Shown: piece by piece, positions 1 to 64,000 of the stretch
Layout: every line of letters begins with the position of its first letter
Position numbering within the stretch: position 1 is the first letter of the stretch
Program-made: the position numbers and the translations under genes
DNA from: Gemmatimonadales bacterium
GTDB lineage: Bacteria; Gemmatimonadota; Gemmatimonadetes; Gemmatimonadales; GWC2-71-9
Direction of reading: 5' to 3'
Length of the DNA stretch: 64,000 nt
Assembly: GCA_036006525.1 (NCBI GenBank)
Contig: DASYPP010000047.1
Coordinates: 8,077 to 72,076, forward strand
The notes under the pieces: generated by a model
The model's database searches: none
The model's input: the letters and a program-made list of their open reading frames with translations, nothing else
What the model was told of the DNA's origin: nothing

Positions 1-1
1 T

Positions 2-997
2 TGCCCCTACACCTGCGCCTTCTGCATCGACTCCACGGTGGACTTCCAGCCCCTGGGCTTCGACCAGATGCGCGAGGATCTTCGCTTCCTGCTCACCAAG
101 ATGAAGCGGCCGGTGGTCGGCTGGCATGACCCGAACTTCGGCGTTCGTTTCGACGACTACATGGGGGCGATCGAAGACGCGGTCCCTCCGGGCAGCATCG
201 ATTTCCTCGCCGAGAGCAGCCTCTCGCTGCTCAACGAAGCCCACCTGAAGCGACTGCAGAAGAACGGCTTCAAGGGAATCCTTCCGGGAATCGAGTCCTG
301 GTACTCGCTGGGCAACAAGACGCGCACCGGCAAAGCGGCGGGCATGGAGAAAGTCCGCCAGGTGTCGGAGCACGTCAACATGATGCAGCGCTACATCCCG
401 TTCATCCAGACCAATTTCGTGCTCGGCCTGGACATGGATCATGGCCCCGAGCCGTTCGAGCTCGGCAAGCGGTTCATTGACATGACGCCGGGCGCCTTCC
501 CGGCCTACTCGCTGCTCTCCGCCTTCGGCCAGGCGGCGCCGCTCAATCTCGAGCTGCAGCGGAGCGGGCGGGTGCTGCCCTTCCCGTTCCACTTCATCAA
601 CAATTACCACTCGATGAACGTGAAGCCGTTGAACTACGGCTGGCGGGAGTTCTACAGCCACGCGATCGACCTCACCAAGTACTCCTTCGCCTGGCCCCGG
701 ATCTACAAGCGGTTCCGGGCCAACACCCAGATGTTGCCCCGCATGATGAACGCGCTCCGCGCGGTTTCGGCCGAGGGCTTCGGGCGGATCAAGTACTACT
801 CCACGATCCGCAAACTGCTGGATACCGATATCACAGTGCGGCGCTACTTCGAGGGCGAATCCACCGACCTGCCGGAGTTCTACCACCAGCGGATCCGCAA
901 CGAACTGGGCGTGTTCTACGACGCGCTGCCGCCCGGCGCGATCTACCACGATCACCTGGCCTACCTGCATTCGCAGCCGTTGGTGAAACTGGCTTAG
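2..997 (+). CDS. Radical SAM protein, 5' end outside window
   Basis: The frame of ORF 38..997 stays open to nt 2. Nt 2-31 read CPYTCAFCID (the CxxxCxxC radical-SAM cluster motif). An ILPGIESW motif lies downstream. Confidence 0.75.
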   Translation, partial: CPYTCAFCIDSTVDFQPLGFDQMREDLRFLLTKMKRPVVGWHDPNFGVRFDDYMGAIEDAVPPGSIDFLAESSLSLLNEAHLKRLQKNGFKGILPGIESWYSLGNKTRTGKAAGMEKVRQVSEHVNMMQRYIPFIQTNFVLGLDMDHGPEPFELGKRFIDMTPGAFPAYSLLSAFGQAAPLNLELQRSGRVLPFPFHFINNYHSMNVKPLNYGWREFYSHAIDLTKYSFAWPRIYKRFRANTQMLPRMMNALRAVSAEGFGRIKYYSTIRKLLDTDITVRRYFEGESTDLPEFYHQRIRNELGVFYDALPPGAIYHDHLAYLHSQPLVKLA

Positions 998-998
998 A

Positions 999-1100
999 GC
1001 TTATGGCTTATGGCGTATGGCGAAACGGCCCTCCCGCGATCCAGCGAGAGGGCCGTTTCAGTACTCATCTATTATCTGCAATACGCCATGCGCCAGATGC
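999..1100. repeat. Oligomer-tandem palindrome (GCTTATG units) around a perfect 12-bp hairpin
   Basis: GCTTATG GCTTATG GCGTATG at 999-1019. Degenerate complementary 7-mers at about 1065-1100. Confidence 0.7.
1022..1059. terminator. Bidirectional hairpin between convergent genes
   Basis: GAAACGGCCCTC (1022-1033) pairs perfectly with GAGGGCCGTTTC (1048-1059). No T tract. Confidence 0.55.
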
Positions 1101-1459
1101 TAAAACGCGTCCGCCCAGTCCACGGCCGATTCCTTCTTACAGCGCTGGCAGGTGAGCACCGTGGGATGGCCATCGAACTCCTGGCGCTCCCGGCATTGGG
1201 GACATACGGCGTAAACCGGCAGTGGGGCCTGTCCCCCGAACGTCGGCCGCATGACGCCGGTGCGATTCACCACGCACCATTCCGCGGGCGGCTCGCTCCG
1301 CACTTCGACATCCACCCGGCTTACCCGCACCGGCCGGTTGTCTACCTGCACGACCACCACGTGGCCATCCGGCGTCTTCTCGACAATCGGATACCAGGCT
1401 CCGCGCCGGAGCGTGTCCGCGGTGCGGCTGGTGGAACGGGCCCAACCCAGGGAAGACAT
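1100..1459 (-). CDS. Hypothetical protein with C-terminal Cys4 zinc ribbon
   Basis: 119-aa ORF with CPQC...CQRC pairs near the C-terminus. It ends at the hairpin repeat 999-1100. Confidence 0.45.
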   Translation of the reverse strand: MSSLGWARSTSRTADTLRRGAWYPIVEKTPDGHVVVVQVDNRPVRVSRVDVEVRSEPPAEWCVVNRTGVMRPTFGGQAPLPVYAVCPQCRERQEFDGHPTVLTCQRCKKESAVDWADAF

Positions 1460-1524
1460 AAGGCGCTAAGAATAGCACGCCCGAGGCGGGGGCGGCTAGG
1501 GGTGTCCCCGGGTCAGGCTCCGAG

Positions 1525-2847
1525 CTATTCCCGCGCGAGAATCTCGTCGCGCGGCACCGGGTAGGTCGGGTATGCGACGTCACCGGCCCGGTCGAGCGGC
1601 AGCTGGCTGAGCAATCCATACCGGCGCAGGTCAATCCAGCGATGACCACCCTCATACAGCAGCGAGTACCGCTTCTCATACAGCAACGCGTCCAGTGCGG
1701 CGGCCGGCGTCGCGGGAACCGCGATCGGCGCCAATCCCCCGGAGTGCACCCGGATGTAATTGATATCGTCGGTCGCGGCGGCCAACTGGTTGAGACCGAC
1801 ATTCGCTTCGGCCCTGAGCAGAATGAGTTCCTCGTTCCGGATGATCGGAATGGGCGCCGACGGACTGCTGTAGCGCGTCCAGCCCAGGGCGGACGTCAGG
1901 TTATCGACCGTGGTCGAGGTACGGGGAATGGTCTTGTCGAGGAAGCGCTGATCCAGCGCGCCGCCCGGCTGGAGCTGCGCGTCGGTTTCCAGCGAGGGGT
2001 GCGCAAAGTTCTCCCCGGCGAGCGGGTTCTGAAACAGCGCGTTGGCGGTTTCCTTGGGACCGGTCCCGAAGCTGTGGTACGCGCCGGCGGCCAGATCGGC
2101 CGTAGCCGACGTATCGATGAAGGATGCCGCCAGCGAAGTCAGTGCGCCGGCAAAATCACCGGTATACACATTGACCCGGGCCCGGAGCGCACGGTTCACC
2201 AGGATGAAAGACGCCGGATCGTTGAATCCGTTGAACCCGTCGCTCAATGAGAACGGGAAGCTGCCTCCGCCGTTCTGGAGATCGACCTGTGCCGAGTCGA
2301 GCAGGGCGACGATGTACGCGTACGCCGCGGCATTGGTGACGAATGGCGCGGGAGCCGCGGTGGGGTCCGACTCCACGGCTATCGGAATGGAGTCCCCGGT
2401 GTGGGTGCTGACAACCAGGAGGAAATTCAGCGCCTTGATGGTGCGGGCAAACCCGCTCACCGCGTTCTGCTCCGCCGGCGTCAGGGCCGAGGCGGTGCCG
2501 ATGACCGCGAGCAGGCTGTTGGCGCTGCGAATGGTGCGATACTGCTCGGCCCAGTGATCGCCGCCGAAGGCGTTGCTGCCGGCATCCAGGCCACCGGTAA
2601 GCAGCTCGCCGGTGAAGCGCGGATCGGAGCCGTCGAAGCGATAGGCCTCGCGACCCAGGATGCCGAGGTCGAGGGCAAAGTCCGCTGCGTCGACTTCGGA
2701 CCCGATCAACAGGCCGGTTGCCGCGGCTGCCACTTCGTTCCTGGCCGGATTGTTCCCGATGGGATCCGGGCTGTTCGGATTGGCTATGTCAAAAGAGCAT
2801 CCGGCGAGTGTCGCCAGCACCGCCGCTACCAGCATGGTGGTCTTCAT
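1525..2847 (-). CDS. SusD/RagB-family outer-membrane lipoprotein
   Basis: Sits immediately downstream of the SusC-like gene. Lipoprotein signal MKTTMLVAAVLATLAGC. Start taken at the internal ATG (residue 18 of ORF 1525..2898). Confidence 0.7.
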   Translation of the reverse strand: MKTTMLVAAVLATLAGCSFDIANPNSPDPIGNNPARNEVAAAATGLLIGSEVDAADFALDLGILGREAYRFDGSDPRFTGELLTGGLDAGSNAFGGDHWAEQYRTIRSANSLLAVIGTASALTPAEQNAVSGFARTIKALNFLLVVSTHTGDSIPIAVESDPTAAPAPFVTNAAAYAYIVALLDSAQVDLQNGGGSFPFSLSDGFNGFNDPASFILVNRALRARVNVYTGDFAGALTSLAASFIDTSATADLAAGAYHSFGTGPKETANALFQNPLAGENFAHPSLETDAQLQPGGALDQRFLDKTIPRTSTTVDNLTSALGWTRYSSPSAPIPIIRNEELILLRAEANVGLNQLAAATDDINYIRVHSGGLAPIAVPATPAAALDALLYEKRYSLLYEGGHRWIDLRRYGLLSQLPLDRAGDVAYPTYPVPRDEILARE

Positions 2848-2899
2848 GGATTGAGCTCTCCGTGAGATTTGGGGGTGAATGCCATTGGATGAGCGCATA

Positions 2900-5821
2900 T
2901 CAGAACCCCAGATCGATTGAGAGGAAGAAGCTGCGGCTCGGGGGGAACGGAGCCACGTCGATATTCCGCGCGATCGCCTGGTTGCCGAAGTTGCTTACCT
3001 CAGGATCCAATCCCTCATAACCCGTGAAGCGCAGCAGATTCCGGGCGCTGAAGCTCACCCGCGCGTTCCGGATGGAGGACCCGAACAGGAATGCCACGGC
3101 GGTGACCGGTACATCGTAGGTCAGCGACACTTCGCGCAGCTTCACATACGACGCTTCCTGGACATACGCCTTGGTGTGCCCGGCCTGGAAGTCGGCCCGG
3201 CGAGCCGCGCCGCCGTCCGGCACGTCGCCCGCGTTATGCTGGATGTCGTAGAGGAACTGGGTCAGATTGATCACGTCCCCGCCCTGCTTCCAATCCAGCA
3301 GGGTGCCGATGGTAAACCGTTTCCAGCGGATGTCGTTGCTGAACGACATCTGGAAGTCCGGGGCGGCGTCGCCCACGATGCCGACCGTCGTGGGACTGGT
3401 GTTCCCCACGATCTGGGTAGCCGATTTCCCCTCTTCGATCCGGAACGCTCCGAGGGAGGTGCCGAAACCGCCGGTTTCGAATGCCGGGATCGGCAGACTG
3501 GTGATCTTGCTTCGATTGGCGAAGAAGCTGGTACCCAGGCGCCAGGTGAAATCCGGATGATCGACGGGGAAAACGTCGATCGCGACTTCGACCCCGCGAT
3601 TCCGTAGCGTACCGCCCGAGTTGAATATCCGGCTCCCATACCCGGTGGAGGGCGCCAGGGTCTGGTCGAGCAGCAGATTGCTGATGCTCTTCTGATATAC
3701 CGAGAAGCTGATCGTGGCCCGGCCGCCGGCCAGGTTGGCATCGAACCCGGTCTCGAATTCCTTCTGCACCTCCGGCTCGATATCCGCATCCCCCAGCCGG
3801 TTGCCCACCAGCACGCCAAACCGGCCGTTGATCAGCAGCGAGGTATCCGGGCTGAATTTCTGGCCGAAGAGCGGCTCATTGCCAGTCTGACCATACGCCG
3901 CGCGGAGTTTGATCTCGTCGAACAGGCCGACCGGATGAATCAACCGGTAGGAGACGGCCGCCTTGGGATAGAAGAAGTAATGGCTGGGATCACCGTTCGC
4001 GCTGCTGCGATCGGCGCGCAACCCGACAGTGAGCAGCAACCGCCGGTCCATCAGCAGCAACTCTTCCTGGCCGAAGAATCCGAGGTTGCGCACCTTCTCG
4101 ATGCTTTCCGAGGGGTCCTGGCTCGCCGCCTGGCTGGGACTGGTCTGCCCGGTGAGCAGGGTGCGGCCCAGGATCCCGGTGATGTTGAGATCGCGGTCCT
4201 GGTACTGCATGCCGATGGACGTCGTCGCCTGATAACTGCCCGAGGCGGCCGTCATGGTGTGGGTGGCATTGGCGGCAAAGTTCAGATTCTGATTGGTGCT
4301 CTTGGTCAGGACCACGGTGCCCGGCTGGCCATCATTGGGCTCGAATTCCAGCTCCGGCGGCGAAAGGAAATCGTTCCGCTGGGTGAAGTAGTCGGCGCCG
4401 CCGACGAAGAGCAGATTGAGGGACTGCCGCTCGCTCTGGAGCAGCGCCACTCGAGCGGTCATCGTCCCGATGATCCGCCAGACATCCTCTTCATTCTTGA
4501 GCAGGTCGAAGGTCTGCAGTGGATTGCTGCGTTCGAAGGGATTGTCGGGGAACACGCCGTTCTTGGCCCGCAGGTCCACGAAGTTCGGGGTGAAGGGAAA
4601 GACCAGGTACGGGCTGGTGCCGCTGTTGTCGTTATTGGACAGACCCCGGTTGGAGCGGCTGTGAATCACGTTGGTGTTGACCGCGAAGCTGACCCGGTTG
4701 CTCAGGATCTGGTCCAGGTTGGCGCGGACCGCCTGTTTCCCGTAATCGGTATTGATCGCGATGCCCTCGTCGTTCTTTACCAGGGCGGAGACGTAATAGC
4801 GCGTGGCATCGCTGCCTCCGCTCACGCTGGCATCGGTCTCGGTGGAGAGTGGCTTGCGGCCGTAGAGAAACTCTTCGTTGTCAAAGGTGACGCCGGGCTG
4901 GAAATACTGCGCGGCCACGGCCGCACCAAAGACACCAGCGACCTCGGCAGAATCCCGGAAGTTGTGAAAGCCGAGCTTGTGGGAGATCCCGCTGATCCCG
5001 AAGCGCTGGGAAATGTTGAACTGCGGAGCGCCGACATGTCCCCGCTTGGTGGTAATGATCACCACGCCATTGGTCGCCCGGGCGCCATAGATCGCGGCGG
5101 CGGAGCCGCCCTTGAGGACTTCGATCCGCTCGATGTCGTTGGGGTTGAGATCGGCGATCCGGTTGACCGGGTTGTCCTGGTTGGACGCATTGCCGCCGGC
5201 CGCGGCCGCCGTGACCGCGTTCGCCCCGTTCGCAATCGCCGTATTGCTGATCACCACGCCGTCCACGACGTAGAGCGGGTCGACGCTGCCATTGATGGTG
5301 GAGACGCCGCGGAGACTGAGCTGCATGCCGCCGCCGGGCGCTCCCGAGTTCGCCTGGATGAGCGCCCCAGGGACCTTGCCCTGCAACGCGCCCTCCAGCG
5401 TCTGGGCCGGCGCCCGGCTCAGCTCGTCCGCGCTCACGGTGGCGACGGCATTGGGGAGGTTCTGCTTCTCGACTCCCGTGGCCTGGCCGGTGATCACGAC
5501 CTCTTCCAGCCGGAAGATGTCGCGGCCCAGGGTGACCGTCACCTGATTCTGCCCCGGCCCGACCAGTACTTCCTGGCGGTGATATCCCAGTGCCCGGATC
5601 ACCAGGGTAACCCCGGCATCAGGCACCCGGGCCAGGACGAAGCGGCCATTGTCCCGGGCCGTCACCCGGATAAGGGTCCCCCGGATGGCCACATCCGCAT
5701 TGCCCACCGGTTCTCCGGTGGCGGAGTCCATCACGGTGCCGTTGATCACCCTCTCCTGCGCCGATGCCAGCCCCAGGGGGACGAGCAGCAGCCCGAAAAG
5801 CACCAACCAGGCGCGACGCAT
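2900..5821 (-). CDS. SusC/RagA-type TonB-dependent receptor
   Basis: Signal peptide, then a CarboxypepD_reg-like N-domain (INGTVMDSATGEPV..). Plug motif IEVLKGGSAAAIYGARATNGVVIITTKRG. Long beta-barrel ending in F. Confidence 0.85.
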   Translation of the reverse strand: MRRAWLVLFGLLLVPLGLASAQERVINGTVMDSATGEPVGNADVAIRGTLIRVTARDNGRFVLARVPDAGVTLVIRALGYHRQEVLVGPGQNQVTVTLGRDIFRLEEVVITGQATGVEKQNLPNAVATVSADELSRAPAQTLEGALQGKVPGALIQANSGAPGGGMQLSLRGVSTINGSVDPLYVVDGVVISNTAIANGANAVTAAAAGGNASNQDNPVNRIADLNPNDIERIEVLKGGSAAAIYGARATNGVVIITTKRGHVGAPQFNISQRFGISGISHKLGFHNFRDSAEVAGVFGAAVAAQYFQPGVTFDNEEFLYGRKPLSTETDASVSGGSDATRYYVSALVKNDEGIAINTDYGKQAVRANLDQILSNRVSFAVNTNVIHSRSNRGLSNNDNSGTSPYLVFPFTPNFVDLRAKNGVFPDNPFERSNPLQTFDLLKNEEDVWRIIGTMTARVALLQSERQSLNLLFVGGADYFTQRNDFLSPPELEFEPNDGQPGTVVLTKSTNQNLNFAANATHTMTAASGSYQATTSIGMQYQDRDLNITGILGRTLLTGQTSPSQAASQDPSESIEKVRNLGFFGQEELLLMDRRLLLTVGLRADRSSANGDPSHYFFYPKAAVSYRLIHPVGLFDEIKLRAAYGQTGNEPLFGQKFSPDTSLLINGRFGVLVGNRLGDADIEPEVQKEFETGFDANLAGGRATISFSVYQKSISNLLLDQTLAPSTGYGSRIFNSGGTLRNRGVEVAIDVFPVDHPDFTWRLGTSFFANRSKITSLPIPAFETGGFGTSLGAFRIEEGKSATQIVGNTSPTTVGIVGDAAPDFQMSFSNDIRWKRFTIGTLLDWKQGGDVINLTQFLYDIQHNAGDVPDGGAARRADFQAGHTKAYVQEASYVKLREVSLTYDVPVTAVAFLFGSSIRNARVSFSARNLLRFTGYEGLDPEVSNFGNQAIARNIDVAPFPPSRSFFLSIDLGF

Positions 5822-5884
5822 ATGGTTCCTCCCCATGACAAAGATGAGAGCCACTGGCCGGATACTCGCGCCGACACCGAGGGA

Positions 5885-5904
5885 GCATCCCCGGAGGGGG
5901 ATGC
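5885..5904 (-). terminator. Hairpin downstream of gene 6007..6429
   Basis: GCATCCCC-GGAG-GGGGATGC, an 8-bp stem. Confidence 0.4.
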
Positions 5905-6006
5905 CGAGCGACTACCAGCTTGGGGTCAGGACGTTATGCGGAAGGCGGCCAGTTCCCTGAAATAGGGCTTGGACTGGATTCTGTCAACAGGGAAGTTGGA
6001 CCGACC

Positions 6007-6429
6007 CTACGGGATGACCTGGACGCTGTCCACGTAGTAGTTAGTGGTCCCGAAGCATTGGGAGGGGACGCCGCGGTGTTCGGTGTAGTGCAGTTTGACC
6101 CGGCCGCCGATGGCGTCCGACAGGTGTTTGGCGGTGCTGTCGTCTCGCACGCTGAAGGTCCAGATCGTGGGCGCGACGCCCGGTACCGAGGTCATCGCGA
6201 GCTCGCCTTCCCAGGTCTTGCAGACGTATCCCTTGTGGGAAAACTTCTGCAGGATCCCCGCGCGAAATCCTTCCGAGTAACTCCAGTTGAGCACCAGCAG
6301 GGTATACAGCGCAAACAGGACGACCGGCGCCAGGACGATCGAGGCGAGGATCAGCTTGGTCCGGGTTCTCCATCCCCGCCGGGGCGGCAGGGGCGCGGGA
6401 TCATTGGCGGGATTGATTGGCTCGGTCAT
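6007..6429 (-). CDS. Membrane-anchored hypothetical protein
   Basis: 140-aa ORF with one N-terminal TM helix (LILASIVLAPVVLFALYTLLVL). A hairpin at 5885-5904 lies downstream. Confidence 0.55.
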   Translation of the reverse strand: MTEPINPANDPAPLPPRRGWRTRTKLILASIVLAPVVLFALYTLLVLNWSYSEGFRAGILQKFSHKGYVCKTWEGELAMTSVPGVAPTIWTFSVRDDSTAKHLSDAIGGRVKLHYTEHRGVPSQCFGTTNYYVDSVQVIP

Positions 6430-6471
6430 GGCTTGGAAGATAAGATTTGCGACGACTGAGCGCGACCCGTC

Positions 6472-8049
6472 CTAGTCGGACCCGCGTACCGTGTGGATGT
6501 TGGTCGAGAAGGTGAGTCCCTTCCCCACCGCGATCACCCACCCGGCGCCCTCCACATCGGTCGCGAAGCGACGCGCCAGGTCAATGCGGATCGCCTCCAC
6601 CCCGGACGCCCGGCTGGCGCCGAGCCGGAGACCGAGGCCCGCATCCCAGCCGGTCCGCCGGGGCGCACCATGATACCAGGCGCCGCCGTAGTCGACGAAG
6701 CCGGCCAGGCCGATCCCGAACAGCTGCCAGATCTCTTCCTTCACGACATAGCGGTATTCGGCCGTCGTGTAGAACGAGCGATCGCCAGTGAAGGCGTGGG
6801 AGCGAAAGGCCCGGGGTCCGGTGCCCAGGCCCATGTCGAACTCCTGGCCGGGCAGCGGTCGCTCGAGCCACCCTCCATCGGCATGGGCGATGAGCGTGTG
6901 CCGGGCGCCGGGTTGCAGCACCAGGGTGCCGCTCACCACCACCGATCCCGAATCCAGCCCGTTGGCGTCGTACAATCCATCGGCCAGGAGATCGGCGAAG
7001 AGGTAGCCCGCGCCAAAGGAGGTGCCCGTCTTTGCCTGCACCTGAGGGGCGAGACCATCACGCTGATAATTGAACGCCCGGGGAGCGGCGAGCACCCCGA
7101 TCCGCACCAGGGTGCTCACGTCCACGTCCTCTTCCCGGCCGAAGCCCTGGTAGGAGCGGGTCAGCACGTATCGAGATCTCCGCCATTCCACGAAGGGACC
7201 CAGGGCGTAGGTCGCTTCGCTCGGGGATAAAAATGAGGACGCTGACTCGGGGCGGTAACGATCCTTGCGGGCCTGGGCCGTGATTCCGGCGCGCAGGTAG
7301 CCGCGCTCGGAAGCGCCCAGCGCGACGCCGCCTTCGACCCGCAACAACTGGTAGTCCCGCCGAATGCTGTCCGACGCGACGCGCTCGCCCTCGAAAAAGC
7401 GGAGCACCCGCTCGTTGCGATCGTCAAAGAGGAAGAGCAGGCTGTTCTGGGAAGCCTGGGAGTAGAACGGCTTGCCGACCAGCGCGGCGAAGCGCCGGCC
7501 ATCGGAGCGATCCTGGAAAATGGTCTCCAGCCGGAGCTGGGGCCAGATGAACCGCGGCTGCAGGAAGCCGAAGGAGGTGCTGGTCCGGTCCGCCGAGTGG
7601 CGGTAGCGGATGGAAGCCTGGGTCGCCGTGCCCAGGACGTTGTCTTCGATGAAAGCGATGGTGTAATCCGCCTGGCCACCCGTGCTCTTGAACCGGTAGT
7701 CGGGGCGGGTGCTCCAGCCATCGGAGGTCTCGACCCGGAGCGTCAGGCCGGAATCTCCCCGCACCGTGTCTACCACCACCCGCCGGAAGATGCCCAGGGC
7801 CCGAAGGTTCCTCGCCGTTTCGGCGGCCGCCGCGGAGTCGTACGCCTGGCCGGGATGGAGCAGCACTTCGCGACGCACCACCGATTCGCGGGTCGCGATG
7901 TGCAGGCGGTTGGCCAGCCGGGTGAGCCAGTTGCGCGCCTCGGTGGAATCGAAGACATCGTTCCGGCGGATGGCCACCGCCTGGATGACCGGCGACGCCG
8001 AATCCCCCGGGGTTTGGGCCCCGGCGGACACGGGCAGCAGGAACAGCAT
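6472..8049 (-). CDS. BamA/TamA-family outer membrane protein (POTRA plus beta-barrel)
   Basis: N-terminal POTRA-like segment (VIQAVAIRRNDVFDS..VLLHPGQAYD..AAAETARNLRALGIFRRV) followed by a surface-antigen-type barrel. Confidence 0.65.
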   Translation of the reverse strand: MLFLLPVSAGAQTPGDSASPVIQAVAIRRNDVFDSTEARNWLTRLANRLHIATRESVVRREVLLHPGQAYDSAAAAETARNLRALGIFRRVVVDTVRGDSGLTLRVETSDGWSTRPDYRFKSTGGQADYTIAFIEDNVLGTATQASIRYRHSADRTSTSFGFLQPRFIWPQLRLETIFQDRSDGRRFAALVGKPFYSQASQNSLLFLFDDRNERVLRFFEGERVASDSIRRDYQLLRVEGGVALGASERGYLRAGITAQARKDRYRPESASSFLSPSEATYALGPFVEWRRSRYVLTRSYQGFGREEDVDVSTLVRIGVLAAPRAFNYQRDGLAPQVQAKTGTSFGAGYLFADLLADGLYDANGLDSGSVVVSGTLVLQPGARHTLIAHADGGWLERPLPGQEFDMGLGTGPRAFRSHAFTGDRSFYTTAEYRYVVKEEIWQLFGIGLAGFVDYGGAWYHGAPRRTGWDAGLGLRLGASRASGVEAIRIDLARRFATDVEGAGWVIAVGKGLTFSTNIHTVRGSD

Positions 8050-8188
8050 GACGGCGGTGAGCCGGCGGAACGACAGACGGGCTCCAGAAGTGTAGGGCTG
8101 AGGAATTTAACGGGCCGGAGGTTATTGCGCCGTCACCCGTTTTCCTGGTTATCACGTCCACTGGAGCAGCAGCGATATTCCCCATTAT

Positions 8189-8214
8189 GGGGGCGGAGGC
8201 CTCTTTCCGCCCCC
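8189..8214 (-). terminator. Hairpin downstream of HAD gene
   Basis: GGGGGCGG ... CCGCCCCC, an 8-bp GC stem immediately 3' of the stop at 8219. Confidence 0.5.
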
Positions 8215-8218
8215 GGAC

Positions 8219-8992
8219 TCAGAGCAGCTCAGCGACGCTCGCGAGGATCCGTTCGGGGTTGATGCCGGAACCCTGGAGCTGGTCCTCCTGGTACTTGCCG
8301 GTGCGAACCAGGTACCCGGCATAGCCGGCCGCCTGGGCACCCGCGATGTCTCCCCGGAGATCATCGCCTATCATGACGATTTCGCTGCGGGGAATGCCGG
8401 CCGGGAGACTCATGCTCTCCACCGCTCCTTCAAAGAACGCTGCGCTCGGTTTTCCCGCGACCAGCGCCTTCACGCCCGCCGCGTCTTCCAGCAGGGCAAC
8501 GAAGGGACCCGAGTCGAGGGTGAGGCCGCGTTCGGTCATCCAGTAGCGATCCCGGGAGAGGGCGATGAGCCGGGCGCCTTTCAGGAGAGCGGCGAATCCC
8601 TGCTGGAGGAGATCAAAGGACCACGCTTCGGCGAGGTCGCCGACCAGGACGGCGTCGGGTTCGCCAACCAATTCAAATCCTTCCAGGTCCTCAAGCGCCT
8701 GTTCTGGTACCAGCGGCAGGAGCCTGCGGCATCCCAGCGACCGCGCCAATTCCGCTCCGGCGAGAAGCGCGGTGAAGACCTCGTGGCTCTCCACCGGGAA
8801 CCCGTAGCTTCCGAGCCTGGTGACGATGGCGGAGCGAGCCTTGGAGGTAGTGTTGGTGAGGAACCGGAAGGGAGTGCCCTGGGATTTGAGCCGCCGGATG
8901 AGGTCGACGGCGCCGGGAATGGCGGCGCTGTTCTGGTAGAGGGTGCCGTCGAGATCGAACAGGTACGCGGCTGGCATGGAACAAAGGTGCAT
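8219..8992 (-). CDS. HAD-superfamily hydrolase, subfamily IIA-like
   Basis: DxDGT motif (YLFDLDGTLY), TNTTS, and a C-terminal IGDDLRGDI motif. Confidence 0.75.
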   Translation of the reverse strand: MHLCSMPAAYLFDLDGTLYQNSAAIPGAVDLIRRLKSQGTPFRFLTNTTSKARSAIVTRLGSYGFPVESHEVFTALLAGAELARSLGCRRLLPLVPEQALEDLEGFELVGEPDAVLVGDLAEAWSFDLLQQGFAALLKGARLIALSRDRYWMTERGLTLDSGPFVALLEDAAGVKALVAGKPSAAFFEGAVESMSLPAGIPRSEIVMIGDDLRGDIAGAQAAGYAGYLVRTGKYQEDQLQGSGINPERILASVAELL

Positions 8993-9013
8993 GGGGCATG
9001 GCGGAAACAGGAA

Positions 9014-9037
9014 GGGCGCCGAGCAAGCTCGACGCCC
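9014..9037 (-). terminator. Hairpin downstream of glnA
   Basis: GGGCGCCGAG-CAAG-CTCGACGCCC, a 10-bp stem with 1 mismatch. Confidence 0.5.
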
Positions 9038-9073
9038 CTGCTATCAATCAGTCAGTAAGGTCAGACCCGAGCG

Positions 9074-10450
9074 CTAGTACCGCCCCAGATAACTATCGAT
9101 CTCCCACTTGCTCACCTGCAGGTTGTACTGCAGCACCTCCGCCTTCTTCGCCTCGATGAACCGCTCCGTGAGATGCTCGCCCAGCGCCGCCGTGATCACC
9201 GGGTCCTTCTCGAAGTACTCCAGCGCCTCGTGCAGATCCCGCGGCAGCTCGTCGATCTTGAACTTCCGCCGGTCCCGGTGGCTCATCTCGAAGATGTTCC
9301 GGTTCACCGGCTCCCGCGCGGTCATCTTCTTCTCGATTCCATCGAGGCCCGCGGCCAGCTGCACCGTCAGCGCCAGGTAGGGATTGGCGGACGGATCCGG
9401 CATCCGGAGCTCGCAGCGGGTGCCCAGCCCCCGCCGGTCCGGAATCCGGATCAGCGGCGAACGGTTCCGCATGCTCCACGCGACGTTGACCGGTGCCTCG
9501 TAACCCGGCACCAGCCGCTTGTAGCTGTTGATCAGGGGGTTGGTGATGGCGCAGAAACCCTGGGCGTGCTGCAGCAACCCTTCGATATACTGCAACGCGA
9601 CCTTGGACAGTTTGCTCTCGGTCTTGGGATCGAAGAAGGCGTTGTCCTTCCCCTTGAACAGCGACTGGTGGGTGTGCATCCCGCTGCCGTTCTGGCCCTG
9701 GATCGGCTTGGGCATGAACGACGCCACGAAACCGTAGCGGTGCGCCACGTCGCGCACGATGAACTTGAAGGTCGCGATGTTGTCGGCCGTGGTCAGCGCG
9801 TCGGCGTACTTGAAATCGATCTCGTGCTGGCCCTCGGCCACCTCGTGGTGGGCCGCTTCTACTTCGAAGCCCATCATCTCCAGCTGCTCCACGATCACTC
9901 GCCGGATCTCCTCGCCCTTGTCCACCGGGGTGAGATCGAAATAGGCCCCGGAGTCATGGGTATTCGTGGTGGCCGCGCCCTCGGGATCCTTTTCGAACAG
10001 GAAGAACTCCGCCTCGCACCCCGCCATCATCGCATATCCCATCCGCCGCGCCTTTTCCACCTGCCGCTTCAGCGTCATCCGGGGACAGCCGGGGAAGGGC
10101 TTCTCGTCCGGGGTGTAGATATCGCAGAGCAACCGCGCTACCCGGCCGCCTTCATCCTCGTAGGGAAGGATCCGGAACGTGTCCAGCTCGGGCTTGAGCA
10201 GCATGTCGCTCTCTTCGATCCGGACGAACCCCTCGATCGACGAGCCGTCGAACATGATCTCCCCTTCCAGCGCCTTTTCAAACTGGCTCCGGGGGACCTC
10301 GACGTTCTTGTTGACGCCCAGGATGTCGGTGAATTGCAGCCGCAGAAAGTCGACCCCGAACTGGTTAGCCAGTTTCATGACGTCGGACTTCTTGCTGCCG
10401 GAGAGACTCTTGGGGAATTCGGTAATGCTCGGGCGGGGGCGGGCAGCCAT
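9074..10450 (-). CDS. glnA: Glutamine synthetase type I
   Basis: FDGSSIEGF, KPIQGQNGSGMHTHQSL and NRSPLIRIP signatures. ATG 10450 is preceded by GGAG 7 nt upstream. The upstream 64 codons of ORF 9074..10642 look non-coding. Confidence 0.9.
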   Translation of the reverse strand: MAARPRPSITEFPKSLSGSKKSDVMKLANQFGVDFLRLQFTDILGVNKNVEVPRSQFEKALEGEIMFDGSSIEGFVRIEESDMLLKPELDTFRILPYEDEGGRVARLLCDIYTPDEKPFPGCPRMTLKRQVEKARRMGYAMMAGCEAEFFLFEKDPEGAATTNTHDSGAYFDLTPVDKGEEIRRVIVEQLEMMGFEVEAAHHEVAEGQHEIDFKYADALTTADNIATFKFIVRDVAHRYGFVASFMPKPIQGQNGSGMHTHQSLFKGKDNAFFDPKTESKLSKVALQYIEGLLQHAQGFCAITNPLINSYKRLVPGYEAPVNVAWSMRNRSPLIRIPDRRGLGTRCELRMPDPSANPYLALTVQLAAGLDGIEKKMTAREPVNRNIFEMSHRDRRKFKIDELPRDLHEALEYFEKDPVITAALGEHLTERFIEAKKAEVLQYNLQVSKWEIDSYLGRY

Positions 10451-10710
10451 CACGGCACTCCAGGGTCGGGGGGTGGAACAAGGAGGCGGCAATGTAATGG
10501 TGTCACCGGGAGATTGCAAAATCTGCAGGAAATCGGGAGTTTGTTGCCGGTTCCCAGGCTCGGTCACCGCGAAATGCGACAGATTGAATGCAGGAAGTGC
10601 AGTTCCTGGCGGGTCCCGCCTCCCGGCTCGCGAGCTGTCCAAAGCCCGGCTCCTGGAGCGACATAGGGCAGGCGGCGAACACCGCTCAACCTCTGAAACG
10701 GAGCTTTTCG

Positions 10711-11100
10711 ATGCGATACATCCTGATGGACTACGTCCGCGAGGCCGGCTTCCCCCAGCTCACCGAGGCGGAAAAGGAATACTGGCTCGGCGCTTACCGG
10801 GCCTACGTGGAGGCGATGAAGAAGGACGGCATCCTGCTGAACAGCACCGGCCTCCAGCCCACCACGGCCGCGACGACGGTTCGGACCGTGGAAGGCAAGA
10901 CTCAGGTGCTGGACGGCCCCTACGCCGACTCGAAGGAGCAGCTGGGTGGCTTTCACATCATCGAGGTGGCCGACCTGGATGCCGCCATCGGCTGGGCCGC
11001 CCGCTGTCCGACCGCCAGTCACGGCATCGTCGAGGTGCGCCCCCTCATGGACCGATCTGACGACCCCCAGGTCCAGCGCCTGATCGACGCCCGCCCTTGA
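10711..11100 (+). CDS. YCII-related domain protein
   Basis: MRYILMDY..DGPYADSKEQLGGFHIIEV pattern typical of the YciI/DGPF family. Start taken at the internal ATG. Confidence 0.75.
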   Translation: MRYILMDYVREAGFPQLTEAEKEYWLGAYRAYVEAMKKDGILLNSTGLQPTTAATTVRTVEGKTQVLDGPYADSKEQLGGFHIIEVADLDAAIGWAARCPTASHGIVEVRPLMDRSDDPQVQRLIDARP

Positions 11101-11145
11101 CCGGGCAGCGACACGACCCTTCCCACGACCGAAACGAGGAAATCC

Positions 11146-11703
11146 ATGCGACGAATAGTGGTTTTCAACCTGGTATCGTTGGACGGTTACATTGCGGACC
11201 AGAACGGCGACATGAGCTGGGCCCACCGGCAGGACCCGGAGTGGAACACGTTCGTCACCGGGAACGCCAAGGGCGAAGGTGCGCTCTTGTTCGGCCGGGT
11301 CACTTACGAGATGATGGCGAGCTGGTGGCCCACGCCCCAGGCGATCCAGGCCATGCCCGCGGCCGCGGAGTGGATGAACCATGCGCCGAAGCTGGTCGTC
11401 TCGAAAACGCTCAAGAAGGCGACGTGGAACAACTCCACCCTGCTGAAAGGGGACCTGGTGCCGGCCCTGACGAAGTTGAAGAAGGAGTCGGGACCGGACT
11501 TCGTGGTCTTCGGGAGCGGGACCGTCATCGCGCAACTGGCCGAGCACGGGATGATCGACGAGTACCAGGTCGTGGTGAACCCCATCGTGCTGGGCCGGGG
11601 GAAGTCGATGTTCGACGGGGTCACCAGGCGAACGAACCTCAAGCTGACCCGGACCCGGATCTTCGGTAACGGGAACGCCCTGCTGTGCTACGAGCCGATG
11701 TAG
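11146..11703 (+). CDS. Dihydrofolate reductase-like (RibD C-terminal domain) protein
   Basis: MRRIVVFNLVSLDGYIAD..LLFGRVTYEMM..VFGSG pattern. Confidence 0.75.
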   Translation: MRRIVVFNLVSLDGYIADQNGDMSWAHRQDPEWNTFVTGNAKGEGALLFGRVTYEMMASWWPTPQAIQAMPAAAEWMNHAPKLVVSKTLKKATWNNSTLLKGDLVPALTKLKKESGPDFVVFGSGTVIAQLAEHGMIDEYQVVVNPIVLGRGKSMFDGVTRRTNLKLTRTRIFGNGNALLCYEPM

Positions 11704-12944
11704 TGGCGGATGAGGCCGGCGACGCCCGGGCTCGCGACACGGCGGACGCCGTCGCGCGGCGCAGCTACGGCAAGCTGATCGCCTTTCTCGGTGCCCGCAC
11801 CCGGGACCTGGCCGAGGCGGAGGACGCCCTGTCGGAGGCGTTCGCGGCGGCGCTGGCCAGTTGGCCGCTCAAGGGGTGTCCGGCGAACCCCGAAGCCTGG
11901 CTGCTCACCGTCGCCCGCCGCAGACTGATCGACGGCGCCCGGCACAGCAGCCGGGGCGAGATCGCCACCGCACAGCTACAGATCGTCGCCGAGGGGCTCG
12001 ACGCGGCCGCGGCGGATGGAATCCCCGACCGCCGCCTCGCCCTGATGTTCGCCTGCGCCCACCCGGCGATCGAAGCCGGGATCCGCGCGCCGCTGATGCT
12101 GCAGGTGGTGCTTGGGCTTGATGCCAAGGCCATCGCGTCGGCTTTCCTCACCTCGCCAGCCGCGATGGGGAAGCGACTGGTCAGGGCCAAGGACAAGCTG
12201 CGCCAGGCCGGCATTCCCTTCAGCGTCCCCGAGCGCGAGGAGCTTCCCGGCCGGCTCGACACCGTGCTGGACGCGATCTACGCCGCTTTTGCCGAAGGGT
12301 GGACCGACCCGGGTGGGACCGATACCGCCCGGCGCAACCTCACCGACGAAGCCCTGTTCCTTGCCCGGCTGGTGAGCGAACTGCTCCCCGAGGAGCCGGA
12401 GGCGCTGGGCCTGCTGGCCCTCATGCTGCACGCCGAAGCTCGCCGCTCCTCCCGGCGCAACGGGCAGGGTGAATACGTGCCGCTCGCCCAGCAGGATCCG
12501 GCAACGTGGGACTGGCAGATCATTGGTGTCGCGGAGGCGCTGCTGCAGCGCGCCAGCGCCCTGAGCTCCATCGGCCGCTACCAGTTGGAGGCCGCGCTGC
12601 AGTCCGCGCACGTCGCCCGCTGCCATGCCGGCCACACCAACTGGGCGGAGGTCGTGCAGCTTTACGACGCCCTGCTCGCACTCACCGGATCACCGGTGGT
12701 CGCCATCAATCGGGCGCTTGCCATAGCGGAGGTGCACGGCGCCCGGGCCGGACTGGAGGCCTTGCCCGAAGCCAGCGATCCACGACTCGCCGAGTACCAG
12801 CCCTTCTGGGCTGCGCGCGCGGAACTGCTCACCCGGACCGGCGCGATGGGGGAAGCCCGCAGCGCCTACGAGATCGCCATCGGTCTGGAGCGCGATCCCG
12901 CGGTTCGTCGCTTCCTGCAGCGGCGTCAGTCCGGGTTGGTATGA
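11685..12944 (+). CDS. ECF-type sigma-70 factor with long C-terminal extension
   Basis: Region-2-like DLAEAEDALSEAF and NPEAWLLTVARRRLID motifs. About 420 aa. It sits in the conserved trio with the YCII and DHFR-like genes and overlaps the upstream stop. Confidence 0.7.
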   Translation: MLRADVVADEAGDARARDTADAVARRSYGKLIAFLGARTRDLAEAEDALSEAFAAALASWPLKGCPANPEAWLLTVARRRLIDGARHSSRGEIATAQLQIVAEGLDAAAADGIPDRRLALMFACAHPAIEAGIRAPLMLQVVLGLDAKAIASAFLTSPAAMGKRLVRAKDKLRQAGIPFSVPEREELPGRLDTVLDAIYAAFAEGWTDPGGTDTARRNLTDEALFLARLVSELLPEEPEALGLLALMLHAEARRSSRRNGQGEYVPLAQQDPATWDWQIIGVAEALLQRASALSSIGRYQLEAALQSAHVARCHAGHTNWAEVVQLYDALLALTGSPVVAINRALAIAEVHGARAGLEALPEASDPRLAEYQPFWAARAELLTRTGAMGEARSAYEIAIGLERDPAVRRFLQRRQSGLV

Positions 12945-12977
12945 GTTTTTGGTGGGATTTGTAAGCGCGCGGGTTCT

Positions 12978-13253
12978 CTACCCCAGGCTCTCCAGCAGCT
13001 TCCATAACTCGGAGGGGCTGAACTCTCCGAACCGGTCATATACCGCCTGCTCGCTCCACTCCAGGAAGATCCACCCGGTGATCCGATGTCGGGCCCCGCT
13101 CACGAAATGCACCCGGCCCCGGGCATTGCCGCCCTGGCCGGTGGTTTCGAGGTAGACGCTCCACCGGGTCTCCCCACGAACCAGGTCGCCCAGGTGGCGG
13201 GCCCGCGGCGCATCGGGAAGCGGTACCTCTGGAGGGAGCTGAGGCTGGCCCAT
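12978..13253 (-). CDS. Hypothetical protein
   Basis: 91-aa ORF in an otherwise empty gap. No recognisable motif. Confidence 0.4.
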   Translation of the reverse strand: MGQPQLPPEVPLPDAPRARHLGDLVRGETRWSVYLETTGQGGNARGRVHFVSGARHRITGWIFLEWSEQAVYDRFGEFSPSELWKLLESLG

Positions 13254-13293
13254 ACTGCGCCTTTTTAGGGTTGTTGAAAGGTACGACGATCAA

Positions 13294-13325
13294 GGGAATG
13301 GGGGAATGAGGGATTGGGGGAACAC
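13294..13325. repeat. Octamer tandem GGGAATGG x4 (G-quadruplex motif)
   Basis: GGGAATGG GGGAATGA GGGATTGG GGGAACAC. Confidence 0.75.
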
Positions 13326-14120
13326 CATTACCTTCCCTGCGTGCCAGCCCCCCTGACCTGCCCAGTCTGCGGCGCCGAGAGCGCCGGCGGCAACTTCTGT
13401 CCCGGGTGCGGAAGCCCGCTCGCCCAGCGGACCTGCACCGCCTGCAGCGCGGCGTTATCCCCCGGCGCGCGGTTCTGCCACCGCTGCGGTCACCCGGCCG
13501 CCGGCGTCATTCGCCGCCAGGCCGAGCGGCGGGCCTGGGCGGTGGCCGGCAGCCTGGCGACCATCCTGATCCTGGTCATCGTCTGGTTCATGGTCCGCGG
13601 AGCCAAACCCGCCGCCGCGCCCGACATGGCCAACGTCGGCTCGGCCAGCGGCGCCCTGGGAACCGGCCAGGCGCCCGACATCAGCAGCATGACTCCCGAA
13701 GAACGCTTCACCCGGCTCTTCGAGCGGGTCACCCGGGCCGCTGAGGGCGGGGATTCCGCCCAGGTCTCCGCCTTTGTGCCGATGGCGCTGGGTGCTTACA
13801 GCCAGTTGCCCGCGATCAACAATGATGACCGCTTTCACGCCGCCATGCTCTACTTCATGATCGGTGAGTTCCCCGGCACCCTCGCCCTGGCCGACACCAT
13901 CCAGCAGAACATCCCGCGCCATCTCTTTGCTCCGGTTCTCCGGGGGACCGTCGCCGAGGCGCAAGGCGACAAGGCCGCCCTGGCCCGGAGCTACGCCGCC
14001 TTCCGGGCGAACTACGCGCTCGAGCAGCAGGCCGGACGCCAGGAGTACAGCGACCACCGGGAACTACTGGAACAATTCAAGCGCTCGGCGGACTCAGCCG
14101 CCCAACAGCGTGAGCAGTAA
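13314..14120 (+). CDS. Double zinc-ribbon membrane protein
   Basis: CPVCG..CPGCG..CTAC..CHRCG, then a TM helix (AWAVAGSLATILILVIVWFMV). The real start may be the GTG a few codons downstream. Confidence 0.6.
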   Translation: MGEHHYLPCVPAPLTCPVCGAESAGGNFCPGCGSPLAQRTCTACSAALSPGARFCHRCGHPAAGVIRRQAERRAWAVAGSLATILILVIVWFMVRGAKPAAAPDMANVGSASGALGTGQAPDISSMTPEERFTRLFERVTRAAEGGDSAQVSAFVPMALGAYSQLPAINNDDRFHAAMLYFMIGEFPGTLALADTIQQNIPRHLFAPVLRGTVAEAQGDKAALARSYAAFRANYALEQQAGRQEYSDHRELLEQFKRSADSAAQQREQ

Positions 14121-14199
14121 GAAGTGAGAAGTAAGAAGGAACCGACGGAATCTGAAATCAGGCTGTTGTCCTTCTCACTTCTTACTGCTTACCTCTTAC
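14110..14199. repeat. Oligomer-tandem palindrome (GTRAGMA heptamers)
   Basis: Left arm GTGAGCA GTAAGAA GTGAGAA GTAAGAA. Right arm TTCTCAC TTCTTAC TGCTTAC CTCTTAC. Confidence 0.85.
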
Positions 14200-14226
14200 G
14201 CAGGTGAAACCGATCCCAAGGCCAGA

Positions 14227-15072
14227 TTGATGTCTCAAGTCATTCGAGTCGCCCATAGTCCCGATTCCGACGACGCCTTCATGTTCTACGCGCTGGCGGA
14301 AGGAAAGATCGAAACCGGGAATCTCCAGTACGTCCACGAGCTCTCCGACATCGAGAGCTTGAACCGGCGCGCCCTCACCGGCGACCTCGAGGTGACGGCG
14401 GTCTCGATCCACGCCTACGCCTACCTGCACCGCACCTACGCGCTGCTCAACAGCGGGTCCTCCATGGGCGATGGGTACGGGCCACGCCTGGTAGCGCCGG
14501 CGTCCCCGCCGGGTGATCCCCGCCAGGCCATCCGGGGCAAGCGCGTCGCGGTCCCCGGCCTGCTCACCACGGCGTACCTCGCGCTCAAGCTCTACCAGCC
14601 CGACTTCCAGGCGGTGGTGATCCCGTTCGACCAGATCGAGGACGCGGTGCGCCAGGGCAGAGCCGACGTGGGTCTCCTGATCCATGAAGGCCAGCTCACT
14701 TACGCCGATGACGGATTCCAGCTGTGGGAAGACCTGGGCGCCTGGTGGCTCCGCGAAACCGGGCTTCCGCTCCCCCTGGGCGGCAACGTGGTCCGGCGCG
14801 ATTTGGGCGAGGCCGTGATCCAGCAAGTCGCCCGGGACCTCAAGGCCAGCATCGTTTACGCGCTGGAGCACCGCCGGCCGGCCCTGGAACATGCCCGGCA
14901 GTTCAACCGGGGGATCGGGGACGAGCGGACCGACACCTTCGTCGCCATGTATGTGAACCAGTGGACGGTGGATTATGGCCCCCGGGGCCGCCAGGCCGTC
15001 CAGGCCCTTTTGGACCGGGCCTGGGACGCGGGACTGGTCCCTGAGCAGGTAACCGTGGACTTTATCGGATAG
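14227..15072 (+). CDS. MqnA/MqnD-family (futalosine-pathway menaquinone / periplasmic-binding fold) protein
   Basis: The N-terminal IRVAHSPDSDDAFMFYAL..GDLEVTAVS pattern resembles the VitK2_biosynth family. Confidence 0.65.
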   Translation: MMSQVIRVAHSPDSDDAFMFYALAEGKIETGNLQYVHELSDIESLNRRALTGDLEVTAVSIHAYAYLHRTYALLNSGSSMGDGYGPRLVAPASPPGDPRQAIRGKRVAVPGLLTTAYLALKLYQPDFQAVVIPFDQIEDAVRQGRADVGLLIHEGQLTYADDGFQLWEDLGAWWLRETGLPLPLGGNVVRRDLGEAVIQQVARDLKASIVYALEHRRPALEHARQFNRGIGDERTDTFVAMYVNQWTVDYGPRGRQAVQALLDRAWDAGLVPEQVTVDFIG

Positions 15073-15120
15073 GTGGGCTAGCTCATTGACGCATCGGAAG
15101 TTGGCCCGTACCTTCACGCT

Positions 15121-16182
15121 ATGACCGAAGACCAGCACACCTCCATCATGGTAGTAGACGATGATGAGCCGATCCGGACCGCCCTGAAGAAGTACCTCAC
15201 CCAGCAGGGGTTCGAGGTAAGCACGGCCGGAAGCGGGGACGAGGCCCTTAAGCTGCTCCAGAAGCAAAAGATCGCCTGCATCCTGCTGGACGTGAAAATG
15301 CCCGGCATCAGCGGTGTTGATCTGGTCCCCCGGATCATGGATATCGAGCCCAACGCGGCCGTCCTCATGCTGACCGGGGTCAACGATGCCACCAGCGCCG
15401 CGCTCTGTATGCAGCGGGGAGCAATGGACTACCTCACCAAGCCCATCGAACTCTCCGAGCTATCCCGGGCCATCAACAGCGCTCTCCGCAAGCGGGGCAC
15501 CCAGCTGGAACAACAGAACCTGAACCAGTGGCTCAAGGAAGAAGTCGCGGTCCGGAGCTCCGAGGTCCGTAACGAGCGCGCCAAGCTGGAGCGGCTCTCG
15601 GTTGCCACGCTGGAAACGCTGGTCAACGCGCTGGAGGCAAAGGATCCGTACCTCCGGGGTCACTCGGCGCGGGTGGCGGACCTCTCCGCCATGATCGCCG
15701 CCGAGATGAAGCTGTCGGACGAGGTCATCGAACAGGTGCGGATGGCGGGACGGCTGCACGATATCGGCAAGATCGGCATCCGGGAGGAAATCCTGAACAA
15801 GGAAGGACCGCTCACGGCCCAGGAGTATGAGCAGGTGAAGCAGCACGTCACGATCGGCTCGCAGATCCTGGCCCCGCTCGCCCACCTGCGCGATATCATC
15901 GGGTACGTGCGGAGCCATCATGAACGATGGGACGGGGAGGGCTACCCCGACAGCCTGAGCGGGGAAACGATTCCGCTGGGCGCGCGGGTGCTTTGCACTT
16001 CGGAGATTTACGACGCTCTCACTACGTCCCGGCCCTACCAGGAGAAGATGTCGCCCGACCTGGCGGTGCAGCGCATGCGGGACCTGGTGGGAAGCGTGCT
16101 GGATCCGGCAGTGCACCGGGCGTTGGAGGCGGTGGTCGGCCGGCGCCAGGCCCTGGTCTTCCTCGATGAATCCAAGGAGTGA
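15121..16182 (+). CDS. Response regulator with HD-GYP c-di-GMP phosphodiesterase domain
   Basis: Receiver domain (VVDDDEPIR..LLDVKMPGISG..KP), then HD (GRLHDIGKI) and HHERWDGEGYPD motifs. Confidence 0.85.
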   Translation: MTEDQHTSIMVVDDDEPIRTALKKYLTQQGFEVSTAGSGDEALKLLQKQKIACILLDVKMPGISGVDLVPRIMDIEPNAAVLMLTGVNDATSAALCMQRGAMDYLTKPIELSELSRAINSALRKRGTQLEQQNLNQWLKEEVAVRSSEVRNERAKLERLSVATLETLVNALEAKDPYLRGHSARVADLSAMIAAEMKLSDEVIEQVRMAGRLHDIGKIGIREEILNKEGPLTAQEYEQVKQHVTIGSQILAPLAHLRDIIGYVRSHHERWDGEGYPDSLSGETIPLGARVLCTSEIYDALTTSRPYQEKMSPDLAVQRMRDLVGSVLDPAVHRALEAVVGRRQALVFLDESKE

Positions 16183-16229
16183 CCCCCGGGAGTGGGGATT
16201 GCGACCCACCCCTCTGACAGGCGATGAAC

Positions 16230-16259
16230 GGCCGCCGGTTGGGCGGCTTCATTATTTTT
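16230..16259 (+). terminator. Hairpin plus T-rich tail between the HD-GYP gene and the REC gene
   Basis: GCCGCC-GGTTG-GGCGGC followed by TTCATTATTTTT. Confidence 0.4.
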
Positions 16260-16304
16260 CAACCTCATTGGGGACAGGCCCTTAGGCACCTCGGAAGGAT
16301 CGTC

Positions 16305-16676
16305 ATGGCTCAGGTGATTCTGGTCATAGAGGATGATCTGGATCAGCGGAGATTATTAGAGCGGATCCTGAGCAGCGCGGGTTACCGGGTGTTCTCCGCC
16401 CCGGATGGCCAGGCCGGCATCGATGCTGCCGCCGCGGTCCGCCCCGCACTCATCATTCTCGACGTGATGATGCCGCGGATGAATGGCTATCAGGCTTGCC
16501 GCGCACTGCGGCAGAACCTTGCAACCGCGGCGACTCCGATCCTCATGTTCACCCACAAGCAAGAACCGGCGGACCAGTTCTGGGCCAGTGAAGTGGGCGC
16601 CAGCGCTTTTCTCAACAAGCCGGTGGATGCGGCCGAACTGCTCGCCGTCGTGTCCAGCCTGGCCGGACCCGCGTGA
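16305..16676 (+). CDS. Stand-alone CheY-like receiver
   Basis: VILVIEDD..IILDVMMPRMNG..FTHK..NKP. ATG 16305 is preceded by GGAAGGA. Confidence 0.8.
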   Translation: MAQVILVIEDDLDQRRLLERILSSAGYRVFSAPDGQAGIDAAAAVRPALIILDVMMPRMNGYQACRALRQNLATAATPILMFTHKQEPADQFWASEVGASAFLNKPVDAAELLAVVSSLAGPA

Positions 16677-19600
16677 GTTTCCTCGACATCATCCTGATCG
16701 TGGCCGTCGGCCTCGCCGCCATCGGGCTGGTGGCGGTCCTGGTCTGGCTGGGCTATACCACTTACCTCACCCGGCTCGAGCACCGGCTGGCCGCGCGCAA
16801 GGGGATTTATCGCGACCTGGTCGCTGGACTCGCCACCCGGGACCGCGCACTACTGGAGCCGGTGCTGCACCAGGTGCGAACCGCGCGGGACTTCGACGCA
16901 TTGGAAGCGGTGCTCGAGGAACAGGCCCGCGGCTCGGTGGAACGCCCCGAATGGCTGCTCGATGCGTACGATCGGCTCGACCTGGTGCAGAAGTACATCA
17001 GCAAGCTCCGCGACGCGAAGCAATGGCGGGAGCGCGCCTTCGCCGCCGAGCTGCTGGGCCGGGTCGGGAACGCCAAGGCGGTTCCTGTGCTCCTCGAAAC
17101 CATCCAGGCGACCAAGGCTGAGGACGCCGACGTCCGAGAGATCGCCCTTCGCGCCCTGGCCCGTATCGCGGATCCCCGCGCGGTGGAGCCGCTTTCCGAG
17201 GCGTTGAAGCGGGCCGAAGTCTGGCTCGCGCCCCGCATCGCGGATATCCTGGCCCGCCACGGCGAGGCCGCGGTCGAGCCCATGATCGCGTTCCTCGAAG
17301 AGTCGTCCCAGCATCCGGCGCGAGCCTGGGCGGCGAACATCCTGGGCGAGGTTCGCGCCGCGCGGGCCTTCCCTGCCCTGGTCCGGGCCCTCGACGACCT
17401 GGATGACGAAGTCCGGGCCAAGGCCGCCGCCTCATTGGGAAAACTGGGCGACCGGCGCGCGGTGACCTACCTGCTGGACCACCTGCTGAGCGATCCCGCC
17501 CCGTTCGTCCGGGCCCGCATCGCCGGGGCGCTGGGCCAGTTCAACGAAGCCGAAGTCATCGACACCCTGGTGCGCGCCCTGGGTGATCCGGCATGGTGGG
17601 TCCGGATGCGCAGCGTCGAAGCGCTGGAGCAGATCGGCGCCGTGTCCGAGGGACCGCTCATGCTGGCCCTCGATGACACCGATCCCGAGATCCGGATCCG
17701 CGCGGCGGTGGCGCTGGAGCGGCTCGGCATTCCCAATCGGATCATCAGCCAGATCGAAGCGGGCACCGCCTCGAACGAGGCGATCGAAACGCTCACCAAG
17801 TTCGGTCTCGCCGGCGCCCGGGAGCTCCTGGCCGAGCAACTGCAGCATCGCTCTTCCAATGTCCGCGAAGCCGTGGTCAACGCCATCCTCCAGGCCGGCC
17901 GCCGCGACCTCGCCCTCGAGTTGATCCATACCGCGCTCACCGACCCGGAACCCGAGCTCCGCGCGCTTGCCTTTGACGCGCTCCGCAACCTGGGCATCCG
18001 CGACGCCGTCCCCTCCGCGCTCGATGGCCTGGGTGACACCGACCAGCACGTCCGGACCTCGGCCATGAAACTGGTGGGTGAACTGGGCGAGGCCGAAGTC
18101 GCCAACATGATCCGGCCCCGCTCGGCCGATCCGGAACCGATGGTACGGGCGGCAGCCGCCCGCGCGCTGGGCCAGATCCAGTCCAAGGAAGTGCAGCCCG
18201 AGCTGGCCCGCCTGCTCAAGGACCCGGTATCCGAGGTCCGGGCTGCCGCCGCCGATGGAGTCGGTGACGGCGGTGGCAACTGGGCCGTTCCAGATTTGTT
18301 GAAGCTGTTGGGCGACACGGATTCCCAGGTACGAGTAAGCGCGGCACGAGCGATGGGCCGGGTGGGAACCCCGGCGATCCTTCCCGCGCTGGTCCGGTCG
18401 TTTCAGACCGGGTCTCCCGAGTTGCGCCTGGTCATCGCCGATTCGGTGGCCCAGCTGGACCCGGAAGCGCTCCCCGGCCTGCTCGACATCCTGATGGAAT
18501 TCGGCGACCCCGAGTCGCGCATCGCGGCGGTCGGCATTCTCGGCCGGACCAAGTCGCCCCGGTCGGTCGAATTGCTGGAGGTGGTCTGGCGCGACCCGGA
18601 TCCCCGGGTGCGCGCGCTGGTACTCGAGGCGCTCACCGCCTCGGGCGATACCCGGGCCGCCCGGCTCATGGTCGAGGGCCTCGGCGATCCCGACGAATCG
18701 GTGCGGGGTCGGGCGATCGAAGGGCTCGCCCGGTTCGGCCACAAGGAGCCTGCGATTCTCGAGCTGCTCAAACACGATCCCTCGGCCGCGGTGCGCGAGC
18801 GGGCGACGATTGCCACCGGCCTGCTTCGGCTGGAAGGCGGGGAAGAGACGCTGCTGGAGGTCTGTCACTCCGACCAGCCCCTCAACGTGCGGGCGGCGGC
18901 GGCGCTCGGCATCGGCGCCTATGATCACGAGAGCATCGTTGCCCAGGTGCTCCAGATGGTGGACGAGGAGCCGGTGCGGGAATACCTGCGGGACCGGCTG
19001 CAGCATGATCCGGGATATCGCCAGATCCGGCAGCGGCTCAAGGAATCCCAGCAGGTCGAGCTGCGCGCGCTGGGCAGTCTCAACCGGGAGCAGATGGAGG
19101 CCTCCCTCGTGGAAGGCATGCGCGCGGTGCTGGATCCGCGGGAACGGGTCCGCCTGGTGTCGGCGATCCATGCTTTCCAGGGCGAGCGCAGCCGGCGGGC
19201 CCTGATGTACGCCGTGCGGAGCGACCCGAGCCCGGAGGTCCGCTCGGCCGCGCTCGCCGCGGTGGCCGGATTGCTGGACCCCGATGAACTGTCGCTTGCG
19301 GCGCGCCGGGCGGTCACCGATCCCCACGCCGCGGTGCGCCGGGTCGCGGTCACCCTGTTCGCCCGGATGACGCCGGAGCAGGCGATGCCGATGCTGATTC
19401 GCATGCTCCGCACCGAGGATGAGGACCCCGTGGTGCTCCAGGCCGCGGCCCGGCACGCTGAAGCGGCTTTCAATGTCTTCGTGGACCAGACGCTGGGCCA
19501 TGGCGCCGGCAAGGAAGGGGTCGTGATCGCGCGGGTGGCTCGCTACATCTACCATCCCGATCTGGCCCGGCTGCTGGAAACTCTGGCCAAGAGTCCGGCG

Positions 19601-20155
19601 CCGGACGTGCGGCGGGAACTGGCGTTGGTGTGGCGGGACCGTCCCGAGCTGATCGCCGAGCCGGTGCTCGCCGGATTGAGCCTGGACCCCGACGCCACGG
19701 TCCGGCTGGCGTCGGCGCAGGCGTGGGCCGCCGCCAAGCGGTTTGACCGGCTGGCCGGGTTTTTCCAGGATCCCGAGCCGGAGATCCGCCGCCGGGCCGC
19801 GCTCGAGCTTCGCGCTTCCCCCGACGGTCCCGATCCAGCGCCGCTGCAGAACGATCCCGATGAGCGGGTGCGCGCCGCGGCATGGCTGGCCGAGCTGGTG
19901 CGGGGCCGCCGAACGGCGCCCCCGTCCGACGTGGGCCGGGAAACCGCGATCGCCACGCTGCGCGAGATCACCACCCCGGAGGACCTGCAGGCGACCGTGC
20001 GCACCAACCCGGACGCGGGGCAACGGCTCACCGCCGCCATCGCCCTCGCCGTACTGGGTGATCCACTGGCCCAGGAAATCGCCCGGACCGATCCGGTGGC
20101 CCAGGTGCGCGATGAAACCTCCCGGGCGCTGGAGCAGATCGGGGCGATGGTATGA
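16673..20155 (+). CDS. Membrane-anchored HEAT (PBS-lyase type) repeat protein, 1160 aa
   Basis: N-terminal TM helix IILIVAVGLAAIGLVAVLVWLGY. At least 20 repeats of D-x-x-VR-x-x-A-x-x-AL-G (for example DPEIRIRAAVALERLG, DSQVRVSAARAMGRVG). The start GTG overlaps the upstream stop. Confidence 0.85.
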   Translation: MSFLDIILIVAVGLAAIGLVAVLVWLGYTTYLTRLEHRLAARKGIYRDLVAGLATRDRALLEPVLHQVRTARDFDALEAVLEEQARGSVERPEWLLDAYDRLDLVQKYISKLRDAKQWRERAFAAELLGRVGNAKAVPVLLETIQATKAEDADVREIALRALARIADPRAVEPLSEALKRAEVWLAPRIADILARHGEAAVEPMIAFLEESSQHPARAWAANILGEVRAARAFPALVRALDDLDDEVRAKAAASLGKLGDRRAVTYLLDHLLSDPAPFVRARIAGALGQFNEAEVIDTLVRALGDPAWWVRMRSVEALEQIGAVSEGPLMLALDDTDPEIRIRAAVALERLGIPNRIISQIEAGTASNEAIETLTKFGLAGARELLAEQLQHRSSNVREAVVNAILQAGRRDLALELIHTALTDPEPELRALAFDALRNLGIRDAVPSALDGLGDTDQHVRTSAMKLVGELGEAEVANMIRPRSADPEPMVRAAAARALGQIQSKEVQPELARLLKDPVSEVRAAAADGVGDGGGNWAVPDLLKLLGDTDSQVRVSAARAMGRVGTPAILPALVRSFQTGSPELRLVIADSVAQLDPEALPGLLDILMEFGDPESRIAAVGILGRTKSPRSVELLEVVWRDPDPRVRALVLEALTASGDTRAARLMVEGLGDPDESVRGRAIEGLARFGHKEPAILELLKHDPSAAVRERATIATGLLRLEGGEETLLEVCHSDQPLNVRAAAALGIGAYDHESIVAQVLQMVDEEPVREYLRDRLQHDPGYRQIRQRLKESQQVELRALGSLNREQMEASLVEGMRAVLDPRERVRLVSAIHAFQGERSRRALMYAVRSDPSPEVRSAALAAVAGLLDPDELSLAARRAVTDPHAAVRRVAVTLFARMTPEQAMPMLIRMLRTEDEDPVVLQAAARHAEAAFNVFVDQTLGHGAGKEGVVIARVARYIYHPDLARLLETLAKSPAPDVRRELALVWRDRPELIAEPVLAGLSLDPDATVRLASAQAWAAAKRFDRLAGFFQDPEPEIRRRAALELRASPDGPDPAPLQNDPDERVRAAAWLAELVRGRRTAPPSDVGRETAIATLREITTPEDLQATVRTNPDAGQRLTAAIALAVLGDPLAQEIARTDPVAQVRDETSRALEQIGAMV

Positions 20156-21756
20156 CCCCGCGGGAAACGCTGGCCCTGGTGCTGGGGCTTGTCGGTCTCG
20201 TGCTGCAGCCCCTGTTCCTGCTGTACTTCCTGATGTACAACACCTACACAATCGCCCTCATCCTGCTGTCGGCTCGCCAGGTCCGCCGCCGGGTGGCCGG
20301 GCACTTCATCGAAGACCTGGACCTGATCGACGCCCACGACTCGACCAAGCCGATCACCATGGTGGTGCCGGCGTACAATGAAGAAGTCACCATTGTCGAT
20401 TCGATCACCAACCTGCTGCACGTGGACTACCCGCGCTTCGAAGTGGTCGTGGTGAACGACGGGTCGCAGGACCGGACCCTCGAGGTACTGAAGCAGGCCT
20501 TCCGGCTCCGGCGCACCGACCTTGCCTACCGTGACGCCATCGGCACCGCGCGGGTCCGTGCGACCTTCGAGGCGACGATCCCGCTCCCCAGGCATGTCAC
20601 CAAGCTGGTGGTCATCGACAAGGAGAATGCCGGCAAGGCGGACGCGCTGAACGCGGGCATCAACGCCTCTACCGCGCCCTACTTCGTGTCGCTCGACGCC
20701 GACTCGATCCTGGACCAGCGGGCCCTGAAGGAGCTGATGCGGGTGATCCAGGAGGACCCCCGGGTGGTCGCCGTGGGCGGCCAGGTCGCCATCGCGAACG
20801 GCTGCGCCATCCGGAACGGCCGGGTGGTGAGCGTGGGACTGCCCAGCAACCCGCTGGCCCGCTTCCAGATGGTGGAGTATCTCCGGTCCTTCACCACCGG
20901 CCGCACCGGGCTCGACAAGCTGGACGCGATCCTGATTCTCTCCGGTGTCTTTGCGGTGTTCGAAAAAGAAACCGTGATCCGGGCGGGCGGCTACCTCACC
21001 CCCTTCGTCACCCATCGTATCGTGGAGGAGTACATCGGTTCCCGCGCGGCTACCGTGTGCGAGGACATGGAGATCATCGTCCGGCTGCACCGGTTCGTGC
21101 GCGACAAGATGAAGGACAAGCGCATCGCCTTCCTGCCCCACCCGGTGGCCTGGACCGAGGTCCCCGAGCGGCTCGATTCCCTGCGCAAACAGCGGGGCCG
21201 CTGGTATCGCGGCCTCCGGGAGTCGCTGCTCTATCATCGGGACATGCTGTTCCGGAAGAAGTACGGCCGGATCGGCTGGTTTGCGCTGCCCTCGTTCTGG
21301 CTCTTCGAATACTGGGGACCGGTGATCGAGATCGGCGGCTACCTCTTCGTGACGCTCTTCCTCATCATGGAGTACCTGCTGGGGATGAACTTCCTGAACG
21401 AGGCCTATGCCGTCGCGTTCTTCCTCGCTTCACTGGGATACGGGATCCTGGTGAACCTCTTCGCGGTGCTGGTGGGCGCCTGGCGCTTCCGGTTCGGGCT
21501 GGCCGACCGGCTGCAGCGCGGCCTGCTGCCCTTCAGCCGCAAACGCGACGTGCTCATCCTCCTGGTCTACTCGGTACTGGAGACGCTGCCGTTCAGCTAT
21601 CGCCATATCACGCTCTACTGGCGGATGCGGGGATTGTGGGACGCCTGGCGGGGCAAGAAGACCTGGGAAAAATTTGCCCGGGTCGGCTTCCGGACCGAGC
21701 AGAGTTCCGCGACCGTGACGCCCCCGGTAGCGCAGCCGGGAGCCGCGCATGGCTGA
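20152..21756 (+). CDS. Processive family-2 glycosyltransferase (PgaC/IcaA/NodC-like synthase)
   Basis: VVPAYNEE, VVNDGSQD, DADSILD and QRGRWYRG (Q-x-x-RW) motifs, with N- and C-terminal TM helices. ATGA overlap with the HEAT gene. Confidence 0.85.
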   Translation: MTPRETLALVLGLVGLVLQPLFLLYFLMYNTYTIALILLSARQVRRRVAGHFIEDLDLIDAHDSTKPITMVVPAYNEEVTIVDSITNLLHVDYPRFEVVVVNDGSQDRTLEVLKQAFRLRRTDLAYRDAIGTARVRATFEATIPLPRHVTKLVVIDKENAGKADALNAGINASTAPYFVSLDADSILDQRALKELMRVIQEDPRVVAVGGQVAIANGCAIRNGRVVSVGLPSNPLARFQMVEYLRSFTTGRTGLDKLDAILILSGVFAVFEKETVIRAGGYLTPFVTHRIVEEYIGSRAATVCEDMEIIVRLHRFVRDKMKDKRIAFLPHPVAWTEVPERLDSLRKQRGRWYRGLRESLLYHRDMLFRKKYGRIGWFALPSFWLFEYWGPVIEIGGYLFVTLFLIMEYLLGMNFLNEAYAVAFFLASLGYGILVNLFAVLVGAWRFRFGLADRLQRGLLPFSRKRDVLILLVYSVLETLPFSYRHITLYWRMRGLWDAWRGKKTWEKFARVGFRTEQSSATVTPPVAQPGAAHG

Positions 21757-22795
21757 GCCCAGCGAACTCCGCGTCCTGATCGTGGACGACGACCCGGCGA
21801 TGGCGGCGCTGGCCCGGCAACTGATCAAGGGCCACGGCTATCCGGATCCCCGGGTGGTGACCTCGGGCAGCGAACTGCTGGCCAGCACCGAGCCGGCCGA
21901 CATCATCCTGCTCGATCACCAGCTGCCCGATGGAACCGGGCTGGAGCTGCTGGCCGCCCTCAAGGGCCGGGCCGGCCATCCGTCCGTCATTCTCATCACC
22001 GGGAACGGAGACGAGACCCTGGCAGCCTCCGCCTTGCGGCTGGGCGCCGAGGACTACCTGGTCAAGGATGGCTCGCTGCCCAAGCTGCTGCCTCAGGTGA
22101 TCGAGCGGGTGCGCCGGACCCGGGCGCTCCGGAGCACGCTGGTCGCCGCCGAAGCGGATCTGGTCCGGGCCGAACGGCTCGCGGCGATCGGCCAGCTGAT
22201 GGTGACGCTGCATCACGAGATCAACAACCCGCTCATGTCGGCCACGGCGGAGCTGGAACTGCTCCTGGCCAAGACCACCGGAGTCGATCACGCCGCGCTG
22301 GAGAACATCCGGAATTCGCTGGGACGGATCCGGGATGTCCTCAAGAAGGTGGGAGACCTGAGCGACTCGCGGACCACCAACTACCTCAAGGACATCGGCA
22401 TGCTGGACCTGGCGGCCGGGCAGCCGGCGTCAGCGGTGAAGCGGGGCGATGCGGTGCTCTGGGTGCACGATGAGAGCGTGGCCCGGGTGAGCGCGCTGTT
22501 GTTGCGCCATGCCGGATTCACTGCGCGCCGGGCCGGTGGCATCGAGGAGATGGTTCGGGAATCGGGGCAGCTCGGCGTCATGCTGCTGCTGATCGCCCAG
22601 CCCGTGGGAGCCGGCGCAAGGCCGATGGGAGGCTTCCGGCCGGAGAAGGATCGATTCTATACCCTGGTCGCGCTGGCGGAGGGCGATGGAGAGCCGGAGC
22701 GTAAGGCTGGGGCCGACGCCGTTATCCACCTGCCATTCGATCCGGGATCGTTCACCGAGGAGGTCTTGCGGGCGCTGGAGAAGTCGGCCGGCTGA
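21749..22795 (+). CDS. Receiver / HisKA-like / pseudo-receiver protein lacking an ATPase domain
   Basis: Canonical REC (VLIVDDD..ILLDHQLPDGTG..ITGN..VKD). H-box LHHEINNPL. C-terminal REC-like fold with Asp and Lys positions substituted. No N/G1/G2 boxes. Confidence 0.75.
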   Translation: MAEPSELRVLIVDDDPAMAALARQLIKGHGYPDPRVVTSGSELLASTEPADIILLDHQLPDGTGLELLAALKGRAGHPSVILITGNGDETLAASALRLGAEDYLVKDGSLPKLLPQVIERVRRTRALRSTLVAAEADLVRAERLAAIGQLMVTLHHEINNPLMSATAELELLLAKTTGVDHAALENIRNSLGRIRDVLKKVGDLSDSRTTNYLKDIGMLDLAAGQPASAVKRGDAVLWVHDESVARVSALLLRHAGFTARRAGGIEEMVRESGQLGVMLLLIAQPVGAGARPMGGFRPEKDRFYTLVALAEGDGEPERKAGADAVIHLPFDPGSFTEEVLRALEKSAG

Positions 22796-22808
22796 TACAC
22801 GGTTGATG

Positions 22809-22973
22809 CTAGAACCCACCGACCAGGAGTCGCCAGAAGAGGAAGGCCCCGATCGCAAAGCCCACCAGGAACGGCCCCGCCGTTGTGACGAAGCGATTCC
22901 CGCTCTCATCCGACCGGGTTACTACGCCGGTGAGCGTGTCATGATCGACCCGGAGGTCATGCACCAGGTACAC
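22809..22973 (-). CDS. Small tail-anchored membrane protein (tentative)
   Basis: High-GC3 stretch from GTG 22973. C-terminal TM helix PFLVGFAIGAFLFWRLLVGGF. Upstream codons of ORF 22809..23054 have low GC3. Confidence 0.3.
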   Translation of the reverse strand: MYLVHDLRVDHDTLTGVVTRSDESGNRFVTTAGPFLVGFAIGAFLFWRLLVGGF

Positions 22974-23172
22974 AGTCCTGGGACCAAATCTGAAATTCGA
23001 AAGACTCAGGGGGCGGCCGGCTGGGGTCAATCGGCCGGCGCATCCAGCCCGCACCGGCGGAAGACCCGGCGAGAAGAGACGCCATCAGCAAATGTGAAAT
23101 GGGTCGCATCCCGTCTCCGTGTTGAGGACACCGGAAGCTGAAGCCGCCGCGTGGCGCGGGTGTGACCTGCGG

Positions 23173-24666
23173 TCAGGGACCTGGGAGGAAGTTTTCCCGG
23201 CTGCTGATTTCCATCTCCTCCCGCGTCGCCAGCCGCGGCAGGGTGGGATCGCTTTCCCGGGCAGGCGAATAGACCGGCAGGGTGTCCGGTGGCAGCAGGT
23301 GGCGGATCGAATTGGCATAGTACTCAAGCAGCGGGCGCTGCCGGGGCAGCAGGACCAGGGTCTCGCCCTGTGCGACCACCAGCCGCCGCATACTGAACAT
23401 CCGCCAGGCCCGGTCCCACACTTCCTGAACGGGCAGCTCGCTTCGCACCACCTTGGCATTGAGCTCGCCCAGGTGGTCTCGCAGGTCGTCCATCCGCTCC
23501 AGCAGGCGGGAACGGGACACCGCGCTGCCACCGAAGGAGAGCAGCGCGGCCGCGGCGAGCGGAACCGGGGTCACCGGGACGACCGCGCCGATCCGCTCCA
23601 TCGCCAGGTCCGCCAGCTGCTGCACCCGCGAGAGCCGCTGGTATTTCTCCAGTGAGAGGACGTCGTCCGGTTGGGTCTTGAGCCAGGCCCGGACCGAAAT
23701 CGGCGTGCCGAAGTTCACCGCCGCCCGGCCGTAGCGCTGGAGCCGGCCCGAGAACAGGCGCAGCGTATTCCAGAACAGGTAGCTGACCACGCCGCCCAGC
23801 TGCCGGATCTTCGGCTCCGGCCGCCCGCCGACGATCCGCTCCCGGATCAGCGAACGATCTTCCAGCACCCGGTCGTAGTTGATGCCAACCGGCACCAGCC
23901 AGATATCCCGGTCAAACCCCGGTTCTCCCAGTGTCCGCACCATGTAATCGATGAGACCCAGCTTGGCCGGCCGGAGAGCGCCATCGCGGCTGAGGCCTCC
24001 CTCGGGGAAGATTCCCTGGGTGATTCCGTTGCGGGTGATGAGCTGGATGTAGCGTTCCAGCACCGCGTGATAGAGCGGCTCCCGGTAACGCCGCCGGATG
24101 AAGTAGCTGCCGAAGCTCTTGAAGACGTACTCCAGCGGCCAGGTCCGGGCCCATTCGCCCACGGCGTAGCTGATGCTCACCACCCGGGCCAGCACGTAGG
24201 CGACCACCACGTAGTCCGCGTTGCTGCGGTGGTTCATCACGTAGAGGACGACGTCGTTCCGGGGAATCGCGTCGAGCGCGGGCCGGTCCTGGTATTCGAT
24301 CGAGGCCTTGTAGAGCAGGTTCAGCAGCAGGCGGGAGAGATTGTAGCCCAGCTTGTAGTAGGAGAGAACATTGAAGAACGGGACGATCTCGTCGATGTAC
24401 TCTTCGACCTTCCCGAGAACCTTGTCCTGCGCCATCCCGTGCGCCACGCCGTGCGCCGCCGCGGCCTCGAGCACCACCGGGTCCCGCATCAATTCCGCCT
24501 TCACCACCTTCCGATCCACCAGCTTGTAGCGTTCGAGCCGGGCCCGGAAGCGGAGCACTTCGCGACGGGCGCTCTGGCGCAGCCATTGTCTGCCGAGCAG
24601 CACACCAGGCACGAGGAGGGCTGTTACACCAATCGAATAGAGAGCCCAGGAAGGCAGATCAGACAA
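23173..24666 (-). CDS. PlsB-like glycerol-3-phosphate / lysophospholipid acyltransferase
   Basis: HX4D motif (NHRSNAD) and FPEGGLSRDG motif. Confidence 0.75.
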   Translation of the reverse strand: MSDLPSWALYSIGVTALLVPGVLLGRQWLRQSARREVLRFRARLERYKLVDRKVVKAELMRDPVVLEAAAAHGVAHGMAQDKVLGKVEEYIDEIVPFFNVLSYYKLGYNLSRLLLNLLYKASIEYQDRPALDAIPRNDVVLYVMNHRSNADYVVVAYVLARVVSISYAVGEWARTWPLEYVFKSFGSYFIRRRYREPLYHAVLERYIQLITRNGITQGIFPEGGLSRDGALRPAKLGLIDYMVRTLGEPGFDRDIWLVPVGINYDRVLEDRSLIRERIVGGRPEPKIRQLGGVVSYLFWNTLRLFSGRLQRYGRAAVNFGTPISVRAWLKTQPDDVLSLEKYQRLSRVQQLADLAMERIGAVVPVTPVPLAAAALLSFGGSAVSRSRLLERMDDLRDHLGELNAKVVRSELPVQEVWDRAWRMFSMRRLVVAQGETLVLLPRQRPLLEYYANSIRHLLPPDTLPVYSPARESDPTLPRLATREEMEISSRENFLPGP

Positions 24667-24727
24667 TGGGTGGCTCGTGTGGCTCGGAGAGCGTGCAGCG
24701 GCCTTGACGGTGCCAGGCTGCTTCGAT

Positions 24728-24813
24728 GCGCATCAACGCAAAGGCGCCAAGACGCGAAGAAAGACAATCATCCTGTTTTTGCTTTGCGCCTCCGCGTCTT
24801 CGCGTTGATGCGG
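24728..24813. repeat. Oligomer-tandem palindrome (AAGGCGCC / CTTTGCGC units)
   Basis: GCGCATCAACGCAAAGGCGCCAAGACGCGAAGAAAG ... GCTTTGCGCCTCCGCGTCTTCGCGTTGATGCGG. Confidence 0.7.
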
Positions 24814-24853
24814 TTAGAAGCGCGATACCATGACGCGAGCCGACACACTCCAA

Positions 24854-25903
24854 TCACCCCTGGCTGGCCACCTGCCCCGGGATCGATTCTCTCTTGGCCT
24901 GCTGGAACGCCATTCCCTTGAGCCGCGCGATCCGCTGGTTCATTGGCGGGTGAGAGGCAAGGAAGTCCGCCAGCTTTCCTTCCTTGTTGTTGAGGGCCCG
25001 GGCCGAGGGGTCCACGATGCAGAGGTGAGCGGCGCCCTGGGTGATGGACTTGGTGGGTTCCTTCGCGGCCTCCAGCTTTTCCAGCGCGGTGGCCAGCGCC
25101 TGCGGGTTCCGGGTGAATTGCGCCGAAGAGGCGTCGGCCAGGTATTCTCGCTTGCGGCTCACGGCCATCGCCAGGATCCGGGAGATGATCGGTGCCAGGA
25201 TCAGGGTAATGACCCACAGCACCAGGATGAGAATCGCGAGCTGGTTGCCCCCGCCCTTCTTGCTGCCGCCACCGCGGCCGCCGCCGCTCGCGAGGGCGCG
25301 GCCTCCGCCCCGGCCCAGCATCCGGCCCATGCCGTCCGACATCAGCGCGATCGCGCCGACCATGGCGGCGAGCAGGGTCATCAGCCGCACGTCGAGGTTG
25401 CTGATATGCGCCATCTCGTGCGCGATCACCGCCTGGAGCTCATCCCGGTTGAGCGTGGTGAGCAGCCCCTCGGTGACCGCGATGTTGGCGTGCTGCTGGT
25501 CGAGCCCGGTGGCAAAGGCATTGGGATCGGAATCCGGAACCACCCAGATCCTGGGGCGCGGCAACCCGGAGGCGATGGCCATCTCTTCGACCACGTTGAC
25601 CAGCTGCTTCTGCTCCGGCGTGGCCGGCTCGATGATCTCCCAGGCCCCGGCGGCCCACAATACCCGGGCCGGACCCTTCTTGAAGGAGTACCAGCAGATG
25701 CCCAGTCCCACGGCCGTCAGGATCAGGCCGATGATGGGAATGGTATGATGGTAGGACTGGGCCGGCGCATCCCGGGTCAGCAGATAAAAGCCCAGGTCGC
25801 CGCCGAAGCCGACCCAGGCAAAGAAGAGGATGAAACCAAAGACCAGCCAGCGGGTGCGCTTGCGGTTGGCGTCTTGTTGTGCGAAGAGATTGGGGGCAGT
25901 CAT
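24854..25903 (-). CDS. M48-family (HtpX-like) zinc metalloprotease
   Basis: HEXXH (AHEMAHI), 4 TM helices, and partnership with LemA. Start taken at ATG 25903 (MTAPNLF..). Confidence 0.8.
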   Translation of the reverse strand: MTAPNLFAQQDANRKRTRWLVFGFILFFAWVGFGGDLGFYLLTRDAPAQSYHHTIPIIGLILTAVGLGICWYSFKKGPARVLWAAGAWEIIEPATPEQKQLVNVVEEMAIASGLPRPRIWVVPDSDPNAFATGLDQQHANIAVTEGLLTTLNRDELQAVIAHEMAHISNLDVRLMTLLAAMVGAIALMSDGMGRMLGRGGGRALASGGGRGGGSKKGGGNQLAILILVLWVITLILAPIISRILAMAVSRKREYLADASSAQFTRNPQALATALEKLEAAKEPTKSITQGAAHLCIVDPSARALNNKEGKLADFLASHPPMNQRIARLKGMAFQQAKRESIPGQVASQG

Positions 25904-25907
25904 AGAT

Positions 25908-26000
25908 GTGAGCAGTGAGCGGTAAGCAGTAAGCAGGACAGGCATCGACCATCCGGATCGTGAAACCGGTCCCGCTTACTTCTTACTGCTTACTGCTTAC
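25908..26000. repeat. Oligomer-tandem palindrome (GTRAGCR heptamers)
   Basis: Left arm GTGAGCA GTGAGCG GTAAGCA GTAAGCA. Right arm CGCTTAC TTCTTAC TGCTTAC TGCTTAC. Confidence 0.85.
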
Positions 26001-26005
26001 ACGGT

Positions 26006-26563
26006 TTACATAGCCAGATCGACTTTGGGCACCGCGCGCTCCGCGGCATCCTCGATCTCCCAGAGTTCCGCGGGCACCGCCTTGGCCATGCCGGCTACCA
26101 TGCTGGCCGGGAACTGCATCTGCCTGGTGTTGTACTGGGTCGCCGTATCGTTATACATCTGGCGCGCAAAACCGATCTTGTTCTCGGTGCTGGTCAGCTC
26201 TTCCTGCAGCTGGGCGACGTTGCCGGTCGCCTTGAGGTCGGGGTACGCCTCGGTCAGCGCGAACAGCCGTCCCAGAGCCTGGGTCAGCTCACCCTCCGCC
26301 TTGGCGGTCTGGCCCACGCCGGTGGCGTTGACCGCCTTGTTGCGGGCCGTGATCACCGCCTCCAGCGTGCTCTTCTCGAAATTCATCGCGCCCTTGACGG
26401 TGTTGACCAGGTTCGGAATCAGGTCGTGCCGGCGCTTGAGCTGGACATCGATCTGTTTCCAGGCGTTGGCCACCTGGTTCTTGAGCGCGATGAGCGCGTT
26501 GTAGGTGACCACGAACCACAGGGCGATGGCCACCAGGACGGCGATGACGATGTAGGGACCCAT
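26006..26563 (-). CDS. LemA family protein
   Basis: N-terminal TM helix plus a NALIALKNQVANAWKQIDVQLKRRHDLIPNLV pattern. Confidence 0.85.
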   Translation of the reverse strand: MGPYIVIAVLVAIALWFVVTYNALIALKNQVANAWKQIDVQLKRRHDLIPNLVNTVKGAMNFEKSTLEAVITARNKAVNATGVGQTAKAEGELTQALGRLFALTEAYPDLKATGNVAQLQEELTSTENKIGFARQMYNDTATQYNTRQMQFPASMVAGMAKAVPAELWEIEDAAERAVPKVDLAM

Positions 26564-26574
26564 GCGAGCCTCGT

Positions 26575-27231
26575 TCAGGGAGTGGAATCGGCGTTGTCCG
26601 GTATGAGGCTGTGCAGGGCCCCCCGGAATGCCGCGAGTAAGGTCGCCTCATCCGGGGGATGGCGGAAGAGGGGATGGCGCTCGTCGATCAGGACCTCGAT
26701 GCCGGGCCCCAGGGTTACCCGGCGGCAGGCGGTGACCCGGGCCTCGCTGGCGTCCTCGGCGTGGGCCCAGTCCTGGATGACCCGGCCCACCTTGCCCCGG
26801 GGCGCGCCGCTCTGAACCAGCGTAATCCGGGAAGGTCCCGGCAGGTTGGGGCCCAGGGCGGAAGCCACCCGGCGTTCCAGCACGTCCCCCGCCTGGTCGC
26901 CCAGGTCGCGGGTGATGGCGCCGAGGGTAGCGCCTTCCATCTGGCGCTGCTTGATCGCGAGGACCTGGAGCAGGTGGCGATAGGAATAGATCGCCGCGGT
27001 CCCGCGCCCTTCCGGCGGGCTGACCAGCCCCTGGGCGACATAGAACCGGATGGTGCGTTCACTGGGGCGGGCACGGGCGGAGACGTTGAGCGGAAAGACG
27101 CCGGAAGCTTCGAGGATGGCGCCGGCCAGCGCAGACAGGTCCCGAAGGCTCCAGGGCGCCAGGGCGCGATACTCCCGGAGCACTCGCAGCGGATCGGCCC
27201 CGGTGGTCCCGGGAAGCCGCGGCGCAGTCAT
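26575..27231 (-). CDS. MerR-like HTH protein
   Basis: TIRFYVAQGLVSPPEGRGTAAIYSYRHLLQVLAIKQRQMEG resembles the MerR wing-HTH. Confidence 0.5.
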   Translation of the reverse strand: MTAPRLPGTTGADPLRVLREYRALAPWSLRDLSALAGAILEASGVFPLNVSARARPSERTIRFYVAQGLVSPPEGRGTAAIYSYRHLLQVLAIKQRQMEGATLGAITRDLGDQAGDVLERRVASALGPNLPGPSRITLVQSGAPRGKVGRVIQDWAHAEDASEARVTACRRVTLGPGIEVLIDERHPLFRHPPDEATLLAAFRGALHSLIPDNADSTP

Positions 27232-27638
27232 CCCTGGCCGTTGCCGAGCTTGGGTTCGGACCGGCCGGATTCCCCAGGCAGCACCGCGAGGATCATCTGA
27301 TGAAGCGTTTCGAAATTGAATGGCTTGTCGAGCAGGGGCCGGTGCTTCAATTCCTCCGACCAGTCCCGCGAGGCGCCATCGGGGTCGCCGCTCATCAGGA
27401 TGATCCGGTCCCGCAATTCCGGCCAGCGCCGCACAATGGCGACGAAGAGGGCGTCGCCCGCCATGAGCGGCATCCGGATATCCAGGAGGATCGCGTCAAA
27501 CCGGTCGTGCGCGAGCAGCTCGTAGGCGGAATCGCCGCTCCCGGCGGACACCGCGTCGTACCCGAAATGGCGCAGCGCGCGCTCCAGGGCGCGGCGCACT
27601 GCGAGTTCGTCGTCCACGATTAGCACACGGTACGTCAT
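27228..27638 (-). CDS. Stand-alone receiver
   Basis: VLIVDDE..ILLDIRMPLMAG..MSGD..DKP. 4-nt overlaps on both sides. Confidence 0.8.
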   Translation of the reverse strand: MTYRVLIVDDELAVRRALERALRHFGYDAVSAGSGDSAYELLAHDRFDAILLDIRMPLMAGDALFVAIVRRWPELRDRIILMSGDPDGASRDWSEELKHRPLLDKPFNFETLHQMILAVLPGESGRSEPKLGNGQG

Positions 27639-28411
27639 GATGCCGCCTGGCGCAGACTGGTGAAATAACGCTTGGTGACCAGGGCCAACGCCTCGTCGAC
27701 CGTCAGGCTCAGCCGCAACTCGCCGGCCGTGACACCAAATACTTCCTTGAACTGGTTCTGCAGGCTGCGGGTCTTTCCGTACCCCAGCTTGAGCGCGACG
27801 TCCTCCACCGTGTATCCCGGGTCCTGGAGCAGCCGGTGCGCATAGAGCAACCGGGCGAGCACCAGGACCATGCGGGGCGAGGGCAGGCCCATTTTCGCGA
27901 ACCAGCGTTCGCAGGTCCGCCGCTGCAGTCCCATCCGGTACGCCAGCGCCGTCACTGAGCCCGCATCGGGCGGCGCGTACAACATCGTCTCCAGCGTCTG
28001 CCGCACCCGGCCCGGCAATCCTTCCAGCAATCCCTCCAGCGCCTGGATCACTTTGCGAGAGGCGCTCTCTTCCAGCTCATCACGGAGCACCGCGCGAAGC
28101 GCCGCGGGTGAATCGTCGAACCGGGCGAAAATCACCCGGCGGATCCCGATCCGTCCCAGCTCCAGCAGCACACCCGCCGTCTCCGGAGAGAGCGTGGTGT
28201 AGAGCAGTACCGGCAGCGACGGAAATAAAAGCCGCAGCCGTTCGATCTCCCGGGTGCGCGGTGCGTCGCCAAACATCGGGTCCAGCACCGCCGCCTCGAC
28301 CGGGCGCTGGCGGATCGTGTCTACGACGTCGCCCCACGAGGCGAGTCCGACGAAATCGTACAGTTTCGCGTCAGCTGTACGAAGCTGATGCAGTCGGACA
28401 GCGGGGACCAT
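27635..28411 (-). CDS. AraC-family transcriptional regulator with receiver-like N-domain
   Basis: C-terminal AraC HTH (LARLLYAHRLLQDPGYTVEDVALKLGYGKTRSLQNQFKEVFGVTAGELR). Start taken at ATG 28411 (residue 82 of ORF 27635..28654). Confidence 0.7.
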   Translation of the reverse strand: MVPAVRLHQLRTADAKLYDFVGLASWGDVVDTIRQRPVEAAVLDPMFGDAPRTREIERLRLLFPSLPVLLYTTLSPETAGVLLELGRIGIRRVIFARFDDSPAALRAVLRDELEESASRKVIQALEGLLEGLPGRVRQTLETMLYAPPDAGSVTALAYRMGLQRRTCERWFAKMGLPSPRMVLVLARLLYAHRLLQDPGYTVEDVALKLGYGKTRSLQNQFKEVFGVTAGELRLSLTVDEALALVTKRYFTSLRQAAS

Positions 28412-28430
28412 CGCCAGGAGGAGTTTCGAA

Positions 28431-28467
28431 TGTCGCAAAAAGGGCCCTCGTTGTCGCAAAATGGGCC
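28431..28467. promoter_or_regulatory. Direct-repeat operator candidate (two 16-mers, 21-nt phase)
   Basis: TGTCGCAAAAAGGGCC (28431-28446) and TGTCGCAAAATGGGCC (28452-28467), between the divergent AraC-like gene and the peptide gene. Confidence 0.55.
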
Positions 28468-28535
28468 TAATTCGCCCACCCCGCGGCCGCGATGTTTGAA
28501 CTGCCCCCACGAACTTACCGCCAAGGAGTCGACTG

Positions 28536-28673
28536 ATGTCCACCACCAAGCGTATCGCCCTCGCCCTGCTCGTCGCCACGATGTTCGGAACCGCAGCCTG
28601 CGCGGACTCCACGGGTCCCAGGAATGATACGACCTGCACGGAGACCCAGGGCACCGGCGGACGGTGCCACTAA
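28536..28673 (+). CDS. 45-aa secreted or lipidated Cys-containing peptide precursor
   Basis: Not in the ORF track because it is under 60 aa. AAGGAG sits 7 nt upstream of the ATG. Sequence MSTTKRIALALLVATMFGTAAC-ADSTGPRNDTTCTETQGTGGRCH. Third codon positions are almost all G/C. Confidence 0.55.
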   Translation: MSTTKRIALALLVATMFGTAACADSTGPRNDTTCTETQGTGGRCH

Positions 28674-28677
28674 GGCG

Positions 28678-30162
28678 TCAGGCGTACGCTCCTGCGGCGA
28701 CCAGTTCGCGCAGCCCGGCGGAAACCTCGGCAACGGCCGGAGCCATATCGATGGCTTCGGCCGCTGTGACTTTGAGGTCCTGCTCGTCGTGACACACTTC
28801 GAGATTCCGGAGCACACGGTCCACCCGGAAGTACCACTCGTTCAGCCGACGCTCCTCCGCCATTCCGAGGGCCTCGCGTAACACCGCGCGGGCCCGGCTG
28901 TCCTTGCCGAAACGGGCGAAGCCGATTCCAACCTTGTACCGGTAGTCGATCGCCATGCTGGGAGGCATCCGAGCTTCAAACGTCCGCGCCTCCTGGCGAA
29001 ATCGCTCGAATGCGATCCGGTTGCCGACCGCGGATTCCATCTCCATCAGTTCGAGGCAGGTATTGGCCCGAATGATGAAGCTCGAATCGGAGCTCAGCAC
29101 CATGTTATAGCATTGCCGCGCGGCGTCGTACGCGCCGACGGCGCGAAGCCCGATGCCCAGGTCGCCCAGCACCCGGGTCCGTTGCAACTCGTCTCGCAGC
29201 GAGAGGAGCGCACGGTACCGGGTGAGCAGCGCGTCGTGGAGATTGCCCTGCCGGTCCAGCACCACCGAAAGGTCGGAGAGCGCGCGCCCGTGTACGTCGG
29301 CCAGCTCCGGGGACCCGGTTTCCGCGACGACCAGCTCCAGGATCTCGCGCGAAGTCGGGAGATTGCCCTGGCCCCGGAGCACGTTGGCCTTGCCGATCCG
29401 GGCCAGCATCACGGTGCCGACATCCCGCGTCTCAACCCCGGCCTGTTCCGCCAGGTTGTAGGACAGGTTGGCCGGCTCCCAGCGCGCCAGCATCCGGTTC
29501 AGCCGGGCGACGAACAGCGCCATGGTCGCGGCATCCACCGGTGGAATCGCGTCCCGGTAGGTGCGGCCCCCCAGCCGCAGGATGTCGAGCGCTTCCTCGA
29601 ATCGGCCTTCGTGCTCCAGGTAATAGGCATATGCCACCAGCGCCATGCGCAGGATGGCATCCCGGTGCTCCGGCTCGCTGCTCACCGAGTCCACGATACC
29701 GCGGGTGTGGGCCACCTCGGTTTCCTCGGTCGGCAGTTCGACCAGAAACTTCCGAGTGCTCTCCAGCTGCCAGCGGAAACCTTCGATGTCGTCGGGATTG
29801 TCGGTGATCGTGAGACGGCGGTCCACCAGGCGGGCAACCAGGTACGCGCCCAGCGCGATGCGGGCGGGAACATCGAGGCCTCGCTCCCGTTCGGCGCGGG
29901 CGCGGGTCAGGAACGGGGCAAAATCGAGATGGTCGGTGGAACTGTCGGAAGTAAAGAGTTCCAGAGCTGAAACCGCCACCTTGCCTCCCAGAGAATGAAC
30001 CCCAACGGCACGAGCCCTACGGGCTAGTATGCCGTATGCGGTTCCGCCTAGCAAGACCTCTGGGGGTGAGGGACCTGCCTGGACTGCTCCATCGATCAGG
30101 TCCTCCATAATGGCAGGAAGCATGCCCCCTGGACGACTCCATCGCCATCCACCCAACCGCAT
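28678..30162 (-). CDS. Cytoplasmic TPR-repeat protein
   Basis: Helical-repeat sequence with TPR-like A/Y/L periodicity and no signal peptide. Start uncertain (several in-frame Met near the N-terminus). Confidence 0.6.
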   Translation of the reverse strand: MRLGGWRWSRPGGMLPAIMEDLIDGAVQAGPSPPEVLLGGTAYGILARRARAVGVHSLGGKVAVSALELFTSDSSTDHLDFAPFLTRARAERERGLDVPARIALGAYLVARLVDRRLTITDNPDDIEGFRWQLESTRKFLVELPTEETEVAHTRGIVDSVSSEPEHRDAILRMALVAYAYYLEHEGRFEEALDILRLGGRTYRDAIPPVDAATMALFVARLNRMLARWEPANLSYNLAEQAGVETRDVGTVMLARIGKANVLRGQGNLPTSREILELVVAETGSPELADVHGRALSDLSVVLDRQGNLHDALLTRYRALLSLRDELQRTRVLGDLGIGLRAVGAYDAARQCYNMVLSSDSSFIIRANTCLELMEMESAVGNRIAFERFRQEARTFEARMPPSMAIDYRYKVGIGFARFGKDSRARAVLREALGMAEERRLNEWYFRVDRVLRNLEVCHDEQDLKVTAAEAIDMAPAVAEVSAGLRELVAAGAYA

Positions 30163-30280
30163 ACAGCCTATGGACCTGTCACCCGACGCAGGGTTGCAGC
30201 CGGTAACCGCTCGCGCTTTTGTGTTGCGTCCCGCATTCGTTGGATGCCGACCGGCGCATCACTCGACGTTAGACTGGGTC

Positions 30281-30712
30281 ATGCAACGGGGCATGACGTT
30301 GATCGAACTGGCCATTGTGCTGGTGCTTATGGGACTCCTGGCCGGTGCGGCCGGACCCAGTGTCGCCGGCCTGCGAGACCGCTACTTCGTCACCAGCATG
30401 GCCAGCGCGGTGGCCAACGCCCACAACCGGGCTCGAATCCACGCAGTGATGACCGGTGCGGCCACCGAACTCGAAGTGCGGGCCGATTCGTTGATCGTGC
30501 GCAGTATGACCGGAAGTGACACCACGCTGGTCTGGGCGGCGCCGGGCCCGGCGAGCCAGGGCATCACCCTGGGCGGCGCTCCCCGGGTCCTGCAGTTCGC
30601 GCCCACCGGCGTCACCATGGGCTTCGCCAACGCCACCTTCGTTCTGACCCGCGGGAGCGGCCACCGCCAGGTTGTCGTGTCACGGCTGGGGCGGGTCCGC
30701 GTGCTGCCCTGA
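30281..30712 (+). CDS. GspH/FimT-type pseudopilin (prepilin N-terminal methylation motif)
   Basis: MQRG-MTLIELAIVLVLMGLLAG prepilin leader and hydrophobic helix. Confidence 0.7.
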   Translation: MQRGMTLIELAIVLVLMGLLAGAAGPSVAGLRDRYFVTSMASAVANAHNRARIHAVMTGAATELEVRADSLIVRSMTGSDTTLVWAAPGPASQGITLGGAPRVLQFAPTGVTMGFANATFVLTRGSGHRQVVVSRLGRVRVLP

Positions 30713-30755
30713 ACCCGGCCTCGGTGGTTTGTTGACGGCACCATCCAGGTTGGGG

Positions 30756-30791
30756 GGTCCGGAGGCCGGTCTGGCTCCGGACCATTTTCTT
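30756..30791. terminator. Hairpin between pseudopilin gene and convergent Fis-HTH gene
   Basis: GGTCCGGAG ... CTCCGGACC (9 bp) followed by ATTTTCTT. Confidence 0.55.
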
Positions 30792-30795
30792 GCTG

Positions 30796-31197
30796 TCACC
30801 CTCCACGCTTCATTTCCGTCCCGACGTTCTCCAATCCGTACTTCCGGAGTTTCGCAAGCATCGTCGATCGGGCAATCCCCAGGATCCGCGCCGCCTGTCG
30901 CCGGTTGCCGTGAGTGTGCCGCAGGGTCAGAGCGATGTGGCGCCGCTCCGCCTCCTCGAGAGAGTCGGGCGGATGGGACCCCGAAGGGTTCAACGCCTCC
31001 TGCAACCGGGGCAGGTCCAGTCCGGGCAACCGCAGGTCGAGGGCGAGAAAATCGAGACCCGGCGTAGCGAGCGCTTCTGCCGCTTCCCCCGGTGTCGCCG
31101 CGGTCACCAGCACATGGCCGGCCGAGCGCAGGATCTCCTCAACCCCTCGGCGCCGCGTGACGTCCGGGACCAGGCTCAGGGTGTGGAACGGAGGCAT
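30796..31197 (-). CDS. Fis-type HTH protein with truncated receiver-like N-terminus
   Basis: C-terminal NRRQAARILGIARSTMLAKLRKYGL motif. The N-terminus keeps only part of a REC fold (FLALDLRLPG). Confidence 0.6.
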   Translation of the reverse strand: MPPFHTLSLVPDVTRRRGVEEILRSAGHVLVTAATPGEAAEALATPGLDFLALDLRLPGLDLPRLQEALNPSGSHPPDSLEEAERRHIALTLRHTHGNRRQAARILGIARSTMLAKLRKYGLENVGTEMKRGG

Positions 31198-31279
31198 CCC
31201 CTAAGATAGGCGTTTTTCTGCTTACCGGCGGCGGGGATTTGGTACCAACTTTTTGGGCCCGGGATCCCATCTTGTCGCC

Positions 31280-32278
31280 ATGCTGACGCTGACCAGGCTG
31301 GATGGCGTGGTGGACCTGAACCGGCTGGAGATCGGAGCCCCGGTGAGCGAACCGCTCCTGGTCTGGGACGTGGAGCAACGCTCGGCGGGAACCCAGCCGT
31401 TCGTGGTCCTCACACTCGGCAACTGCAAAGGCAGGCTCCAGAGCGCGCCGTTCTGGCCCGAAGACCTGCCCAAGCTGGAAGGTATCGAGCGGGGCGCCGT
31501 CGTCAGCGTCCACGGGGAGATCGCGACCTACCGGGAACGGCGGCAGCTGAAGGTTGCCCAGATCCGGCCGCTCCCCCGAGACGGCGTGGCGTGGCCGGCC
31601 CTGATGCCGTCGGTTGGAGATACCAGAACGTATTGGGACCAGCTGGATCAGTGGCGCCACGGCACGAGCGCACCCCGGCTTCGCTCCGTGCTCGACCTAT
31701 TCTATGAGGACTCGGAGTTTCGCCAGGCTTATGGTGAGTGCCCCGCCAGCTTGAGCGGGCATCACGCCAGGCTGGGAGGGCTGCTGCAACACACCTGCGA
31801 AGTCGCCCGGATCGGTCTCTGCCTCGCGGAAACCACGGGAGCGGATCGGGACCTGGTCCTGGCCGGCGCGCTGCTCCATGACATCGGCAAGCTGGAGAGC
31901 TATACCTGGAGCGGCACCTTTGCCATGACCGACCGGGGTTCCCTTTGCGGTCACGTCGTGCTGGGATCGCTCATGCTGGCAGCTCGGCTGGGCGCGGCCC
32001 CACCAACCCTTTGCTCCGGCCCGGAGCACAACCTGCTGCACCACCTGATCCTGTCACACCACGGATTGCTGGAACACGGCGCGCCCGTCACCCCGATGAC
32101 GCTGGAAGCCGAGGTGCTCCATTTCGCCGATAACGCGAGCGCCCGGACGGGCAGCATGGGCGAGGCGCTGGAGGACCCGCAGAATTTTTCGGGAACGGAC
32201 CCGGTGAGCGCCAGGCCGGTGTGGCAACTGGATCGGCGGCGGGTGTACCGGGGAAAATCGGATTGGGGGAGAAAATAG
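31280..32278 (+). CDS. OB-fold plus HD-domain protein (YhaM-like 3'-5' exoribonuclease family)
   Basis: LLHDIGKLESY and ILSHHG motifs after an N-terminal OB-like segment. ATG 31280 chosen over TTG 31253. Confidence 0.7.
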   Translation: MLTLTRLDGVVDLNRLEIGAPVSEPLLVWDVEQRSAGTQPFVVLTLGNCKGRLQSAPFWPEDLPKLEGIERGAVVSVHGEIATYRERRQLKVAQIRPLPRDGVAWPALMPSVGDTRTYWDQLDQWRHGTSAPRLRSVLDLFYEDSEFRQAYGECPASLSGHHARLGGLLQHTCEVARIGLCLAETTGADRDLVLAGALLHDIGKLESYTWSGTFAMTDRGSLCGHVVLGSLMLAARLGAAPPTLCSGPEHNLLHHLILSHHGLLEHGAPVTPMTLEAEVLHFADNASARTGSMGEALEDPQNFSGTDPVSARPVWQLDRRRVYRGKSDWGRK

Positions 32279-32283
32279 AACGA

Positions 32284-32307
32284 CCGCCTAACCCTCAGAT
32301 TAGGCGG
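32284..32307 (+). terminator. Hairpin downstream of the YhaM-like gene
   Basis: CCGCCTAA ... TTAGGCGG, 6 nt after the stop. Confidence 0.5.
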
Positions 32308-32814
32308 CCGTCCCCACATTGACTACCCGAGGTCGGAGCATCTGCTGCCGTTCTTCTCTCAGTGCCTTCGGATGGCTGAAGCGCCACTCGGTAAGGCTGG
32401 CTGAGGCCTCGGCTTCCATCCCCAGGCCGGATGGCCAAATCCCACCTGGTTCGTCATTGTGAGCGCTGCGATTCCGGTCGAGTCGCGGACCGACCTATCG
32501 CACGGCACCCCGAGGCGCAGGATCGGAGCGGATGAAGCACGCGACTGGCTTCATCTGTTCCAGCCGGAGTGATCACCGGGATCGACAGCCACCTGAGCCC
32601 TTGGTTGCGTCGGCAGCTTCCCCCGAAATCCCGCTGGAACACGCCAAACGCTCTTCTGAGAAACGCGGGGTTTCAAAGCGATCTCGTCTGACGGTGAGCC
32701 AAAGATAGGGTCCGCTGGTGAACTCGCAAGTGCCTGTCTTTATTCGGTTTAGCTCACTTCGCGTGGATGATTTGTGGATTGCTAACTCGTGCCGGAACGC
32801 ATGATTAGCAGGCC

Positions 32815-32834
32815 TCTCCACAATCGTGTGGAGA
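32815..32834 (-). terminator. Hairpin downstream of gene 32878..33489
   Basis: TCTCCACA-ATCG-TGTGGAGA. Confidence 0.45.
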
Positions 32835-32877
32835 ATGTGTATCAGCGTCCCGAAGCGTTTTGTGGGGAAAATGTTGA

Positions 32878-33489
32878 TTAGTTCGCGCGACCGCTGGCGA
32901 AGGGATTGGGTCCTTCTCCGGCTCCGTATGGCCGCACGGTGATCCCGAGGCTGGCGAGGAAGGCTTCGGCGGCGCGTTCGAACTTCTTGCCCACCATCAC
33001 CGCGTCGGAAGCGCTGCGAGACCCGGCATCCCGGATCGACGCGGCCCGCGCCAAGTCGGCGTACTGGTCGAACTCGGTCACACACTGAGAGAGCGCAAGG
33101 CGCAACTCGCCCTGGGCCTTGGAGACGTCATTGCGCGCCCGCAGGGATGCGCGGACCGCATACGGGCTTTCCAGCAGGTCCTGCCGGGCCGAATCAACCC
33201 CGCGGAGCGCGGTGGAGCAGGCGGTGCGCACCGCACGAGTGCGGGAGAGCAGCAGCGCGTCGCTGGCGGTCCGGATATCCCGGGTCAGCCGTGACGACGC
33301 GGCATCGATGGCCCTCAGGGTGTCGCGGAATACCAGGTACTCATCGCGCATCCGGGTCGACACCGAATCCAGCTTCGGATCGGGCTTGATGAATCCGCCC
33401 GCCTGGGCTGAGATGGAACCGGTTGCCAGCGCGAGCAGAACGGCGGAAACCGCTAGGACTCTAAGCCGACTTCTATGTAGCGATAAGAT
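32878..33489 (-). CDS. Secreted hypothetical protein, probable ATC start
   Basis: The frame of ORF 32878..33363 is open upstream and encodes a signal peptide (HRSRLRVLAVSAVLLALATGSISAQA) with no ATG/GTG/TTG. GGAGG sits 7 nt upstream of ATC 33489. Confidence 0.5.
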   Translation of the reverse strand: MLSLHRSRLRVLAVSAVLLALATGSISAQAGGFIKPDPKLDSVSTRMRDEYLVFRDTLRAIDAASSRLTRDIRTASDALLLSRTRAVRTACSTALRGVDSARQDLLESPYAVRASLRARNDVSKAQGELRLALSQCVTEFDQYADLARAASIRDAGSRSASDAVMVGKKFERAAEAFLASLGITVRPYGAGEGPNPFASGRAN

Positions 33490-34073
33490 GGTTCATCCTC
33501 CTTCGACGAAAACAGGCACCCGGCTGAGCTCGCCGCAAACCAGCCGGCCACCAGCAGGCGGGGGGCATCGAGTTCCTGGACGATTGGGGCGAGCCAGCGC
33601 CGCATGTGGCGCAACTCGGGGGGCCGGCGGCCCATCAGCGCGAGAATGGCGCCGATACCGGACGTGGCCCGGAGAAAATGGGCCAGGCCGTGCGCCCGCT
33701 GGGTGAACTCCACCACCTTGACCCCGGGCTCGTCGAAAATGACCGCGCCTTCAAAGACGTCCATCGGCGGAGCATCGAGCCGGGGACCCAGGTAGAGATA
33801 GCGGCGACCGTTGGCGGTCTTCCGCTCGATCACCGCTGCAGCGGTCTCGCTGGTGAGCCGCGCGGCGTGCAGCAGGTCATCGTCGTGGAGCGCCCCTACC
33901 GCGTTGGTCCATTCCAGGGCCGCCAGCGCGGTTTCCATGGGACACCCCATGGTATCATCGAACGCGATCATCCGCGGTGCTTCGCCTGCCCGCATAAAGA
34001 AATGGGCGAGCGCTTCCGGGCGTTCCAGGAAGGTACGGATGACCAGGGTGGAGGGCGCAGACGGTTCGGCCAT
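33453..34073 (-). CDS. Hypothetical protein
   Basis: 206-aa ORF with no recognised motif. Confidence 0.5.
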   Translation of the reverse strand: MAEPSAPSTLVIRTFLERPEALAHFFMRAGEAPRMIAFDDTMGCPMETALAALEWTNAVGALHDDDLLHAARLTSETAAAVIERKTANGRRYLYLGPRLDAPPMDVFEGAVIFDEPGVKVVEFTQRAHGLAHFLRATSGIGAILALMGRRPPELRHMRRWLAPIVQELDAPRLLVAGWFAASSAGCLFSSKEDEPSYRYIEVGLES

Positions 34074-34108
34074 AGGATCTGAAAGCTAGCTCTGAAACAG
34101 GGAGACTG

Positions 34109-34183
34109 GTACTGGGTGCTGCGTACTGGGCACTGGGCCACCAATGCAGTTTTTCGCAGTACCCAGTACCCGTCACCAGTACC
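34109..34183. repeat. Oligomer-tandem palindrome (GTACTGG heptamers)
   Basis: Left arm GTACTGG GTGCTGC GTACTGG GCACTGG. Right arm CAGTACC CAGTACC CGTCACC AGTACC. Confidence 0.85.
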
Positions 34184-34187
34184 TTCT

Positions 34188-36173
34188 TTATGGCGTAAGT
34201 TCTGACTTGTTCTCCACTTTCACGATCCACAGCCCCGAGTTGATGTCCGGTACGTAGATGTATCCGTTCCGGTAGATAGCGCCCCAGGCGTTGGCCGAGT
34301 TGGCCACGAAACCGTTCTTGTCTCCCGTATTCACGTGCGCGATCTCGCGACCCTGGTTGAGCAGGTCGCCCCGCATTTCTCCGGATACGTCGAGCACCCG
34401 CAGCCCGCCCTGGTAATCCCCCAGGTACAACGTGTCCCCCGCGACCCAGACGTTGTGAACCCCGCCATCCTTGGGCTCGTACCACGCGACTTCCCTCGGG
34501 TTGGCGAGGTCCGATACGTCGATCACGTGGAGCCGGCCATAGGCGCGGCCCAGTCCGATAACTCCACCGCCGACCGGCTTGGCGGAGAAGACTTCATCGC
34601 CGGCGAACACGTAGCGCCCCGCACGCCACGCGGTATGGGTGCCGCGGATGAACCCGGGGCCGCCCACCGCTTCGACATCGCGATACAACGAGTTCAGGTC
34701 GTACTTGAACTGGCTCACCAGCTGGGGTGATTCGGGGCTGCCGCCCTTCACTCCGTTGCCGACATCCAGGATCACCAGTCCATCATTCCAGTACGAGAGG
34801 TAGGCCAGGCCATCCTGCACGTCGATGTCGTGCAGCATGCGGCCCGCCTCGGTGCGGGTAACTTCCCAGCGCGCCACCTGCCGCGGGTGATAGGGGTCCC
34901 GGATGTCGATGACCCGCATCGAGCCGGTGGCGTCATCGGTGAGGTAGACATATCCGTGGTAGATGAAGGTGCTGTGCACCCCGCCGGTCACCGTTTCGGT
35001 GAATTCGGCGATCGGCTTGGGGTGGGCCGGGTCCTCGAACGAGAGAATGACGATGCCGTTCTTCCGAGTAGAGGCGCCTTCCCTGGTGAGGACGCCGTAC
35101 TTGCCGTCCTCGGTAGTCATCACGTCGTTGATAACCCTGGCGTCCACGACGACACTATCGGTAATCGCCGGGGCCGCCGGGTTGCTCAGGTCGATCGCGT
35201 AGAGCCGGTCGCCGATAGTGCTGATATACCCATGCTTCCCGTCGGGATGCAGCCAGAACTCCGCCGCATTCATCTTGAGCGGGACCCGCCCCACCACCGT
35301 GGCGGGTCGCACCGCGTCACGCGGGTTGACGGTGACGACGGCTTCGGCCGAGCGGTCCCCGACCCTGGCGACGACCCGGTAGGTGCCGGGCAGATCGGCG
35401 ACGAACGCGCCGTCGGCATCGACGGAGGCAGTGCCGGGACTCAGCAGCCACTGGGGCCGCACCTCACCGACCGCGTGTCCCGCGGCGTCTTTTGCGGCCA
35501 GGGAAAGCCGCACCACGTCGCCGGTGCGCGCGGTGCTGGTCGCCGGAGCGATGGCGAGTGAACGAATCGGGTTCACGCTCACCACGATCGTCCGGGACGC
35601 GCTAGCCTGGCCCGCCCGCGCGGTCAGGGTGGCACGGCCCGCCGTTCGCGCGGTAAGACTGCCGTCGTTGTTCACGCTCGCTACCGCCGGCCGATCGGAG
35701 CGCCAGGCCACCGGGTCGTAGCGGCGGTCGCCGTTGGCCGCCATGACAGTCGCGGTGAGCGGAATGGTTTGTCCGGTGTAGATCCGCTCCACCCGGGGCT
35801 CGATTTCAATCCGGGCGGCAGGTGGTGAAAGGACCGTCACCCGGGCCACCGCGACGACTGGCCGGCCGCCGGCCAGCGGGCGCACCGACACTCCCACATT
35901 GATCGTACCGGAGGAACCCCCGGTCACCAGACCGGTGGAGTCCACCTTCCCCTCGAAAAACCCGCCCGAGGTAGCCCAGCTCACCCGCACGTTCTTGTAC
36001 TCGGCGCCCGAGGAGTCGTAGGCGACGGCGGTCAGCCGGATGGTGTCGTTGGCGACCACCGCTGCTTCCGCCGGCTGGATTACCACTCGGGCGATCGGCG
36101 AACGGGGCATGACCGGCGCTGCCGGCGTGGGGGGCGATTGCTGGAGCAGGGCCAGCACGGCGATAACAATCAT
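34188..36173 (-). CDS. Secreted Big_2 (Ig-like) plus LVIVD-repeat beta-propeller protein
   Basis: Repeated Ig-like segments (..DTIRLTAVAYDSSG.., ..GQTIPLTATVMAANG..) and LVIVD-type strands (GLVILDVGN, GLRVLDVSG, GLWIVKV). Confidence 0.75.
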   Translation of the reverse strand: MIVIAVLALLQQSPPTPAAPVMPRSPIARVVIQPAEAAVVANDTIRLTAVAYDSSGAEYKNVRVSWATSGGFFEGKVDSTGLVTGGSSGTINVGVSVRPLAGGRPVVAVARVTVLSPPAARIEIEPRVERIYTGQTIPLTATVMAANGDRRYDPVAWRSDRPAVASVNNDGSLTARTAGRATLTARAGQASASRTIVVSVNPIRSLAIAPATSTARTGDVVRLSLAAKDAAGHAVGEVRPQWLLSPGTASVDADGAFVADLPGTYRVVARVGDRSAEAVVTVNPRDAVRPATVVGRVPLKMNAAEFWLHPDGKHGYISTIGDRLYAIDLSNPAAPAITDSVVVDARVINDVMTTEDGKYGVLTREGASTRKNGIVILSFEDPAHPKPIAEFTETVTGGVHSTFIYHGYVYLTDDATGSMRVIDIRDPYHPRQVARWEVTRTEAGRMLHDIDVQDGLAYLSYWNDGLVILDVGNGVKGGSPESPQLVSQFKYDLNSLYRDVEAVGGPGFIRGTHTAWRAGRYVFAGDEVFSAKPVGGGVIGLGRAYGRLHVIDVSDLANPREVAWYEPKDGGVHNVWVAGDTLYLGDYQGGLRVLDVSGEMRGDLLNQGREIAHVNTGDKNGFVANSANAWGAIYRNGYIYVPDINSGLWIVKVENKSELTP

Positions 36174-36233
36174 GGCGGACTCGGGGACCGGGTGGCTGGG
36201 TTGAGGGTCTGGGAACTTGAGCAGGGCAATCTA

Positions 36234-36419
36234 TTGACAAAACCCCTGGGGAGCCAGAAGTTAAACCCATGGCAGCATTGGAATTCCGAATCTCATCCCC
36301 AGATACCGTCTGGTAGTCAGTGGCCGCCCGGAGTTCCCCTCCGGCCGGCTTTTTTGATTCTAGCCGAAGCCGGCTAGGCAATTCGGAGCTTCGCGCTCCC
36401 TTTCAGAAGAGGTTTCGCG
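36234..36419 (+). promoter_or_regulatory. Candidate cspA promoter and long 5' leader
   Basis: Perfect TTGACA at 36234-36239 with an A/T-rich TTAAA about 20 nt downstream. The leader contains the terminator and a second hairpin, TAGCCG-AAGC-CGGCTA. Confidence 0.3.
36322..36355 (+). terminator. Canonical intrinsic terminator inside the cspA leader
   Basis: GGCCGCCCGGAG-TTCCC-CTCCGGCCGGC stem (1 mismatch) followed by TTTTTT. It lies 65 nt upstream of the cspA ATG. Confidence 0.6.
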
Positions 36420-36620
36420 ATGGCGAAGGGAACAGTGAAGTGGTTCAATGATGCCAAGGGGTTCGGGTTCATCGCGCAGGAAGGCGGCAAAGACGTGTTT
36501 GTGCATCACACGGCCATCCTGGCCGAGGGATTCCGTTCGCTGGCCGAGGGAGACGCCGTGGAATTCGACATTGTCGAAGGCCCCAAGGGTCTTCAGGCGT
36601 CAAACGTCCGCAAGGTCTGA
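36420..36620 (+). CDS. cspA: Cold-shock protein
   Basis: [16 protein letters not shown] (RNP1) and VFVHHTAI (RNP2). Confidence 0.9.
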
Positions 36621-36661
36621 CGCGCATCGCGGCATCTTCACCGCAGTCACGAAGTCACCCG

Positions 36662-37204
36662 ATCCAGCGACGTTTCCGGTCCCCAGCCGGCACCGTCGCT
36701 GTTTCGCTCCTGAGCCTTTGCATCGCTTCCGCGCTCTGCTTCGCCCAGGCCCCTCCCGGAGCCGAGCGGCTGAGGTTCGGGGGATTTCGGGCGGGCGACT
36801 CGCTCCCCCGCGTGGTCGCTACGCTGCAGGGACACCGGGGCCAGCGGCTCCGCTGCCTTCGATCCCACGCCGACAGCACGGTGCAGGAGTGTCGCAGCAG
36901 CTACAGCGACAGCGTGAGCCGGCGCCCGGTCGAGGTGTGGCTCAGCGCCATCGGTGACAAGGCCGCCATTCTCACCCTCAAGACCGAGGGCAGCCCGGCT
37001 TTGCTGGAGCTCTGGCGCGCCGACCTCTCCCGACGATATGGCCAGGTAGAGACCCGGGTCCAGGGATCTCAAAGGATGATGCAGTGGGTCAGGCAGGGCC
37101 GGATGATACGGCTGACCTGGCGCACCGACCGCTGGGCCCCGGCCATCTCGGTGAGCCTGGTGGACGGCCATATCCTTGACGCCTGGGGAGAAAAACGGGA
37201 ATAG
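36662..37204 (+). CDS. Secreted hypothetical protein, start uncertain
   Basis: The frame of ORF 36812..37204 is open upstream and encodes QRRFRSPAGTVAVSLLSLCIASALCFAQA with no canonical start. ATC codons occur at 36626 and 36662. Confidence 0.4.
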   Translation: MQRRFRSPAGTVAVSLLSLCIASALCFAQAPPGAERLRFGGFRAGDSLPRVVATLQGHRGQRLRCLRSHADSTVQECRSSYSDSVSRRPVEVWLSAIGDKAAILTLKTEGSPALLELWRADLSRRYGQVETRVQGSQRMMQWVRQGRMIRLTWRTDRWAPAISVSLVDGHILDAWGEKRE

Positions 37205-37206
37205 GA

Positions 37207-37243
37207 AGTAGGAAGGGGCGCGCGGCGGTACGCCCCTACTACC
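37207..37243 (+). terminator. Hairpin downstream of gene 36662..37204
   Basis: AGGGGCG (37214-37220) pairs with CGCCCCT (37231-37237), flanked by GTAG/CTAC. Confidence 0.45.
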
Positions 37244-37306
37244 GCGCCTGCGGCAAAAGGGCGATTTTCTCTGGTCTCCACGAACTCGATCACAATCGGA
37301 GGACGG

Positions 37307-38431
37307 ATGGGCCGGTTTACGGCGGCAGGGCTGCTTACTCTGGGGTTGACGATCGCGGGATGCGGGGGCGACACGCGTCCCATCCTGATCGGCTGGGGTG
37401 GCGGGCCGCTCAACGATTCCACCGTCGCTCCCTCGTTGCATACCGCCGAACTGGCCATCGCGGAGATCAATGCGGCCGGAGGGATCCATGGCCGGCCGCT
37501 CCGGCTGGTGATCCTGGAGGACGGCGGCGAGCCGGACTCCGCGGTGCGGGTCGCCACCAGGCTGGTCGATTCCGGGGTGGTCGCGGTGATCGGGCACATC
37601 TACTCCAGCACCACGCTGGCTGCGGCGCCGGTGTACAACAATCCCCACAACCCGGTCGTCCAGATCTCCCCGTCCGCCACCTCGCCGCTCATCACGCAGG
37701 CCGGACCCTACACCTTCAGAGTCTGCCCCAGCGACCTCCAGTATGGTGGCGCCCTGGCCCACTTCGTCCAGCAGAGCCTGAGGCTGACCCGCGGCGCCGT
37801 ACTCTACGTCAACAACGACTATGGCCGCGGAGTGCGCCGCACGTTTGAGCGAGAGTTCTCCCTGCTGAGCGGAGAAGTCACCGAGGTGGACCCATTCCTG
37901 GAGGCGAACCCCGAGGTCGGCGCCTATCTGGAGCGGGTGACACAGGGACAGGGCGCGGAGTTCCTGATTCTCGCCGCGAATATTGACGAGGGAACCAAGG
38001 TGCTCCAGGCGATCCGGGACCGAGGATACAAGGGGCCGGTCCTGGGGGGAGACGGGCTGGATGGGATCGAGGATGCCGGTACCATCGGCGAAGGAGTGTA
38101 TGTCGCGACGGTCTACCTGCCGAGCCAGAACACCGAGCGCAATCGCAAGTTTCTCTCCGCCTACCGGGAGAAATTTCCCCTGGGCAATCCGGTCGATTAT
38201 TCGGCCGCCGCCACCTACGATATCGTGTACCTGCTGCGCGACGCGATGCTTCGGGGCGGCACCGGCCGCAAGGACCTGCGGGACGCCGTCGCTGCCGTGG
38301 GCCAGTCTGAACCGGCCTTCGACGGGCTCACCGGCTCCATTGCCTTCGATGAAAATGGGGACGTGCCCAGGCTCAATATCCAGGTCGGCGTGATTCGCAA
38401 TGGGACTCTGCGGCCCGCGGGTGAACAGTGA
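37307..38431 (+). CDS. LivJ-like (Peripla_BP_6) substrate-binding lipoprotein
   Basis: Lipobox [27 protein letters not shown]-type motif. Confidence 0.8.
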
Positions 38432-40122
38432 AATTCCTCCCGGGGCTGACCCAGCGGTTCACTTTCGTCATGAGCCTGATGCTGATCCTGGTCATCCTGG
38501 TCGGCTGGCTCAGCGTCACCTCAATCCGTTCCCAGGGGGAGATCGCCGACCGTGAGCTCCGGAACCTGGCCGAAGAGGGAGACGTCGGCAGCGCGCTCGT
38601 GGCCTCGGTCATGAACGAGATCCGCGCCGCGCAGCAATACCTGCTCTCGCCGTCCCTGGAGTTGCGGTATGAGTTCATCTCCAGTGGCGACTCGGCCTAC
38701 GCGGCGCAACGGCGCTTCGGCGACCTGACCAGTCTGAGCGACGACGACCGGGTCACCCTCAATCGGATCGCGGATCGGCAGGCGGAGCTCGAGGTGGCAT
38801 ACGCCGAGGCCCATGCCCTCGAGGATATCGGCCGGCCGGATGCGGCGCTGGCCCAGGCCCGCGCCGCCCATTCGCCGGCGGACAGCCTGATTGAAAGCGT
38901 TCGCGCACTGACCACAGGCCAGGCCCGCCTCGCCGTAGAGCGCGCCAATATCATGCGCCAGCGATCCCGCCGCGTTCAGTACATCCTGATCGGGACCATC
39001 GTGCTGATCATGGCTGCCGGCGTGTTCGCGATCCTGTATACCCGAAGCTCGGTCAACGTGCCGCTTCGCCGGCTGGTGGCCGCCGCTGAGCGGTTCGGAG
39101 CCGGTGATCTCCGCCCGGCCCAGCTCGGCGAGATGCCGACCGAGCTCAACTTGCTCGCGCTGACGCTGGACGGCACCGGCGCCAGGCTCAGGACCGTGGT
39201 CTCCGAGGTCATCAAGGAGGCGGAGCAGATCGGCAGCAGCGCGGGCCAGTTCTCGGCGATGAGCCAGGAGCTGGCGGCCAGCGGGAACGAGATCTCGACC
39301 GCTATGGTCAAGGTCTCCACCAGCGCCGAGAGCCAGGTGCGCGGGATGGACAAGGCGGGCAAGGCACTGGGCGAATTACGCCAGGCCGCAAGCACCACCG
39401 GCGAGGCTGCCAACCGGGTGGTGCAGGTTGGAGAAAACATCCGGCGGGTCGCGGCCCAGCACCAGGGCGACGTGGACGCCGCGCGCCGGACCCTGCTGGA
39501 TGTTCGTGAGGTCGTGCGGACTTCGATGGGGCAGGTCCGGCAGCTGGCCCAGCTTTCCGCCTCGATCACCGCTTTCATCGATCTCATCAAGCAGATCTCG
39601 TCCCAGACCAACTTGCTGGCCCTGAACGCCGCGATCGAAGCGGCTCGGGCCGGCGAACAGGGCCGCGGGTTCGCGGTGGTCGCCGAAGAGGTGCGAAACC
39701 TCGCCGACTCGAGCGCCCGGGCCGCGGAAGACGTGACCAAGACGGTGCAGATTCTCCTGAACCAGGTGCGGGAAACCTCAACGACGATGGAAGTGGGATC
39801 CGGCAAGGTAGAGGGAATCGAGCACGTGGCGGAGGCCGCGGCGCGCGGGCTCCAGGAGATCGCGCTCGCCGTGAAGGAGATTCAGAACGCGGCGGCGCAG
39901 GTCGAAGACGAAGCGACCCTGAACCGGACGATCGTCGACGAACTGACCACCACCACGTCACAGGCGGCCAGCGCGGCGAGCGAGCACGCCACCTCGAGCG
40001 AATCGGTTACCGCCGCCGCCGAACAGCAGAACGCCGCCACGGAGGAAATGGCGGCGGCGGCGAGTGAACTGCTGGCTGGGGCGAATCGATTGGCGGCTCT
40101 GGTGGCGGATTTCAGGACCTAG
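38428..40122 (+). CDS. Methyl-accepting chemotaxis protein
   Basis: Two TM helices flanking a four-helix-bundle-like sensor, then HAMP, then [34 protein letters not shown]. 4-nt overlap with the binding-protein gene. Confidence 0.85.
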
Positions 40123-40160
40123 TCTTACCGCCTTCTACCGGCCTTAACCGCTTTCTTGGC
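40091..40160. repeat. Weak oligomer-tandem palindrome (GGCGG / CTTACCGCC units) across convergent stops
   Basis: TGGCGGCTCTGGTGGCGG inside the MCP 3' end. CTTACCGCCTTCTACCGGCCTTAACCGC inside the 3' end of the opposite gene. Confidence 0.45.
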
Positions 40161-40472
40161 AGGCTTGGCCCGGGGCTTCACCTTGGTGCGGTGCTTCGTG
40201 GCTTTGACCCGCTCGGCCGCCTTTTCCAGCTTCCGGCGCTGAGCCGCCTGGACCTCAGCGAGTACCCGCTCACCCTCTTCATTCCCGACCAATCCCCGGC
40301 GTACCGAGTACTTGATCAGCTCCTCGGCATCGGAAAGCGCGAATTCGCTGAGCCGTGCCGCCGCGCGAATCACGTTGACGAGCGCATCTGCCACCGGACT
40401 GCGCAGGACATTGGCTATTCCCGGCAGGGTTTCGAGCAGCGTCGAGATCTGGGAACCACCGAGGTCCGTCAT
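40125..40472 (-). CDS. Hypothetical protein with lysine/arginine-rich tail
   Basis: Start taken at ATG 40472 (MTDLGG..). The C-terminal tail KAVKAGRRR is encoded by a GGCGGTA-type repeat arm. Confidence 0.45.
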   Translation of the reverse strand: MTDLGGSQISTLLETLPGIANVLRSPVADALVNVIRAAARLSEFALSDAEELIKYSVRRGLVGNEEGERVLAEVQAAQRRKLEKAAERVKATKHRTKVKPRAKPAKKAVKAGRRR

Positions 40473-40602
40473 CGGCGGCAACGTAAAAGAGCCCCCCGAT
40501 GGAGTCAAGCGGACCGACTCCGTGGAGGGCTCCGGCCTGGTTTTGACGACGCCGCGTAATTTGTTATGTATCAATGGTTTCAGTCATTTCCGATTGCAGT
40601 AG

Positions 40603-41700
40603 TCAGATTTCATACCGAATGAACAGCGAAGCTCCCCAGCCGGTGATATTGTGGTTCGAGCCATCGGTAAACTCGTACTTCCCGAAGTCGAACCGGGCCG
40701 CCGGGGAGATGGTGATCTTCTCGCCCATCGGAATCTGGAGGGCTGCCCCACCGCCGAACAGGCTGCCACTGCCCTGGTCCGGTGACCAGAACCGGGCTTC
40801 GAGTAGCGGCTCCAGCCGCATGTTCCGACCCATGGGCCAGGATCCGCTGGCACCCAGCGAGAAGATGTTTTCCTGGTTGGTCGACCCGGCTCCCCCGGCC
40901 TTCTGGCGGTAGAAGTCCCAGGCATACCCGGTCAGGGTGCCGTTCCCGGCCAGGAAGGACAGGGACAACTCCCCGATGTAGCGATTGCCGGGCTGGTAGG
41001 TCCCATTGCCCCCGCCCGACAAATTGGCGAAGTCGTCGTTGCCGAAGGTGCTGAACGTGAACCCGGCCGCCAGCCTGGATGTGCCGAGGGTGCGGTCAGC
41101 CGCCACCTTGATACGGCCTTCGGTTCCCGGAGAGTACGTGAGGTTGTCGTCGGTGAACGGGGTGTACTCTCCGCTCATACGAAGACTTCCCGCCAGGCCC
41201 AGGTTCCAGGACCCGGCCGTCGTGGCAACCGCCAGTCCGCCGGTGACGGAGAGTCCGGTGCGATAGGAATTCACCGGGAAGGACAGAAAGTTGGCGGCGG
41301 CAACGCCGAGGACACCGGACTCCGCGGTCGTCTGCTTCTTGCCGGTCGGCAGATTCACCATCACCGTGGCGACCAGTGCGTCGCGCCCGAACACGTACGA
41401 CCCGCGGACCTGGGTATCGGTCAGACCCGATACCGTGGTGGCCGCACCGCTCACTTCGCTCCGGGTCGAGGCGAAGTAGGTGCCGACATCCACCGACAGC
41501 CGCTCATTTACCGGCATGACCAGCGCGATCGGAAACGCGAATTGCCGGGTGTTGGGACCGGCGTCCACCGAGTAACCTCGGGCCGAAATGCCGGTGATAA
41601 AGGAGGTCGAGGTCACCAGCTGATCGTCCTGCGCCTGGGCGCCGCGCGCAGCTGCCAGCGCGACCACGAGAGCCAGGGCGGCTCGAGTCGAAGTTCTCAT
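40603..41700 (-). CDS. Outer-membrane beta-barrel protein (uncharacterised)
   Basis: Signal peptide ALALVVALAAARGAQAQ and alternating-hydrophobic strands throughout. ATGA overlap with the upstream lipoprotein gene. Confidence 0.6.
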   Translation of the reverse strand: MRTSTRAALALVVALAAARGAQAQDDQLVTSTSFITGISARGYSVDAGPNTRQFAFPIALVMPVNERLSVDVGTYFASTRSEVSGAATTVSGLTDTQVRGSYVFGRDALVATVMVNLPTGKKQTTAESGVLGVAAANFLSFPVNSYRTGLSVTGGLAVATTAGSWNLGLAGSLRMSGEYTPFTDDNLTYSPGTEGRIKVAADRTLGTSRLAAGFTFSTFGNDDFANLSGGGNGTYQPGNRYIGELSLSFLAGNGTLTGYAWDFYRQKAGGAGSTNQENIFSLGASGSWPMGRNMRLEPLLEARFWSPDQGSGSLFGGGAALQIPMGEKITISPAARFDFGKYEFTDGSNHNITGWGASLFIRYEI

Positions 41701-43046
41701 GGGCGGGTGATGATAATGATGATCTGGCCCGTGAGGCCGCCGGTCCGCGGATCATCGGTCTGGATCGCTTCGGGGAGCGGCGGCCGCTGGAGCGGCGGTT
41801 GGCCGCCGACCTGGCCGGTGATCAGCCCACCGTGACTGGGAATCGACCCGGTGATCACGTTACGCAGGGTGACGACTCGCGGGGCCGGCGTGCCCGGCTG
41901 CTGGGGACGGTCCGAGCCGGTGGGAACGCCACCCTGGATCCCGGCCAGCTGGGCTGGCGTGGTTCCGATCGCCGCGGCCATCCGCTGGTTCTGGGCCTGC
42001 TTGTCTTTCGCGGTCCGGAAGTTGGGATCCCGTGCGACGGCCGCGCTGAACTGCTCGGCAGCGGCCTGGTAGTCACCCCGGTCTTCGGCTTCCAACCCGC
42101 GGCTATACGCCAGGAAGGCCTGGAGGTCGGCGGTGGGCCGCTCGCTGATGGCGCGGCGTTCGGCGGCGGACAGCGTGATCCCCATTTTCTGCAGTAACTG
42201 GAGGACCACGGTTTTTTCCACTTCAAAGAGCTGCTGCAGCCGGTCGGTTGCCGCACCCGTGGCAGTCACCGAGGCATTGGTGGCGTTCACCACGTTGGCA
42301 TCGAGCCGCAGCTGGCTTCCATTCCCCGGCTGGTCCTGCAGGGTGCCCTGGACTACGCTCGCGGCCCGAAGCATCCGGCCTGACCGCGCCCCAGTGGCCG
42401 TCTGGACCCGGCCGGAATCGGTCAGCTGCATTTCATCGAGCAGGGCCTGAACCCGTTCCCGCTCCAGCAGCCGCAACCGGGCGACTTTGCTCAGGTCGGT
42501 CACGATCAACTGGGACAGACCTCGCTCCAGTGGCCGCAGCTCTTCGTTGGCGCCCCGATAGCGGAAAGGGAAGACCGCGATGGTGTTCTCGACCGGGGCT
42601 GACTGGGTGAGTACCGCTTCCTGGGCCAATGCGTTGCGGGCATCCTGCTGCAGCTCTTTCCTGGTGAGCAAGGTCAGCCGAGCGGTCAGTTCCTCCCGCT
42701 GGCCGGAGGTAATGCGCATGGCGCCGGCGCGGCCATAGCTGACCCGGGCCGAGTCGAGATTACCCAGCTCCTCGTAGGAGAGCCCGAGATAAACCGCCGC
42801 GGCGTAGGAAGTGGGCTCCACGACCAGTGTAGCGCGGAGTGCATCCCGGGCCTTGGTGTAATCCTTGGCATCGAAGTAGGCGATGCCGAGCCGGGTAAGC
42901 ACCGACGCATCGTTGGGCCGCTGCTGCCTGGCCGCCTCGAGCGCGGGAATGTCGGCAGGCGTCGGGGCGGGCGTCTGTACTGAATGGGCACATCCCGAGA
43001 CGACCGCGGCGAAACCCGCCAACGCGAGCGCACGCATCCTGATCAT
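41697..43046 (-). CDS. TPR plus CsgG/LpoB-like domain lipoprotein
   Basis: Lipobox AVVSGC. TPR (LGIAYFDAKDYTKARDAL). IAVFPFRY..LSQLIVTDLSKV..LLERERVQALLDE resembles the CsgG/LpoB-type fold. Confidence 0.65.
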   Translation of the reverse strand: MIRMRALALAGFAAVVSGCAHSVQTPAPTPADIPALEAARQQRPNDASVLTRLGIAYFDAKDYTKARDALRATLVVEPTSYAAAVYLGLSYEELGNLDSARVSYGRAGAMRITSGQREELTARLTLLTRKELQQDARNALAQEAVLTQSAPVENTIAVFPFRYRGANEELRPLERGLSQLIVTDLSKVARLRLLERERVQALLDEMQLTDSGRVQTATGARSGRMLRAASVVQGTLQDQPGNGSQLRLDANVVNATNASVTATGAATDRLQQLFEVEKTVVLQLLQKMGITLSAAERRAISERPTADLQAFLAYSRGLEAEDRGDYQAAAEQFSAAVARDPNFRTAKDKQAQNQRMAAAIGTTPAQLAGIQGGVPTGSDRPQQPGTPAPRVVTLRNVITGSIPSHGGLITGQVGGQPPLQRPPLPEAIQTDDPRTGGLTGQIIIIITRP

Positions 43047-43155
43047 AGGGTCCTGGAACGAGAAAGGAGGTCCCGGCAATGTACCGGCCGCTCCCCGGCT
43101 CGGCAACCAGCCGGACTAAGGGGATAGGAGCTTGAGGGTTACTGCAATTTGGAGG

Positions 43156-43560
43156 CTACTTGATCTCCAACTCCAGGTCCTCGTCGTAGGCCCGGTGGGG
43201 AAGGCAGAAAATCCGGTATTTTCCCTTCGGAACTGACCGTGGAATCACGATTTCGTAGCTGTCGTTCTGGCGCATCAGGGGCCCGCGAAGGTCCCCGACC
43301 CGCCGGGGGAGCGCCCGGTTCCAGGCCTCGTGAACCGCGGGGGTCATCCCCTGGGGATCGACGCCAAGAGCATGGGGTGCCCCGCTCTCCGCGTGGAAGA
43401 CCAGGGTGTCTCCGGGACTCGCCGTAAGGTCGTCCGGGGACATCTCATGGCTGACATTCTCGCCTCCGGTCAGGTCAATGCGATGGGAGCGGACGGCCGG
43501 AGCCGGGCCGGCCCCGAGACCGAGGCAAAGGACTGCGGAAACCGCGAAAAGCTTTATGAT
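43156..43560 (-). CDS. Cupredoxin-like (plastocyanin/pseudoazurin family) protein, start uncertain
   Basis: H..CLPH..-type copper-ligand spacing (FHAESGAPH, FCLPHRAY). The signal peptide IIKLFAVSAVLCLGLGAGPAPA is preceded only by ATC/ATA. Confidence 0.5.
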   Translation of the reverse strand: MIKLFAVSAVLCLGLGAGPAPAVRSHRIDLTGGENVSHEMSPDDLTASPGDTLVFHAESGAPHALGVDPQGMTPAVHEAWNRALPRRVGDLRGPLMRQNDSYEIVIPRSVPKGKYRIFCLPHRAYDEDLELEIK

Positions 43561-43660
43561 GGTTACCCCCGAGGATTTGCCGAAGCCTGAAAAGCCGGAT
43601 AGATTCGAATCGGGAAGCAAACTGCCGGAATGCAGGCGGCTTCCGGGAAGGTCAGGGCCG

Positions 43661-43915
43661 GTGGGTCGACGCGGCATCAAGGAGTATCGGGCAGCCGAAG
43701 CTCTCACGCTGATCGCGACAGATCGCGACCACAAACCTCTGGTCTGCCCCAGTTGCGGCAGCACCGAAATCGAACGGACTCCCAGGCGCCTGCCGCGCGG
43801 CGCGCCCGACCTGGGACGGATTACCCTGCACTGCTCGTCCTGCGGACGCTCTGCCGTCTATCTCGCCGTCACCAACCCGGGCGGCCAACCCCAGACCGAG
43901 GGATCGAAGGAATAA
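43661..43915 (+). CDS. Small zinc-ribbon protein (tentative)
   Basis: CPSCGS..CSSCGRS pairs. GTG 43661 chosen. Upstream in-frame codons overlap the cupredoxin gene on the other strand. Confidence 0.4.
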   Translation: MGRRGIKEYRAAEALTLIATDRDHKPLVCPSCGSTEIERTPRRLPRGAPDLGRITLHCSSCGRSAVYLAVTNPGGQPQTEGSKE

Positions 43916-43926
43916 GGTCGAGGTGT

Positions 43927-44685
43927 TCAGTCCGGCGTCGTGAACAACCGTCCCCACCGTATCGCCGTCAGGAATCTTAGCGGCTTGTAGCTGTTCTTGT
44001 CGTAGCTGTAATACACGATGAGCGGCGTCCCCCGGACATTGAGACGGGGAAGAAATCCCCAGTAGCGTCCGTCGTAGGAACTGTCCCGGTTGTCGCCCAT
44101 CATGAAGAACGAGTCCCGGGGCACCACGATCGGCCCCCAGTCATGGAGATCGGGTTGGTAGGTGGCCGGGTCCCGGTTGACCAGATACCGGGCCTGCCAT
44201 TGCCGCATCTTGGCCCGCTGGAAGGGATCCTCGCTCTTGGCGGGATCCGACTTCACCGCGTAGGGCTCTTCCATCTTCTTGCCGTTGATGTAGAGCTCGC
44301 CATTCTCCATCGAGAGGGTGTCCCCCGGCATGCCGATCAGCCGCTTGACGATCTTCATTCCCTCCTGCTCGACCGAGTCGAACACCAGGATGTCGCCTCG
44401 TTTGGGTTCCCGGATCGCGGGAAGGTGCTTCCCGGTGAACGGGACCTCGGCGCCGTAGAGCGCCTTGTTCACGAAGAGGAAATCGCCTACCAGCAGGGTG
44501 TTCTCCATGCTTCCGGACGGAATCCGGAACGCCTCGATCAGGAAGGTCCGGAGCACCAGCCACACCACGAGCGCAATCGCGATGGACTTGGTCCAGTCCC
44601 ACAACCAGGCGCTGAAGGAGCGATGGGGCGGCTCCACCCGGGGTTGGGGCTCGGCGACAGGCTCGGTTTTCTTCTTGGCCATCAT
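43927..44685 (-). CDS. lepB: Signal peptidase I
   Basis: SGSMENTL (catalytic Ser box), a VKRLIG-type Lys box (KRLIGMPGD), and GDNRDSSYDGRYWG. Confidence 0.85.
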   Translation of the reverse strand: MMAKKKTEPVAEPQPRVEPPHRSFSAWLWDWTKSIAIALVVWLVLRTFLIEAFRIPSGSMENTLLVGDFLFVNKALYGAEVPFTGKHLPAIREPKRGDILVFDSVEQEGMKIVKRLIGMPGDTLSMENGELYINGKKMEEPYAVKSDPAKSEDPFQRAKMRQWQARYLVNRDPATYQPDLHDWGPIVVPRDSFFMMGDNRDSSYDGRYWGFLPRLNVRGTPLIVYYSYDKNSYKPLRFLTAIRWGRLFTTPD

Positions 44686-44697
44686 GAATCCTTTGAT

Positions 44698-45744
44698 TTA
44701 CTCGACCCAATCCGCAATAAACAGATTGGTTTCGCCTTCAACCTTGAAGTTACGATTGGATGCCCAGACGAGTTTCCGGGCATCGGGGCTGAACATGGGA
44801 AAACCGTCGAATGTCCCGGCCGTGGTGATCTTGGTGAGCCCGGTCCCGTCCAGGTTCACCAGGTACAGGTCGAAGTTTCCGCTCCGCGGGGTCTCATAGT
44901 TCGACGAAAAGATGATCCGCTTGCCATCGGGATGGAAGGAGGGAGCGAAATTCGCACCCCCCAGGTGAGTGATCTGCCGGGGGTTGCTGCCGTCGGCGTT
45001 GGCGACCCAGAGTTCCACTCGGGAAGGCCGGACCAGGCGCTGGCCGAGCAGGGCCAGGTAGTCGGCCGAGTCGGCCGCGGTGCCGGGATAGCCGGCGCGC
45101 CACACGATGGTCTTGCCGTCCGGTGAGAATACCGCACCGCCATCGTAGCCCACCCGGCGGGTGATCCGCCGGACATTGCTGCCGTCGACGTTCATGGTGT
45201 ACAGATCGAGATCGCCGTCGCGGGTGCTGGTGAAGATGATGGTCTTCCCGTCCGGCGAGAGGGTGCCCTCGGCGTTGTAGGCGCCATTGTCGGTCAGCTG
45301 GCGAAGGTCGCTCCCGTCGGGCTTCGAGGTATAGATCTCGAGGTGACCGACCGGCCACACGTATCCATGGGAGCGGTCGGGGACGGGGGGGCAATCGGGT
45401 GAGTTCTTGAAGGTCGAGCTGTAGAAGATCCGCCGGTCATTGTCGTAGAAATAGCCGCAGGTGGTCCGGCCCAGGCCGTTGGAGACCCGGTGCACGCCGG
45501 TCCCATCGATATTCATGATGTATTCCTGGTCGCAGGCCACGTTCACCTGCTCCTGGCGCTGGAAAATCAGCTGCTTGCCGGACGCGGAGAAATAGGATTC
45601 GGCGTTGTTCCCGCCGAAAGTCAATTGCTTGATGCTACCGAGGTGGCTCTCCCCCGGCTCCGACGGTATCGGCACGGCCGGAGACGGCTGGCGAGAACAA
45701 CCGGCTAGTATCGCACTGACGAGCCACAGCTTTCCGAACTTCAT
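44698..45744 (-). CDS. TolB-like PD40/WD40 beta-propeller lipoprotein
   Basis: Lipobox AILAGC. Repeated SPDGKTIIF / HPDGKRIIF / SPDARKLVW PD40 units. Confidence 0.75.
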   Translation of the reverse strand: MKFGKLWLVSAILAGCSRQPSPAVPIPSEPGESHLGSIKQLTFGGNNAESYFSASGKQLIFQRQEQVNVACDQEYIMNIDGTGVHRVSNGLGRTTCGYFYDNDRRIFYSSTFKNSPDCPPVPDRSHGYVWPVGHLEIYTSKPDGSDLRQLTDNGAYNAEGTLSPDGKTIIFTSTRDGDLDLYTMNVDGSNVRRITRRVGYDGGAVFSPDGKTIVWRAGYPGTAADSADYLALLGQRLVRPSRVELWVANADGSNPRQITHLGGANFAPSFHPDGKRIIFSSNYETPRSGNFDLYLVNLDGTGLTKITTAGTFDGFPMFSPDARKLVWASNRNFKVEGETNLFIADWVE

Positions 45745-45775
45745 TGGTCCACCCTTTCAAAAACTGCACGGTTTA

Positions 45776-46243
45776 TCATTTGAGTTCTTTAATGGACGCC
45801 AGCACCTCTGCCGCGTGCCCTTTCGGCTTCACCTTCTCGAACACCCGGGCAATCGTGCCATCCGGCCCGATGAGAAAGGTGGTGCGGAGAATTCCCTTGT
45901 ATTTCCTGCCATACATCGATTTGTCCCCCCACGCGCCATAGGCATCGGCCACCGCGTGGTCCTCGTCCGTCAGCAGGGGGAAAGGCAGCTTGAACTTGGC
46001 CCGGAACTTCTTGTGGTCGGCGAGCCCGTCGGGAGATACGCCGAGTACCACCGCGCCGGTTTTCTGAACATCGGCCCAGCTGTCCCGGAACTCACAGGCC
46101 TCGACGGTACACCCGGGCGTGTCGTCCTTGGGATAGAAATACAGCACTACCGGCTTTCCCTTGAGACCGGAGAGCGACACCGTTTCGCCGCTGTCGGAAG
46201 GGAGAGAGAAGGCGGGCGCCTTGGAGCCAGTCTTAAGCGACAT
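45776..46243 (-). CDS. bcp: Thiol peroxidase Bcp (peroxiredoxin)
   Basis: YFYPKDDTPGCTVEAC motif. Confidence 0.85.
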   Translation of the reverse strand: MSLKTGSKAPAFSLPSDSGETVSLSGLKGKPVVLYFYPKDDTPGCTVEACEFRDSWADVQKTGAVVLGVSPDGLADHKKFRAKFKLPFPLLTDEDHAVADAYGAWGDKSMYGRKYKGILRTTFLIGPDGTIARVFEKVKPKGHAAEVLASIKELK

Positions 46244-46276
46244 TGAAGGTTGATGATTGAAGATTGACGATTGACA
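46242..46276. repeat. Heptamer tandem ATTGAAG x5 filling an intercistronic gap
   Basis: ATTGAAG GTTGATG ATTGAAG ATTGACG ATTGACA. It spans from 1 nt after the M14 stop codon (46277-46279) to 1 nt inside the bcp ATG (46241-46243). Confidence 0.8.
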
Positions 46277-47866
46277 TCAGTTGCCTTCCACCACTTCAAG
46301 ATCGGCAACCAGCGGTTTCCTCACCCGGCGAATCGGGGCGTTGGCGTGCTGGCGAAGCGAGCGGTCCAGGAAGTTCCAGGTGACGAATCCATCCTCGCTC
46401 GCCGGTTCCAGCAGATACGCGGCCAGCACACCCAGGCGTTGGGTGACCGGCACGTAAAATGAGCCGGCCCGGGCGCTGTCCGCCGCCTGGGGAGACCAGT
46501 GGCCTTCGACGGTCACCGCCCGATGGCCTTCAAACACAAAGCGGGCGGATGTGATGGTGTCCACGCTGAAGGTCTCGACGTCGCCGCGCCAGGGAGTGCG
46601 CAGCCGCTCCACCACGATCCCCTGGGCCAGCAGCAGATTCACCAGGTCGGGGAAGGCAGGCGGGACGAGATAGCCGGCTGGCAGCGCCTCTCTCCGAAGT
46701 GCGGTGAAGCGATCGAACACCGGCATCCGGATGGTGCGGTACACCCCGGTGCGGCGGCGGTGGGCGAACGGCCCGGCCCCGTCATCCGCCGGTTCGGTGA
46801 TTTCCGCGATCACGTCCTGCACGGTGGGCGGCGCCATGACCGATCGCACGGTGACCGAGTCCGGCCGAAAGTCATTGGACGCGAGCGACAGTGCCTGGAC
46901 CCGGACCGATTGTTCCGCGAGCAGGCTCAGGATTTCCCGCACAAAGTTGTAGGTCACCGATATGCGGTCACCGAACGGCGCATTGCTGTAGGCTTCGCTC
47001 AGAATTGAGAACCGGCCTCGCAGGCCCATCAGGTTGGTGCCGAAGCGGGGCCGGGGGTCGTAGGTCTCCCACCCCTGGATCAGCGAATCGGGCGTCTGGT
47101 TCCGGAAGTTGCCGTACCAGAAAGTCTCCTGGTGATGGCGCTGCCGCATCCGCTCCCGGATGGTGGGAAGAAAACGGTCGCGAACGTAATCGTTGGCCGG
47201 CGGGCTGTTGGGATTGAGCCCGGGCGAATAGGTCAGCAAGTAACCATGATAGCTGCCATTCGTGGTATGCAGGTCAATGAAGACATCCGGATCCCAGCGC
47301 TCGATCAGGGCCAGCGAGGCGCGGGTCTCCGGCGCTTCCTGCTTCACGTAGTCGCGGTTCAGGTCGTAGCCTTGGCCATTGGCGCGCTCCCCGACCGGGG
47401 ACGGGCCGTTCTGCCCGGGACGGTTCACGTCGCCCGGGGCGAAATGATCGTTCCCGTCCGCATTGTAAATCGGCACCACCAGCAGGATGACGCTGTCCAG
47501 CAGCGGCTTCAACGGACCCACCGTCAGGTCCCGGAGCAGCATCTGGGCAGCCTCCTTCCCCTCCACCTCGCCGGCGTGAATGTTGGCCTGGAGATAAACG
47601 ATCGGTTTCCCGCTTCGATGGGCCGCCGCCGGGCCGTCCACCATGGGGCGGGCGGCGAGCAGTACCGGGACCTGGCGCCCTTCGGGGCTCAGGGTCAGCG
47701 TCCAGGCGCGCAGGTCGGGGGTTCGCCGCTCGAGGCTGTCGAGAAAGGCGAGCACCTGCTGCTGGGACGAGGTTTCGCGGTTGCTGGTTCGCTCAGGGGT
47801 GGTGACCTGGGCAACGGCGGGCGAGCTCAAGACGAGCAGGAACAGGGCGACACGCAAGATGGACAT
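46277..47866 (-). CDS. M14-family zinc carboxypeptidase
   Basis: HxxE zinc motif (NIHAGEVEG) and a signal peptide from ATG 47866. Confidence 0.75.
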   Translation of the reverse strand: MSILRVALFLLVLSSPAVAQVTTPERTSNRETSSQQQVLAFLDSLERRTPDLRAWTLTLSPEGRQVPVLLAARPMVDGPAAAHRSGKPIVYLQANIHAGEVEGKEAAQMLLRDLTVGPLKPLLDSVILLVVPIYNADGNDHFAPGDVNRPGQNGPSPVGERANGQGYDLNRDYVKQEAPETRASLALIERWDPDVFIDLHTTNGSYHGYLLTYSPGLNPNSPPANDYVRDRFLPTIRERMRQRHHQETFWYGNFRNQTPDSLIQGWETYDPRPRFGTNLMGLRGRFSILSEAYSNAPFGDRISVTYNFVREILSLLAEQSVRVQALSLASNDFRPDSVTVRSVMAPPTVQDVIAEITEPADDGAGPFAHRRRTGVYRTIRMPVFDRFTALRREALPAGYLVPPAFPDLVNLLLAQGIVVERLRTPWRGDVETFSVDTITSARFVFEGHRAVTVEGHWSPQAADSARAGSFYVPVTQRLGVLAAYLLEPASEDGFVTWNFLDRSLRQHANAPIRRVRKPLVADLEVVEGN

Positions 47867-47885
47867 GGCGCGAGCAATATAATCC

Positions 47886-49835
47886 CTAGTTCCCATCGAT
47901 CCCTTCAATCCGTATCCGTGTTTCCAGCACATCCGGCTCCTCATCGATCAATTGGAAACGGGTTTCCGGAATGAGGCTCAAGCCGCCGCGCCGAGGCAGC
48001 GTGCGGTCGGCTGCGGACAGGTTGCGCCAGGTGGAGGCCACCCGCGGATCGCGCAGCACCTGCCCGGGATCGGCGGCACTCAGCAGCAGGGTGAGGGTGG
48101 CGCGGGGATCGCGGAGGGCCGCGTTCAGCGCCCGCACCATGGCGTACCCCAGCACGTGGGGGTCATCCTCCGTCAGGCTCAGTCGCTTCTCTGCTTCCCC
48201 GAAGCGGAGGAGTGGATACCGCTCCGACAGCGGCTGCATGATCTGCTCCGCCGCCCACTCGGCGAGTCCTTCGGCCTGGAACGGGTTCAACTGGTTGAGC
48301 CGGATCGATCCTCCGGCGGCCGGGAACACCATGGCAGAATCCCGGAGGTGCTCGTGCAGCAGGTGCTGCCACTCATGCACCAGGGTTGCCAGCGCCAGCA
48401 ATGGCTCGTAACTGGGATCGAGCAGGATCAGGTCGCGCGGCTCCAGGAAACCGTTAAACGACTCCGCCGCGGCCTGGCCGACCGCGGTAAGGCGATAGCG
48501 CTGTCCGGGAAGCTCGAGGTACGAGTTCCCCGGCGACGAAGGCAGCCGGTGAATCGCGGCCACCAGGCTGGGCCCTTCATGCCGCGCCAACCATTCTTCC
48601 GCCGGCGCATTCAGCGGCTGGACCAGGTGATGCACCATGGCGCTGTCTACCCCGACCCGGGCGGACCCTTCGGGATAGCCGTAGCTCCGGGACCGGATCT
48701 CGGGAACCGCGGCCGGTCGCTTCCAGAACGCCGTTACCCGGTCCGCGATCGACATCCGGGAATCGAAGACTGGTTGCTCGAGCAGCAGCCGGAGCACCGC
48801 GACATACCACTGGGCCGCGCTCTCATAACCGTCCAGCAGCGCCAGCACCGCGTTCTTCGACTCCGGATCCGGAGTGCGCATCTGTTGCAGCGTGGCGCGG
48901 AAAGCGAGCGAATCAATCGTCCGCAGCGCGAACAGCCGGTATAGCGCGAGGGGAATGTCCGCGAGCTCCGGCGGGGGAGAGGCCGGCAATAAACCCGCGG
49001 CCGCGAGCGCAGGCCGGGCGGATTCCCAGGTGACGGTGCGAAGGGTCTGCCGTGCCCGCGCCAGTGCGACATCGTGGATGTCCACCTGCCAGGCGCCGGT
49101 CGGCCGGAAGAGGTAGTCGAATCGCGCGGCAACGATTTCGTCGGCGATATTCTGTCTGACCTGTTCCAGGACGGCGACCGCCGATTTCAACATTTCGTCG
49201 CGGCGATACAGCCCCATCGCACGAAAAAGGCCGACCGTGCCCAGGCTGTCGGGGGTCAGGGGGGCGAGTCCGGCTCCCAATGCCAACTCGACGTAGCTGG
49301 CGCGCAGTGTCTGGGGGGTAATGCCCTGGGCCTGGATGGCGGCGAGCCAGCGGCCAGGAATCCGGAACCGGGATTGGCTGGAGCCCCACACCACCTGGCG
49401 AAGCCGAAAGGCGGGAGGCGAGGGATAGAACTCATCGCCGGGATCGAGCCGGATACCGGCGACCGCATACTCGTCACGGTTCAGCCGTAATGTTCCCTGG
49501 AGCGCGTCGGCGACGGGCTTGAGGTCCAGCACCAGCCGCACGGCGGGAGCCTCGGCGTGAAGAGCGCCCCCTGGCTGGGGCACCAGTCTCGTCAGGGTGA
49601 TGGTAGATGAATCGGGGCGCTCGAGAAGAATCGAACCTCGCCACGACGAACCGGTCGAGTCGAGCACCAGCTCGGCGAGCATCGGGCGGCTCGATTCCAG
49701 CGAAAGGCGCCAGCGGCCCACTAACTGCGCACTCAGGAGTGAGGGAATCCAGATCAACAAAAAAACCAATGTGGGAATGTGGGACTGTGGGAATGTGGGA
49801 ACAGTTCCGGTTGCGCGGCTGGTTTGTTCCCACAT
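47886..49835 (-). CDS. Hypothetical secreted protein with HEXXH motif
   Basis: LVHEWQHLLHEH. Signal-like LVFLLIWIPSLLSAQ. Start is ATG 49835 or TTG 49769. The N-terminal 204 aa of ORF 47886..50447 are discarded. Confidence 0.55.
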   Translation of the reverse strand: MWEQTSRATGTVPTFPQSHIPTLVFLLIWIPSLLSAQLVGRWRLSLESSRPMLAELVLDSTGSSWRGSILLERPDSSTITLTRLVPQPGGALHAEAPAVRLVLDLKPVADALQGTLRLNRDEYAVAGIRLDPGDEFYPSPPAFRLRQVVWGSSQSRFRIPGRWLAAIQAQGITPQTLRASYVELALGAGLAPLTPDSLGTVGLFRAMGLYRRDEMLKSAVAVLEQVRQNIADEIVAARFDYLFRPTGAWQVDIHDVALARARQTLRTVTWESARPALAAAGLLPASPPPELADIPLALYRLFALRTIDSLAFRATLQQMRTPDPESKNAVLALLDGYESAAQWYVAVLRLLLEQPVFDSRMSIADRVTAFWKRPAAVPEIRSRSYGYPEGSARVGVDSAMVHHLVQPLNAPAEEWLARHEGPSLVAAIHRLPSSPGNSYLELPGQRYRLTAVGQAAAESFNGFLEPRDLILLDPSYEPLLALATLVHEWQHLLHEHLRDSAMVFPAAGGSIRLNQLNPFQAEGLAEWAAEQIMQPLSERYPLLRFGEAEKRLSLTEDDPHVLGYAMVRALNAALRDPRATLTLLLSAADPGQVLRDPRVASTWRNLSAADRTLPRRGGLSLIPETRFQLIDEEPDVLETRIRIEGIDGN

Positions 49836-49868
49836 TCTGTTATTCCCACATTCCGGCATTCTCACATG
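49768..49868. repeat. Oligomer-tandem palindrome (AATGTGGG octamers); left arm is a G4 motif
   Basis: Left arm AATGTGGG AATGTGGG ACTGTGGG AATGTGGG. Right arm CCCACATT CTGTTATT CCCACATT CCGGCATT CTCACATG. Confidence 0.85.
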
Positions 49869-50332
49869 TCCTGCCATTCCTTCGTGATCTGCTCGATGTC
49901 CCGCCATTCGCGGGAGATCTGTTCCACCAGGTCGGCGGTGTCGGCGGGCGCGTGGAGCCGAGTGGCGATATCGGCCAGCGCGATGATGCCGATCAGGCGG
50001 CGGCCGTCCACCACGGGAAGCCGGCGCACCTGGGAGCGGGCCATGGTTTCCAGCGCCCGCTGGATGTCGTCCTCGGGGGCGCAGGTGATAGGGTTGGGGG
50101 ACATCACGTCGCGCACCGAGGTGGTCGCGGGGTCGCGGCGGCCAGCGATCACCTTGATCGTCAGGTCGCGATCGGTGATGATGCCGACCAGCACCATGCT
50201 GTCCCGGTTTTCGACCACCGGCACCGAGCCGACATTGCGGGCCCGCATCAACTGGGCGACTTCCAGCGCCGTCTGGTCCGGCTGACAGCTGGCCGGATCC
50301 GGCGTCATGATGTCGCGACAGAGATGGGGCAC
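49862..50332 (-). CDS. CBS-pair domain protein
   Basis: Two CBS motifs (RDIMTPDP..VPVVEN..LVGIITDRDL and VRDVMSPNP..LPVVDGRRLIGIIALADI). Start is GTG 50332 or ATG 50308. Confidence 0.7.
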   Translation of the reverse strand: MPHLCRDIMTPDPASCQPDQTALEVAQLMRARNVGSVPVVENRDSMVLVGIITDRDLTIKVIAGRRDPATTSVRDVMSPNPITCAPEDDIQRALETMARSQVRRLPVVDGRRLIGIIALADIATRLHAPADTADLVEQISREWRDIEQITKEWQDM

Positions 50333-50337
50333 GATGA

Positions 50338-51444
50338 CTACTCCGGCTTTTTGACTTCGCTCGAATCCGGCCGGGCCACGCCGCGCTCCACCACCGTCGC
50401 GGTGACTGGCATACCATCCTGCAGCATGGCAAGGCCGCCCACCACAACCTGGTCCCCCGCGTCCAGTCCGCTTCTGATCTCTACAAACCCCGGCATGCGA
50501 ACGCCGAGCCCGACCTGGCTCCGCGAGGCTTTGCCGTCTCTCACCACCCATACGAAGTTGCCGCCCTGGATCGGGAGGATCGATTCCTCGGGCACCAGCA
50601 CCGCGTTAGCGCGCACATCGGTGGCCAGCCGGGCTTCGATGAACATGCCGGCCTGGAGCTGGCGCTGATTGTTGGGCACCAGTGCCTTGATCAGGATGGT
50701 TCGGGCCGGGAGCTGGACGATGGGATCTACGAAATCCACGACGCCAGTGAATTCCTTGTTACCCAGGGCCGCGACCCGGAACGTCACCCGTTGGCCGAGT
50801 TTCAGACGCTCGGCGTAGCGTTCGGGAACCTGGAAGACGGCGCGCTGAGGGTTCACCGTCTGCAAGGCAACGAGCCGGGAACTGGTGGTGACATAGTCAC
50901 CGAAACTCACGAACCGCTGGCCCACGACGCCGCTGAACGGCGCCCGCACCGTGGTGCGATCCAACCGGATCTTGAGCAGGTCCACCTGGGCGCGAGTGCT
51001 GCGCTCATTGGCCTCGGCCTGTTCCAGGTCGGCGGCCGATGAGGCGTTCTGACCCTGGAGATCGCGGGTCCGCTTCAGGGCCTGCGCGGCCAGGTCCCAG
51101 TCGGCCTGGGACCGCTCCAGCGTGGCCTTCAACTCCTGGTCGTCGATCTTGAACAGCGCCGCCCCTTTCCCGACCGCCTGCCCTTCCCGCACCGTAATGT
51201 CGACAATCCGGCCTTCAATGTCGGGGCGAAGCTCGATGGCCTGAATCGCCTCGACCTGGCCGGTGGCCGCGATGGCGTCCACCACGGTGTCCTTCCGGGC
51301 GACCGCCACTTCCACCGGCAGGGCGAATCCACCGGGCCCGGCGGCTGCCGCCTTTTTCTTGCAGCCGACCGACACCACTGCCAACGCAAGAACGCCAAGT
51401 CGCCAAGAGTTCAATAGACTCACTCGCAGGAATCGGTTGGTCAT
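50338..51444 (-). CDS. RND efflux periplasmic adaptor (MFP)
   Basis: Lipobox VSVGC and HlyD-like hairpin and barrel segments. Confidence 0.85.
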   Translation of the reverse strand: MTNRFLRVSLLNSWRLGVLALAVVSVGCKKKAAAAGPGGFALPVEVAVARKDTVVDAIAATGQVEAIQAIELRPDIEGRIVDITVREGQAVGKGAALFKIDDQELKATLERSQADWDLAAQALKRTRDLQGQNASSAADLEQAEANERSTRAQVDLLKIRLDRTTVRAPFSGVVGQRFVSFGDYVTTSSRLVALQTVNPQRAVFQVPERYAERLKLGQRVTFRVAALGNKEFTGVVDFVDPIVQLPARTILIKALVPNNQRQLQAGMFIEARLATDVRANAVLVPEESILPIQGGNFVWVVRDGKASRSQVGLGVRMPGFVEIRSGLDAGDQVVVGGLAMLQDGMPVTATVVERGVARPDSSEVKKPE

Positions 51445-51480
51445 CTTTGCGCCTTTGCGCCTTTGCGTTTGCGGTTGCTG
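51445..51480. repeat. Octamer tandem CTTTGCGC filling an intercistronic gap
   Basis: CTTTGCGC CTTTGCGC CTTTGCGT TTGCGGT TGCTG, between the TolC stop and the MFP start. Confidence 0.75.
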
Positions 51481-51485
51481 AAAAC

Positions 51486-52775
51486 TCATGGAAGCACTCG
51501 ATCTTCGAACAACCGGCGGCCTACGATTGCTTCGAGACCCGCCAACGCGAGCCGGACGGAGAAACGGGACTGCACCAGCACCGCTTCAGCCTCGGCGAGG
51601 GCTACCTGGCCGCTCAGCAGGTCCAGGATGGTAGAAGCCCCGGCCCGATAGCGGACCTCCTGGACCCGGTAGTTCTCCCGGGCCACCAGCACGCCGGTCT
51701 GCTGCAGGGCCACGGTGGCGCGTGCAGTGGTATACGCCTCGTACGCCTGGGTCACGTCGGCCAGCGCGGCCCGCTCGAGGTCGGTCCGAATCGCCTGCGC
51801 CACATTGCGGTCAACTCGCGCCTGGCTCACGGCGATTTCCCGCTGGCCATTGTTCCAGATCGGAATCGAGACACCGAAGTCGATGGCTGATACCGTGCGA
51901 GCGTTGGGAAAGAGCTGGGTGTCGAACCTGGTATGGGAACCGGTGACCGTGAAGGTCGGCAGGTAGTCGCTTTGCCGGCTTCGCAGGACGGCATTCGCGC
52001 TCCGCTCGGCCGCTCGCGCCACCCGGTACTGGGGACCCTGCTCCACGGCCAGGTCGACCGCGTCGCTCAACGTGATCGGCAACTCGGAAGCGGGGACGCT
52101 GTCCACCGGAGCCGCGCTCACCGGCCCGCTGATTCCGATCCGCCGCCCGAGCTGGAGCCGGGCAACCCGGAGCGCCGATTCCTGGCGCAGCTGCTCCACC
52201 TGGGAGCGGGTCAACTCCAGAAACAGCTCGAGCGAGTCGCTCTGGACAGCGGCGCCTGACAACACCCGGGCCCGCGCGACCTGGAAGGCCTCACTGGCCC
52301 GCCGTACCCGATCGCCGGAGAGCTTGGCGAGCTCCTCGTTGGCCAGCACGTCGTAAAAGTCGGCTTCGGTGAGCAGCGCGGCGGTGAAGCGGGCCTCCAT
52401 GCTGCCGGCTTCCGCTTCGTCGAGCGCGGCCCGGCTCCTGGATAGCTCAGCGAACTTTCGGACGCTGAAGATTTCGTAGCGCGCCGTGGCCTGAAAGTTG
52501 GTCGAGGTGGACTGCAATCCGCCGGTGCCGATGTTGAAGAACGGCACCGAGTACTTGGTATAATCGAGCGATATCGTGAGCGAGGGCAGGATGAAGGCGC
52601 CGAGCGCGGCGCGACGCCCCCACTCGGCGGTGCCCACCCGGCCCAGGGCCGACACGTAGTTGGGGTCCAGCTGACTGGCGCGAGCAAGCGCCTCGTTCAG
52701 GGTCACCCGGGGCACGGTGTCCTGGGAGGGCGCGCTCGGCGCGGCGACCTGGAGTACCAGCAGTAGTGCAAACAT
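51486..52775 (-). CDS. TolC-family outer membrane efflux protein
   Basis: Two OEP-like repeats. The start overlaps the RND pump stop by 1 nt (TGATG). Confidence 0.8.
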   Translation of the reverse strand: MFALLLVLQVAAPSAPSQDTVPRVTLNEALARASQLDPNYVSALGRVGTAEWGRRAALGAFILPSLTISLDYTKYSVPFFNIGTGGLQSTSTNFQATARYEIFSVRKFAELSRSRAALDEAEAGSMEARFTAALLTEADFYDVLANEELAKLSGDRVRRASEAFQVARARVLSGAAVQSDSLELFLELTRSQVEQLRQESALRVARLQLGRRIGISGPVSAAPVDSVPASELPITLSDAVDLAVEQGPQYRVARAAERSANAVLRSRQSDYLPTFTVTGSHTRFDTQLFPNARTVSAIDFGVSIPIWNNGQREIAVSQARVDRNVAQAIRTDLERAALADVTQAYEAYTTARATVALQQTGVLVARENYRVQEVRYRAGASTILDLLSGQVALAEAEAVLVQSRFSVRLALAGLEAIVGRRLFEDRVLP

Positions 52776-55700
52776 CAGTGCGCCTCCGCGCCGACCGGCA
52801 AGCGCTCTTCGGCCTTCGCCTCGCGCGGCTTGCGCCGGGCCAGCCGGTCGAGGAGAACATATCCCACCGGGACCAGGAACAGCGTTAGAACGGTGGACAG
52901 GAACACGCCACCGACAATGCCGTACCCCAGGGGCCGGCGACTCATGGAACCGGCGCCCAGTCCCAGCGCAATGGGGAGCGCGCCCATGATGGTGGCGAAC
53001 GATGTCATGAGAATGGGGCGGAGCCGGATCCGTCCCGCTTCCAGCATCGCCTCGACCAGTCCCAGGCCCCGGTCCTGCAGCTGGTTGGCGTACTCCACCA
53101 GCAGAATCGAGTTCTTGGTCACGATGCCGATCAGGAGAATGAACCCGATCTCGCTGTACAGGTTGAGGGTGGACCCGGCCAGCTTGAGGGTCACCAGCGC
53201 GCCCGTGACAGCGAGCGGCACGGCGAGCAGCACGGTGAAGGGGTGGACCAGGGACTCGAACTGCGACGCCAGGACCATGAAGACGACGACGAGCGCCAGG
53301 ATGAAGGCAATGATGAGTGAGTTCCCGCTCTCGACCTGTTCCCGGGCTTCGCCCTGGAGGGCGGTCGAGCTGCCCTGCGGCAGTACCTGGGTGGCCGCCG
53401 CTCGCATCGAGTCGATGGCTTCACCCAGGCTGAAGCCGGGGGCGAGGCCCGCGGAGATGGTGAAGGACCGCACCCGGTCGAAGTGATTGAGTTGCTGCGG
53501 TCCGACTCCTTCGCTCACGTGGGCGACGGCGTCCATCTGCACCAGCTCACCGTCGCGTCCCTTGAGATACAAGCCGCTCATGTCCGAGGGTGTGGACCGT
53601 TCCTCGGGGCGCAGCTGCACCATGACCTTGTACAACTTGTTGGCGCGGGTGAAGGTGCTGACCTCACGGCCGCCCAGCATGGTCTGCAGGGTCGACGCGA
53701 TATCCCGCACCGGAACCCCCAGGTCCTCCGCCCGGTCCCGGTCAAAAGTGACAGTCAACTCCGGCTTGTTCACCTTCGGGTTCAGCTGGAGGTTCACCAG
53801 CCCATGGATTCCCTGGGCCCGCTGCATCAGCGCCTGGACTCCAGCGGTCAGCTTGTCGTAATCCGGGTTCTGGACCACGAACTCGAGTTGCGATCCAAAA
53901 CCGTTCCCGATGGCGGGGGGATTGTTGGCGAAGGCCATCACGCCCGGCACGCCGAAGAACTGGGGCTGCACCTCGTTGATGACGTCCTGCACCTTGCGTT
54001 TTCGCTTGCTCCAGTCGGAGAGCCGCACGAACGCAATGCCCTGGCTCACCGGGCCGAAGCCGCCCACCAGCTCGAAGTAGCCCTCCACGTCCTTGGTGTG
54101 GGCCAGGATGGCTTCAAGGCGCTTCATGTAACTGTCGGTGTAAGCGACCGTGGAACCTTCGGGCGCGATGGCCACCACGATGAAGAACCCGCGATCTTCC
54201 GCCGGGATGAATTCGTGCTTCAGGCTGCGGAAAGTGACAACCGCGATGGCGATCATCGCTCCAGCGCCGAGCAGCACCACCAGGCGATGACGCAGGGCCC
54301 AGCCGAGGCTCCTGGCGTACCCGTTGGAAATGGCCTCGAATCCCCGCTCAAACGCCCTGAAGATGGGCCCGTGCTGTTTGGGCACCCTCAGGATCTTCGC
54401 ACTCAGCATTGGAGTGAGCGTCAGGGCAACGAGTCCTGAGATGATGACCGACCCGGCCAGCGCAATGCCGAATTCGTTGAAGAGCCGGCCGGTAGAACCC
54501 TTGAGAAAGGCCAGGGGAGTGAACACCGCCACCAGGCAAATCGTGGTGGCCAGCACCGCAAAGGCGATTTCGCGGGTCCCGTTGATCGCCGCGGTCGTGG
54601 GGTCCTCCCCCAGCTCCTCCTGGTGCCGGTAGGCGTTTTCCAGCACGATGATCGCGTCATCCACCACGATGCCGATGGCGAGGGTCAGCGCGAGCAGCGT
54701 GAAGTTGTTGATGGAGAATCCCAGGGCGTACATGATCGCGAAGGTCGCGACCACGGAAGCCGGGATGGCCAGGCCGGGAATGATCGTGGCCCGAAGGTTC
54801 CTGAGGAAGACAAAGATGATGATCACGACCAGGATGCCGGCAATGATCAGGGTATTGATGGCCTCCTTGATCGAGTGGCGCACGAAGACCGACTGGTCGT
54901 ATGCCACGTCCAGCTTCACCCCGGGAGGCAACAACTGCTGAATGGCCGGCAGGGCCTGGTAGATCTGGTCGGCCACCTGGATGATGTTGGCCTTGGACTG
55001 GCGCACAACGCCGATGGCGACCGCGGGCCGGCTGTTATATCGGAGGGTGGTGCGGATATCCTCGGCGCCGAGCTCCACGTTGCCCAGGTCCCGGAGGCGA
55101 ACCATTTGACCGTGCTGGTTATCTACCACGAGCTGGGAGAACTCGTCGGGGGTCTTGAGCTCACCCAGGGACCGGACCGAGAACTCGCGCTGCAGGGATT
55201 CGATCCGACCCGAGGGGATCTCCACGCTCCGGCTCTGGATGGCGTTCTCGACGTCCTGCACCGTCAGGCCCCTTGCCGCAAGCTGAGACGCTTCCAGCCA
55301 GACCCGCATCGAGTAGCGCCGCTCGCCGAAGATCAGGGCCTGCCCCACTCCGGAGAGCGATTGGAGCCGGCTCTTCACCGTCCGGTCGCCGATGTCCGAC
55401 AGTTGCAGCAGGTCGTAGTTGTCGCCGGAGAGCGCCAGCCAGAAGAAGGGCTGCGCGTCGGCCTCCTGCTTGCTCACCACCGGTTCGAGCACTTCGCGTG
55501 GCAACCGGCCCCGGACCCGGGAGACCTTGTCCCGCACATCCTGGGCGGCCGATTCGACGTCCCGGTCCAGGTTGAATTCCAGGGTGATGTTGCTGACCTG
55601 CTCGGCGCTGGAGCTGGTCAGGGTCCGGAGACCCTGGACCGTGCTCAGCTCTTCCTCCAGGATATCGGTGACCGCCGACTCCACCACCTGGGGATTGGCC

Positions 55701-55858
55701 CCCGGGAGCACGGTACTGACCGATACGATGGGAGGATCGATGTCCGGGAATTCCCGGACGGAAAGCTGCAGGTACCCCAGCACTCCGAACAGCACCAGGG
55801 CGACGCTCATCATGCTGGCGAAGACCGGCCGGGCAATAGCGGTATCTGAGATTTTCAT
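52775..55858 (-). CDS. RND (AcrB/AcrD/AcrF family) efflux permease
   Basis: 1027 aa with 12-TM topology and typical [25 protein letters not shown] motifs. Confidence 0.9.
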
Positions 55859-55960
55859 AATGGAACCAGCCTACGGGAACGGGGCCCGAAAGGTTTATCG
55901 GAAGGGGAAAGAATCTAACATGCTATAGTCGTCCGGGGTGCCCGGTATTAGACTCCGAGC

Positions 55961-56317
55961 ATGAGTCTCAAGCTCTCCTCCCGGCAGCAGGCGCAGCTGG
56001 GCTTTCTGGACACGGCCTTTTCCAAGGTCCAGCGGGTACAAAGCCTGATCGAGAAAATGGCCACGCCGTCCGAGGCGGAGACGGCGACGAGGAGTCTGGC
56101 GCGCTTCGTCGACGAGATCAAGTCGGGTGCGTCGGGTATGGGCCTGTCCCGGGTAGCGGAATCGGCGGCCAATATCGGCAGCATCGCCCGGCGATCGGGA
56201 GCCATACCCGAGAAATTGCGGAGTTTGCGGGAAGGATTGGCGGGCTTGAAAAACAACTGGGAAGGGGCACGAAAGGCAGCCAGCACGCCGGAAAAAGAAT
56301 CCAGCGAGGTGGAGTAG
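55961..56317 (+). CDS. Hypothetical protein
   Basis: 118-aa helical ORF with no motif. Confidence 0.45.
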   Translation: MSLKLSSRQQAQLGFLDTAFSKVQRVQSLIEKMATPSEAETATRSLARFVDEIKSGASGMGLSRVAESAANIGSIARRSGAIPEKLRSLREGLAGLKNNWEGARKAASTPEKESSEVE

Positions 56318-56327
56318 CCGTAGAGGC

Positions 56328-56564
56328 TCAGGCTGCTCCGGCCCGGGCCTTCCGCTTTTCGATCATCTTGTCGATGATGGGACCCGAGAGCAGCACGATC
56401 ATCCCGTTGACCAAACCGCCGATCAAGAGCGAGACATACGTCAGCGCCCCCAGGATCAGGGTCGCGCCGATTCCGGCGAAAAGCAGGTAGAGCAGGTGAA
56501 TCACGATCAGGCTCCGGTTGGCGGAGGACAGCGGTAGATTAGTGTCTCCGGGCAAGTTCCACAA
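56328..56564 (-). CDS. Small membrane protein
   Basis: Two predicted TM helices (LIVIHLLYLLFAGIGATLILGAL, VSLLIGGLVNGMIVLLSGPII). Confidence 0.4.
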   Translation of the reverse strand: MWNLPGDTNLPLSSANRSLIVIHLLYLLFAGIGATLILGALTYVSLLIGGLVNGMIVLLSGPIIDKMIEKRKARAGAA

Positions 56565-56573
56565 GATCGATCT

Positions 56574-56601
56574 TCAATCCTCAATCCTTCATCTATTATC
56601 G
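56574..56601. repeat. Heptamer tandem TCAATCC in a 5' UTR
   Basis: TCAATCC TCAATCC TTCATCT ATTATCG, ending 8 nt before ATG 56610. Confidence 0.65.
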
Positions 56602-56609
56602 AGGGTACC

Positions 56610-57254
56610 ATGCGTTTGCACCTGCCTTTGATCCTCCTCACGCTGGCTGCCGGACCGGCCCTGGCCCAGCAACACGACGACGACCACGCGGTGGCCGGGA
56701 GCGGCGTCCTTCCTGCGGGCTGGATGGCCCGTACCGACGGTGGCCGGCCCATGACCGCCCTCAAGTTCGACGTCATGACCCCCGGCTGGCACCTCACGAC
56801 GGGACCCGCGGTCATTCTCTATCGCGACGCGGACAAGGTCGACGGCCTGGTGCATGCCATCACCACGATCAACGTGTTCCCCGCGTCGGGTCACGCCGAA
56901 GGCTTCGGCCTCTTCCTGGGCGGCCAGAATCTCCAGGCTGACAACCAGAGCTACACCTATTTCCTGATCCGGGGCGACGGCATGTACCTGGTGAAGCGGC
57001 GCACCGGAGCCACGACCTCAACCGTGGTGGACTGGACCGCGTCCGACGCCATCAAGAAGGCGAGCGCCGACGGTCCGGTAGCCAACGAGATCAGCCTCCA
57101 GACCAGCCCCGATTCCGTCGCCTTCATGGTGAACGGGACAACGGTTGCCACCCTGCCATCCAGCCAGCTGGACACCAAGGGAATTGTGGGTCTCCGGGTG
57201 AATCACAACCTGAACCTGCACGTGTCGTCGCTGGGAGTGCATCCCTTGCACTAG
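56610..57254 (+). CDS. Secreted hypothetical protein (LamG/DUF1080-like jelly roll?)
   Basis: Signal peptide LILLTLAAGPALAQ. Beta-rich sequence. The family call is tentative. Confidence 0.55.
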   Translation: MRLHLPLILLTLAAGPALAQQHDDDHAVAGSGVLPAGWMARTDGGRPMTALKFDVMTPGWHLTTGPAVILYRDADKVDGLVHAITTINVFPASGHAEGFGLFLGGQNLQADNQSYTYFLIRGDGMYLVKRRTGATTSTVVDWTASDAIKKASADGPVANEISLQTSPDSVAFMVNGTTVATLPSSQLDTKGIVGLRVNHNLNLHVSSLGVHPLH

Positions 57255-57368
57255 GCGGTCGGGGCGGACGAGACGGTCAGGGCGGACAACAAAGGCTGGC
57301 ATTCAAAGTGGATGTCAGCCTTTTTCTTGACCGCCTCGACCGCCTTTGACCGTCTTGTCCGCCTCGAC
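57254..57368. repeat. Oligomer-tandem palindrome (GGTCRGGGCGGAC units)
   Basis: Left arm GGCGGTCGGGGCGGACGAGACGGTCAGGGCGGACAAC. The right arm GACCGCCTCGACCGCCTTTGACCGTCTTGTCCGCCTCGAC lies inside the 3' end of the HEAT gene. Confidence 0.75.
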
Positions 57369-58820
57369 TTGGGAGGACAGCCCTTCTTGCGCCGCGGTGC
57401 CCACCGCCCCGTCCGCCTCGCGGGCCACGCGCTCCAGGCCGCGGATGGCATTGGGGTGCCCCGCGGCCACCAGGGATTCGACTGCGATAAGGCGTTGCGC
57501 CGTCGGGCGGCCCCCGCTCTTGAGCAGGGCTTTCCGGTCGAGCGCCATCGCGACCAGCGCCCCGGCCGCTTCGGCCGAATCAATCCGGCCCAGGGCGAGC
57601 ACCAGCTCCCGCCAGGTTGCCGCATCCTTCTCCGACTCCAGCGCCACCAGGAGCGGCATCGCCAGTCCGTTGGAGTTCCGGTCGGCGATGGCGTGCGCCG
57701 CGCTTGCGCGGACCCCGGGAGATTGGTCACTGAGCGCCTTCCGGAGCGGCTCGATCACGCCGTGTTCACGGAATCGGGCCAGCGCCTGGACCACGGACTG
57801 ACGGACCCTGGGATCGGGATGCTCGGCGAGCCGGCGCAGCGGCCGGATCGCATCGACTACTCCAATCCTGCCGAGCAGGTCCACCCCGTGACAAATGGTA
57901 TGGACGTTGGAACTTTCCAGCAGCGGCAGCAGGAGGAAGTACGCTTCCGGCTTCTGGGCAAGAAAGTCATATAGAAACCGCCGGGGACCGACCGCCTCGG
58001 CGCTCGCCACGTGCTCGATCGCCAGTTCGATGGCGTCGGGCCCGCCTTCCCGCAGCACCTCCAGCACCCGGCGCTGTTCTTCGTTGGCCTTGAGTGCATA
58101 GACAATCAGCTCGCTCAATACCTTCCGGTTGAAGAGCCGGCGCAGACTGAGCTGATAGCCCCGTCGTTCGTGCTCGGGGAAGCGAAACGCGAGAGATACC
58201 AGGGCCTGGGCGGCGTGCAACGCTTCGGCCCAGTAGGACTGCGCGGCTGCGGCCTGGAAGGCGCGAGCCAGGTTCTGGGATTCGTCCACCGGGCCGGTGA
58301 CCGTGCGGGTGCGTCCGGAGGGAGTTTCGGTGCCGGCATTAGATGAGTCCAGAACGGAAAAGAACCCCTGCGGAGCCGACGGGTACCGGGGACCGGTGGG
58401 TGCCGACTCCGGCAACAACTCGATAACGATATCCGGCGAGCCGATCAGCGGCGCCTGGTCCTGGGCCAGGGCGCGGGCGACGAACAGCACGTCGCTGGGC
58501 GAGGCTCCGGCTTCAAAGTGAATGACTTCGACCCGGCGGGAAAGCAGTCGGCCCTTCAGGGTAGTGTCGTCGGGCAGATCGGAGGACTCGAACCCGGTCT
58601 CCAGGCGCAGGGTACCGGTTCGGAGGACGGTCATCGCCTGGCGCAGCGCTTCCTTCTGGGCGGGGACATTGGCCGGTTCCAGCCGCAGCAGCAGCACCAA
58701 CCGGCCGAACGGATCGGCAAACTGAGCCACGCGGCCGGGGTTGAAGGGAAGTGTCAAGCAACCGGCCTGGGTAAGGGTTGATGGCTGGCCCATCTGGCGC
58801 TTCTGCACCAGAGTGCACAT
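57315..58820 (-). CDS. HEAT-repeat protein
   Basis: DPRVRQSVVQALARF, SPGVRASAAHAIADR and other HEAT units in the C-terminal half. The last 17 codons lie in a repeat arm. Confidence 0.65.
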   Translation of the reverse strand: MCTLVQKRQMGQPSTLTQAGCLTLPFNPGRVAQFADPFGRLVLLLRLEPANVPAQKEALRQAMTVLRTGTLRLETGFESSDLPDDTTLKGRLLSRRVEVIHFEAGASPSDVLFVARALAQDQAPLIGSPDIVIELLPESAPTGPRYPSAPQGFFSVLDSSNAGTETPSGRTRTVTGPVDESQNLARAFQAAAAQSYWAEALHAAQALVSLAFRFPEHERRGYQLSLRRLFNRKVLSELIVYALKANEEQRRVLEVLREGGPDAIELAIEHVASAEAVGPRRFLYDFLAQKPEAYFLLLPLLESSNVHTICHGVDLLGRIGVVDAIRPLRRLAEHPDPRVRQSVVQALARFREHGVIEPLRKALSDQSPGVRASAAHAIADRNSNGLAMPLLVALESEKDAATWRELVLALGRIDSAEAAGALVAMALDRKALLKSGGRPTAQRLIAVESLVAAGHPNAIRGLERVAREADGAVGTAAQEGLSSQVEADKTVKGGRGGQEKG

Positions 58821-58865
58821 AGTGTACCATCCGGACCCCCACCAATCCTACATCCTGGAGAGGCC

Positions 58866-59717
58866 ATGCGTCGCTTCCTGGCGTTCGTCACAGTGCCCGT
58901 GCTCACCCTCGCCCTGGTCACAGTCCGCCCCGCCTCCGCGCAGGTCAGCTACGGCGCGGACCTCGGTGTCTATAGTGCTTATATATGGCGCGGCCTGAGC
59001 CTCACCAACCGGCCGGTAATCCAACCGGACCTCTGGCTGTCCGTTCCGGTTGGCGGCAACGCAAGCATCACCGTCGGCGGATGGTCCAGTATCGACATCG
59101 GCAAGTATGACGACCCGAACGACGACATCAGCGAAGGCGGCGGCCATGCCGGGCCCGACCTGACCGAGTTCGACTGGTACGGCGAATTCGGCACCTCGTT
59201 CGGCAGCGCGTCGCTTACCCTCGGCGTTACCGGGTATGTCTATCCCAACGATTTTGGACTCACCAGTACCAGCAACACGATTGAAATTTATGGCCAGATC
59301 GGTCTGTCCAACGTACTCTCGCCCAGCCTCTCGGCCTATTACGACGTCGACAAGATCAAGGGACTGTACCTGGAAGGCTCGATCAGTCACGATCTCGCGA
59401 TCTCGCCGTCGTTCACTCTGACGCTGGGCGCCCTCGCCGGACTGAGCGCGGGACAAGGCTGCGAACCGGACAGCACCGACAACTGCACGGTGGTCAGCAA
59501 CTTCTTCGACAACGGCCTGACTCACATCGACCTCTCCGCAGCTACCTCGTTCACCGCGGGGAGCTTTTCGATTTCGCCGGTGTTCCACTTCCAGATCAGC
59601 CAGGACGAGTTCACCAAGTTCAACTCGCCGACCAAGTTTGATAAGGGATCAAAGATCTGGTTCGGGGTGTCGTTCGGCTGGGCGGGTGGCGGAGGCGACG
59701 AGGCAACCGCGGAATAG
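58866..59717 (+). CDS. TorF-family (Gcw_chp) outer-membrane porin-like protein
   Basis: Signal peptide, then SAYIWRGLSLTNRPVIQPDLWLSV..GGWSS pattern. Confidence 0.65.
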   Translation: MRRFLAFVTVPVLTLALVTVRPASAQVSYGADLGVYSAYIWRGLSLTNRPVIQPDLWLSVPVGGNASITVGGWSSIDIGKYDDPNDDISEGGGHAGPDLTEFDWYGEFGTSFGSASLTLGVTGYVYPNDFGLTSTSNTIEIYGQIGLSNVLSPSLSAYYDVDKIKGLYLEGSISHDLAISPSFTLTLGALAGLSAGQGCEPDSTDNCTVVSNFFDNGLTHIDLSAATSFTAGSFSISPVFHFQISQDEFTKFNSPTKFDKGSKIWFGVSFGWAGGGGDEATAE

Positions 59718-59790
59718 ATTGAGGAGATTGAGGGGATTGAATGGATTGGTCCAGTCCCCTCAATCCCTTCAATCCCTTCAATCTCAAATC
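59716..59790. repeat. Oligomer-tandem palindrome (GATTGAGG / CTCAATCC units)
   Basis: Left arm AGATTGAGG AGATTGAGG GGATTGAA TGGATTGG. Right arm CCCCTCAATCC CTTCAATCC CTTCAATCT. Both arms overlap a stop codon. Confidence 0.85.
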
Positions 59791-61124
59791 TCTTTGAATG
59801 TATCCTCCAGCCGGTTCAGCATCTCCTGCAACAGCTTCTCATCGATGCCGAGCGCCGGCTCCAGCCGGATGACCCGGGCGTTGGAGTAAGTGCCCGCCAC
59901 CAGCACGCCCCGCTTGAACAATCCGGACGCAACCTTCCAGCCGATTTCCTGGGCATGGAACTCCATACCGATGAGCAGGCCCCGGCCTCGCACCTCCTTC
60001 AGCACCTGGGGATAGCGGCGCTTGAGGTCGTTGAGGGCGGCGAGCACCAGCACGCCCTTGGTCGCGGCCTGGCCGGGGAGATCTTCCGACAAGGTGACCT
60101 CCAGCGCCGCCATGCCCGCCGCGCACGCCAGCGGGTTTCCACCGAACGTGGTGGAATGGATGATCGGGTTGGGGATCATCACTTCCCAGACCTTGGCGCT
60201 CGCGATGAACGCGGAGAGAGGCATTACGCCGCCGCCCAGCGACTTGCCCAGGCACATGATGTCGGGGACGACGTTCCAGTGGTCCACGCCCCAGAGTTTG
60301 CCGGTGCGGCCCATGCCGGTCTGCACTTCGTCGGCGATGAGCAGGGCGCCGTATTTCGTACATAACTCCCGGGCCCGGGGGAAATAGTCATCGGGGGGAA
60401 CCACGGCGCCGGCCTCGCCTTGCACCGGCTCCAGCACCACGCCGGCGATCCGGGTCCCGACGGCATCGGCCCTGACGAACTCCTGCTCCAGCGCGTTCGC
60501 GTCGCCGAAGGGCACGAACAGCACGTCCTGCAATCCCTGCTGGAACGGCTCCCGGAACATGGCCTTGCCCATGAGTGAGAGCGATCCCAGGGATTTGCCG
60601 TGGAAGCCGGAGAGTGTCGAGATGAAGGTATGCCGCTTGGTGTAGAGCCGGGCCAGCTTGATGGCGCCTTCGACCGCGTCAGTCCCGTTGTTGATGAAGA
60701 AGGAGTTCTGCAGGTCTCCCGGCGTGGCCTCGGCTAGCAGCTTGCCCAGTGCACCGCGCCATGGCTCCAGCAGCTCCTGGCTGTTCAAGGCCATGCGCTG
60801 CATCTGGGTGATCACGGCGTGCACGATCTTCGGATGGTTCACCCCGGCGCTGAAGATGCCGTAACCGCCCAGGCAATCGATGTATTCGCGGTCCAGGATG
60901 TCCTTGAGGATGGAACCCTGCCCCGACCATTCGATGGCCGCGAACTGGCCGGCTTCCGTCACCGACTTGCGATAGGTGATGAAGCCGCGGTTGTAATAGG
61001 TAGCGTAATTTTCGACGGTCTCAGCGATGAAGGCTTGCTTCTCTTCCAGTGACAACGCAGGGGCTTCCAGCAGTTTCAGGTACCGGCGGGCGTGCGCGAG
61101 GACTTCAGGGGTCGGCAGTCGCAA
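59784..61124 (-). CDS. Class III aminotransferase, putrescine aminotransferase-like
   Basis: YgjG/PatA-like N-terminus (YYNRGFITYRKSV..). PLP lysine context ADEVQTGMGRTGKLW. TTG start. Confidence 0.8.
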   Translation of the reverse strand: MRLPTPEVLAHARRYLKLLEAPALSLEEKQAFIAETVENYATYYNRGFITYRKSVTEAGQFAAIEWSGQGSILKDILDREYIDCLGGYGIFSAGVNHPKIVHAVITQMQRMALNSQELLEPWRGALGKLLAEATPGDLQNSFFINNGTDAVEGAIKLARLYTKRHTFISTLSGFHGKSLGSLSLMGKAMFREPFQQGLQDVLFVPFGDANALEQEFVRADAVGTRIAGVVLEPVQGEAGAVVPPDDYFPRARELCTKYGALLIADEVQTGMGRTGKLWGVDHWNVVPDIMCLGKSLGGGVMPLSAFIASAKVWEVMIPNPIIHSTTFGGNPLACAAGMAALEVTLSEDLPGQAATKGVLVLAALNDLKRRYPQVLKEVRGRGLLIGMEFHAQEIGWKVASGLFKRGVLVAGTYSNARVIRLEPALGIDEKLLQEMLNRLEDTFKEI

Positions 61125-61150
61125 TTAATCGGCGCTCCAGTCTTTCTCGA

Positions 61151-61247
61151 GGCGGCAACAGGCGGTAGTGGGCGGTAGTGGGCGGTATAAGGCGGTAAAC
61201 ACATACCACCTATTACCGCCCTTTACCGTCTATTACCGCCTTTTACG
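61151..61247. repeat. Oligomer-tandem palindrome (GGCGGTAGTG decamers)
   Basis: Left arm GGCGGCAACA GGCGGTAGTG GGCGGTAGTG GGCGGTATAA GGCGGTAA. Right arm CCACCTATTACCGCCCTTTACCGTCTATTACCGCCTTTTACG. Confidence 0.85.
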
Positions 61248-62385
61248 ATTTGATTTCCGTCCAGATCTGATCCCACAACTGCGTGTCGGCGCCCAGGTCC
61301 ACCTGGTACTCGAGCCGGGTGAGTTCTTCGGTCGAGGGATAGGGTACCGGGGTGGCGAGGACCGCCTTGGCGTTGGGCGAGCCGTATCCGGTGAAATTGG
61401 AAATCGCCGAGGCGACTTCGGGTCGCATGATGTAATTCATGAATTCATGCGCGGCCCGGGGGTGCTGCGAGGACTTGGGGATCACCAGCGAGTCGGACCA
61501 GATGGTGCAGCCTTCCTTGGGCAGCACGTACCCCAGGTTGGGCTGCGAGACCTTGGCCTGGCTGGTGTCGCCGTTCCACAGCTGGGCGATGTGAACGTCG
61601 CCGGCGATCAGCTGGTCCTTGACCGGTGCCGAGATGTAGGCCTTGAGATGGGCCTTGGCTGCGATGGCGTCGGCCTTCGCTTCCTGCAGCTCGGTGGGGT
61701 TCCGCGAATTCAGGGAATGTCCCTTGAAGCGGAGGAAGGCGCCGATCACTTCGCGCCCGTCGTCCATCATGGTCATTTTCTTGTGATACTGGGCATTCTG
61801 GAAGACGGCCCAGCTGTCCGGCGCCGGCGTCACCTTGTCGGTCCGGTAGGCGATGCCCGTGGTTCCCCACTGCCATGGCACCGTGTAGCGATTGCCGGGA
61901 TCGGTCGCCAGGTCCCGGAAAATGGGAGACATGTTGACGCTGTTGGTGAGGTACTTGGGGTTGATCGGCTGGATCAGGTTGGTGGCGGTGAGCACCGGGA
62001 TGATGTAGCCGGAGGGCACCACCAGGTCGTACCCGGCCGCGCCGGCCTGCAGCTTGGCCACCATCTCCTCGTTGCTCTCATAGGTATCGTAGGTGACCTT
62101 CACCCCGAATTCCTTCTCGAAGTTGGGCACCGTGTCTTCCGCGATATAGTCCGACCAGTTGTAGATGTTGAGCTCTTTCTCGATCGGGCCCAGGTCGGCC
62201 ATCGCCGTAGTACTGTCGGCGCCGGGAGTCTTGTCGCCTTCTTTCTTGGCGCACGAGGCCAGCACCATCCCGATGGTGCTCAGGCTCAACCCCAGCGCCA
62301 TGCCACGGGTGACGAACTCACGGCGGCTCACGCCTCCACTCATGACCTCATTCACCAGCTTCTCCGCTTCTTTCTTTGTGCTCAC
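61243..62385 (-). CDS. PotD/PotF-like spermidine/putrescine-binding protein with Tat-type signal
   Basis: SRREFVTRGMALGLSL twin-arginine leader. IYNWSDYI motif. AGGAGG sits 4 nt upstream of GTG 62385. Confidence 0.85.
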   Translation of the reverse strand: MSTKKEAEKLVNEVMSGGVSRREFVTRGMALGLSLSTIGMVLASCAKKEGDKTPGADSTTAMADLGPIEKELNIYNWSDYIAEDTVPNFEKEFGVKVTYDTYESNEEMVAKLQAGAAGYDLVVPSGYIIPVLTATNLIQPINPKYLTNSVNMSPIFRDLATDPGNRYTVPWQWGTTGIAYRTDKVTPAPDSWAVFQNAQYHKKMTMMDDGREVIGAFLRFKGHSLNSRNPTELQEAKADAIAAKAHLKAYISAPVKDQLIAGDVHIAQLWNGDTSQAKVSQPNLGYVLPKEGCTIWSDSLVIPKSSQHPRAAHEFMNYIMRPEVASAISNFTGYGSPNAKAVLATPVPYPSTEELTRLEYQVDLGADTQLWDQIWTEIKS

Positions 62386-62397
62386 AAGTCCTCCTGG

Positions 62398-62424
62398 AAG
62401 GCGGTAAGGCGGTCAGGCGGTCAG
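62398..62424. repeat. Octamer tandem AAGGCGGT filling an intercistronic gap
   Basis: AAGGCGGT AAGGCGGT CAGGCGGT CAG, between the oxidase stop (62421) and the potD-like SD/start. Confidence 0.7.
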
Positions 62425-63719
62425 TGATCCAGCAGATCTCGTAATCGAAACCAGGCTCCCGCCAGCGGCAAGAACCAGGGACGGCCATTGTACAGCGGGA
62501 TAGCGGGAAAGTCCAATCCGGCAATGGGGGGCGGGTCCCCTCCCGCCATATACTCACCCATTCGATGGCCGAGGTAAAGGGACATGGCCACACCGTGTCC
62601 GCCATAGCAGCAGGCGTAGGCTATTCCGTTCAGGCGCCCGGCGTGGGGCACCTGGTCCCGGGCAAATCCCAGCGTGCCGGACCAGCTGAAATCGACCGGG
62701 GTCTCCGCCAGCTCCGGGAAAATCACGACCATGTCCCGGCGGAGACGCGCCGCGGCCGCCGCGGTCGAGATGGGAGAAAAGGCGGCCCGCCCCCCGAACA
62801 GCAGCCGGCCGTCGCCCGACAGGCGATAGTAGTGCAGCAGGTGGCGGCAATCACTCACGACCCGGCCCTGGGGGATGAGCCGTCGCTGGAGACCGCGCTC
62901 CAGTGGCGCAGTCGCGATGATGTGACTGCCGACCGGGATCACCCGGCGGCGGAGCGCCGGATCCGGCGGTCGGTAGCCGTTAGTGGCGACCAGGACGTCG
63001 TCCGCGGTGAGCCTTCCCCGAGTGGTCTCGATCGTAAATCGGCCCCCGGTCCGGCTGACGGCCGTCACCCGGGTGTCCTCGGCTACCGTCGCTCCCGCGT
63101 CGAGCGCTGCGCGCCGCACCCCGGCCAGCAACAGTGCGGGCTGCACCGACCCGGCGCGGGGATCCAGCGCTCCTCCGACGTAACGCGCCGATCCGACTTC
63201 CTCGCCGATCCGGTCGACGCCCAGCATGGTGGTCGGATAACGGCAGCGCAGCTCCAGGAGTTCACAAGTCCGTTCGAGGTCCTCCAGCTGCCGCCGCGAC
63301 TCCGCCGCGGCCAGGTACCCGGCCCGGCGATAGTCGCACTCGATGGCTTCCTCCGCGATCAGCGATTCCACGAAAGTCATGGCGTGAAGTGATTCTTCGA
63401 ACAGCTCCAGGGCCCGGGTGAAGCCCAGCTGGCGAATGAGGCCGGACAACTCCCGCTTGTAGCCGGGCAGGACGAAGCCGCCGTTCCGGGTGCTGGCCCC
63501 CGCCCCGGCCGTCTCGGCCTCGATGACCAGGGCTTTAGCGCCCCGGCGCGCGAGCGCCCGCGCCGCGGCAAGCCCGGTGTAGCCGGCGCCGACGATGGCG
63601 ATGTCGGCGTGGGCGGGGAGCGGGTAGGTCGGGCCCCCGTGCCCGACTGGCTCCGGGCCTCCGTGCCCGACTGTAGAGACGTCAGCTTGATCCGCCGTCC
63701 AGAAAACCCCTGGAATGAT
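62421..63719 (-). CDS. FAD-dependent (DAO/PuuB-like) oxidoreductase, non-canonical ATC/ATT start
   Basis: The Rossmann motif DIAIVGAGYTGLAAARALARRG lies upstream of the first canonical start (TTG 63449) in an open frame. GGAGG sits 5 nt upstream of ATC 63719. Confidence 0.8.
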   Translation of the reverse strand: MIPGVFWTADQADVSTVGHGGPEPVGHGGPTYPLPAHADIAIVGAGYTGLAAARALARRGAKALVIEAETAGAGASTRNGGFVLPGYKRELSGLIRQLGFTRALELFEESLHAMTFVESLIAEEAIECDYRRAGYLAAAESRRQLEDLERTCELLELRCRYPTTMLGVDRIGEEVGSARYVGGALDPRAGSVQPALLLAGVRRAALDAGATVAEDTRVTAVSRTGGRFTIETTRGRLTADDVLVATNGYRPPDPALRRRVIPVGSHIIATAPLERGLQRRLIPQGRVVSDCRHLLHYYRLSGDGRLLFGGRAAFSPISTAAAAARLRRDMVVIFPELAETPVDFSWSGTLGFARDQVPHAGRLNGIAYACCYGGHGVAMSLYLGHRMGEYMAGGDPPPIAGLDFPAIPLYNGRPWFLPLAGAWFRLRDLLDH

Positions 63720-63776
63720 TTGAGCCTCCGTTGATGCATTGGTGTGAATCTGAACGAATCAGCCAACGGAGCCGTC

Positions 63777-64000
63777 ATGAAAAAACACGCACTGGAGGCG
63801 TATCGCCGGCATCTGCCTCATTGGCGCGCCCCAGAGAGTACCTATATGGTGAACTGGTGCCTTAAGACAAGGCAGCCGGATCTCTCCGGGCCTGAGCGTT
63901 CAATAGTGACTTCAGCGATTCGTCATTTCGAGGACGATCGCTATGGCTTGCACGCATTCGTCGTCATGAACGATCACGCACATGTCATCGTAACACCTCG
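63777..64000 (+). CDS. IS200/RAYT-like HUH (Y1) transposase, 3' end outside window
   Basis: RHLPHW..YMVNW and FVVMNDHAHVIV (HUH) motifs. GC and GC3 are visibly lower than in the neighbours. Confidence 0.7.
   Translation, partial: MKKHALEAYRRHLPHWRAPESTYMVNWCLKTRQPDLSGPERSIVTSAIRHFEDDRYGLHAFVVMNDHAHVIVTP

Follow-up and report, generated by a model that had tools for sequence, protein, structure and literature searches.

Hairpin-forming tandem repeats at gene ends of a Gemmatimonadales bacterium resemble heptamer repeats of Xanthomonas and cyanobacteria

The short tandemly repeated repetitive (STRR) heptamer sequences of cyanobacteria were reportedly described by Mazel et al. in 1990. STRR hairpins can form between genes such as hupS and hupL, and roles in transcript stability, translational coupling or termination have been proposed for them, none of which is proven (PMC2670836). 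G-rich heptamer repeats are also known from Xanthomonas (GGGAATC) and Nostoc (GGGGA(T/C)T), those of Nostoc being rarely paired (Rehm et al. 2015, PLoS One, PMC4692102). The Xanthomonas repeats are tandem G-rich units on the order of 7 nt, ~90% intergenic in a genome of ~65% GC, and lie near stop codons on the coding strand with no leading/lagging bias; each genome holds 70–75 'convergent' inverted pairs, always one per strand, and repeat length and sequence vary among related species with the repeat type at a site being kept (PMC4692102). Direct repeats of a further heptamer, TAACTGA, occur in Beggiatoaceae, cyanobacteria and Bacteroidetes (MacGregor 2015, PMC4679880).

Here we have analysed a 64-kb window (64,000 nt) of a Gemmatimonadales genome, in which an earlier note had claimed a set of tandem arrays, ten of them two-armed. 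It is clear that the arrays are real: after filtering and merging, TRF found 15 arrays of 7–10-nt units (periods 7, 8, 9 and 10) with 2.7–5.1 copies at the places where they had been claimed, against ~0.6 expected by chance (mean 0.57 over 30 dinucleotide-preserving shuffles). Each of the 15 loci lies between genes or at the end of a gene, and the flanking genes are real as judged by Pfam. Second arms were recovered by an inverted-repeat search at 24720/24779, 61157/61204, 49768/49825, 59716/59751, 14110/14171, 34101/34155, 57258/57347, 998/1078 and 25915/25979. Nine of the ten claimed hairpins stand, with fold z values of -5.8 to -10.4 that none of 200 shuffles equalled, but the one at 40091-40160 is at chance level (z -0.27, with 74 of 200 shuffles folding equally well). 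The predicted RNA stem-loops of the window elements have energies of -43 to -80 kcal/mol. The loci are as follows.

990..1101, no strand: two-armed hairpin (z -7.2), ~4.6 copies of GCTTATG at 990-1021 facing their reverse complements at 1078-1101, with a terminator-like inner hairpin (1022-1059; GAAACGGCCCTC...GAGGGCCGTTTC); occupies the whole spacer of convergent genes (stops 997 and 1100).
13294..13325, + strand: single-armed array of 3.6 copies of GGGAATGG, a canonical G4 motif similar to the array at 49768; flanked by divergent genes, of which a zinc-ribbon protein gene has its 5' end here.
14110..14199, no strand: two-armed hairpin (z -8.3) of GTGAGCA/GTAAGAA units, period 7, of a family shared with 25908; overlaps the zinc-ribbon gene stop (14120) and ends 28 nt ahead of the menaquinone-biosynthesis (VitK2_biosynth) start.
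24720..24821, no strand: two-armed hairpin (z -7.6) with 43-nt arms of the degenerate 8-nt unit CGCNAAGR / CTTTGCGC, related to 51445; acyltransferase 5' end on one side and M48 peptidase stop (24854) on the other, both genes on the - strand.
25908..26000, no strand: two-armed hairpin (z -9.9) of GTGAGCA/GTAAGCA units, period 7; M48 peptidase start to LemA stop (26006).
34101..34183, no strand: two-armed hairpin (z -5.8) of unit GTACTGG, period 7; its right end and the stop (34188) of an LVIVD/Big_2 protein gene are 4 nt apart.
40091..40160, no strand: weak GGCGG / CCGCC-type repeats, called two-armed by the earlier note, no significant hairpin; within the 3' ends of an MCP gene and an unannotated ORF, with weak similarity to 61151.
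46242..46276, + strand: single-armed array of 4.7 copies of ATTGAAG, with the pyrimidine-rich version in the mRNA (- strand); forms the entire 33-nt spacer from the M14 carboxypeptidase stop (46277) to the AhpC start (46243).
49768..49868, no strand: two-armed hairpin (z -7.9) of unit AATGTGGG, period 8, left arm a G4 motif, inner hairpin at 49807-49822; abuts a CBS-domain gene stop (49862).
51445..51480, + strand: single-armed array of 2.9 copies of CTTTGCGC; in an efflux operon, from the OEP stop (51486) to the HlyD-family start (about 51444).
56570..56601, + strand: single-armed array of 2.7 copies of TCAATCC, related to 46242; between divergent genes.
57254..57368, no strand: two-armed hairpin (z -10.4) of unit GGCGGTCGG, period 9, inner hairpin at 57291-57329 with an A-tract and a T-tract (AAAGGCTGGCAT...ATGTCAGCCTTTTTCTTG); convergent genes, right arm within the 3' end of a HEAT-repeat gene (stop 57315).
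59716..59790, no strand: two-armed hairpin (z -6.2) of unit AGATTGAGG, period 9; full spacer of the convergent Gcw_chp (stop 59717) and class-III aminotransferase (stop 59784) genes.
61151..61247, no strand: two-armed hairpin (z -9.4) of unit GGCGGTAGTG, period 10; between a solute-binding-protein stop (61243) and an aminotransferase start (61124).
62398..62424, + strand: single-armed array of 3.2 copies of AGGCGGTC, with the C-rich version in the mRNA directly 5' of AGGAGG; FAD-oxidoreductase (DAO) stop (62421) to the RBS/start of the solute-binding-protein gene. The orthologous array in the relative L001 is CTACCGTC x3.8.

An ORF at 47886-50447, which runs across the 49768..49868 hairpin without a stop, was rejected as an artefact.

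The unit families proposed earlier were borne out by inter-locus local alignments, which scored 14.5–19.5 (14110 with 25908, 13294 with 49768, 24728 with 51445, 57254 with 62398, 46242 with 56574, and 40091 with 61151) against a null maximum of 11. As in the convergent pairs of Xanthomonas, the arm order of the window hairpins is G-first. Xanthomonas has one dominant unit, however, whereas at least five unrelated families are present within these 64 kb; the units of the window's relatives are mostly 8 nt long with CGG cores, most window arms are not G4 motifs, and the host phylum is Gemmatimonadota. The STRR sequences are similar in that several heptamer families occur per genome and are tandem, intergenic and hairpin-capable, and the two-armed (NCTTACT)n loci found at low GC in a metagenome scan, which have the same arm order, add to this likeness; STRR units, in contrast, are strictly 7 nt and more AT-rich, compared with 7–10 nt in the window. 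The TAACTGA repeats are also abundant intergenic heptamer arrays, with an orientation set by the neighbouring start codon, 7-nt-step indels between strains and a patchy phylogenetic distribution, but they are nearly all direct (one inverted pair in 170 sets), have no predicted structure and lie directly upstream of start codons (PMC4679880). The repeat class, for which the earlier note knew of no description, is already known from Xanthomonas (PMC4692102) and cyanobacteria (PMC2670836), and Gemmatimonadota is an example from a new phylum.

The hairpins start 0–20 nt from a stop codon, and the gene context of 46 loci is ++ in 22, -- in 13, convergent in 5 and divergent in at most one; the short spacers of such co-directional or convergent genes are filled by the elements. 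Bidirectional intrinsic (Rho-independent) terminators likewise place a stable hairpin directly past the stop codons of convergent genes, and their A/purine-rich 5' and T/pyrimidine-rich 3' flanks correspond to the arm order seen here; an inner terminator-like core is present in three loci (999, 57254 and 49768), and several elements have one made up of an A-tract, a hairpin and a T-tract. The outer stems, however, contain 22–47 pairs instead of 5–12 and lack a U-tract (T makes up 23% of the 12 nt after the stems), and a simple terminator scan showed no enrichment, so that the doubt raised earlier about a plain terminator role was well founded. Most loci also differ from such terminators in lying within apparent operons.

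We consider it somewhat better than an even chance (a rough probability of 0.55) that the elements belong to the STRR / Xanthomonas-GGGAATC kind of long-unit simple-sequence-repeat hairpin, here in a soil Gemmatimonadota, that is, slippage arrays transcribed as mRNA 3'-end or intercistronic stem-loops. Replication slippage would create and extend the arrays in the few non-coding nucleotides tolerated past stop codons, and the arms may stay complementary because pairing is selected for or because of intramolecular template switching. Co-transcribed with the upstream gene, the elements would form very stable RNA stem-loops. At convergent gene ends these may act as bidirectional 3'-end structures in termination and/or exonuclease protection, and within operons they would be intercistronic stem-loops like REP/BIME rather than full terminators, since the next start codon is just 5–36 nt past the element, leaving no room for a promoter, and since in insert-free relatives the stop codon runs straight into the RBS.

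The repeats are not confined to the window. In 677 kb of related Gemmatimonadales loci, 111 arrays and 36 more two-armed loci were found, compared with 1 array and 0 two-armed loci in the Gammaproteobacteria controls (151 kb); the 5 two-armed loci from other phyla all come from one Chloroflexus MAG. An element consists of 3–6 copies (up to 17 elsewhere) of a purine/G-rich 7–10-nt unit and, beyond a loop, an array of the complementary units. Comparison of orthologous intergenic regions showed that genomes either use different units at a site or lack the insert, and that the arms co-vary. For example, the spacer between the solute-binding-protein and aminotransferase genes (the 61151 site) has no insert in 8 genomes and carries other units in the remaining ones. 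Left arms score 18.1 against the right arm of the same element but 6.8 against right arms from other genomes, and both arm-specific unit variants and copy number changes within arms are present. The window and L001 (~84% nucleotide identity) share four occupied sites with a different element at each: the hairpins there are built of unlike units, or the site is taken by a REP-like palindrome. Thus, the units turn over fast between genomes, and both arms of each element stay complementary.

REP/BIME elements stabilize mRNA 3' ends in E. coli. REP, BIME and REPIN elements are likewise extragenic hairpin-forming repeats at gene ends or between cistrons (PMC3116915), and the truncated ORF at 63777-64000 is indeed RAYT-like as earlier suggested, resembling the REP-associated tyrosine transposase family NF047646 (NCBIfam, E 7e-7) and Y1_Tnp (E 0.015) with an H-A-H motif, although both matches are below the curated cut-offs. 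The elements could then be mobile hairpins of REP/REPIN type, dispersed by a RAYT (HUH tyrosine transposase) such as this one, which would fit unit families that are genome-specific (more sharing within than between genomes, p = 3e-7) and the equal size and ~80% identical arms of 14110 and 25908. We give this little probability. REPs are one conserved 20–40-nt imperfect palindrome, whereas the window elements are arrays of short units that vary by locus, with no conserved REP-type palindrome in the window; nothing visible ties them to the RAYT-like gene, and the 63450-63776 stretch beside that gene has no tandem-repeat element. Between copies the differences are whole units, the pattern that slippage leaves, and the loops show no relationship. 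The separate, truly conserved REP-like palindrome of the relatives is a more natural RAYT substrate, and the Xanthomonas repeats have no association with mobile elements (PMC4692102). The genome-specific unit families do require a spreading mechanism beyond slippage, a point against our preferred reading of transcribed slippage arrays.

In all nine robust two-armed window loci the G/purine-rich arm is on the left (that of locus 999 being G-rich, not purine-rich), and the single-armed arrays, five in number, share no strand preference, being G-rich on the + strand in three cases and C-rich in two. Including the relatives, 40 loci have the purine/G-rich arm on the 5' side, none has the reverse order and 6 are neutral; the G-rich arm comes first in 34 of 36 Gemmatimonad loci and in all 6 window loci detected under strict criteria. 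This purine-to-pyrimidine order is independent of gene context, as had been claimed (purine/G-first to reversed, 30:0 for co-directional and 5:0 for convergent genes), and is confined to hairpins with periodic arms (19:1, versus 38:24 in ordinary hairpins). The step from this polarity to a DNA-level or replication property is logically void, however, because an inverted repeat reads identically whichever strand is taken: the reverse complement of the C-rich right arm is the G-rich left arm, a G-first hairpin is G-first on either strand, and its arm order can neither follow nor ignore gene or replication direction. GC-skew or ori/ter tests therefore cannot inform about arm order. A DNA-level role of the kind suggested earlier, through G-quadruplex or cruciform formation or a replication-strand effect, is very improbable. 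The arrays at 13294 and 49773 are canonical G4 motifs, and Xanthomonas GGGAATC oligonucleotides fold into G4 in vitro (PMC4692102), but G3 tracts are missing from 13 of the 15 loci, so that G4 formation is not a general property, and with a complementary arm next to it an array should form a duplex or hairpin in preference to G4. RNA folds of the sense and antisense strands do not differ in stability (the sense fold is the stronger in 15 cases, the antisense fold in 18; p = 0.65), as expected of a DNA palindrome; the close association with stop codons, on the other hand, points to gene expression and not to replication, and the Xanthomonas repeats show no leading/lagging preference (PMC4692102).

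The equal stability of the two folds contains nothing specific to selection on the sense RNA, and the context-independent polarity is not accounted for by any single RNA-level role. Both count in favour of a functionless mutational or selfish by-product that would survive only where insertion is harmless, right after stops. Slippage would make a purine-rich array, the nascent purine-rich 3' end would fold back and prime its own complement, and this fold-back (template switching, quasi-palindrome correction) would put the second arm on the 3' side of the first one and go on correcting it; the preference for purine-rich ends is our own inference. The polarity extends to unrelated taxa, with the purine-rich arm first in every one of the 20 two-armed (NCTTACT)n loci taken from a range of metagenomes (GC 0.34–0.69), and such uniformity is easier to obtain from a generative mechanism than from context-specific selection. 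Insert presence also varies among close relatives, and arms spill into coding ends (the N-terminal Pro-rich stretch of DAO and the C-terminus of the HEAT-repeat gene). We nevertheless regard a by-product as unlikely, though of appreciable weight, since two-armed elements are nearly missing from divergent intergenic regions, which are likewise non-coding, several elements contain inner terminator-like cores, and the differing structures at the four sites shared with L001 suggest that structure is wanted there. The stems, which reach -144 kcal/mol, are much longer than a terminator or mRNA stabilizer needs, which counts against transcribed slippage arrays with such a role; the excess suits mutational runaway or a selfish element equally well as function.

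The tandem-repeat elements of the window belong to a published repeat class, here found in a new phylum. With a filter of period 6–12, at least 2.7 copies and a score of at least 36, followed by merging, 15 arrays are left in this DNA (G+C ~65% over 64 kb), compared with a mean of 0.57 in thirty dinucleotide-preserving shuffles of the window, so that the repeat family proposed earlier from the sequence alone is borne out. At 14 of the 15 loci of that proposal, which are named here by their start positions, TRF gave periods of 7–10 and 2.7–5.1 copies; the unit is thus 7–10 nt long and not strictly 7. The grouping of the units also holds, since inter-locus local alignment scores are 14.5–19.5 against a null maximum of 11, giving five unit families of 2–4 loci each inside 64 kb, counts that describe this one window and not a genome-wide copy number. 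Loci 14110 and 25908, for example, are of equal length, with arms ~80% identical and unrelated loops.

An inverted-repeat search over the window recovered the second arms (22–43 nt, complementarity 77–95%), each a reverse-complement array lying beyond a spacer. In single-strand folding, nine of the ten loci described in the earlier note as two-armed have MFE values of −43 to −80 kcal/mol (z −5.8 to −10.4), and none of 200 shuffles folded as well. The tenth, 40091-40160, folds at chance level compared with shuffles (z −0.27); it lies within the 3′ ends of two ORFs and is not counted as a hairpin.

All nine robust two-armed loci adjoin a stop codon, the hairpin starting 0–20 nt from it. Three lie at convergent gene ends, five between co-directional genes on the − strand and one between such genes on the + strand, and none was found in the divergent spacers of the window; at the co-directional loci the next start codon follows just 5–36 nt past the hairpin. 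The single-armed arrays have no strand in common, and at four of the five the C-rich version is on the mRNA of an adjacent gene, just upstream of its start, which agrees with the rule reported for Xanthomonas (PMC4692102).

Repeat loci of the window by start position, with arms and gene context
999: two-armed, convergent gene ends
57254: two-armed, convergent gene ends
59716: two-armed, convergent gene ends
24728: two-armed, co-directional genes, − strand
25908: two-armed, co-directional genes, − strand
34109: two-armed, co-directional genes, − strand
49768: two-armed, co-directional genes, − strand
61151: two-armed, co-directional genes, − strand
14110: two-armed, co-directional genes, + strand
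46242: single-armed, intercistronic spacer
51445: single-armed, intercistronic spacer
62398: single-armed, intercistronic spacer
13294: single-armed, divergent spacer
56574: single-armed, divergent spacer

According to Pfam, ordinary genes flank the loci on both sides, namely those for menaquinone biosynthesis (VitK2_biosynth), acyltransferase, M48 peptidase, LemA, MCP, AhpC, M14 peptidase, CBS-domain protein, HlyD/OEP efflux components, HEAT-repeat protein, solute-binding protein and FAD oxidoreductase. The best relatives of the class-III aminotransferase (446 aa, 59784-61124) are Gemmatimonadota/Gemmatimonadales MAGs with at most 97% amino-acid identity, and one soil metagenome run contains 99% of the sampled words from the tested stretch 57000-62500. 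Contigs of four public soil DNA runs, compared over 56400-62600, break at the arrays and stop at the hairpin arms 59740-59790 and 61187-61224. In one contig from run X1, position 61187 is followed directly by 61224, so that the loop of the 61151 hairpin is missing; this comes either from the assembly, through the repeated words, or from a shorter variant in the population. An 853-aa ORF (47886-50447, − strand) crosses the 49768-49868 hairpin without a stop and fuses an unannotated gene (~47947-49740, no Pfam match) with the CBS-domain gene, an example of how such hairpins create spurious read-through ORFs and can mislead gene callers.

One feature of terminators, a G+C-rich hairpin just behind a gene, is present here, and several loci enclose A-tract/T-tract terminator-like cores (1022-1059 and 57291-57329 in the window, 2589 in the related locus L005, and a further one in L087), with which the bidirectional intrinsic terminator shares the purine-to-pyrimidine order. 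T-runs in the window occur only in the inner cores 1022-1059, 57291-57329 and 49807-49822. The outer stems lack a U-tract on their 3′ side (T 23% in the following 12 nt), a simple terminator scan gave 7 sites against 11.5 expected and hence no enrichment, and a G·U wobble test for sense-RNA selection was negative, with no difference in stability between the strands (the sense fold stronger at 15 loci, the antisense fold at 18; p = 0.65). All three results argue against a simple terminator, as does the location of most elements in apparent operons, since full termination there would shut off the following gene. No RNA run was found to contain the window, and for a locus from a Chloroflexus MAG (L064) one metatranscriptome gave scattered contigs only. 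We infer a role at the RNA level: the elements would be slippage-generated long-unit SSR hairpins that persist where a stop codon is followed by a short spacer, and would be transcribed together with the upstream gene, probably serving as 3′-end structures at convergent gene ends and as intercistronic stem-loops in operons.

The repeats are not confined to the window; they occur throughout the lineage. The density in Gemmatimonad loci is 16 arrays and 5 two-armed elements per 100 kb, compared with 0.7 arrays and no two-armed element per 100 kb at gammaproteobacterial loci with the same anchor gene. Among the other phyla compared, only the Chloroflexus MAG carries the elements, with five two-armed hairpins in 21 kb (L064 2902-2996, 4323-4392, 18083-18129, 19421-19493 and 21026-21097), all purine-first and built from AT-richer units of 7–9 nt. 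The other Chloroflexia, Ktedonobacteria and Anaerolineae loci of the comparison set have none of these hairpins, so the distribution is patchy. The units in relatives consist of 51% G, 24% A, 17% C and 8% T, with GCGG, CGGG or ACGG as cores, and their commonest length is 8 nt.

Comparison of orthologous spacers, as proposed in the earlier note, was made for the spacer running from the stop codon of the solute-binding-protein gene to the conserved aminotransferase RBS (AAGGAGCGCCGATTAATTG). Eight genomes lack the insert altogether, with stop codon and RBS fused, and the hairpins that the other genomes have in this spacer are built of different units: GGCGGTAnnn in the window, GTGGGCAG in L001, CGGAATG in L005, CGGAGAAGT in two copies in L021 and four in L026, CCGAGTT in L033 and GACGGCGAG in L040 (L numbers denote related loci). 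Between empty and filled orthologous sites there is no target-site duplication of the MITE kind, and the copies are not near-identical, with varying loops and unit numbers. Among the orthologous hairpins a left arm scores on average 18.1 against its own right arm and 6.8 against the orthologous right arms of other genomes, the own right arm ranking first for 10 of 14 left arms; the two arms therefore change in concert. Unit identity is 0.84 within an arm versus 0.82 between arms, a small excess (p = 0.048), and such arm-specific unit variants are consistent with unit duplication inside an arm.

The window and L001, with a DNA identity of only ~84%, have four occupied sites in common; the units differ at three of them, and L001 has a REP-like palindrome at the fourth. 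Non-orthologous loci resemble each other more within a genome (mean local alignment score 9.7) than between genomes (7.0, p = 3e-7), so that genomes have their own unit families, as is also the case for cyanobacterial STRRs. These scores replaced a test of 6-mer sharing, which gave 37% within versus 33% between genomes and was not significant because the G-rich composition raises the baseline. Long or compound arrays also occur in relatives (L031 9413-9487 and 9906-9990; L004 41-262 and 5899-6079), for example (AGGACGGAA)x8 and (TCCTTTCCG)x9 at a distance of ~420 nt, or 10–11 copies of GGTTGAA or AGGTGGT beside arrays of other units, so arms can bracket several hundred nt, or cluster as in cyanobacterial STRR regions.

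The G/purine-rich arm is the left arm in all robust two-armed loci of the window, and the fixed, context-independent order described in the earlier note is therefore real. The strand argument attached to it does not stand, since a right arm rich in C becomes, on the opposite strand, a left arm rich in G, and the element is G-first on both strands. This is not a strand polarity and can neither track nor ignore gene or replication direction, so that setting it against cumulative GC skew, as was proposed, cannot be informative. The real question is why a purine-first class exists while a pyrimidine-first class does not, and this asymmetry is strong and general. Gemmatimonadales loci totalling 677 kb contain 36 two-armed elements, of which 34 are G-first. 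When 46 loci were scored by a half-split measure, 40 were purine-first, none was reversed and six were compositionally neutral, the ratio of purine-first to reversed being 30:0 in co-directional and 5:0 in convergent contexts. With a repeat-agnostic hairpin finder the bias appeared only with periodic arms (19:1), the ratio being 38:24 for non-periodic hairpins and 22:16 for hairpins of other phyla. In a public-metagenome scan for (NCTTACT)3 on either strand, a complementary arm lies no more than 150 nt away at 20 of the 120 loci found (GC 0.28–0.69), and all 20 have the purine-rich arm on the 5′ side.

Back-up stop codons in the purine-rich arm were considered as a cause of this order and dropped, because T makes up just 8–10% of the G-rich arms. 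Rho avoidance, by which C-rich RNA right after the stop would be disfavoured, was likewise rejected, as mRNAs tolerate single C-rich arrays (sense C-rich 11, G-rich 6) and the order also holds at convergent ends; cyanobacteria are not known to possess Rho.

The main rival to a transcribed 3′-end or intercistronic structure is a functionless mutational product, in which fold-back template switching would both create the second arm and keep it corrected. The independence of the order from context and the extreme stem lengths speak for this rival; the near-absence from divergent spacers and the continued occupation of particular sites speak against it. It seems to us improbable that the near-absolute purine-first order, in all gene contexts and in unrelated phyla, is the footprint of a generative, 5′→3′-polar DNA mechanism and not of RNA selection. 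Candidate mechanisms would be fold-back (snap-back) synthesis for which only nascent arrays rich in purines act as primers, or the addition of repeats to 3′ ends at breaks with subsequent head-to-head joining. If this were true, the hairpins would be the trace of a widespread and so far undescribed type of mutation, by which long palindromes are assembled from simple repeats in bacterial genomes.

The repeat class, of which the earlier note was aware of no description, has been reported from Xanthomonas (PMC4692102) and as cyanobacterial STRRs (PMC2670836). Xanthomonas genomes contain ~185 GGGAATC arrays each, ~90% of them intergenic and most of them transcribed, with no leading/lagging preference; the repeat type is kept per site, with length and sequence differing from species to species, and just after a stop the G-rich strand is the coding one, just before a start the non-coding one (Rehm et al. 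2015, PMC4692102). The STRR heptamers of cyanobacteria form intergenic hairpins for which roles in stabilisation, coupling or termination have been discussed (PMC2670836). A relative made of direct repeats is the TAACTGA array of Beggiatoaceae, cyanobacteria and Bacteroidetes (PMC4679880). The window elements share with the STRR/Xanthomonas class the tandem short units, the position at ORF ends and the convergent G-first pairs. In contrast to that class, the window has more unit families, the units of its relatives are mostly 8 nt, and the G3-tract G4 feature of the Rehm et al. class is not general: the pattern (G3+N1-7)x4 matches only at 13294 and 49773, most units having GG only. G4 formation, named in the earlier note as one property worth testing, is therefore applicable to two loci only, and the link is unsupported. 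No part of the window matches an Rfam family. The repeat class, which is poorly understood and comprises the G-rich heptamer pairs of Xanthomonas and the cyanobacterial STRRs, is extended to a major, mostly uncultured soil phylum, with three general properties: the elements adjoin stops, their arms co-evolve as the units turn over, and the order is purine-first with no exception among the samples scored, apart from a few loci of neutral composition. Two features, the apparently universal arm order and the link with stop codons, offer starting points for experiment.

The ORF at 63777-64000 (+ strand, the window ending inside the gene), with the sequence MKKHALEAYRRHLPHW...NDHAHVIVTP and an H-A-H motif, resembles a RAYT-like N-terminal fragment, its matches to REP-associated tyrosine transposase (NCBIfam, E 7e-7, 29 bits, cut-off 80) and to Pfam Y1_Tnp (E 0.015) being weak. 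This likeness to a truncated transposase is the point in favour of REPIN-like, RAYT-mobilised elements, a link made in the earlier note that we consider unlikely and unsupported, since the window has no conserved dispersed REP-type palindrome (20–40 nt), the units differing between loci, and no tandem-repeat element lies upstream of the ORF at 63450-63776, where the sole repeat is an unrelated 8-bp inverted repeat (63726-63771). Furthermore, Gemmatimonadales relatives possess a separate conserved REP-like palindrome of ~70 nt (GTCACCCTGAGCGAAGCGAAGGGGGCATGCC...GGCATGCCCCCTTCGCTTCGCTCAGGGTGAC), absent from the window, and this palindrome would be the natural substrate. Copies of it are found repeatedly, both in one genome and across genomes (L008 11373-11456 and 9879-9946; L011 11382-11446; L017 4130-4195 and 11396-11457; L047 5775 and 11369; L001 5588-5657), and many of them immediately follow the aminotransferase gene, a place occupied in the window by a AGATTGAGG hairpin.

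In relatives (L009, L014, L019, L028, L032, L040, L042 and L043, at ~7300-7600) the FAD-oxidoreductase (DAO) gene begins within a hairpin, whose left arm lies in the 5′ UTR and whose loop holds the RBS and start codon. The right arm is C-rich and translated as a variable Pro-rich stretch (..PLPRFPAAPLPAS..) directly after the conserved N-terminus MIERCLWTE, so arms can invade the ends of coding sequences; a 'mini-ORF' in hairpin loops near position 7400 of related loci proved to be the true DAO N-terminus. The corresponding place in the window, 63631-63673, has instead a 24-nt tandem duplication (GGGCCYCCGTGCCCGACTG x2), whose translation, if it took place, would give VGHGGP two times.

Ordinary hairpins occur at further 3′ ends of the window (8189-8214, 30756-30783 and 32281-32310). 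The convergent spacers 32279-32877 (599 nt) and 22796-23172 (377 nt), with predicted folds of −250 and −157 kcal/mol, contain no tandem arrays, Rfam match or long GC3-biased ORF. A 246-nt 'divergent' spacer holds a G4 motif (36183-36207) and a textbook terminator (36322-36355, + strand), GGCCGCCCGGAG-TTCCC-CTCCGGCCGGC followed by TTTTTT, which suggests a putative unannotated small gene or sRNA upstream.

Follow-up and report, generated by a model that had tools for sequence, protein, structure and literature searches.

The locus described here comes from a soil Gemmatimonadales bacterium and lies within a stretch of 64,000 nucleotides that was analyzed as a whole (hereafter "the window"). Reading the sequence at positions 15121–22795 recovered five open reading frames on the + strand, just as a first-pass annotation had listed them, encoding in order a REC-HD-GYP response regulator, a stand-alone receiver (REC), a HEAT-repeat protein with a transmembrane (TM) helix, a family 2 glycosyltransferase (GT2), and a REC-HisKA protein (Table 1). 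That annotation had also chained the genes from 16305 to 22795 through overlapping stop and start codons, and all three junctions were found by direct reading: GTGA at 16673–16676 overlaps the REC stop with the HEAT start, ATGA at 20152–20155 overlaps the HEAT stop with the GT2 start, and ATGGCTGA at 21749–21756 is an 8-nt overlap between the GT2 and REC-HisKA genes. Identical overlaps are kept in an 81%-identical relative (L001). Pfam profile searches bore out every domain call that had been made from the letters and translations.

Table 1. Genes, gene parts, and the intergenic hairpin of the locus, in window coordinates
Feature	Position	Strand	Evidence
REC-HD-GYP response regulator, 353 aa, putative c-di-GMP phosphodiesterase	15121..16182	+	Pfam Response_reg 2e-29, HD_5 4e-38
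Terminator-like hairpin GGCCGCC-GGTTG-GGCGGCT, then TCATTATTTT (T-run)	16230..16257	+	Consensus scan; gap between HD-GYP and REC genes
Stand-alone receiver of 123 aa, in translational coupling with HEAT gene	16305..16676	+	Pfam Response_reg 8e-26
N-terminal HEAT module: TM helix and ~340 aa of HEAT repeats	16673..17782	+	Homologous to widespread 350–400 aa TM-HEAT partners
C-terminal HEAT extension, ~790 aa of the 1160-aa protein	17783..20155	+	HEAT_2 matches; colinearity with giant HEAT proteins
Membrane-embedded processive GT2 synthase, 534 aa	20152..21756	+	Pfam GT2 families, motifs, fold
REC-HisKA(DHp)-pseudoreceiver protein, 348 aa	21749..22795	+	Pfam Response_reg 2e-22, HisKA 1.4e-6

The GT2 protein matched the Pfam families Glycos_transf_2, Glyco_tranf_2_3, Glyco_trans_2_3, and Chitin_synth_2, and hydrophobic segments at residues 9–39 and 388–450 flank its GT domain. 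In an alignment of 26 diverse family members, D182/D184 (DAD), E304/D305 (ED), and Q347-R348-x-R350-W351 were invariant. The GT2 gave a confident AF2 model (pLDDT 88.8, pTM 0.89), whose best 30 Foldseek matches were all hyaluronan synthases, chitin synthases, BcsA, or CesA (E 7e-16 to 1e-10). The processive-synthase hallmarks noted earlier, including Q-x-x-RW, are supported by Pfam and the alignment; motifs, flanking TM helices, and fold similarity place the protein in the BcsA/HAS/chitin synthase/PgaC superfamily, and the fold search supports its prediction as a channel-forming processive membrane synthase. Assignment to a characterized family was rejected: the GT2 reached 126.1 bits against PgaC_IcaA (TIGR03937; cut-off 422.3), 40.9 bits against CelA (TIGR03030; cut-off 699.1), and 38 bits against NodC (cut-off 550), passing no curated NCBIfam family cut-off, and no close relative with a solved structure turned up among PDB sequences. 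The first-pass annotation had recognized that an undescribed system presupposes a GT2 outside the characterized families, and this is where the protein falls.

The 1160-aa HEAT protein carries a single N-terminal TM helix (residues 6–24) followed by HEAT_2 matches in 11 stretches (Pfam, 6.5e-108), in agreement with the proposal of a single-pass membrane protein built as a HEAT solenoid. Its residues ~8–367 are colinear with partners from other phyla (phmmer), and the TM-HEAT family HMM scored 385 bits (E 1e-116) against the whole protein, which is in turn colinear, at 29–30% identity over ~1000 aa, with the HEAT proteins of locus L084 (1200 aa) and of Labilithrix (L008, 1124 aa). By these alignments, the short HEAT partner (~360 aa) is the common form, from which the 1160-aa solenoid departs as an orthologous expansion specific to its lineage. 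Where the HEAT partner is of the giant kind, the GT domain tends to carry a 16-aa insertion.

Conservation of the HEAT-GT2 adjacency, which had been singled out for a neighborhood check, was borne out: of 75 informative loci, 72 had a TM-HEAT protein fused to the GT2 or encoded next to or near it, usually directly upstream. These loci come from more than 10 phyla, including Gemmatimonadota, Myxococcota, Bacillota, Actinomycetota, Bacteroidota, and Acidobacteriota, as well as Pseudomonadota, Nitrospirota, Verrucomicrobiota, and Fibrobacterota. Natural TM-HEAT::GT2 fusions of ~950 aa account for ~50 of the best 150 distant GT2 representatives (50% clusters), and those in Bacillota are annotated as glycosyltransferase or HEAT repeat protein. 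One fusion was modeled with AF2 (pLDDT 88.8, pTM 0.86 over 953 aa); two TM helices separate its HEAT part from its GT part, so that both parts face the same compartment. The window locus shows the same arrangement, with a TM helix and HEAT repeats encoded immediately upstream of the GT2 (ATGA overlap) and the HEAT gene preceded by a receiver gene (GTGA overlap). The TM-HEAT/GT2/REC module, a trio that recurs in more than 10 bacterial phyla, is a family delineated in this analysis rather than a published one; no description of a synthase/HEAT/receiver module was found in the open-access literature, in NCBIfam, or by searching PDB sequences, consistent with the first-pass annotation, which knew of no characterized system with this architecture.

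For the stand-alone receiver, the ATG at 16305 is preferable to the start of a longer ORF at 16224, because GGAAGGA lies 5–11 nt upstream of it and homologues are likewise annotated with 123 aa. In 30 of 62 informative related loci, a REC gene immediately precedes the TM-HEAT gene, often with a 4-nt overlap at the junction, and 17 more have a REC gene that shares the strand of the HEAT gene and lies no more than 6 kb away; L084 retains the REC-to-HEAT overlap despite a rearranged gene order. The stand-alone receiver is absent from a close relative (L005) and from 15 of the 62 loci, so it cannot be obligatory. An acidic pocket and the phosphoacceptor Asp, Thr, and Lys are readable in all three Response_reg translations of the locus.

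The last gene had been described as encoding a kinase-less REC-HisKA protein. The absence of a kinase ATPase stands, as Pfam found no HATPase_c in it even at E up to 1, nor did any of the 120 homologues listed carry one; the description was incomplete, since residues ~237–346 align to the REC profile (hhalign 96.4%, E 1e-9) and form a C-terminal pseudo-receiver that has lost the acceptor Asp and Lys. Among the matches listed, homologues span ~314–362 aa and belong to Gemmatimonadota wherever named, and D13/14, D56, T84, K106, and H156 are invariant across 118 aligned sequences. Having HisKA with H156 but not HATPase_c, the protein is not a full histidine kinase.

At the other end of the locus, the HD_5 match of the REC-HD-GYP protein covers residues 166–331 (Pfam, 3.6e-38), and the signature residues of the family are present, with HD (HDIGK) and HHERWDGEGYP motifs readable in the translation; against the NCBIfam NosR-family response regulator c-di-GMP phosphodiesterase it scored 235 bits, below the cut-off of 400. 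The gene is kept at the same position in Gemmatimonadales relatives, at 68–75% identity. Its domains are those named for the proposed regulator of the locus; its membership in the same transcription unit is doubtful: a terminator-like hairpin and T-run lie between the HD-GYP and REC genes, so the HD-GYP gene may form a transcript separate from the REC-HEAT-GT2 operon. Terminator-like sites in the region are not above chance (5 vs 3.7 expected), and the hairpin is therefore suggestive solely through its intergenic position.

Set against known systems, the curated family nearest in sequence to the window GT2 is that of the poly-beta-1,6-GlcNAc synthases PgaCD (E. coli pgaABCD) and staphylococcal IcaAD, with E. 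coli PgaC 26% identical over 323 aa. There, too, a GT2 synthase depends on an inner-membrane partner, the small PgaD/IcaD, and is under post-translational control. However, the partner is a two-TM protein in PgaCD and a TM-anchored HEAT solenoid in the window, where receiver and phosphorelay genes stand in for the c-di-GMP binding demonstrated for PgaCD, and neither the five genes nor their neighbors include PgaD/IcaD, a PgaB/IcaB deacetylase, or a PgaA porin. BcsA resembles the GT2 in its fold, that of a membrane-embedded processive synthase, but the PilZ, BcsB, BcsC, and BcsZ of the cellulose synthase system are missing from the locus. In cellulose synthesis, the single-pass membrane protein BcsF recruits cytosolic BcsE, which holds a degenerate receiver, whereas the window combines a HEAT solenoid regulator with canonical, apparently phosphorylatable receivers. 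The best structural matches, Chlorella virus HAS (Cv-HAS) and Xenopus HAS1 (Xl-HAS1; E 7e-16, TM ~0.5–0.6), resemble the window GT2 in size and N-/C-terminal TM arrangement and work without a periplasmic subunit, but share only 13–17% sequence identity with it and function on their own, with neither a HEAT partner nor a phosphorelay. In yeast Chs3-Chs4/Skt5 and plant CesA-CSI1, an alpha-helical repeat protein bound to the cytosolic face of the synthase activates or positions the GT2, and the ARM-repeat protein CSI1 links CesA to microtubules. Their possible likeness to TM-HEAT implies no sequence relationship; Chs4/Skt5 and CSI1, of the Sel1/TPR-like or ARM kind, lack a TM anchor and are not tied to two-component signaling.

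The reading we favor, with a probability of about 60%, is that the locus encodes an uncharacterized, widespread synthase-dependent polysaccharide system in which phosphorelay, possibly together with c-di-GMP, controls the synthase by way of a HEAT co-subunit. Its core would be a two-protein inner-membrane synthase, in which the HEAT solenoid of the single-pass protein would dock onto the GT2 from the cytoplasm, and the GT2 would polymerize a sugar nucleotide and thread the chain, probably a beta-linked hexose or HexNAc polymer, through its own transmembrane channel. The dedicated receiver, presumably made from the same mRNA just before the HEAT protein, would when phosphorylated act on the HEAT/GT2 complex and switch polymerization on or off. 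Phosphoryl groups would flow via the REC-HisKA-pseudoreceiver phosphotransfer protein, and since this protein is without its own ATPase, the primary kinase would be encoded elsewhere, while the neighboring REC-HD-GYP enzyme would tie the system to c-di-GMP turnover. Of the dual control suggested by the first-pass annotation, the signaling domains are in place, and the c-di-GMP part is deduced from neighboring HD-GYP/GGDEF genes.

The HEAT protein might instead serve mainly as a scaffold that positions or clusters the synthase (at a cell pole, on a cytoskeletal element, or synthase to synthase), in the manner of plant CSI1, rather than as a regulatory gate, with the receiver controlling localization. 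This would fit the variation in HEAT length from ~350 to 1200 aa across loci at constant GT2 length, the lower conservation of HEAT than of GT2 among relatives (50–58% vs 75–81%), and the scarcity of near-invariant HEAT residues in the fusion family (only R117, E143, and L342). We consider it unlikely, as the common short form, with ~330 cytoplasmic residues, offers little room for long-range tethering, and frequent HEAT::GT2 fusion and tight REC coupling also fit direct enzyme control, although the two roles are not exclusive.

Regulation could also run through c-di-GMP itself, if TM-HEAT or the GT2, with its C-terminal tail rich in Arg and Trp, contained a new c-di-GMP receptor, gating synthesis as in PgaCD or BcsA-PilZ, and the receivers did no more than tune local GGDEF/HD-GYP enzymes. 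To our knowledge, all well-studied synthase-dependent systems use c-di-GMP, and REC-HD-GYP is conserved beside the operon in this clade; moreover, Firmicute relatives of the module add REC-GGDEF, and in one Bacillota relative the gene immediately before the HEAT gene encodes REC-GGDEF-Hpt, whose sequence cluster spans 9 loci in several phyla. Yet Pfam detected no c-di-GMP-binding domain (PilZ, GIL, MshEN, or I-site) in any of the five locus proteins, many loci have a single-domain REC only and no c-di-GMP enzyme, and the terminator-like hairpin stands between the HD-GYP gene and the operon, which together make such a receptor rather improbable.

A further question is where the product goes. 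HMMs from related loci found no outer-membrane porin, TPR/barrel, deacetylase, hydrolase, or modifying enzyme in the 64-kb window, which leaves polymer export from its diderm host unexplained. The missing porin would be accounted for if the GT2 made a periplasmic or envelope-associated glycan or glycolipid rather than a secreted exopolysaccharide, and a housekeeping envelope role would fit the 75–94% identity of the GT2 across Gemmatimonadales, a conservation higher than that of any other gene in the locus. Nevertheless, the fold and motifs of the GT2 match channel-forming processive synthases, a porin could be encoded elsewhere in the genome, and in other diderm relatives a gene for a TPR and YaiO-type beta-barrel protein (PF19413/TIGR04390 family) stands beside the GT2 (25 loci), so that an envelope product, too, seems rather improbable. 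In 6 loci of diderm relatives, a sulfatase/LtaS-like enzyme is encoded beside the GT2. The reported absence of a porin applies to the cluster of this lineage but not to the diderm relatives. Their TPR and barrel are analogous to PgaA, though of YaiO type rather than PgaA type, and the sulfatase/alkaline-phosphatase-family membrane enzyme of some relatives recalls the pEtN transferase BcsG. E. coli yaiO-yaiP-yaiS shares this barrel family, YaiO being encoded next to the GT2 YaiP and a deacetylase, but YaiP matches the window GT2 over the N-terminal 145 aa only. HEAT and REC genes are absent from the E. coli cluster, and a YaiO-type gene is absent from the window.

An incidental adjacency of five genes with unrelated functions is effectively refuted by the start/stop overlaps, the pairing across more than 10 phyla, and the natural gene fusions. 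A synthase system under phosphorelay control through a HEAT co-subunit remains our preferred reading. From the comparison of loci, the window carries a giant-HEAT subtype, with HD-GYP and REC-HisKA-pseudoreceiver genes and no porin nearby, of a HEAT-GT2 pairing that is a widespread conserved module and not peculiar to this locus.

The five same-strand ORFs that the first-pass annotation had placed at this locus were all recovered by ORF calling (see the table), and Pfam searches confirmed each domain call. The fit of codon-position GC supports coding on the + strand, with GC3 values of 0.84-0.90 in all genes but REC, whose long-form ORF has 0.73. We rejected that longer ORF because of the ribosome-binding site ahead of the shorter one, homologue lengths and a hairpin inside the extension. 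Direct reading of the sequence confirmed the claimed overlaps of start and stop codons, and identical overlaps were called in L001, an 81%-identical Gemmatimonadales relative. None of the RNA runs searched for the GT2 gene holds it; co-transcription of the operon is predicted from these overlaps. For the HD-GYP gene, domain and synteny hold within the Gemmatimonadales clade, but a terminator-like hairpin and T-run precede the REC gene, so that HD-GYP may have its own transcript. Flanking synteny in relatives indicates that, in this soil Gemmatimonadales bacterium, the operon is a vertically inherited chromosomal feature and not an island. An 81-aa ORF lies directly 3' of the operon on the other strand; its C-terminus is hydrophobic, Pfam gives no match, and its status as a gene is uncertain.

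Coordinates of features in the window and in related loci (L numbers; L001, L004 and L005 are Gemmatimonadales relatives, to which identities refer)
Feature	Position	Strand	Remarks
HD-GYP (gene 1)	15121-16182	+	68-75% identity to L001, L004, L005
Terminator-like hairpin, T-run	16230		between HD-GYP and REC
Longer REC ORF	16224-16676		rejected
REC (gene 2)	16305-16676	+	53-63% identity to L001, L004; absent in L005
Junction REC/HEAT	16673-16676		GTGA
Giant HEAT (gene 3)	16673-20155	+	50-58% identity to L001, L004, L005
Junction HEAT/GT2	20152-20155		ATGA
GT2 (gene 4)	20152-21756	+	75-81% identity to L001, L004, L005
Junction GT2/REC-HisKA	21749-21756		ATGGCTGA, 8-nt overlap
REC-HisKA (gene 5)	21749-22795	+	52-55% identity to L001, L004, L005
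81-aa ORF	22809-23054	-	
Syntenic flanks	13314-27231		zinc-ribbon, MqnD-like menaquinone gene, GPAT-like acyltransferase, M48 peptidase, LemA, MerR-like
469-aa TPR protein	41697-43106	-	N-terminal TPR; CsgG (curli secretion lipoprotein) matched weakly, 6e-7; TPR-YaiO HMM match at 41700-43115
Second HEAT_2 protein, 501 aa	57315-58820	-	HEAT_2 3.8e-20; 57 bits to TM-HEAT family HMM; not beside GT2
HEAT and GT2 genes in several overlapping ORFs	L065:4481-9558		Gemmatimonadales MAG
Giant HEAT directly after HD-GYP	L005:3-4262		no stand-alone REC between
U6	L007:9356-12589		and 16 other ORFs, e.g. L010, L030, L018, L064, L015, L022
yaiO cluster	L087 (NC_000913) 380069-384616		E. coli K-12

No gene of the locus is better conserved than the GT2, which has 75-94% identity among Gemmatimonadales. 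It matches four GT2 families and Chitin_synth_2 in Pfam, and the processive-synthase hallmarks first read from it (DAD, Q-x-x-RW) proved invariant in an alignment with 25 relatives at 34-74% identity, including DxD (D182/D184), ED (E304/D305) and QRxRW (Q347, R348, R350, W351). Its confident AF2 model (pLDDT 88.8, pTM 0.89) has as best PDB matches the Chlorella virus and Xenopus hyaluronan synthases, BcsA, fungal and oomycete chitin synthases and plant CesA (E 7e-16 to 1e-10), by which fold the GT2 is predicted to be a membrane-embedded processive synthase. Whether it falls inside a characterised family was answered by scores that reach the cut-off of no curated NCBIfam family: 126 bits vs 422 for PgaC_IcaA, 41 vs 699 for CelA and 38 vs 550 for NodC. 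Identity to E. coli PgaC is 26% across 323 aa, and PDB sequence searches with the single GT2 and with a family profile returned no close member with a solved structure. The system probably works like a synthase-dependent exopolysaccharide system. It falls outside Pga/Ica, Bcs and NodC, whose defining accessory proteins are missing from it.

An exhaustive HMMER search with the GT2 yielded 948 50%-cluster representatives (E < 1e-30), and scanning one genome per species gave 80 loci from many phyla, whose ORFs were called, clustered and built into family HMMs. In 72 of the 75 loci with enough flank, a TM-HEAT family protein lies directly upstream of, fused to or near the GT2 (in two of these 72 the distance is ~1.6 kb, with both genes on one strand). 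The common partner (median 367 aa) has a single N-terminal TM helix followed by ~330 residues of HEAT_2 repeats and scores above cut-off for no NCBIfam family. The pairing occurs in Bacillota, Actinomycetota, Bacteroidota, Acidobacteriota, Myxococcota, Pseudomonadota, Nitrospirota, Verrucomicrobiota, Fibrobacterota and other Gemmatimonadota, among others, with Bacillus-group, Paenibacillus, Flavobacterium and Stutzerimonas as cultivable carriers. Further, ~50 of the 150 best 50%-cluster representatives are natural fusions of ~950 aa each, which their sources name glycosyltransferase or HEAT repeat protein and assign to Bacillota, and in which the N-terminal 300 residues are colinear with the TM-HEAT HMM and the C-terminal half is the GT2. 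An AF2 model of one fusion (953 residues, pLDDT 88.8, pTM 0.86) was obtained, and two hydrophobic helices separate its HEAT part from its GT domain, an arrangement that puts the two parts on one side of the membrane. Such fusions, added to the near-universal adjacency, strongly indicate that HEAT and GT2 act as one functional unit. Among other Gemmatimonadota, five loci (L015, L022, L025, L040, L016) hold a short-HEAT module with ~40% GT2 identity, accompanied by REC-containing proteins, U6 or a TPR-YaiO barrel, so the phylum may harbor two paralogous systems. The split HEAT and GT2 genes of one Gemmatimonadales MAG (L065) are probably an assembly or frameshift artefact and not real decay.

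The window's HEAT protein was described earlier as a single-pass membrane protein with a HEAT cytoplasmic part, and this stood: Pfam assigns 11 HEAT_2 stretches (6.5e-108), and basic residues after a single, strongly hydrophobic N-terminal helix (residues 6-24) place the solenoid in the cytoplasm. Residues ~8-367 are colinear with the short partners from other loci, and the TM-HEAT family HMM gives 385 bits, a figure inflated by repeats. The 1160-aa protein is no random repeat expansion: it is colinear with giant proteins in L084 (1200 aa) and in Labilithrix (L008, 1124 aa) at 29-30% identity over ~1000 residues. Despite a different gene order in L084 (TPR protein, GT2, HisKA+HATPase kinase, REC, giant HEAT), the 4-nt REC-to-HEAT overlap is retained. 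GT2s with giant HEAT partners have in common an insertion of 16 residues, located in the GT domain between GGY and ED, which hints at co-evolution; in one Fibrobacterota locus, a long HEAT protein occurs without it. A PDB sequence search with the HEAT protein found designed alphaRep proteins and phycobilin lyases only.

Of 62 informative loci, 30 have a REC gene directly upstream of TM-HEAT, often overlapping it by 4 nt, and a further 17 have one on that strand no more than 6 kb away; the other 15 have none, and L005 lacks the stand-alone REC, which makes the receiver a frequent but not obligatory partner. The REC-HisKA protein lacks HATPase_c, as first reported, but the earlier reading of a receiver and HisKA had missed a C-terminal pseudo-receiver: residues ~237-346 have a REC fold whose acceptor Asp and Lys are lost (hhalign 96.4%, E 1e-9). 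HATPase_c is likewise absent from all 120 homologues listed, whose named members are all Gemmatimonadota (~314-362 aa), and across 118 aligned sequences no substitution occurs in the acidic pocket, at D56, T84 or K106, or at His156 of the H-box. Constant family length and invariant catalytic residues led us to reject a truncated kinase or pseudogene, and with the pseudoreceiver the protein looks like a REC-DHp-pseudoreceiver phosphotransfer or phosphatase module dependent on a kinase encoded elsewhere. Gene 1 carries REC and HD_5 with intact HD and GYP signatures. Recurrent neighbours in related loci include hybrid histidine kinases and REC-GGDEF(-Hpt) proteins, the latter Pfam-confirmed in one Bacillota locus of a nine-locus sequence cluster.

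Regarding export, the claim that a porin is missing held for the window but not for the family, as a ~420-aa protein that joins TPR repeats to a YaiO-type beta-barrel neighbours the GT2 in diderm relatives (25 loci). Other companions are a sulfatase/LtaS/OpgB-like membrane enzyme (6 loci) and U6, a protein of 700-1090 aa encoded next to the GT2 in Bacillota and in part of the Gemmatimonadota, with an N-terminal TM or signal anchor, a large extracytoplasmic part, no Pfam match and no NCBIfam match above cut-off. TIM-barrel glycosidase-like stretches suggest that U6 may be the system's glycan-processing component. HMMs from related loci found none of the TPR-YaiO, sulfatase-like, U6 or other accessory families encoded in the 64-kb window, where the TPR-YaiO HMM gave a single weak match, to TPR only. 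It falls on a 469-aa protein with N-terminal TPR repeats that may act in the envelope or in secretion and shows no evident tie to the operon. We favor a secreted or envelope beta-linked glycan as the likely product; in a rival reading the product would be non-secreted in the window's lineage, which would account for the missing porin. In E. coli K-12 the yaiO barrel lies beside yaiX (an IS2-disrupted acyltransferase), yaiP (GT2) and yaiS (deacetylase), the same barrel family beside a GT2 as in the diderm relatives, an arrangement suggestive of a cryptic synthase-type cluster.

The well-studied synthase-dependent exopolysaccharide systems, those for cellulose, PNAG, alginate and Pel, are to our knowledge all gated by c-di-GMP via a known receptor domain. 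The module has no known c-di-GMP receptor domain; in a rival reading, the HEAT protein or the GT2 tail would be a new receptor. The boldest reading, at a rough probability of 0.35, is an undescribed synthase class spanning more than 10 phyla, in which TM-HEAT would be an obligate GT2 co-subunit and the dock for a phosphorylated single-domain response regulator, giving a post-translational two-component switch instead of or alongside c-di-GMP, with the giant HEAT as a scaffold for further partners. In the mechanism that we consider most likely, the solenoid would bind the cytoplasmic face of the GT2 as a co-subunit, the phosphorylated receiver would dock on the solenoid, and c-di-GMP turnover by HD-GYP or GGDEF enzymes would feed the same decision. 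By analogy, this role might compare with PgaD or BcsE/F, or with alpha-solenoid activators of eukaryotic chitin and cellulose synthases. A scaffolding or localising role of the HEAT protein is a rival reading.

The first-pass proposal of an undescribed synthase-dependent system is supported, with refinements on spread, porin, HD-GYP transcript and pseudo-receiver: its architecture is not unique to the window, and no HEAT partner of a bacterial polysaccharide synthase was found described in open-access literature, NCBIfam or PDB, though it may be described elsewhere (the lipocone paper was rejected, as HEAT appears there only for beta-catenin). What is undescribed, and spread widely across phyla, is not the enzyme class, which is familiar, but the co-subunit and its regulatory wiring, with HEAT co-subunit and receiver kept in Gram-positive and Gram-negative phyla alike. 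The model is open to direct testing in cultivable relatives and, if true, would bring a new type of accessory subunit for processive glycosyltransferases, a way for two-component phosphorylation to act directly on polymer synthesis, and an unknown matrix or envelope polymer in the abundant soil Gemmatimonadota.

Follow-up and report, generated by a model that had tools for sequence, protein, structure and literature searches.

Near the end of the window, by which we mean the whole 64,000-nt stretch analyzed here from contig C47 of a Gemmatimonadales MAG, lies a gene for a DAO-family FAD-dependent oxidoreductase (62421..63719, minus strand). Read from an ATC at 63719 to the TGA at 62423-62421, it encodes 432 aa, and it was assigned by Pfam (PF01266), by an AlphaFold2 model, and by its homologues, of which we found 1575. 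Downstream of it on the minus strand is a gene for a PotD/PotF-like ABC solute-binding protein (SBP; 61243..62385; Pfam SBP_bac_8), the start of which has the arrangement GGAGG-4 nt-GTG. On the plus strand, divergent from the oxidase gene, the 5' part of a gene for a REP-associated tyrosine transposase (RAYT-B; 63777..64000) runs to the end of the contig.

The oxidase frame and its N-terminus

The oxidase frame is closed upstream by an in-frame TGA (63759..63761, minus strand), and its first canonical start is a TTG (63447..63449, minus strand). An earlier note on this DNA had claimed that no ATG, GTG, or TTG lies between the two. Reading the minus strand codon by codon bore this out, as none of the three occurs among the 103 sense codons between TGA 63761-63759 and TTG 63449-63447. 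Given the coding-frame frequencies in this genome (ATG, 2.0%; GTG, 4.0%; TTG, 0.7%), the chance of 103 codons without any of them is approximately 0.001. The oxidase "leader" also ranked second in coding-likeness among 2646 modelled genes.

The PF01266 match is full-length (E 2.5e-63; 215.2 bits against a cut-off of 27.9), spanning residues 39 to 388, counted from the ATC, on profile positions 1 to 351 of 353. Because the DAO domain begins at residue 39, its GxGxxG unit lies upstream of the first canonical start; the codon reading and the Pfam match thus agree with the earlier note, which had placed the Rossmann motif ahead of every canonical in-frame start. Strand beta-1 and the motif (DIAIVGAGYTG, FAD-binding Rossmann fold) occupy 63573..63605 on the minus strand. 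G44, G46, and G49 of GxGxxG are invariant in 45 homologues, and the AlphaFold2 model (mean pLDDT, 89.3) has a strand at residues 37 to 43 and a helix at residues 47 to 58, both at pLDDT of >90. Since the TTG at 63449 lies downstream of the Rossmann unit, an active enzyme could not be made from it. The exact TTG-start product, with L or M first, was not on record in a searched set that possibly leaves the source-genome records outside. The body of the oxidase is intact: its 445-aa frame is open, with zero internal stops and no disabling mutation.

The oxidase resembles PuuB/OrdL-like DAO enzymes in its full-length PF01266 match, its GxGxxG motif, its operon position with a pot-like transporter, and an N-terminal x-[LFY]-W approximately 20 to 30 residues before beta-1. 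It differs from them in an N-terminal linker lengthened by REP inserts and in scores that fall far under the cut-offs of the nearest NCBIfam models, the specific equivalogs TIGR03329 (putative aminophosphonate oxidoreductase; 176.2 bits against 632.8) and NF050086 (L-pipecolate oxidase AmaA; 168.6 against 600). The family's conserved N-terminal Trp motif corresponds to Val-Phe-Trp codons at 63699..63707 (minus strand), and the typical Trp segment that the earlier note had recognized is real, with Trp7 conserved in at least 90% of the 45 homologues. Given this conservation, and given that orthologues start 2 to 14 codons ahead of the Trp, the N-terminal segment of the oxidase is, as judged from sequence comparison, coding.

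By alignment, the candidate near-cognate initiators are ATC 63719-63717 and ATT 63716-63714 (together 63714..63719, minus strand), which stand 6 and 5 codons ahead of the Trp, respectively. The earlier note had pointed to a GGAGG 5 nt before this ATC-ATT pair; we find the same arrangement, with GGAGG at 63729-63725 and spacers of 5 nt to the ATC and 8 nt to the ATT. At canonical starts in this genome, GGAGG spacers of 4, 5, 6, 7, and 8 nt were counted 46, 21, 15, 16, and 9 times. The oxidase frame therefore does have a near-cognate codon at the orthologue start position with a Shine-Dalgarno (SD) motif at a working distance. A further in-frame ATT (63747..63749, minus strand) has no SD motif before it; the 442-aa NCBI product P0122 of this contig, whose first residues are MHTNASTEAQIIPGVFW, begins here. 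Because the N-terminus is needed and holds no canonical start, an active enzyme, if the version of the locus in the window (haplotype B) makes one, must begin at a near-cognate codon. A promoter scan of the intergenic region found no sigma-70-like promoter, and the intergenic RNA folded no better than shuffles (z = -0.13), leaving a structured leader unsupported.

REP elements and the RAYT genes

Two REP copies lie in the coding N-terminus of the oxidase. Copy 1 (GTCGGGCACGGAGGCCCG; 63654..63671, minus strand) is truncated, with neither the end of its 3' arm nor a CTAC tag; its in-frame reading is VGHGGP. Copy 2 (GTCGGGCACGGGGGCCCGACCTAC; 63624..63647, minus strand) is complete (GTCGGGC-ACGGGG-GCCCGAC plus CTAC) and is read as VGHGGPTY. 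The earlier note had described VGHGGPEP/VGHGGPTY as a 24-nt tandem duplication. The repeat is present, but it consists of two copies of a dispersed REP and is not a local duplication; Tandem Repeats Finder gave no score for it. A genome-wide motif scan placed both copies in a family with the core CGGGCACGGAGGCCCG, of which there are 32 exact copies, 49 with one mismatch, and 72 with two mismatches, on many contigs and often clustered. The stem (GTCGGGC/GCCCGAC) measures 7 to 8 bp, and the hairpin of copy 2 is present in the MFE fold. A CTAC tag follows the stem in copy 2 and in most of the 49 REP copies listed, and the consensus form is of the GTAG type (G-GTCGGGC-ACGGAG-GCCCGAC-CTAC).

A second transposase gene, RAYT-A (contig C74, 91443-91922), is flanked by a REP at 91409 (minus strand) and, in inverted orientation, by REPs at 92045 and 92100 (plus strand). 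Its product is 60% identical to that of RAYT-B, for which a single flank is visible because of the contig end. Y1_Tnp (PF01797) matched both, with E of 1.1e-9 for the 150-aa partial product of RAYT-B and 1.1e-11 for RAYT-A, and the H-A-H of the HUH region is visible in VVMNDHAHVIV of RAYT-B. NCBIfam REP_Tyr_transpos gave 29 bits on a 74-aa RAYT-B fragment, under its cut-off of 80. The elements thus combine all the marks of GTAG-type REPs, namely, a palindromic hairpin, a tag, dispersed copies, and a RAYT gene flanked by REPs.

GTAG-tagged REPs and their RAYT transposases have been described before (Nunvar 2010, PMC2817692; Bertels & Rainey 2011, PMC3116915; Di Nocera 2013, PMC3733652), and REP copies in frame in linkers and protein N-termini are reported by Di Nocera et al. 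(PMC3733652), where in-frame Rickettsia palindromic elements are cited as well. The copies found here share with those systems a G+C stem of 7 to 8 bp, the GTAG/CTAC tag, tens of dispersed and clustered copies, a Y1/HUH RAYT gene between inverted REPs, and in-frame copies in linkers. They differ in their host, a Gemmatimonadales MAG (the Gemmatimonadales receive no mention in PMC3733652), and in that the REPs flanking the RAYT lie inside the coding N-terminus of its neighbor. A further difference is the sharp divergence of the RAYT and the gene 5' end between near-identical strains (RAYTs, 60%; bodies, 97% or 99.7%).

In the AlphaFold2 model, the REP-coded residues fall mostly in a stretch of low confidence (pLDDT of <50 at residues 10 to 27; mean of 45 at residues 21 to 30). 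On the strength of this model, the REPs are translated in frame as a putatively disordered linker insert in the oxidase N-terminus. A hairpin in the linker of the orthologue from species G004 was also considered as a high-copy REP family; having only 4 copies within 3 mismatches, it is REP-like and low-copy.

Haplotypes of the locus and the missing start

The MAG contains two versions of the oxidase locus: haplotype B, in the window (C47), and haplotype A, at the end of contig C74, which has a GTG start. Their gene bodies are 97% identical, and over its terminal 82 nt C74 matches C47 exactly, as would be expected at an assembly-graph junction. The order of genes at the locus, ABC permease, RAYT (opposite strand), oxidase, SBP, is conserved in G004, where the permease is 95% and the SBP 91% identical, and given this synteny the ends of C74 and C47 represent one locus. 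The A-type start recurs in a JGI sequence (L016), joined to a body 99.7% identical to that of the window, and in a Logan sequence (L046), which holds the RAYT, the whole oxidase gene, and the SBP start on one contig. In a third haplotype, C (L045), a GTG lies in frame 14 codons ahead of the Trp, so that three different N-terminal arms are found on oxidase bodies that are at least 90% identical. Identity between haplotypes A and B begins exactly at REP copy 2, in which the B arm has its own SNP. VFWTA is common to both haplotypes with synonymous codons (GTC TTT versus GTT TTC), and the oxidase frame is kept through REP inserts that differ in length between haplotypes.

The GGAGG lies in a conserved intergenic block (CAACGGAGGCTCAAAT; 63718..63733, minus strand), whose counterparts are CAACTGAAGCTCAAAT in haplotype A, at the same distance from the RAYT start, CAACCGAGTCTCAAAT in haplotype C, and GGTGAGGCTCAAAC in G004. 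Aligned with these three other versions, haplotype B lacks approximately 36 nt bearing the start codon. The deletion joins the block, ending in GGAGGCTCAAAT, to ATT-...-VFW, with its junction directly 3' of the block. Elsewhere the deleted interval contains the start, GTG in haplotypes A and C and ATG in G004, and the noncanonical start is not conserved among these relatives. The ATC at 63719 was formed at the deletion junction, whereas the ATT at 63716 has a homologous counterpart, Ile7, in haplotype A. As the alignments read, the start is missing because one haplotype of this hypervariable RAYT/REP locus has lost approximately 36 nt by deletion. The earlier proposal of ATC or ATT initiation behind GGAGG therefore holds in part: the two codons are at the orthologue start position, but the GGAGG was inherited and the start was lost by deletion. 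Because this motif was mostly preexisting (GAGG in G004, GAGT in haplotype C), it provides no evidence of selection for initiation. Belonging to a block shared with the other haplotypes, the GGAGG did not arise as a ribosome-binding site; the block might conceivably be the promoter of the RAYT gene.

An error in the assembly could also produce a gene without a start. In that case, the last approximately 600 nt of C47 would be chimeric at a REP or at conserved Rossmann sequence, or would contain a local indel, and the true start would be canonical, for instance, the A-arm start or an ATG shifted into the oxidase frame. The junction does lie <600 nt from the end of its contig, one of 121 in the MAG, two alternative 5' ends exist for one gene body, and the identity of the arms begins exactly at a 24-nt dispersed repeat. 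We nevertheless consider an artefact improbable. The B arm itself carries VFWTA without a start, so a chimera would leave the problem unsolved for the arm's owner, and the SNP in REP copy 2 is the arm's own. A 1-nt insertion would frame the ATG at 63739-63737, but this codon lacks an SD motif and haplotype A has ATA there. The ATG at 63778, which is in the same frame, also lacks an SD motif and simply overlaps the RAYT start codon on the reverse strand; we judge both ATGs to be unlikely starts. Coding-like leaders were seen in few other genes, which argues that the assembly is not indel-prone. Among metagenome contigs, a set that again possibly leaves the source-genome records outside, a wobble-tolerant pattern of PGVFWTADQADV gave zero matches to the B arm, and the relatives of RAYT-B were at most 54% identical and in unrelated contexts.

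The explanation that we prefer, although tentatively, is that haplotype B of this fast-evolving locus lost its start by the deletion of approximately 36 nt and makes full-length enzyme only via weak AUC/AUU initiation. The REP hairpins of the RAYT lie inside the N-terminal linker of the oxidase and are read in frame, and the loss between the conserved block and the ATT ahead of Val-Phe-Trp leaves haplotype B without a canonical initiator. The full-length enzyme would start at the junction-made AUC, 5 nt after GGAGG, or at the AUU, 8 nt after it, and less likely at the SD-less AUU at 63749. Natural near-cognate starts include the AUU codons of E. coli infC and pcnB. The oxidase candidates resemble these as near-cognate AUH codons behind an SD motif at normal spacing, read by ordinary initiator tRNA at a predicted low efficiency. 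They differ from infC in that its AUU is conserved and regulatory, whereas the oxidase codon is a deletion product whose sister haplotypes have GTG. Initiation would occur via ordinary fMet-tRNA and would be weak, as for near-cognate codons in E. coli, where AUA, AUC, AUU, and CUG initiate at 1 to 2% of AUG in reporters (Hecht et al., bioRxiv 10.1101/063800).

Such low efficiency also speaks for a different outcome, in which haplotype B would in effect be a null, a recent start loss in one strain that is silent and decaying, with the A-type GTG allele functional. Haplotypes A and C, G004, and the more distant orthologues all keep a canonical start, the B arm was seen in one contig only, the locus is unstable, as its three N-terminal arms attest, and the GGAGG was inherited from the conserved block rather than evolved. 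Even so, we regard a null allele as rather unlikely. The reading frame passes through both REPs open and in register, a deeply diverged arm retains VFWTA, a strong SD motif well spaced from AUC/AUU would give some initiation, and the genus has a conserved AUC start. The body also has no disabling mutation, although an intact body would be uninformative on function if the deletion, or recombination between arm and body, was recent. We infer that the allele is real in cells and still translated, a hypomorph rather than a null, and our verdict is a real but ordinary allele, with either a lost start or a near-cognate one.

Near-cognate starts across the genome

The earlier note had gone further and suggested systematic AUC/AUU initiation in this organism, for which we found no genome-wide support. 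Our own gene model (2713 ORFs) missed or mis-framed approximately one-fifth of genes, including two companion cases of the oxidase, and given this model the first start-codon surveys were insensitive; they were repeated on all coding-like ORFs. AUC/AUU starts were not enriched genome-wide, and the codons that follow SD motifs where coding begins matched plain codon usage, with ATC accounting for 4/78 noncanonical matches behind strong SD motifs and 12/332 behind weak ones against a usage of approximately 4%. A survey for N-termini upstream of the first canonical start, of the kind that the note had proposed, returned only approximately 3 to 5 of approximately 640 signal-peptide or TM-like N-termini without a reachable canonical start, two of them in the window. 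Neither the initiator tRNA nor IF3, which the note had wanted inspected, points to an altered initiation machinery: the tRNA is canonical, with three G:C pairs, and infC is conventional-looking, with a probable weak (CTG) start.

Comparison with orthologues upholds the three companion cases that the note had listed in the window. At 33489, four species share the same ATC start; the ATC at 36662 lines up with the ATG of G004; and the ATA at 43555 lines up with an ATG of G004, where G002 also starts at ATG. These genes and the oxidase, four genes within 31 kb, have only AUH codons at the position where their orthologues start (at 36662, ATG to ATC; at 43555, ATG to ATA; in the oxidase, by deletion), and three of the four encode exported proteins. 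The conservation of the ATC at 33489 indicates that AUC is usable as a start in the genus.

Two broader readings build on these genes. In the first, AUC, AUU, and AUA would be regular, selected start codons in this organism and the oxidase one instance. Four genes without a canonical start within 31 kb, their orthologue alignments, and an NCBI product that begins at the ATT at 63749 are in its favor, but we hold it to be very improbable: the tallies behind SD motifs match codon usage, few N-termini are affected, the initiator tRNA is canonical, and the oxidase case arose by deletion and not by codon substitution. In the second, this Gemmatimonadales lineage would genuinely initiate at AUC, AUA, and AUU with low efficiency, the codons being tolerated or even under selection, in a local and possibly regulatory role, and the same tolerance would keep the oxidase allele alive. 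This, too, we find improbable.

A changed initiation code is not borne out genome-wide; what is left is a handful of AUH starts, clustered locally and supported by orthologues. For users of the MAG, it matters that two contigs of the bin, C47 and C74, are alternative haplotypes of one locus. Automatic callers would truncate such a gene, losing its Rossmann fold, or rescue it with an arbitrary ATT. More generally, the case illustrates that the 5' end of a gene can be reshaped by the RAYT/REP locus beside it: the REPs join the protein, and a deletion can take away the start codon.

The oxidase frame and its neighbors

The oxidase gene (62421..63719, minus strand) encodes a DAO-family FAD oxidoreductase whose scores fall far short of the cut-offs for the nearest NCBIfam equivalogs. 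The source assembly (G000), which the names of homologues assign to Gemmatimonadota/Gemmatimonadales, is a MAG of 121 contigs, one of which, C47, holds the window. Downstream of the oxidase lies a gene for a PotD/F-like solute-binding protein (SBP). Upstream and divergent is RAYT-B, a REP-associated tyrosine transposase gene (Y1_Tnp match) that starts at 63777 and extends to the end of C47, about 230 nt past the window.

Codon-by-codon reading and the position of the DAO match confirmed that the oxidase frame has no canonical start upstream of its Rossmann fold. Between the upstream in-frame TGA (63761-63759, minus strand) and the first canonical codon, a TTG at 63449-63447, there are 103 codons without ATG, GTG or TTG. 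Numbered from the ATC, the Pfam DAO profile match begins at residue 39, which places the GxGxxG unit upstream of every canonical start. Since these three codons together make up 6.7% of coding-frame codons in the genome, the chance of such a gap is ∼0.001; the oxidase "leader" ranks second in coding-likeness among 2646 modelled genes. On the minus strand, CTCAA separates GGAGG (63729-63725) from ATC-ATT (63719-63714), and an additional in-frame ATT lies at 63749-63747.

Haplotypes, a deletion and REP elements at the oxidase locus

A second copy of the first 124 oxidase codons was found at the very end of another contig of the MAG, C74, where the order is ABC permease, RAYT-A (opposite strand) and an oxidase 5′ end with a canonical GTG, its N-terminus reading MSPGAGIGEVFWTATGTGTEARPT...VGHGGPTYPLP. 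In the sister species G004, permease, RAYT, oxidase and SBP follow one another on a single contig; its permease is 95% identical to that of C74 and its SBP 91% identical to that of the window. This gene order indicates that the ends of C74 and C47 represent the same chromosomal locus. C74 ends in 82 nt that match C47 exactly, the pattern of an assembly-graph junction, and the two contigs abut and overlap as alternative haplotypes (G000:C74:90524-92400, haplotype A; C47:70400-72304, haplotype B). From the last REP (described below) onward the two oxidase copies are about 97% identical, whereas upstream of it they are deeply diverged, with RAYT-A and RAYT-B only 60% identical. In a JGI contig (L016) the A-type start is followed by a gene body with 99.7% identity to that of the window, and a Logan contig (L046) spans RAYT-A, the complete oxidase gene and the beginning of the SBP gene. 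A further contig (L045) bears a third arm, haplotype C, in which an in-frame GTG precedes a conserved Trp by 14 codons; its gene body shows at least 90% identity. Between G000 and G004, the oxidase is only 76% identical and the RAYTs about 55-60%, compared to 95% for the flanking permease and 91% for the SBP.

We aligned the four arms on a common block and took the distance from this block to the Trp codon. The distance is 53 nt in haplotype A (block CAACTGAAGCTCAAAT, start GTG), about 60 nt in haplotype C (CAACCGAGTCTCAAAT, GTG) and 81 nt in G004 (GGTGAGGCTCAAAC, ATG). Haplotype B (block CAACGGAGGCTCAAAT) has 17 nt and no start codon: relative to A it lacks 36 nt (GAACGGGGGATAGAAAGCCGTGTCGCCTGGAGCCGG), the GTG among them. 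The start codon was therefore lost by deletion in one haplotype. In the same alignment the ATC arises where the ends of the deletion meet, and the ATT is the homologue of the Ile7 codon in haplotype A. Most of the GGAGG comes from the block (GAGG in G004) and thus gives no evidence of an evolved ribosome-binding site.

The earlier note had also described a 24-nt tandem duplication in this region. The unit is indeed present twice, but as two copies of a REP element dispersed genome-wide rather than as a local duplication. The sequence GTCGGGC-ACGGAG-GCCCGAC-CTAC forms a hairpin bearing a GTAG/CTAC tag; a genome-wide motif scan found 32 exact copies of its core, 49 with one mismatch and 72 with two, scattered across many contigs and often clustered. 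On C74, the RAYT, paralogous or allelic to RAYT-B, has inverted REP copies on both flanks, matching the classical REP/RAYT arrangement (PMC2817692, PMC3116915, PMC3733652).

The REP strand read in the oxidase is stop-free in all three frames, and REPs are translated elsewhere in the genome too. A 2-oxoacid dehydrogenase E2 with lipoyl, E3-binding and catalytic domains (G000:C2:15751-17161, minus strand) contains four in-frame copies, read as SGTEARPT, three in its first Ala/Pro linker and one in its second, with two of the intervals being 48 nt. Di Nocera et al. have already described REPs within ORFs, N-termini included (PMC3733652). When the oxidase was modelled with AlphaFold2, pLDDT averaged 89.3 overall, was below 50 at residues 10-27, with a block mean of 45 at residues 21-30, and stood above 90 once the Rossmann fold began; most of the REP-coded stretch (residues 17-32) belongs to the low-confidence region. 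We also observed a REP in frame as VGHGGPTY within the C-terminal barrel region of a MnmA-like tRNA thiolase (G000:C93:40281-41406, plus strand), and the opposite REP strand read as VSRASVPD in another long ORF (G000:C4:150729-152178, minus strand). At the linker position of the window REPs, G004 and haplotype C carry hairpins of different sequence: GCCGGCG-GGGA-CGCCGGC-G-CTAC (L002, on G004:C409, around 8043-8065) and GCCGGCC-GGGA-GGCCGGC-GTTAC (L045, 1598-1620). With only four copies within three mismatches in its genome, the G004 hairpin is a REP-like low-copy variant.

Possible translation of haplotype B

Sequence conservation marks the N-terminal segment as coding. At least 90% of 45 homologues share Trp7, and orthologue starts lie 2-14 codons ahead of it; VFWTA is common to A and B with synonymous codon differences, and both haplotypes stay in frame through REP inserts of unequal length. 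An active enzyme made from haplotype B must therefore start upstream of the Trp. Candidate starts are the AUC (spacer 5), the AUU (spacer 8) and the SD-less AUU at 63749, from which the 442-aa NCBI product P0122, from a 72304-nt contig, begins (MHTNASTEAQIIPGVFW...). At canonical starts in the genome, GGAGG spacers are 4 (46 genes), 5 (21), 6 (15), 7 (16) and 8 nt (9); ATC and ATT are both within this range, and ATC is slightly favored.

In Escherichia coli, AUA, AUC, AUU and CUG initiate at 1-2% of the AUG level (10.1101/063800). The site at 33489 (below), where the genus would keep AUC as a start, also speaks for translation. We tentatively read haplotype B as a hypomorphic allele initiated at AUC or AUU, which falls short of a firm assignment. 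A null allele is the less likely outcome; if the deletion or recombination is recent, the intact oxidase body proves nothing about function. Also counting against translation, assembly and product searches, which may not have covered records of the source genome itself, found the B arm in no other assembly. We consider it improbable that this 5′ end is an assembly artefact.

Near-cognate starts in the window and genome

Near-cognate start codons are known from infC and pcnB, and alternative starts occur in public annotation. Orthologue comparison showed that the three companion cases in the window, at 33489, 36662 and 43555 (43560 in the earlier note), are real. The first belongs to an exported protein ending at 32878 (33453-33504, minus strand): ATC at 33489 follows GAAGGAGG by 7 nt, and the signal peptide has no canonical start ahead of it. 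The 30-nt GAAGGAGGATGAACCATCTTATCGCTACAT is identical there in four species (G000, G004, G001 and G002). An ATG in an "ATGA" overlap belongs to a different frame, one that ends after 7 codons in two of the genomes. Either AUC is a conserved start here or the site serves coupled re-initiation; on the first reading, the genus retains AUC as a start. The second, a signal-peptide protein downstream of a csp-like gene (36617-36812, plus strand), reads ATC CAG CGA CGT from 36662, compared to ATG CAG CGA CGG in G004, so that ATC has replaced the start codon; no SD is evident at this start. Similarly, in a cupredoxin-like exported protein (43555-43560, minus strand), GGGGGTAACC-ATC-ATA-AAG-CTT aligns with GGGGGTACCC-ACT-ATG-AAG-CTT of G004, implying replacement by ATA; G002 also has an ATG start there.

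Thus four genes without a canonical start, three of them exported, lie within 31 kb (33489-63719). The earlier note took such cases to suggest systematic AUC/AUU initiation, a reading opposed by codon tallies behind SDs, a screen of N-termini and the initiator tRNA. At coding onsets that lack a nearby canonical start, the codons 4-9 nt after an SD motif simply mirror codon usage: among non-canonical hits, ATC accounts for 4 of 78 where the SD is strong and 12 of 332 where it is weak, against a usage of about 4%. In about 640 coding-like ORFs the first hydrophobic segment resembles a signal peptide or an initial TM helix; a canonical start lies within 15 codons in 624 of them and is absent in only 17, about 3-5 of these being convincing. 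Across 3.7 Mb this screen added only about 2-3 candidates, among them ones on C65 (minus strand, around 25043) and C69 (minus strand, around 76614); here and below, minus-strand positions on C65, C69 and C40 are counted on the reverse-complemented contig. Likewise, few coding-like ORFs have their canonical start far upstream, across a non-coding spacer. The initiator tRNA has the canonical three G:C pairs in its anticodon stem. AUA, AUC and AUU starts are rare genome-wide and oddly clustered in the window, and it is very unlikely that the oxidase start is part of their systematic use.

infC (G000:C76, around 8012, plus strand) reads GGGAGG-TGGCG-CTG, and the sole GTG in the vicinity overlaps the SD itself. 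IF3 synthesis thus probably begins at this weak CTG, which would fit the usual autoregulation through a weak start. CTG is also a plausible start behind SD motifs at C69 (minus strand) 49975, C2 (plus strand) 31348, C40 (minus strand) 60721 and C19 (plus strand) 25989, where the coding sequence lacks a canonical start downstream for 20-49 codons; by look, their N-termini are a signal peptide, SSS-type symporter, FAH-family and YihY/BrkB-like, respectively.

Each element of the oxidase case is of a known kind: near-cognate starts, GTAG REPs with RAYTs, and REPs in coding regions. Particular to this locus are a RAYT's own REPs inside the N-terminus of a neighboring gene, the hypervariability of the RAYT and oxidase 5′ end between near-identical strains, and a deletion haplotype with only AUC/AUU behind a fortuitous GGAGG. 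Tolerance or use of AUA, AUC and AUU starts at the level of the lineage is doubtful at best. The finding of a start-less oxidase frame is real, and it is explained by instability of the locus, not by an unusual initiation system.
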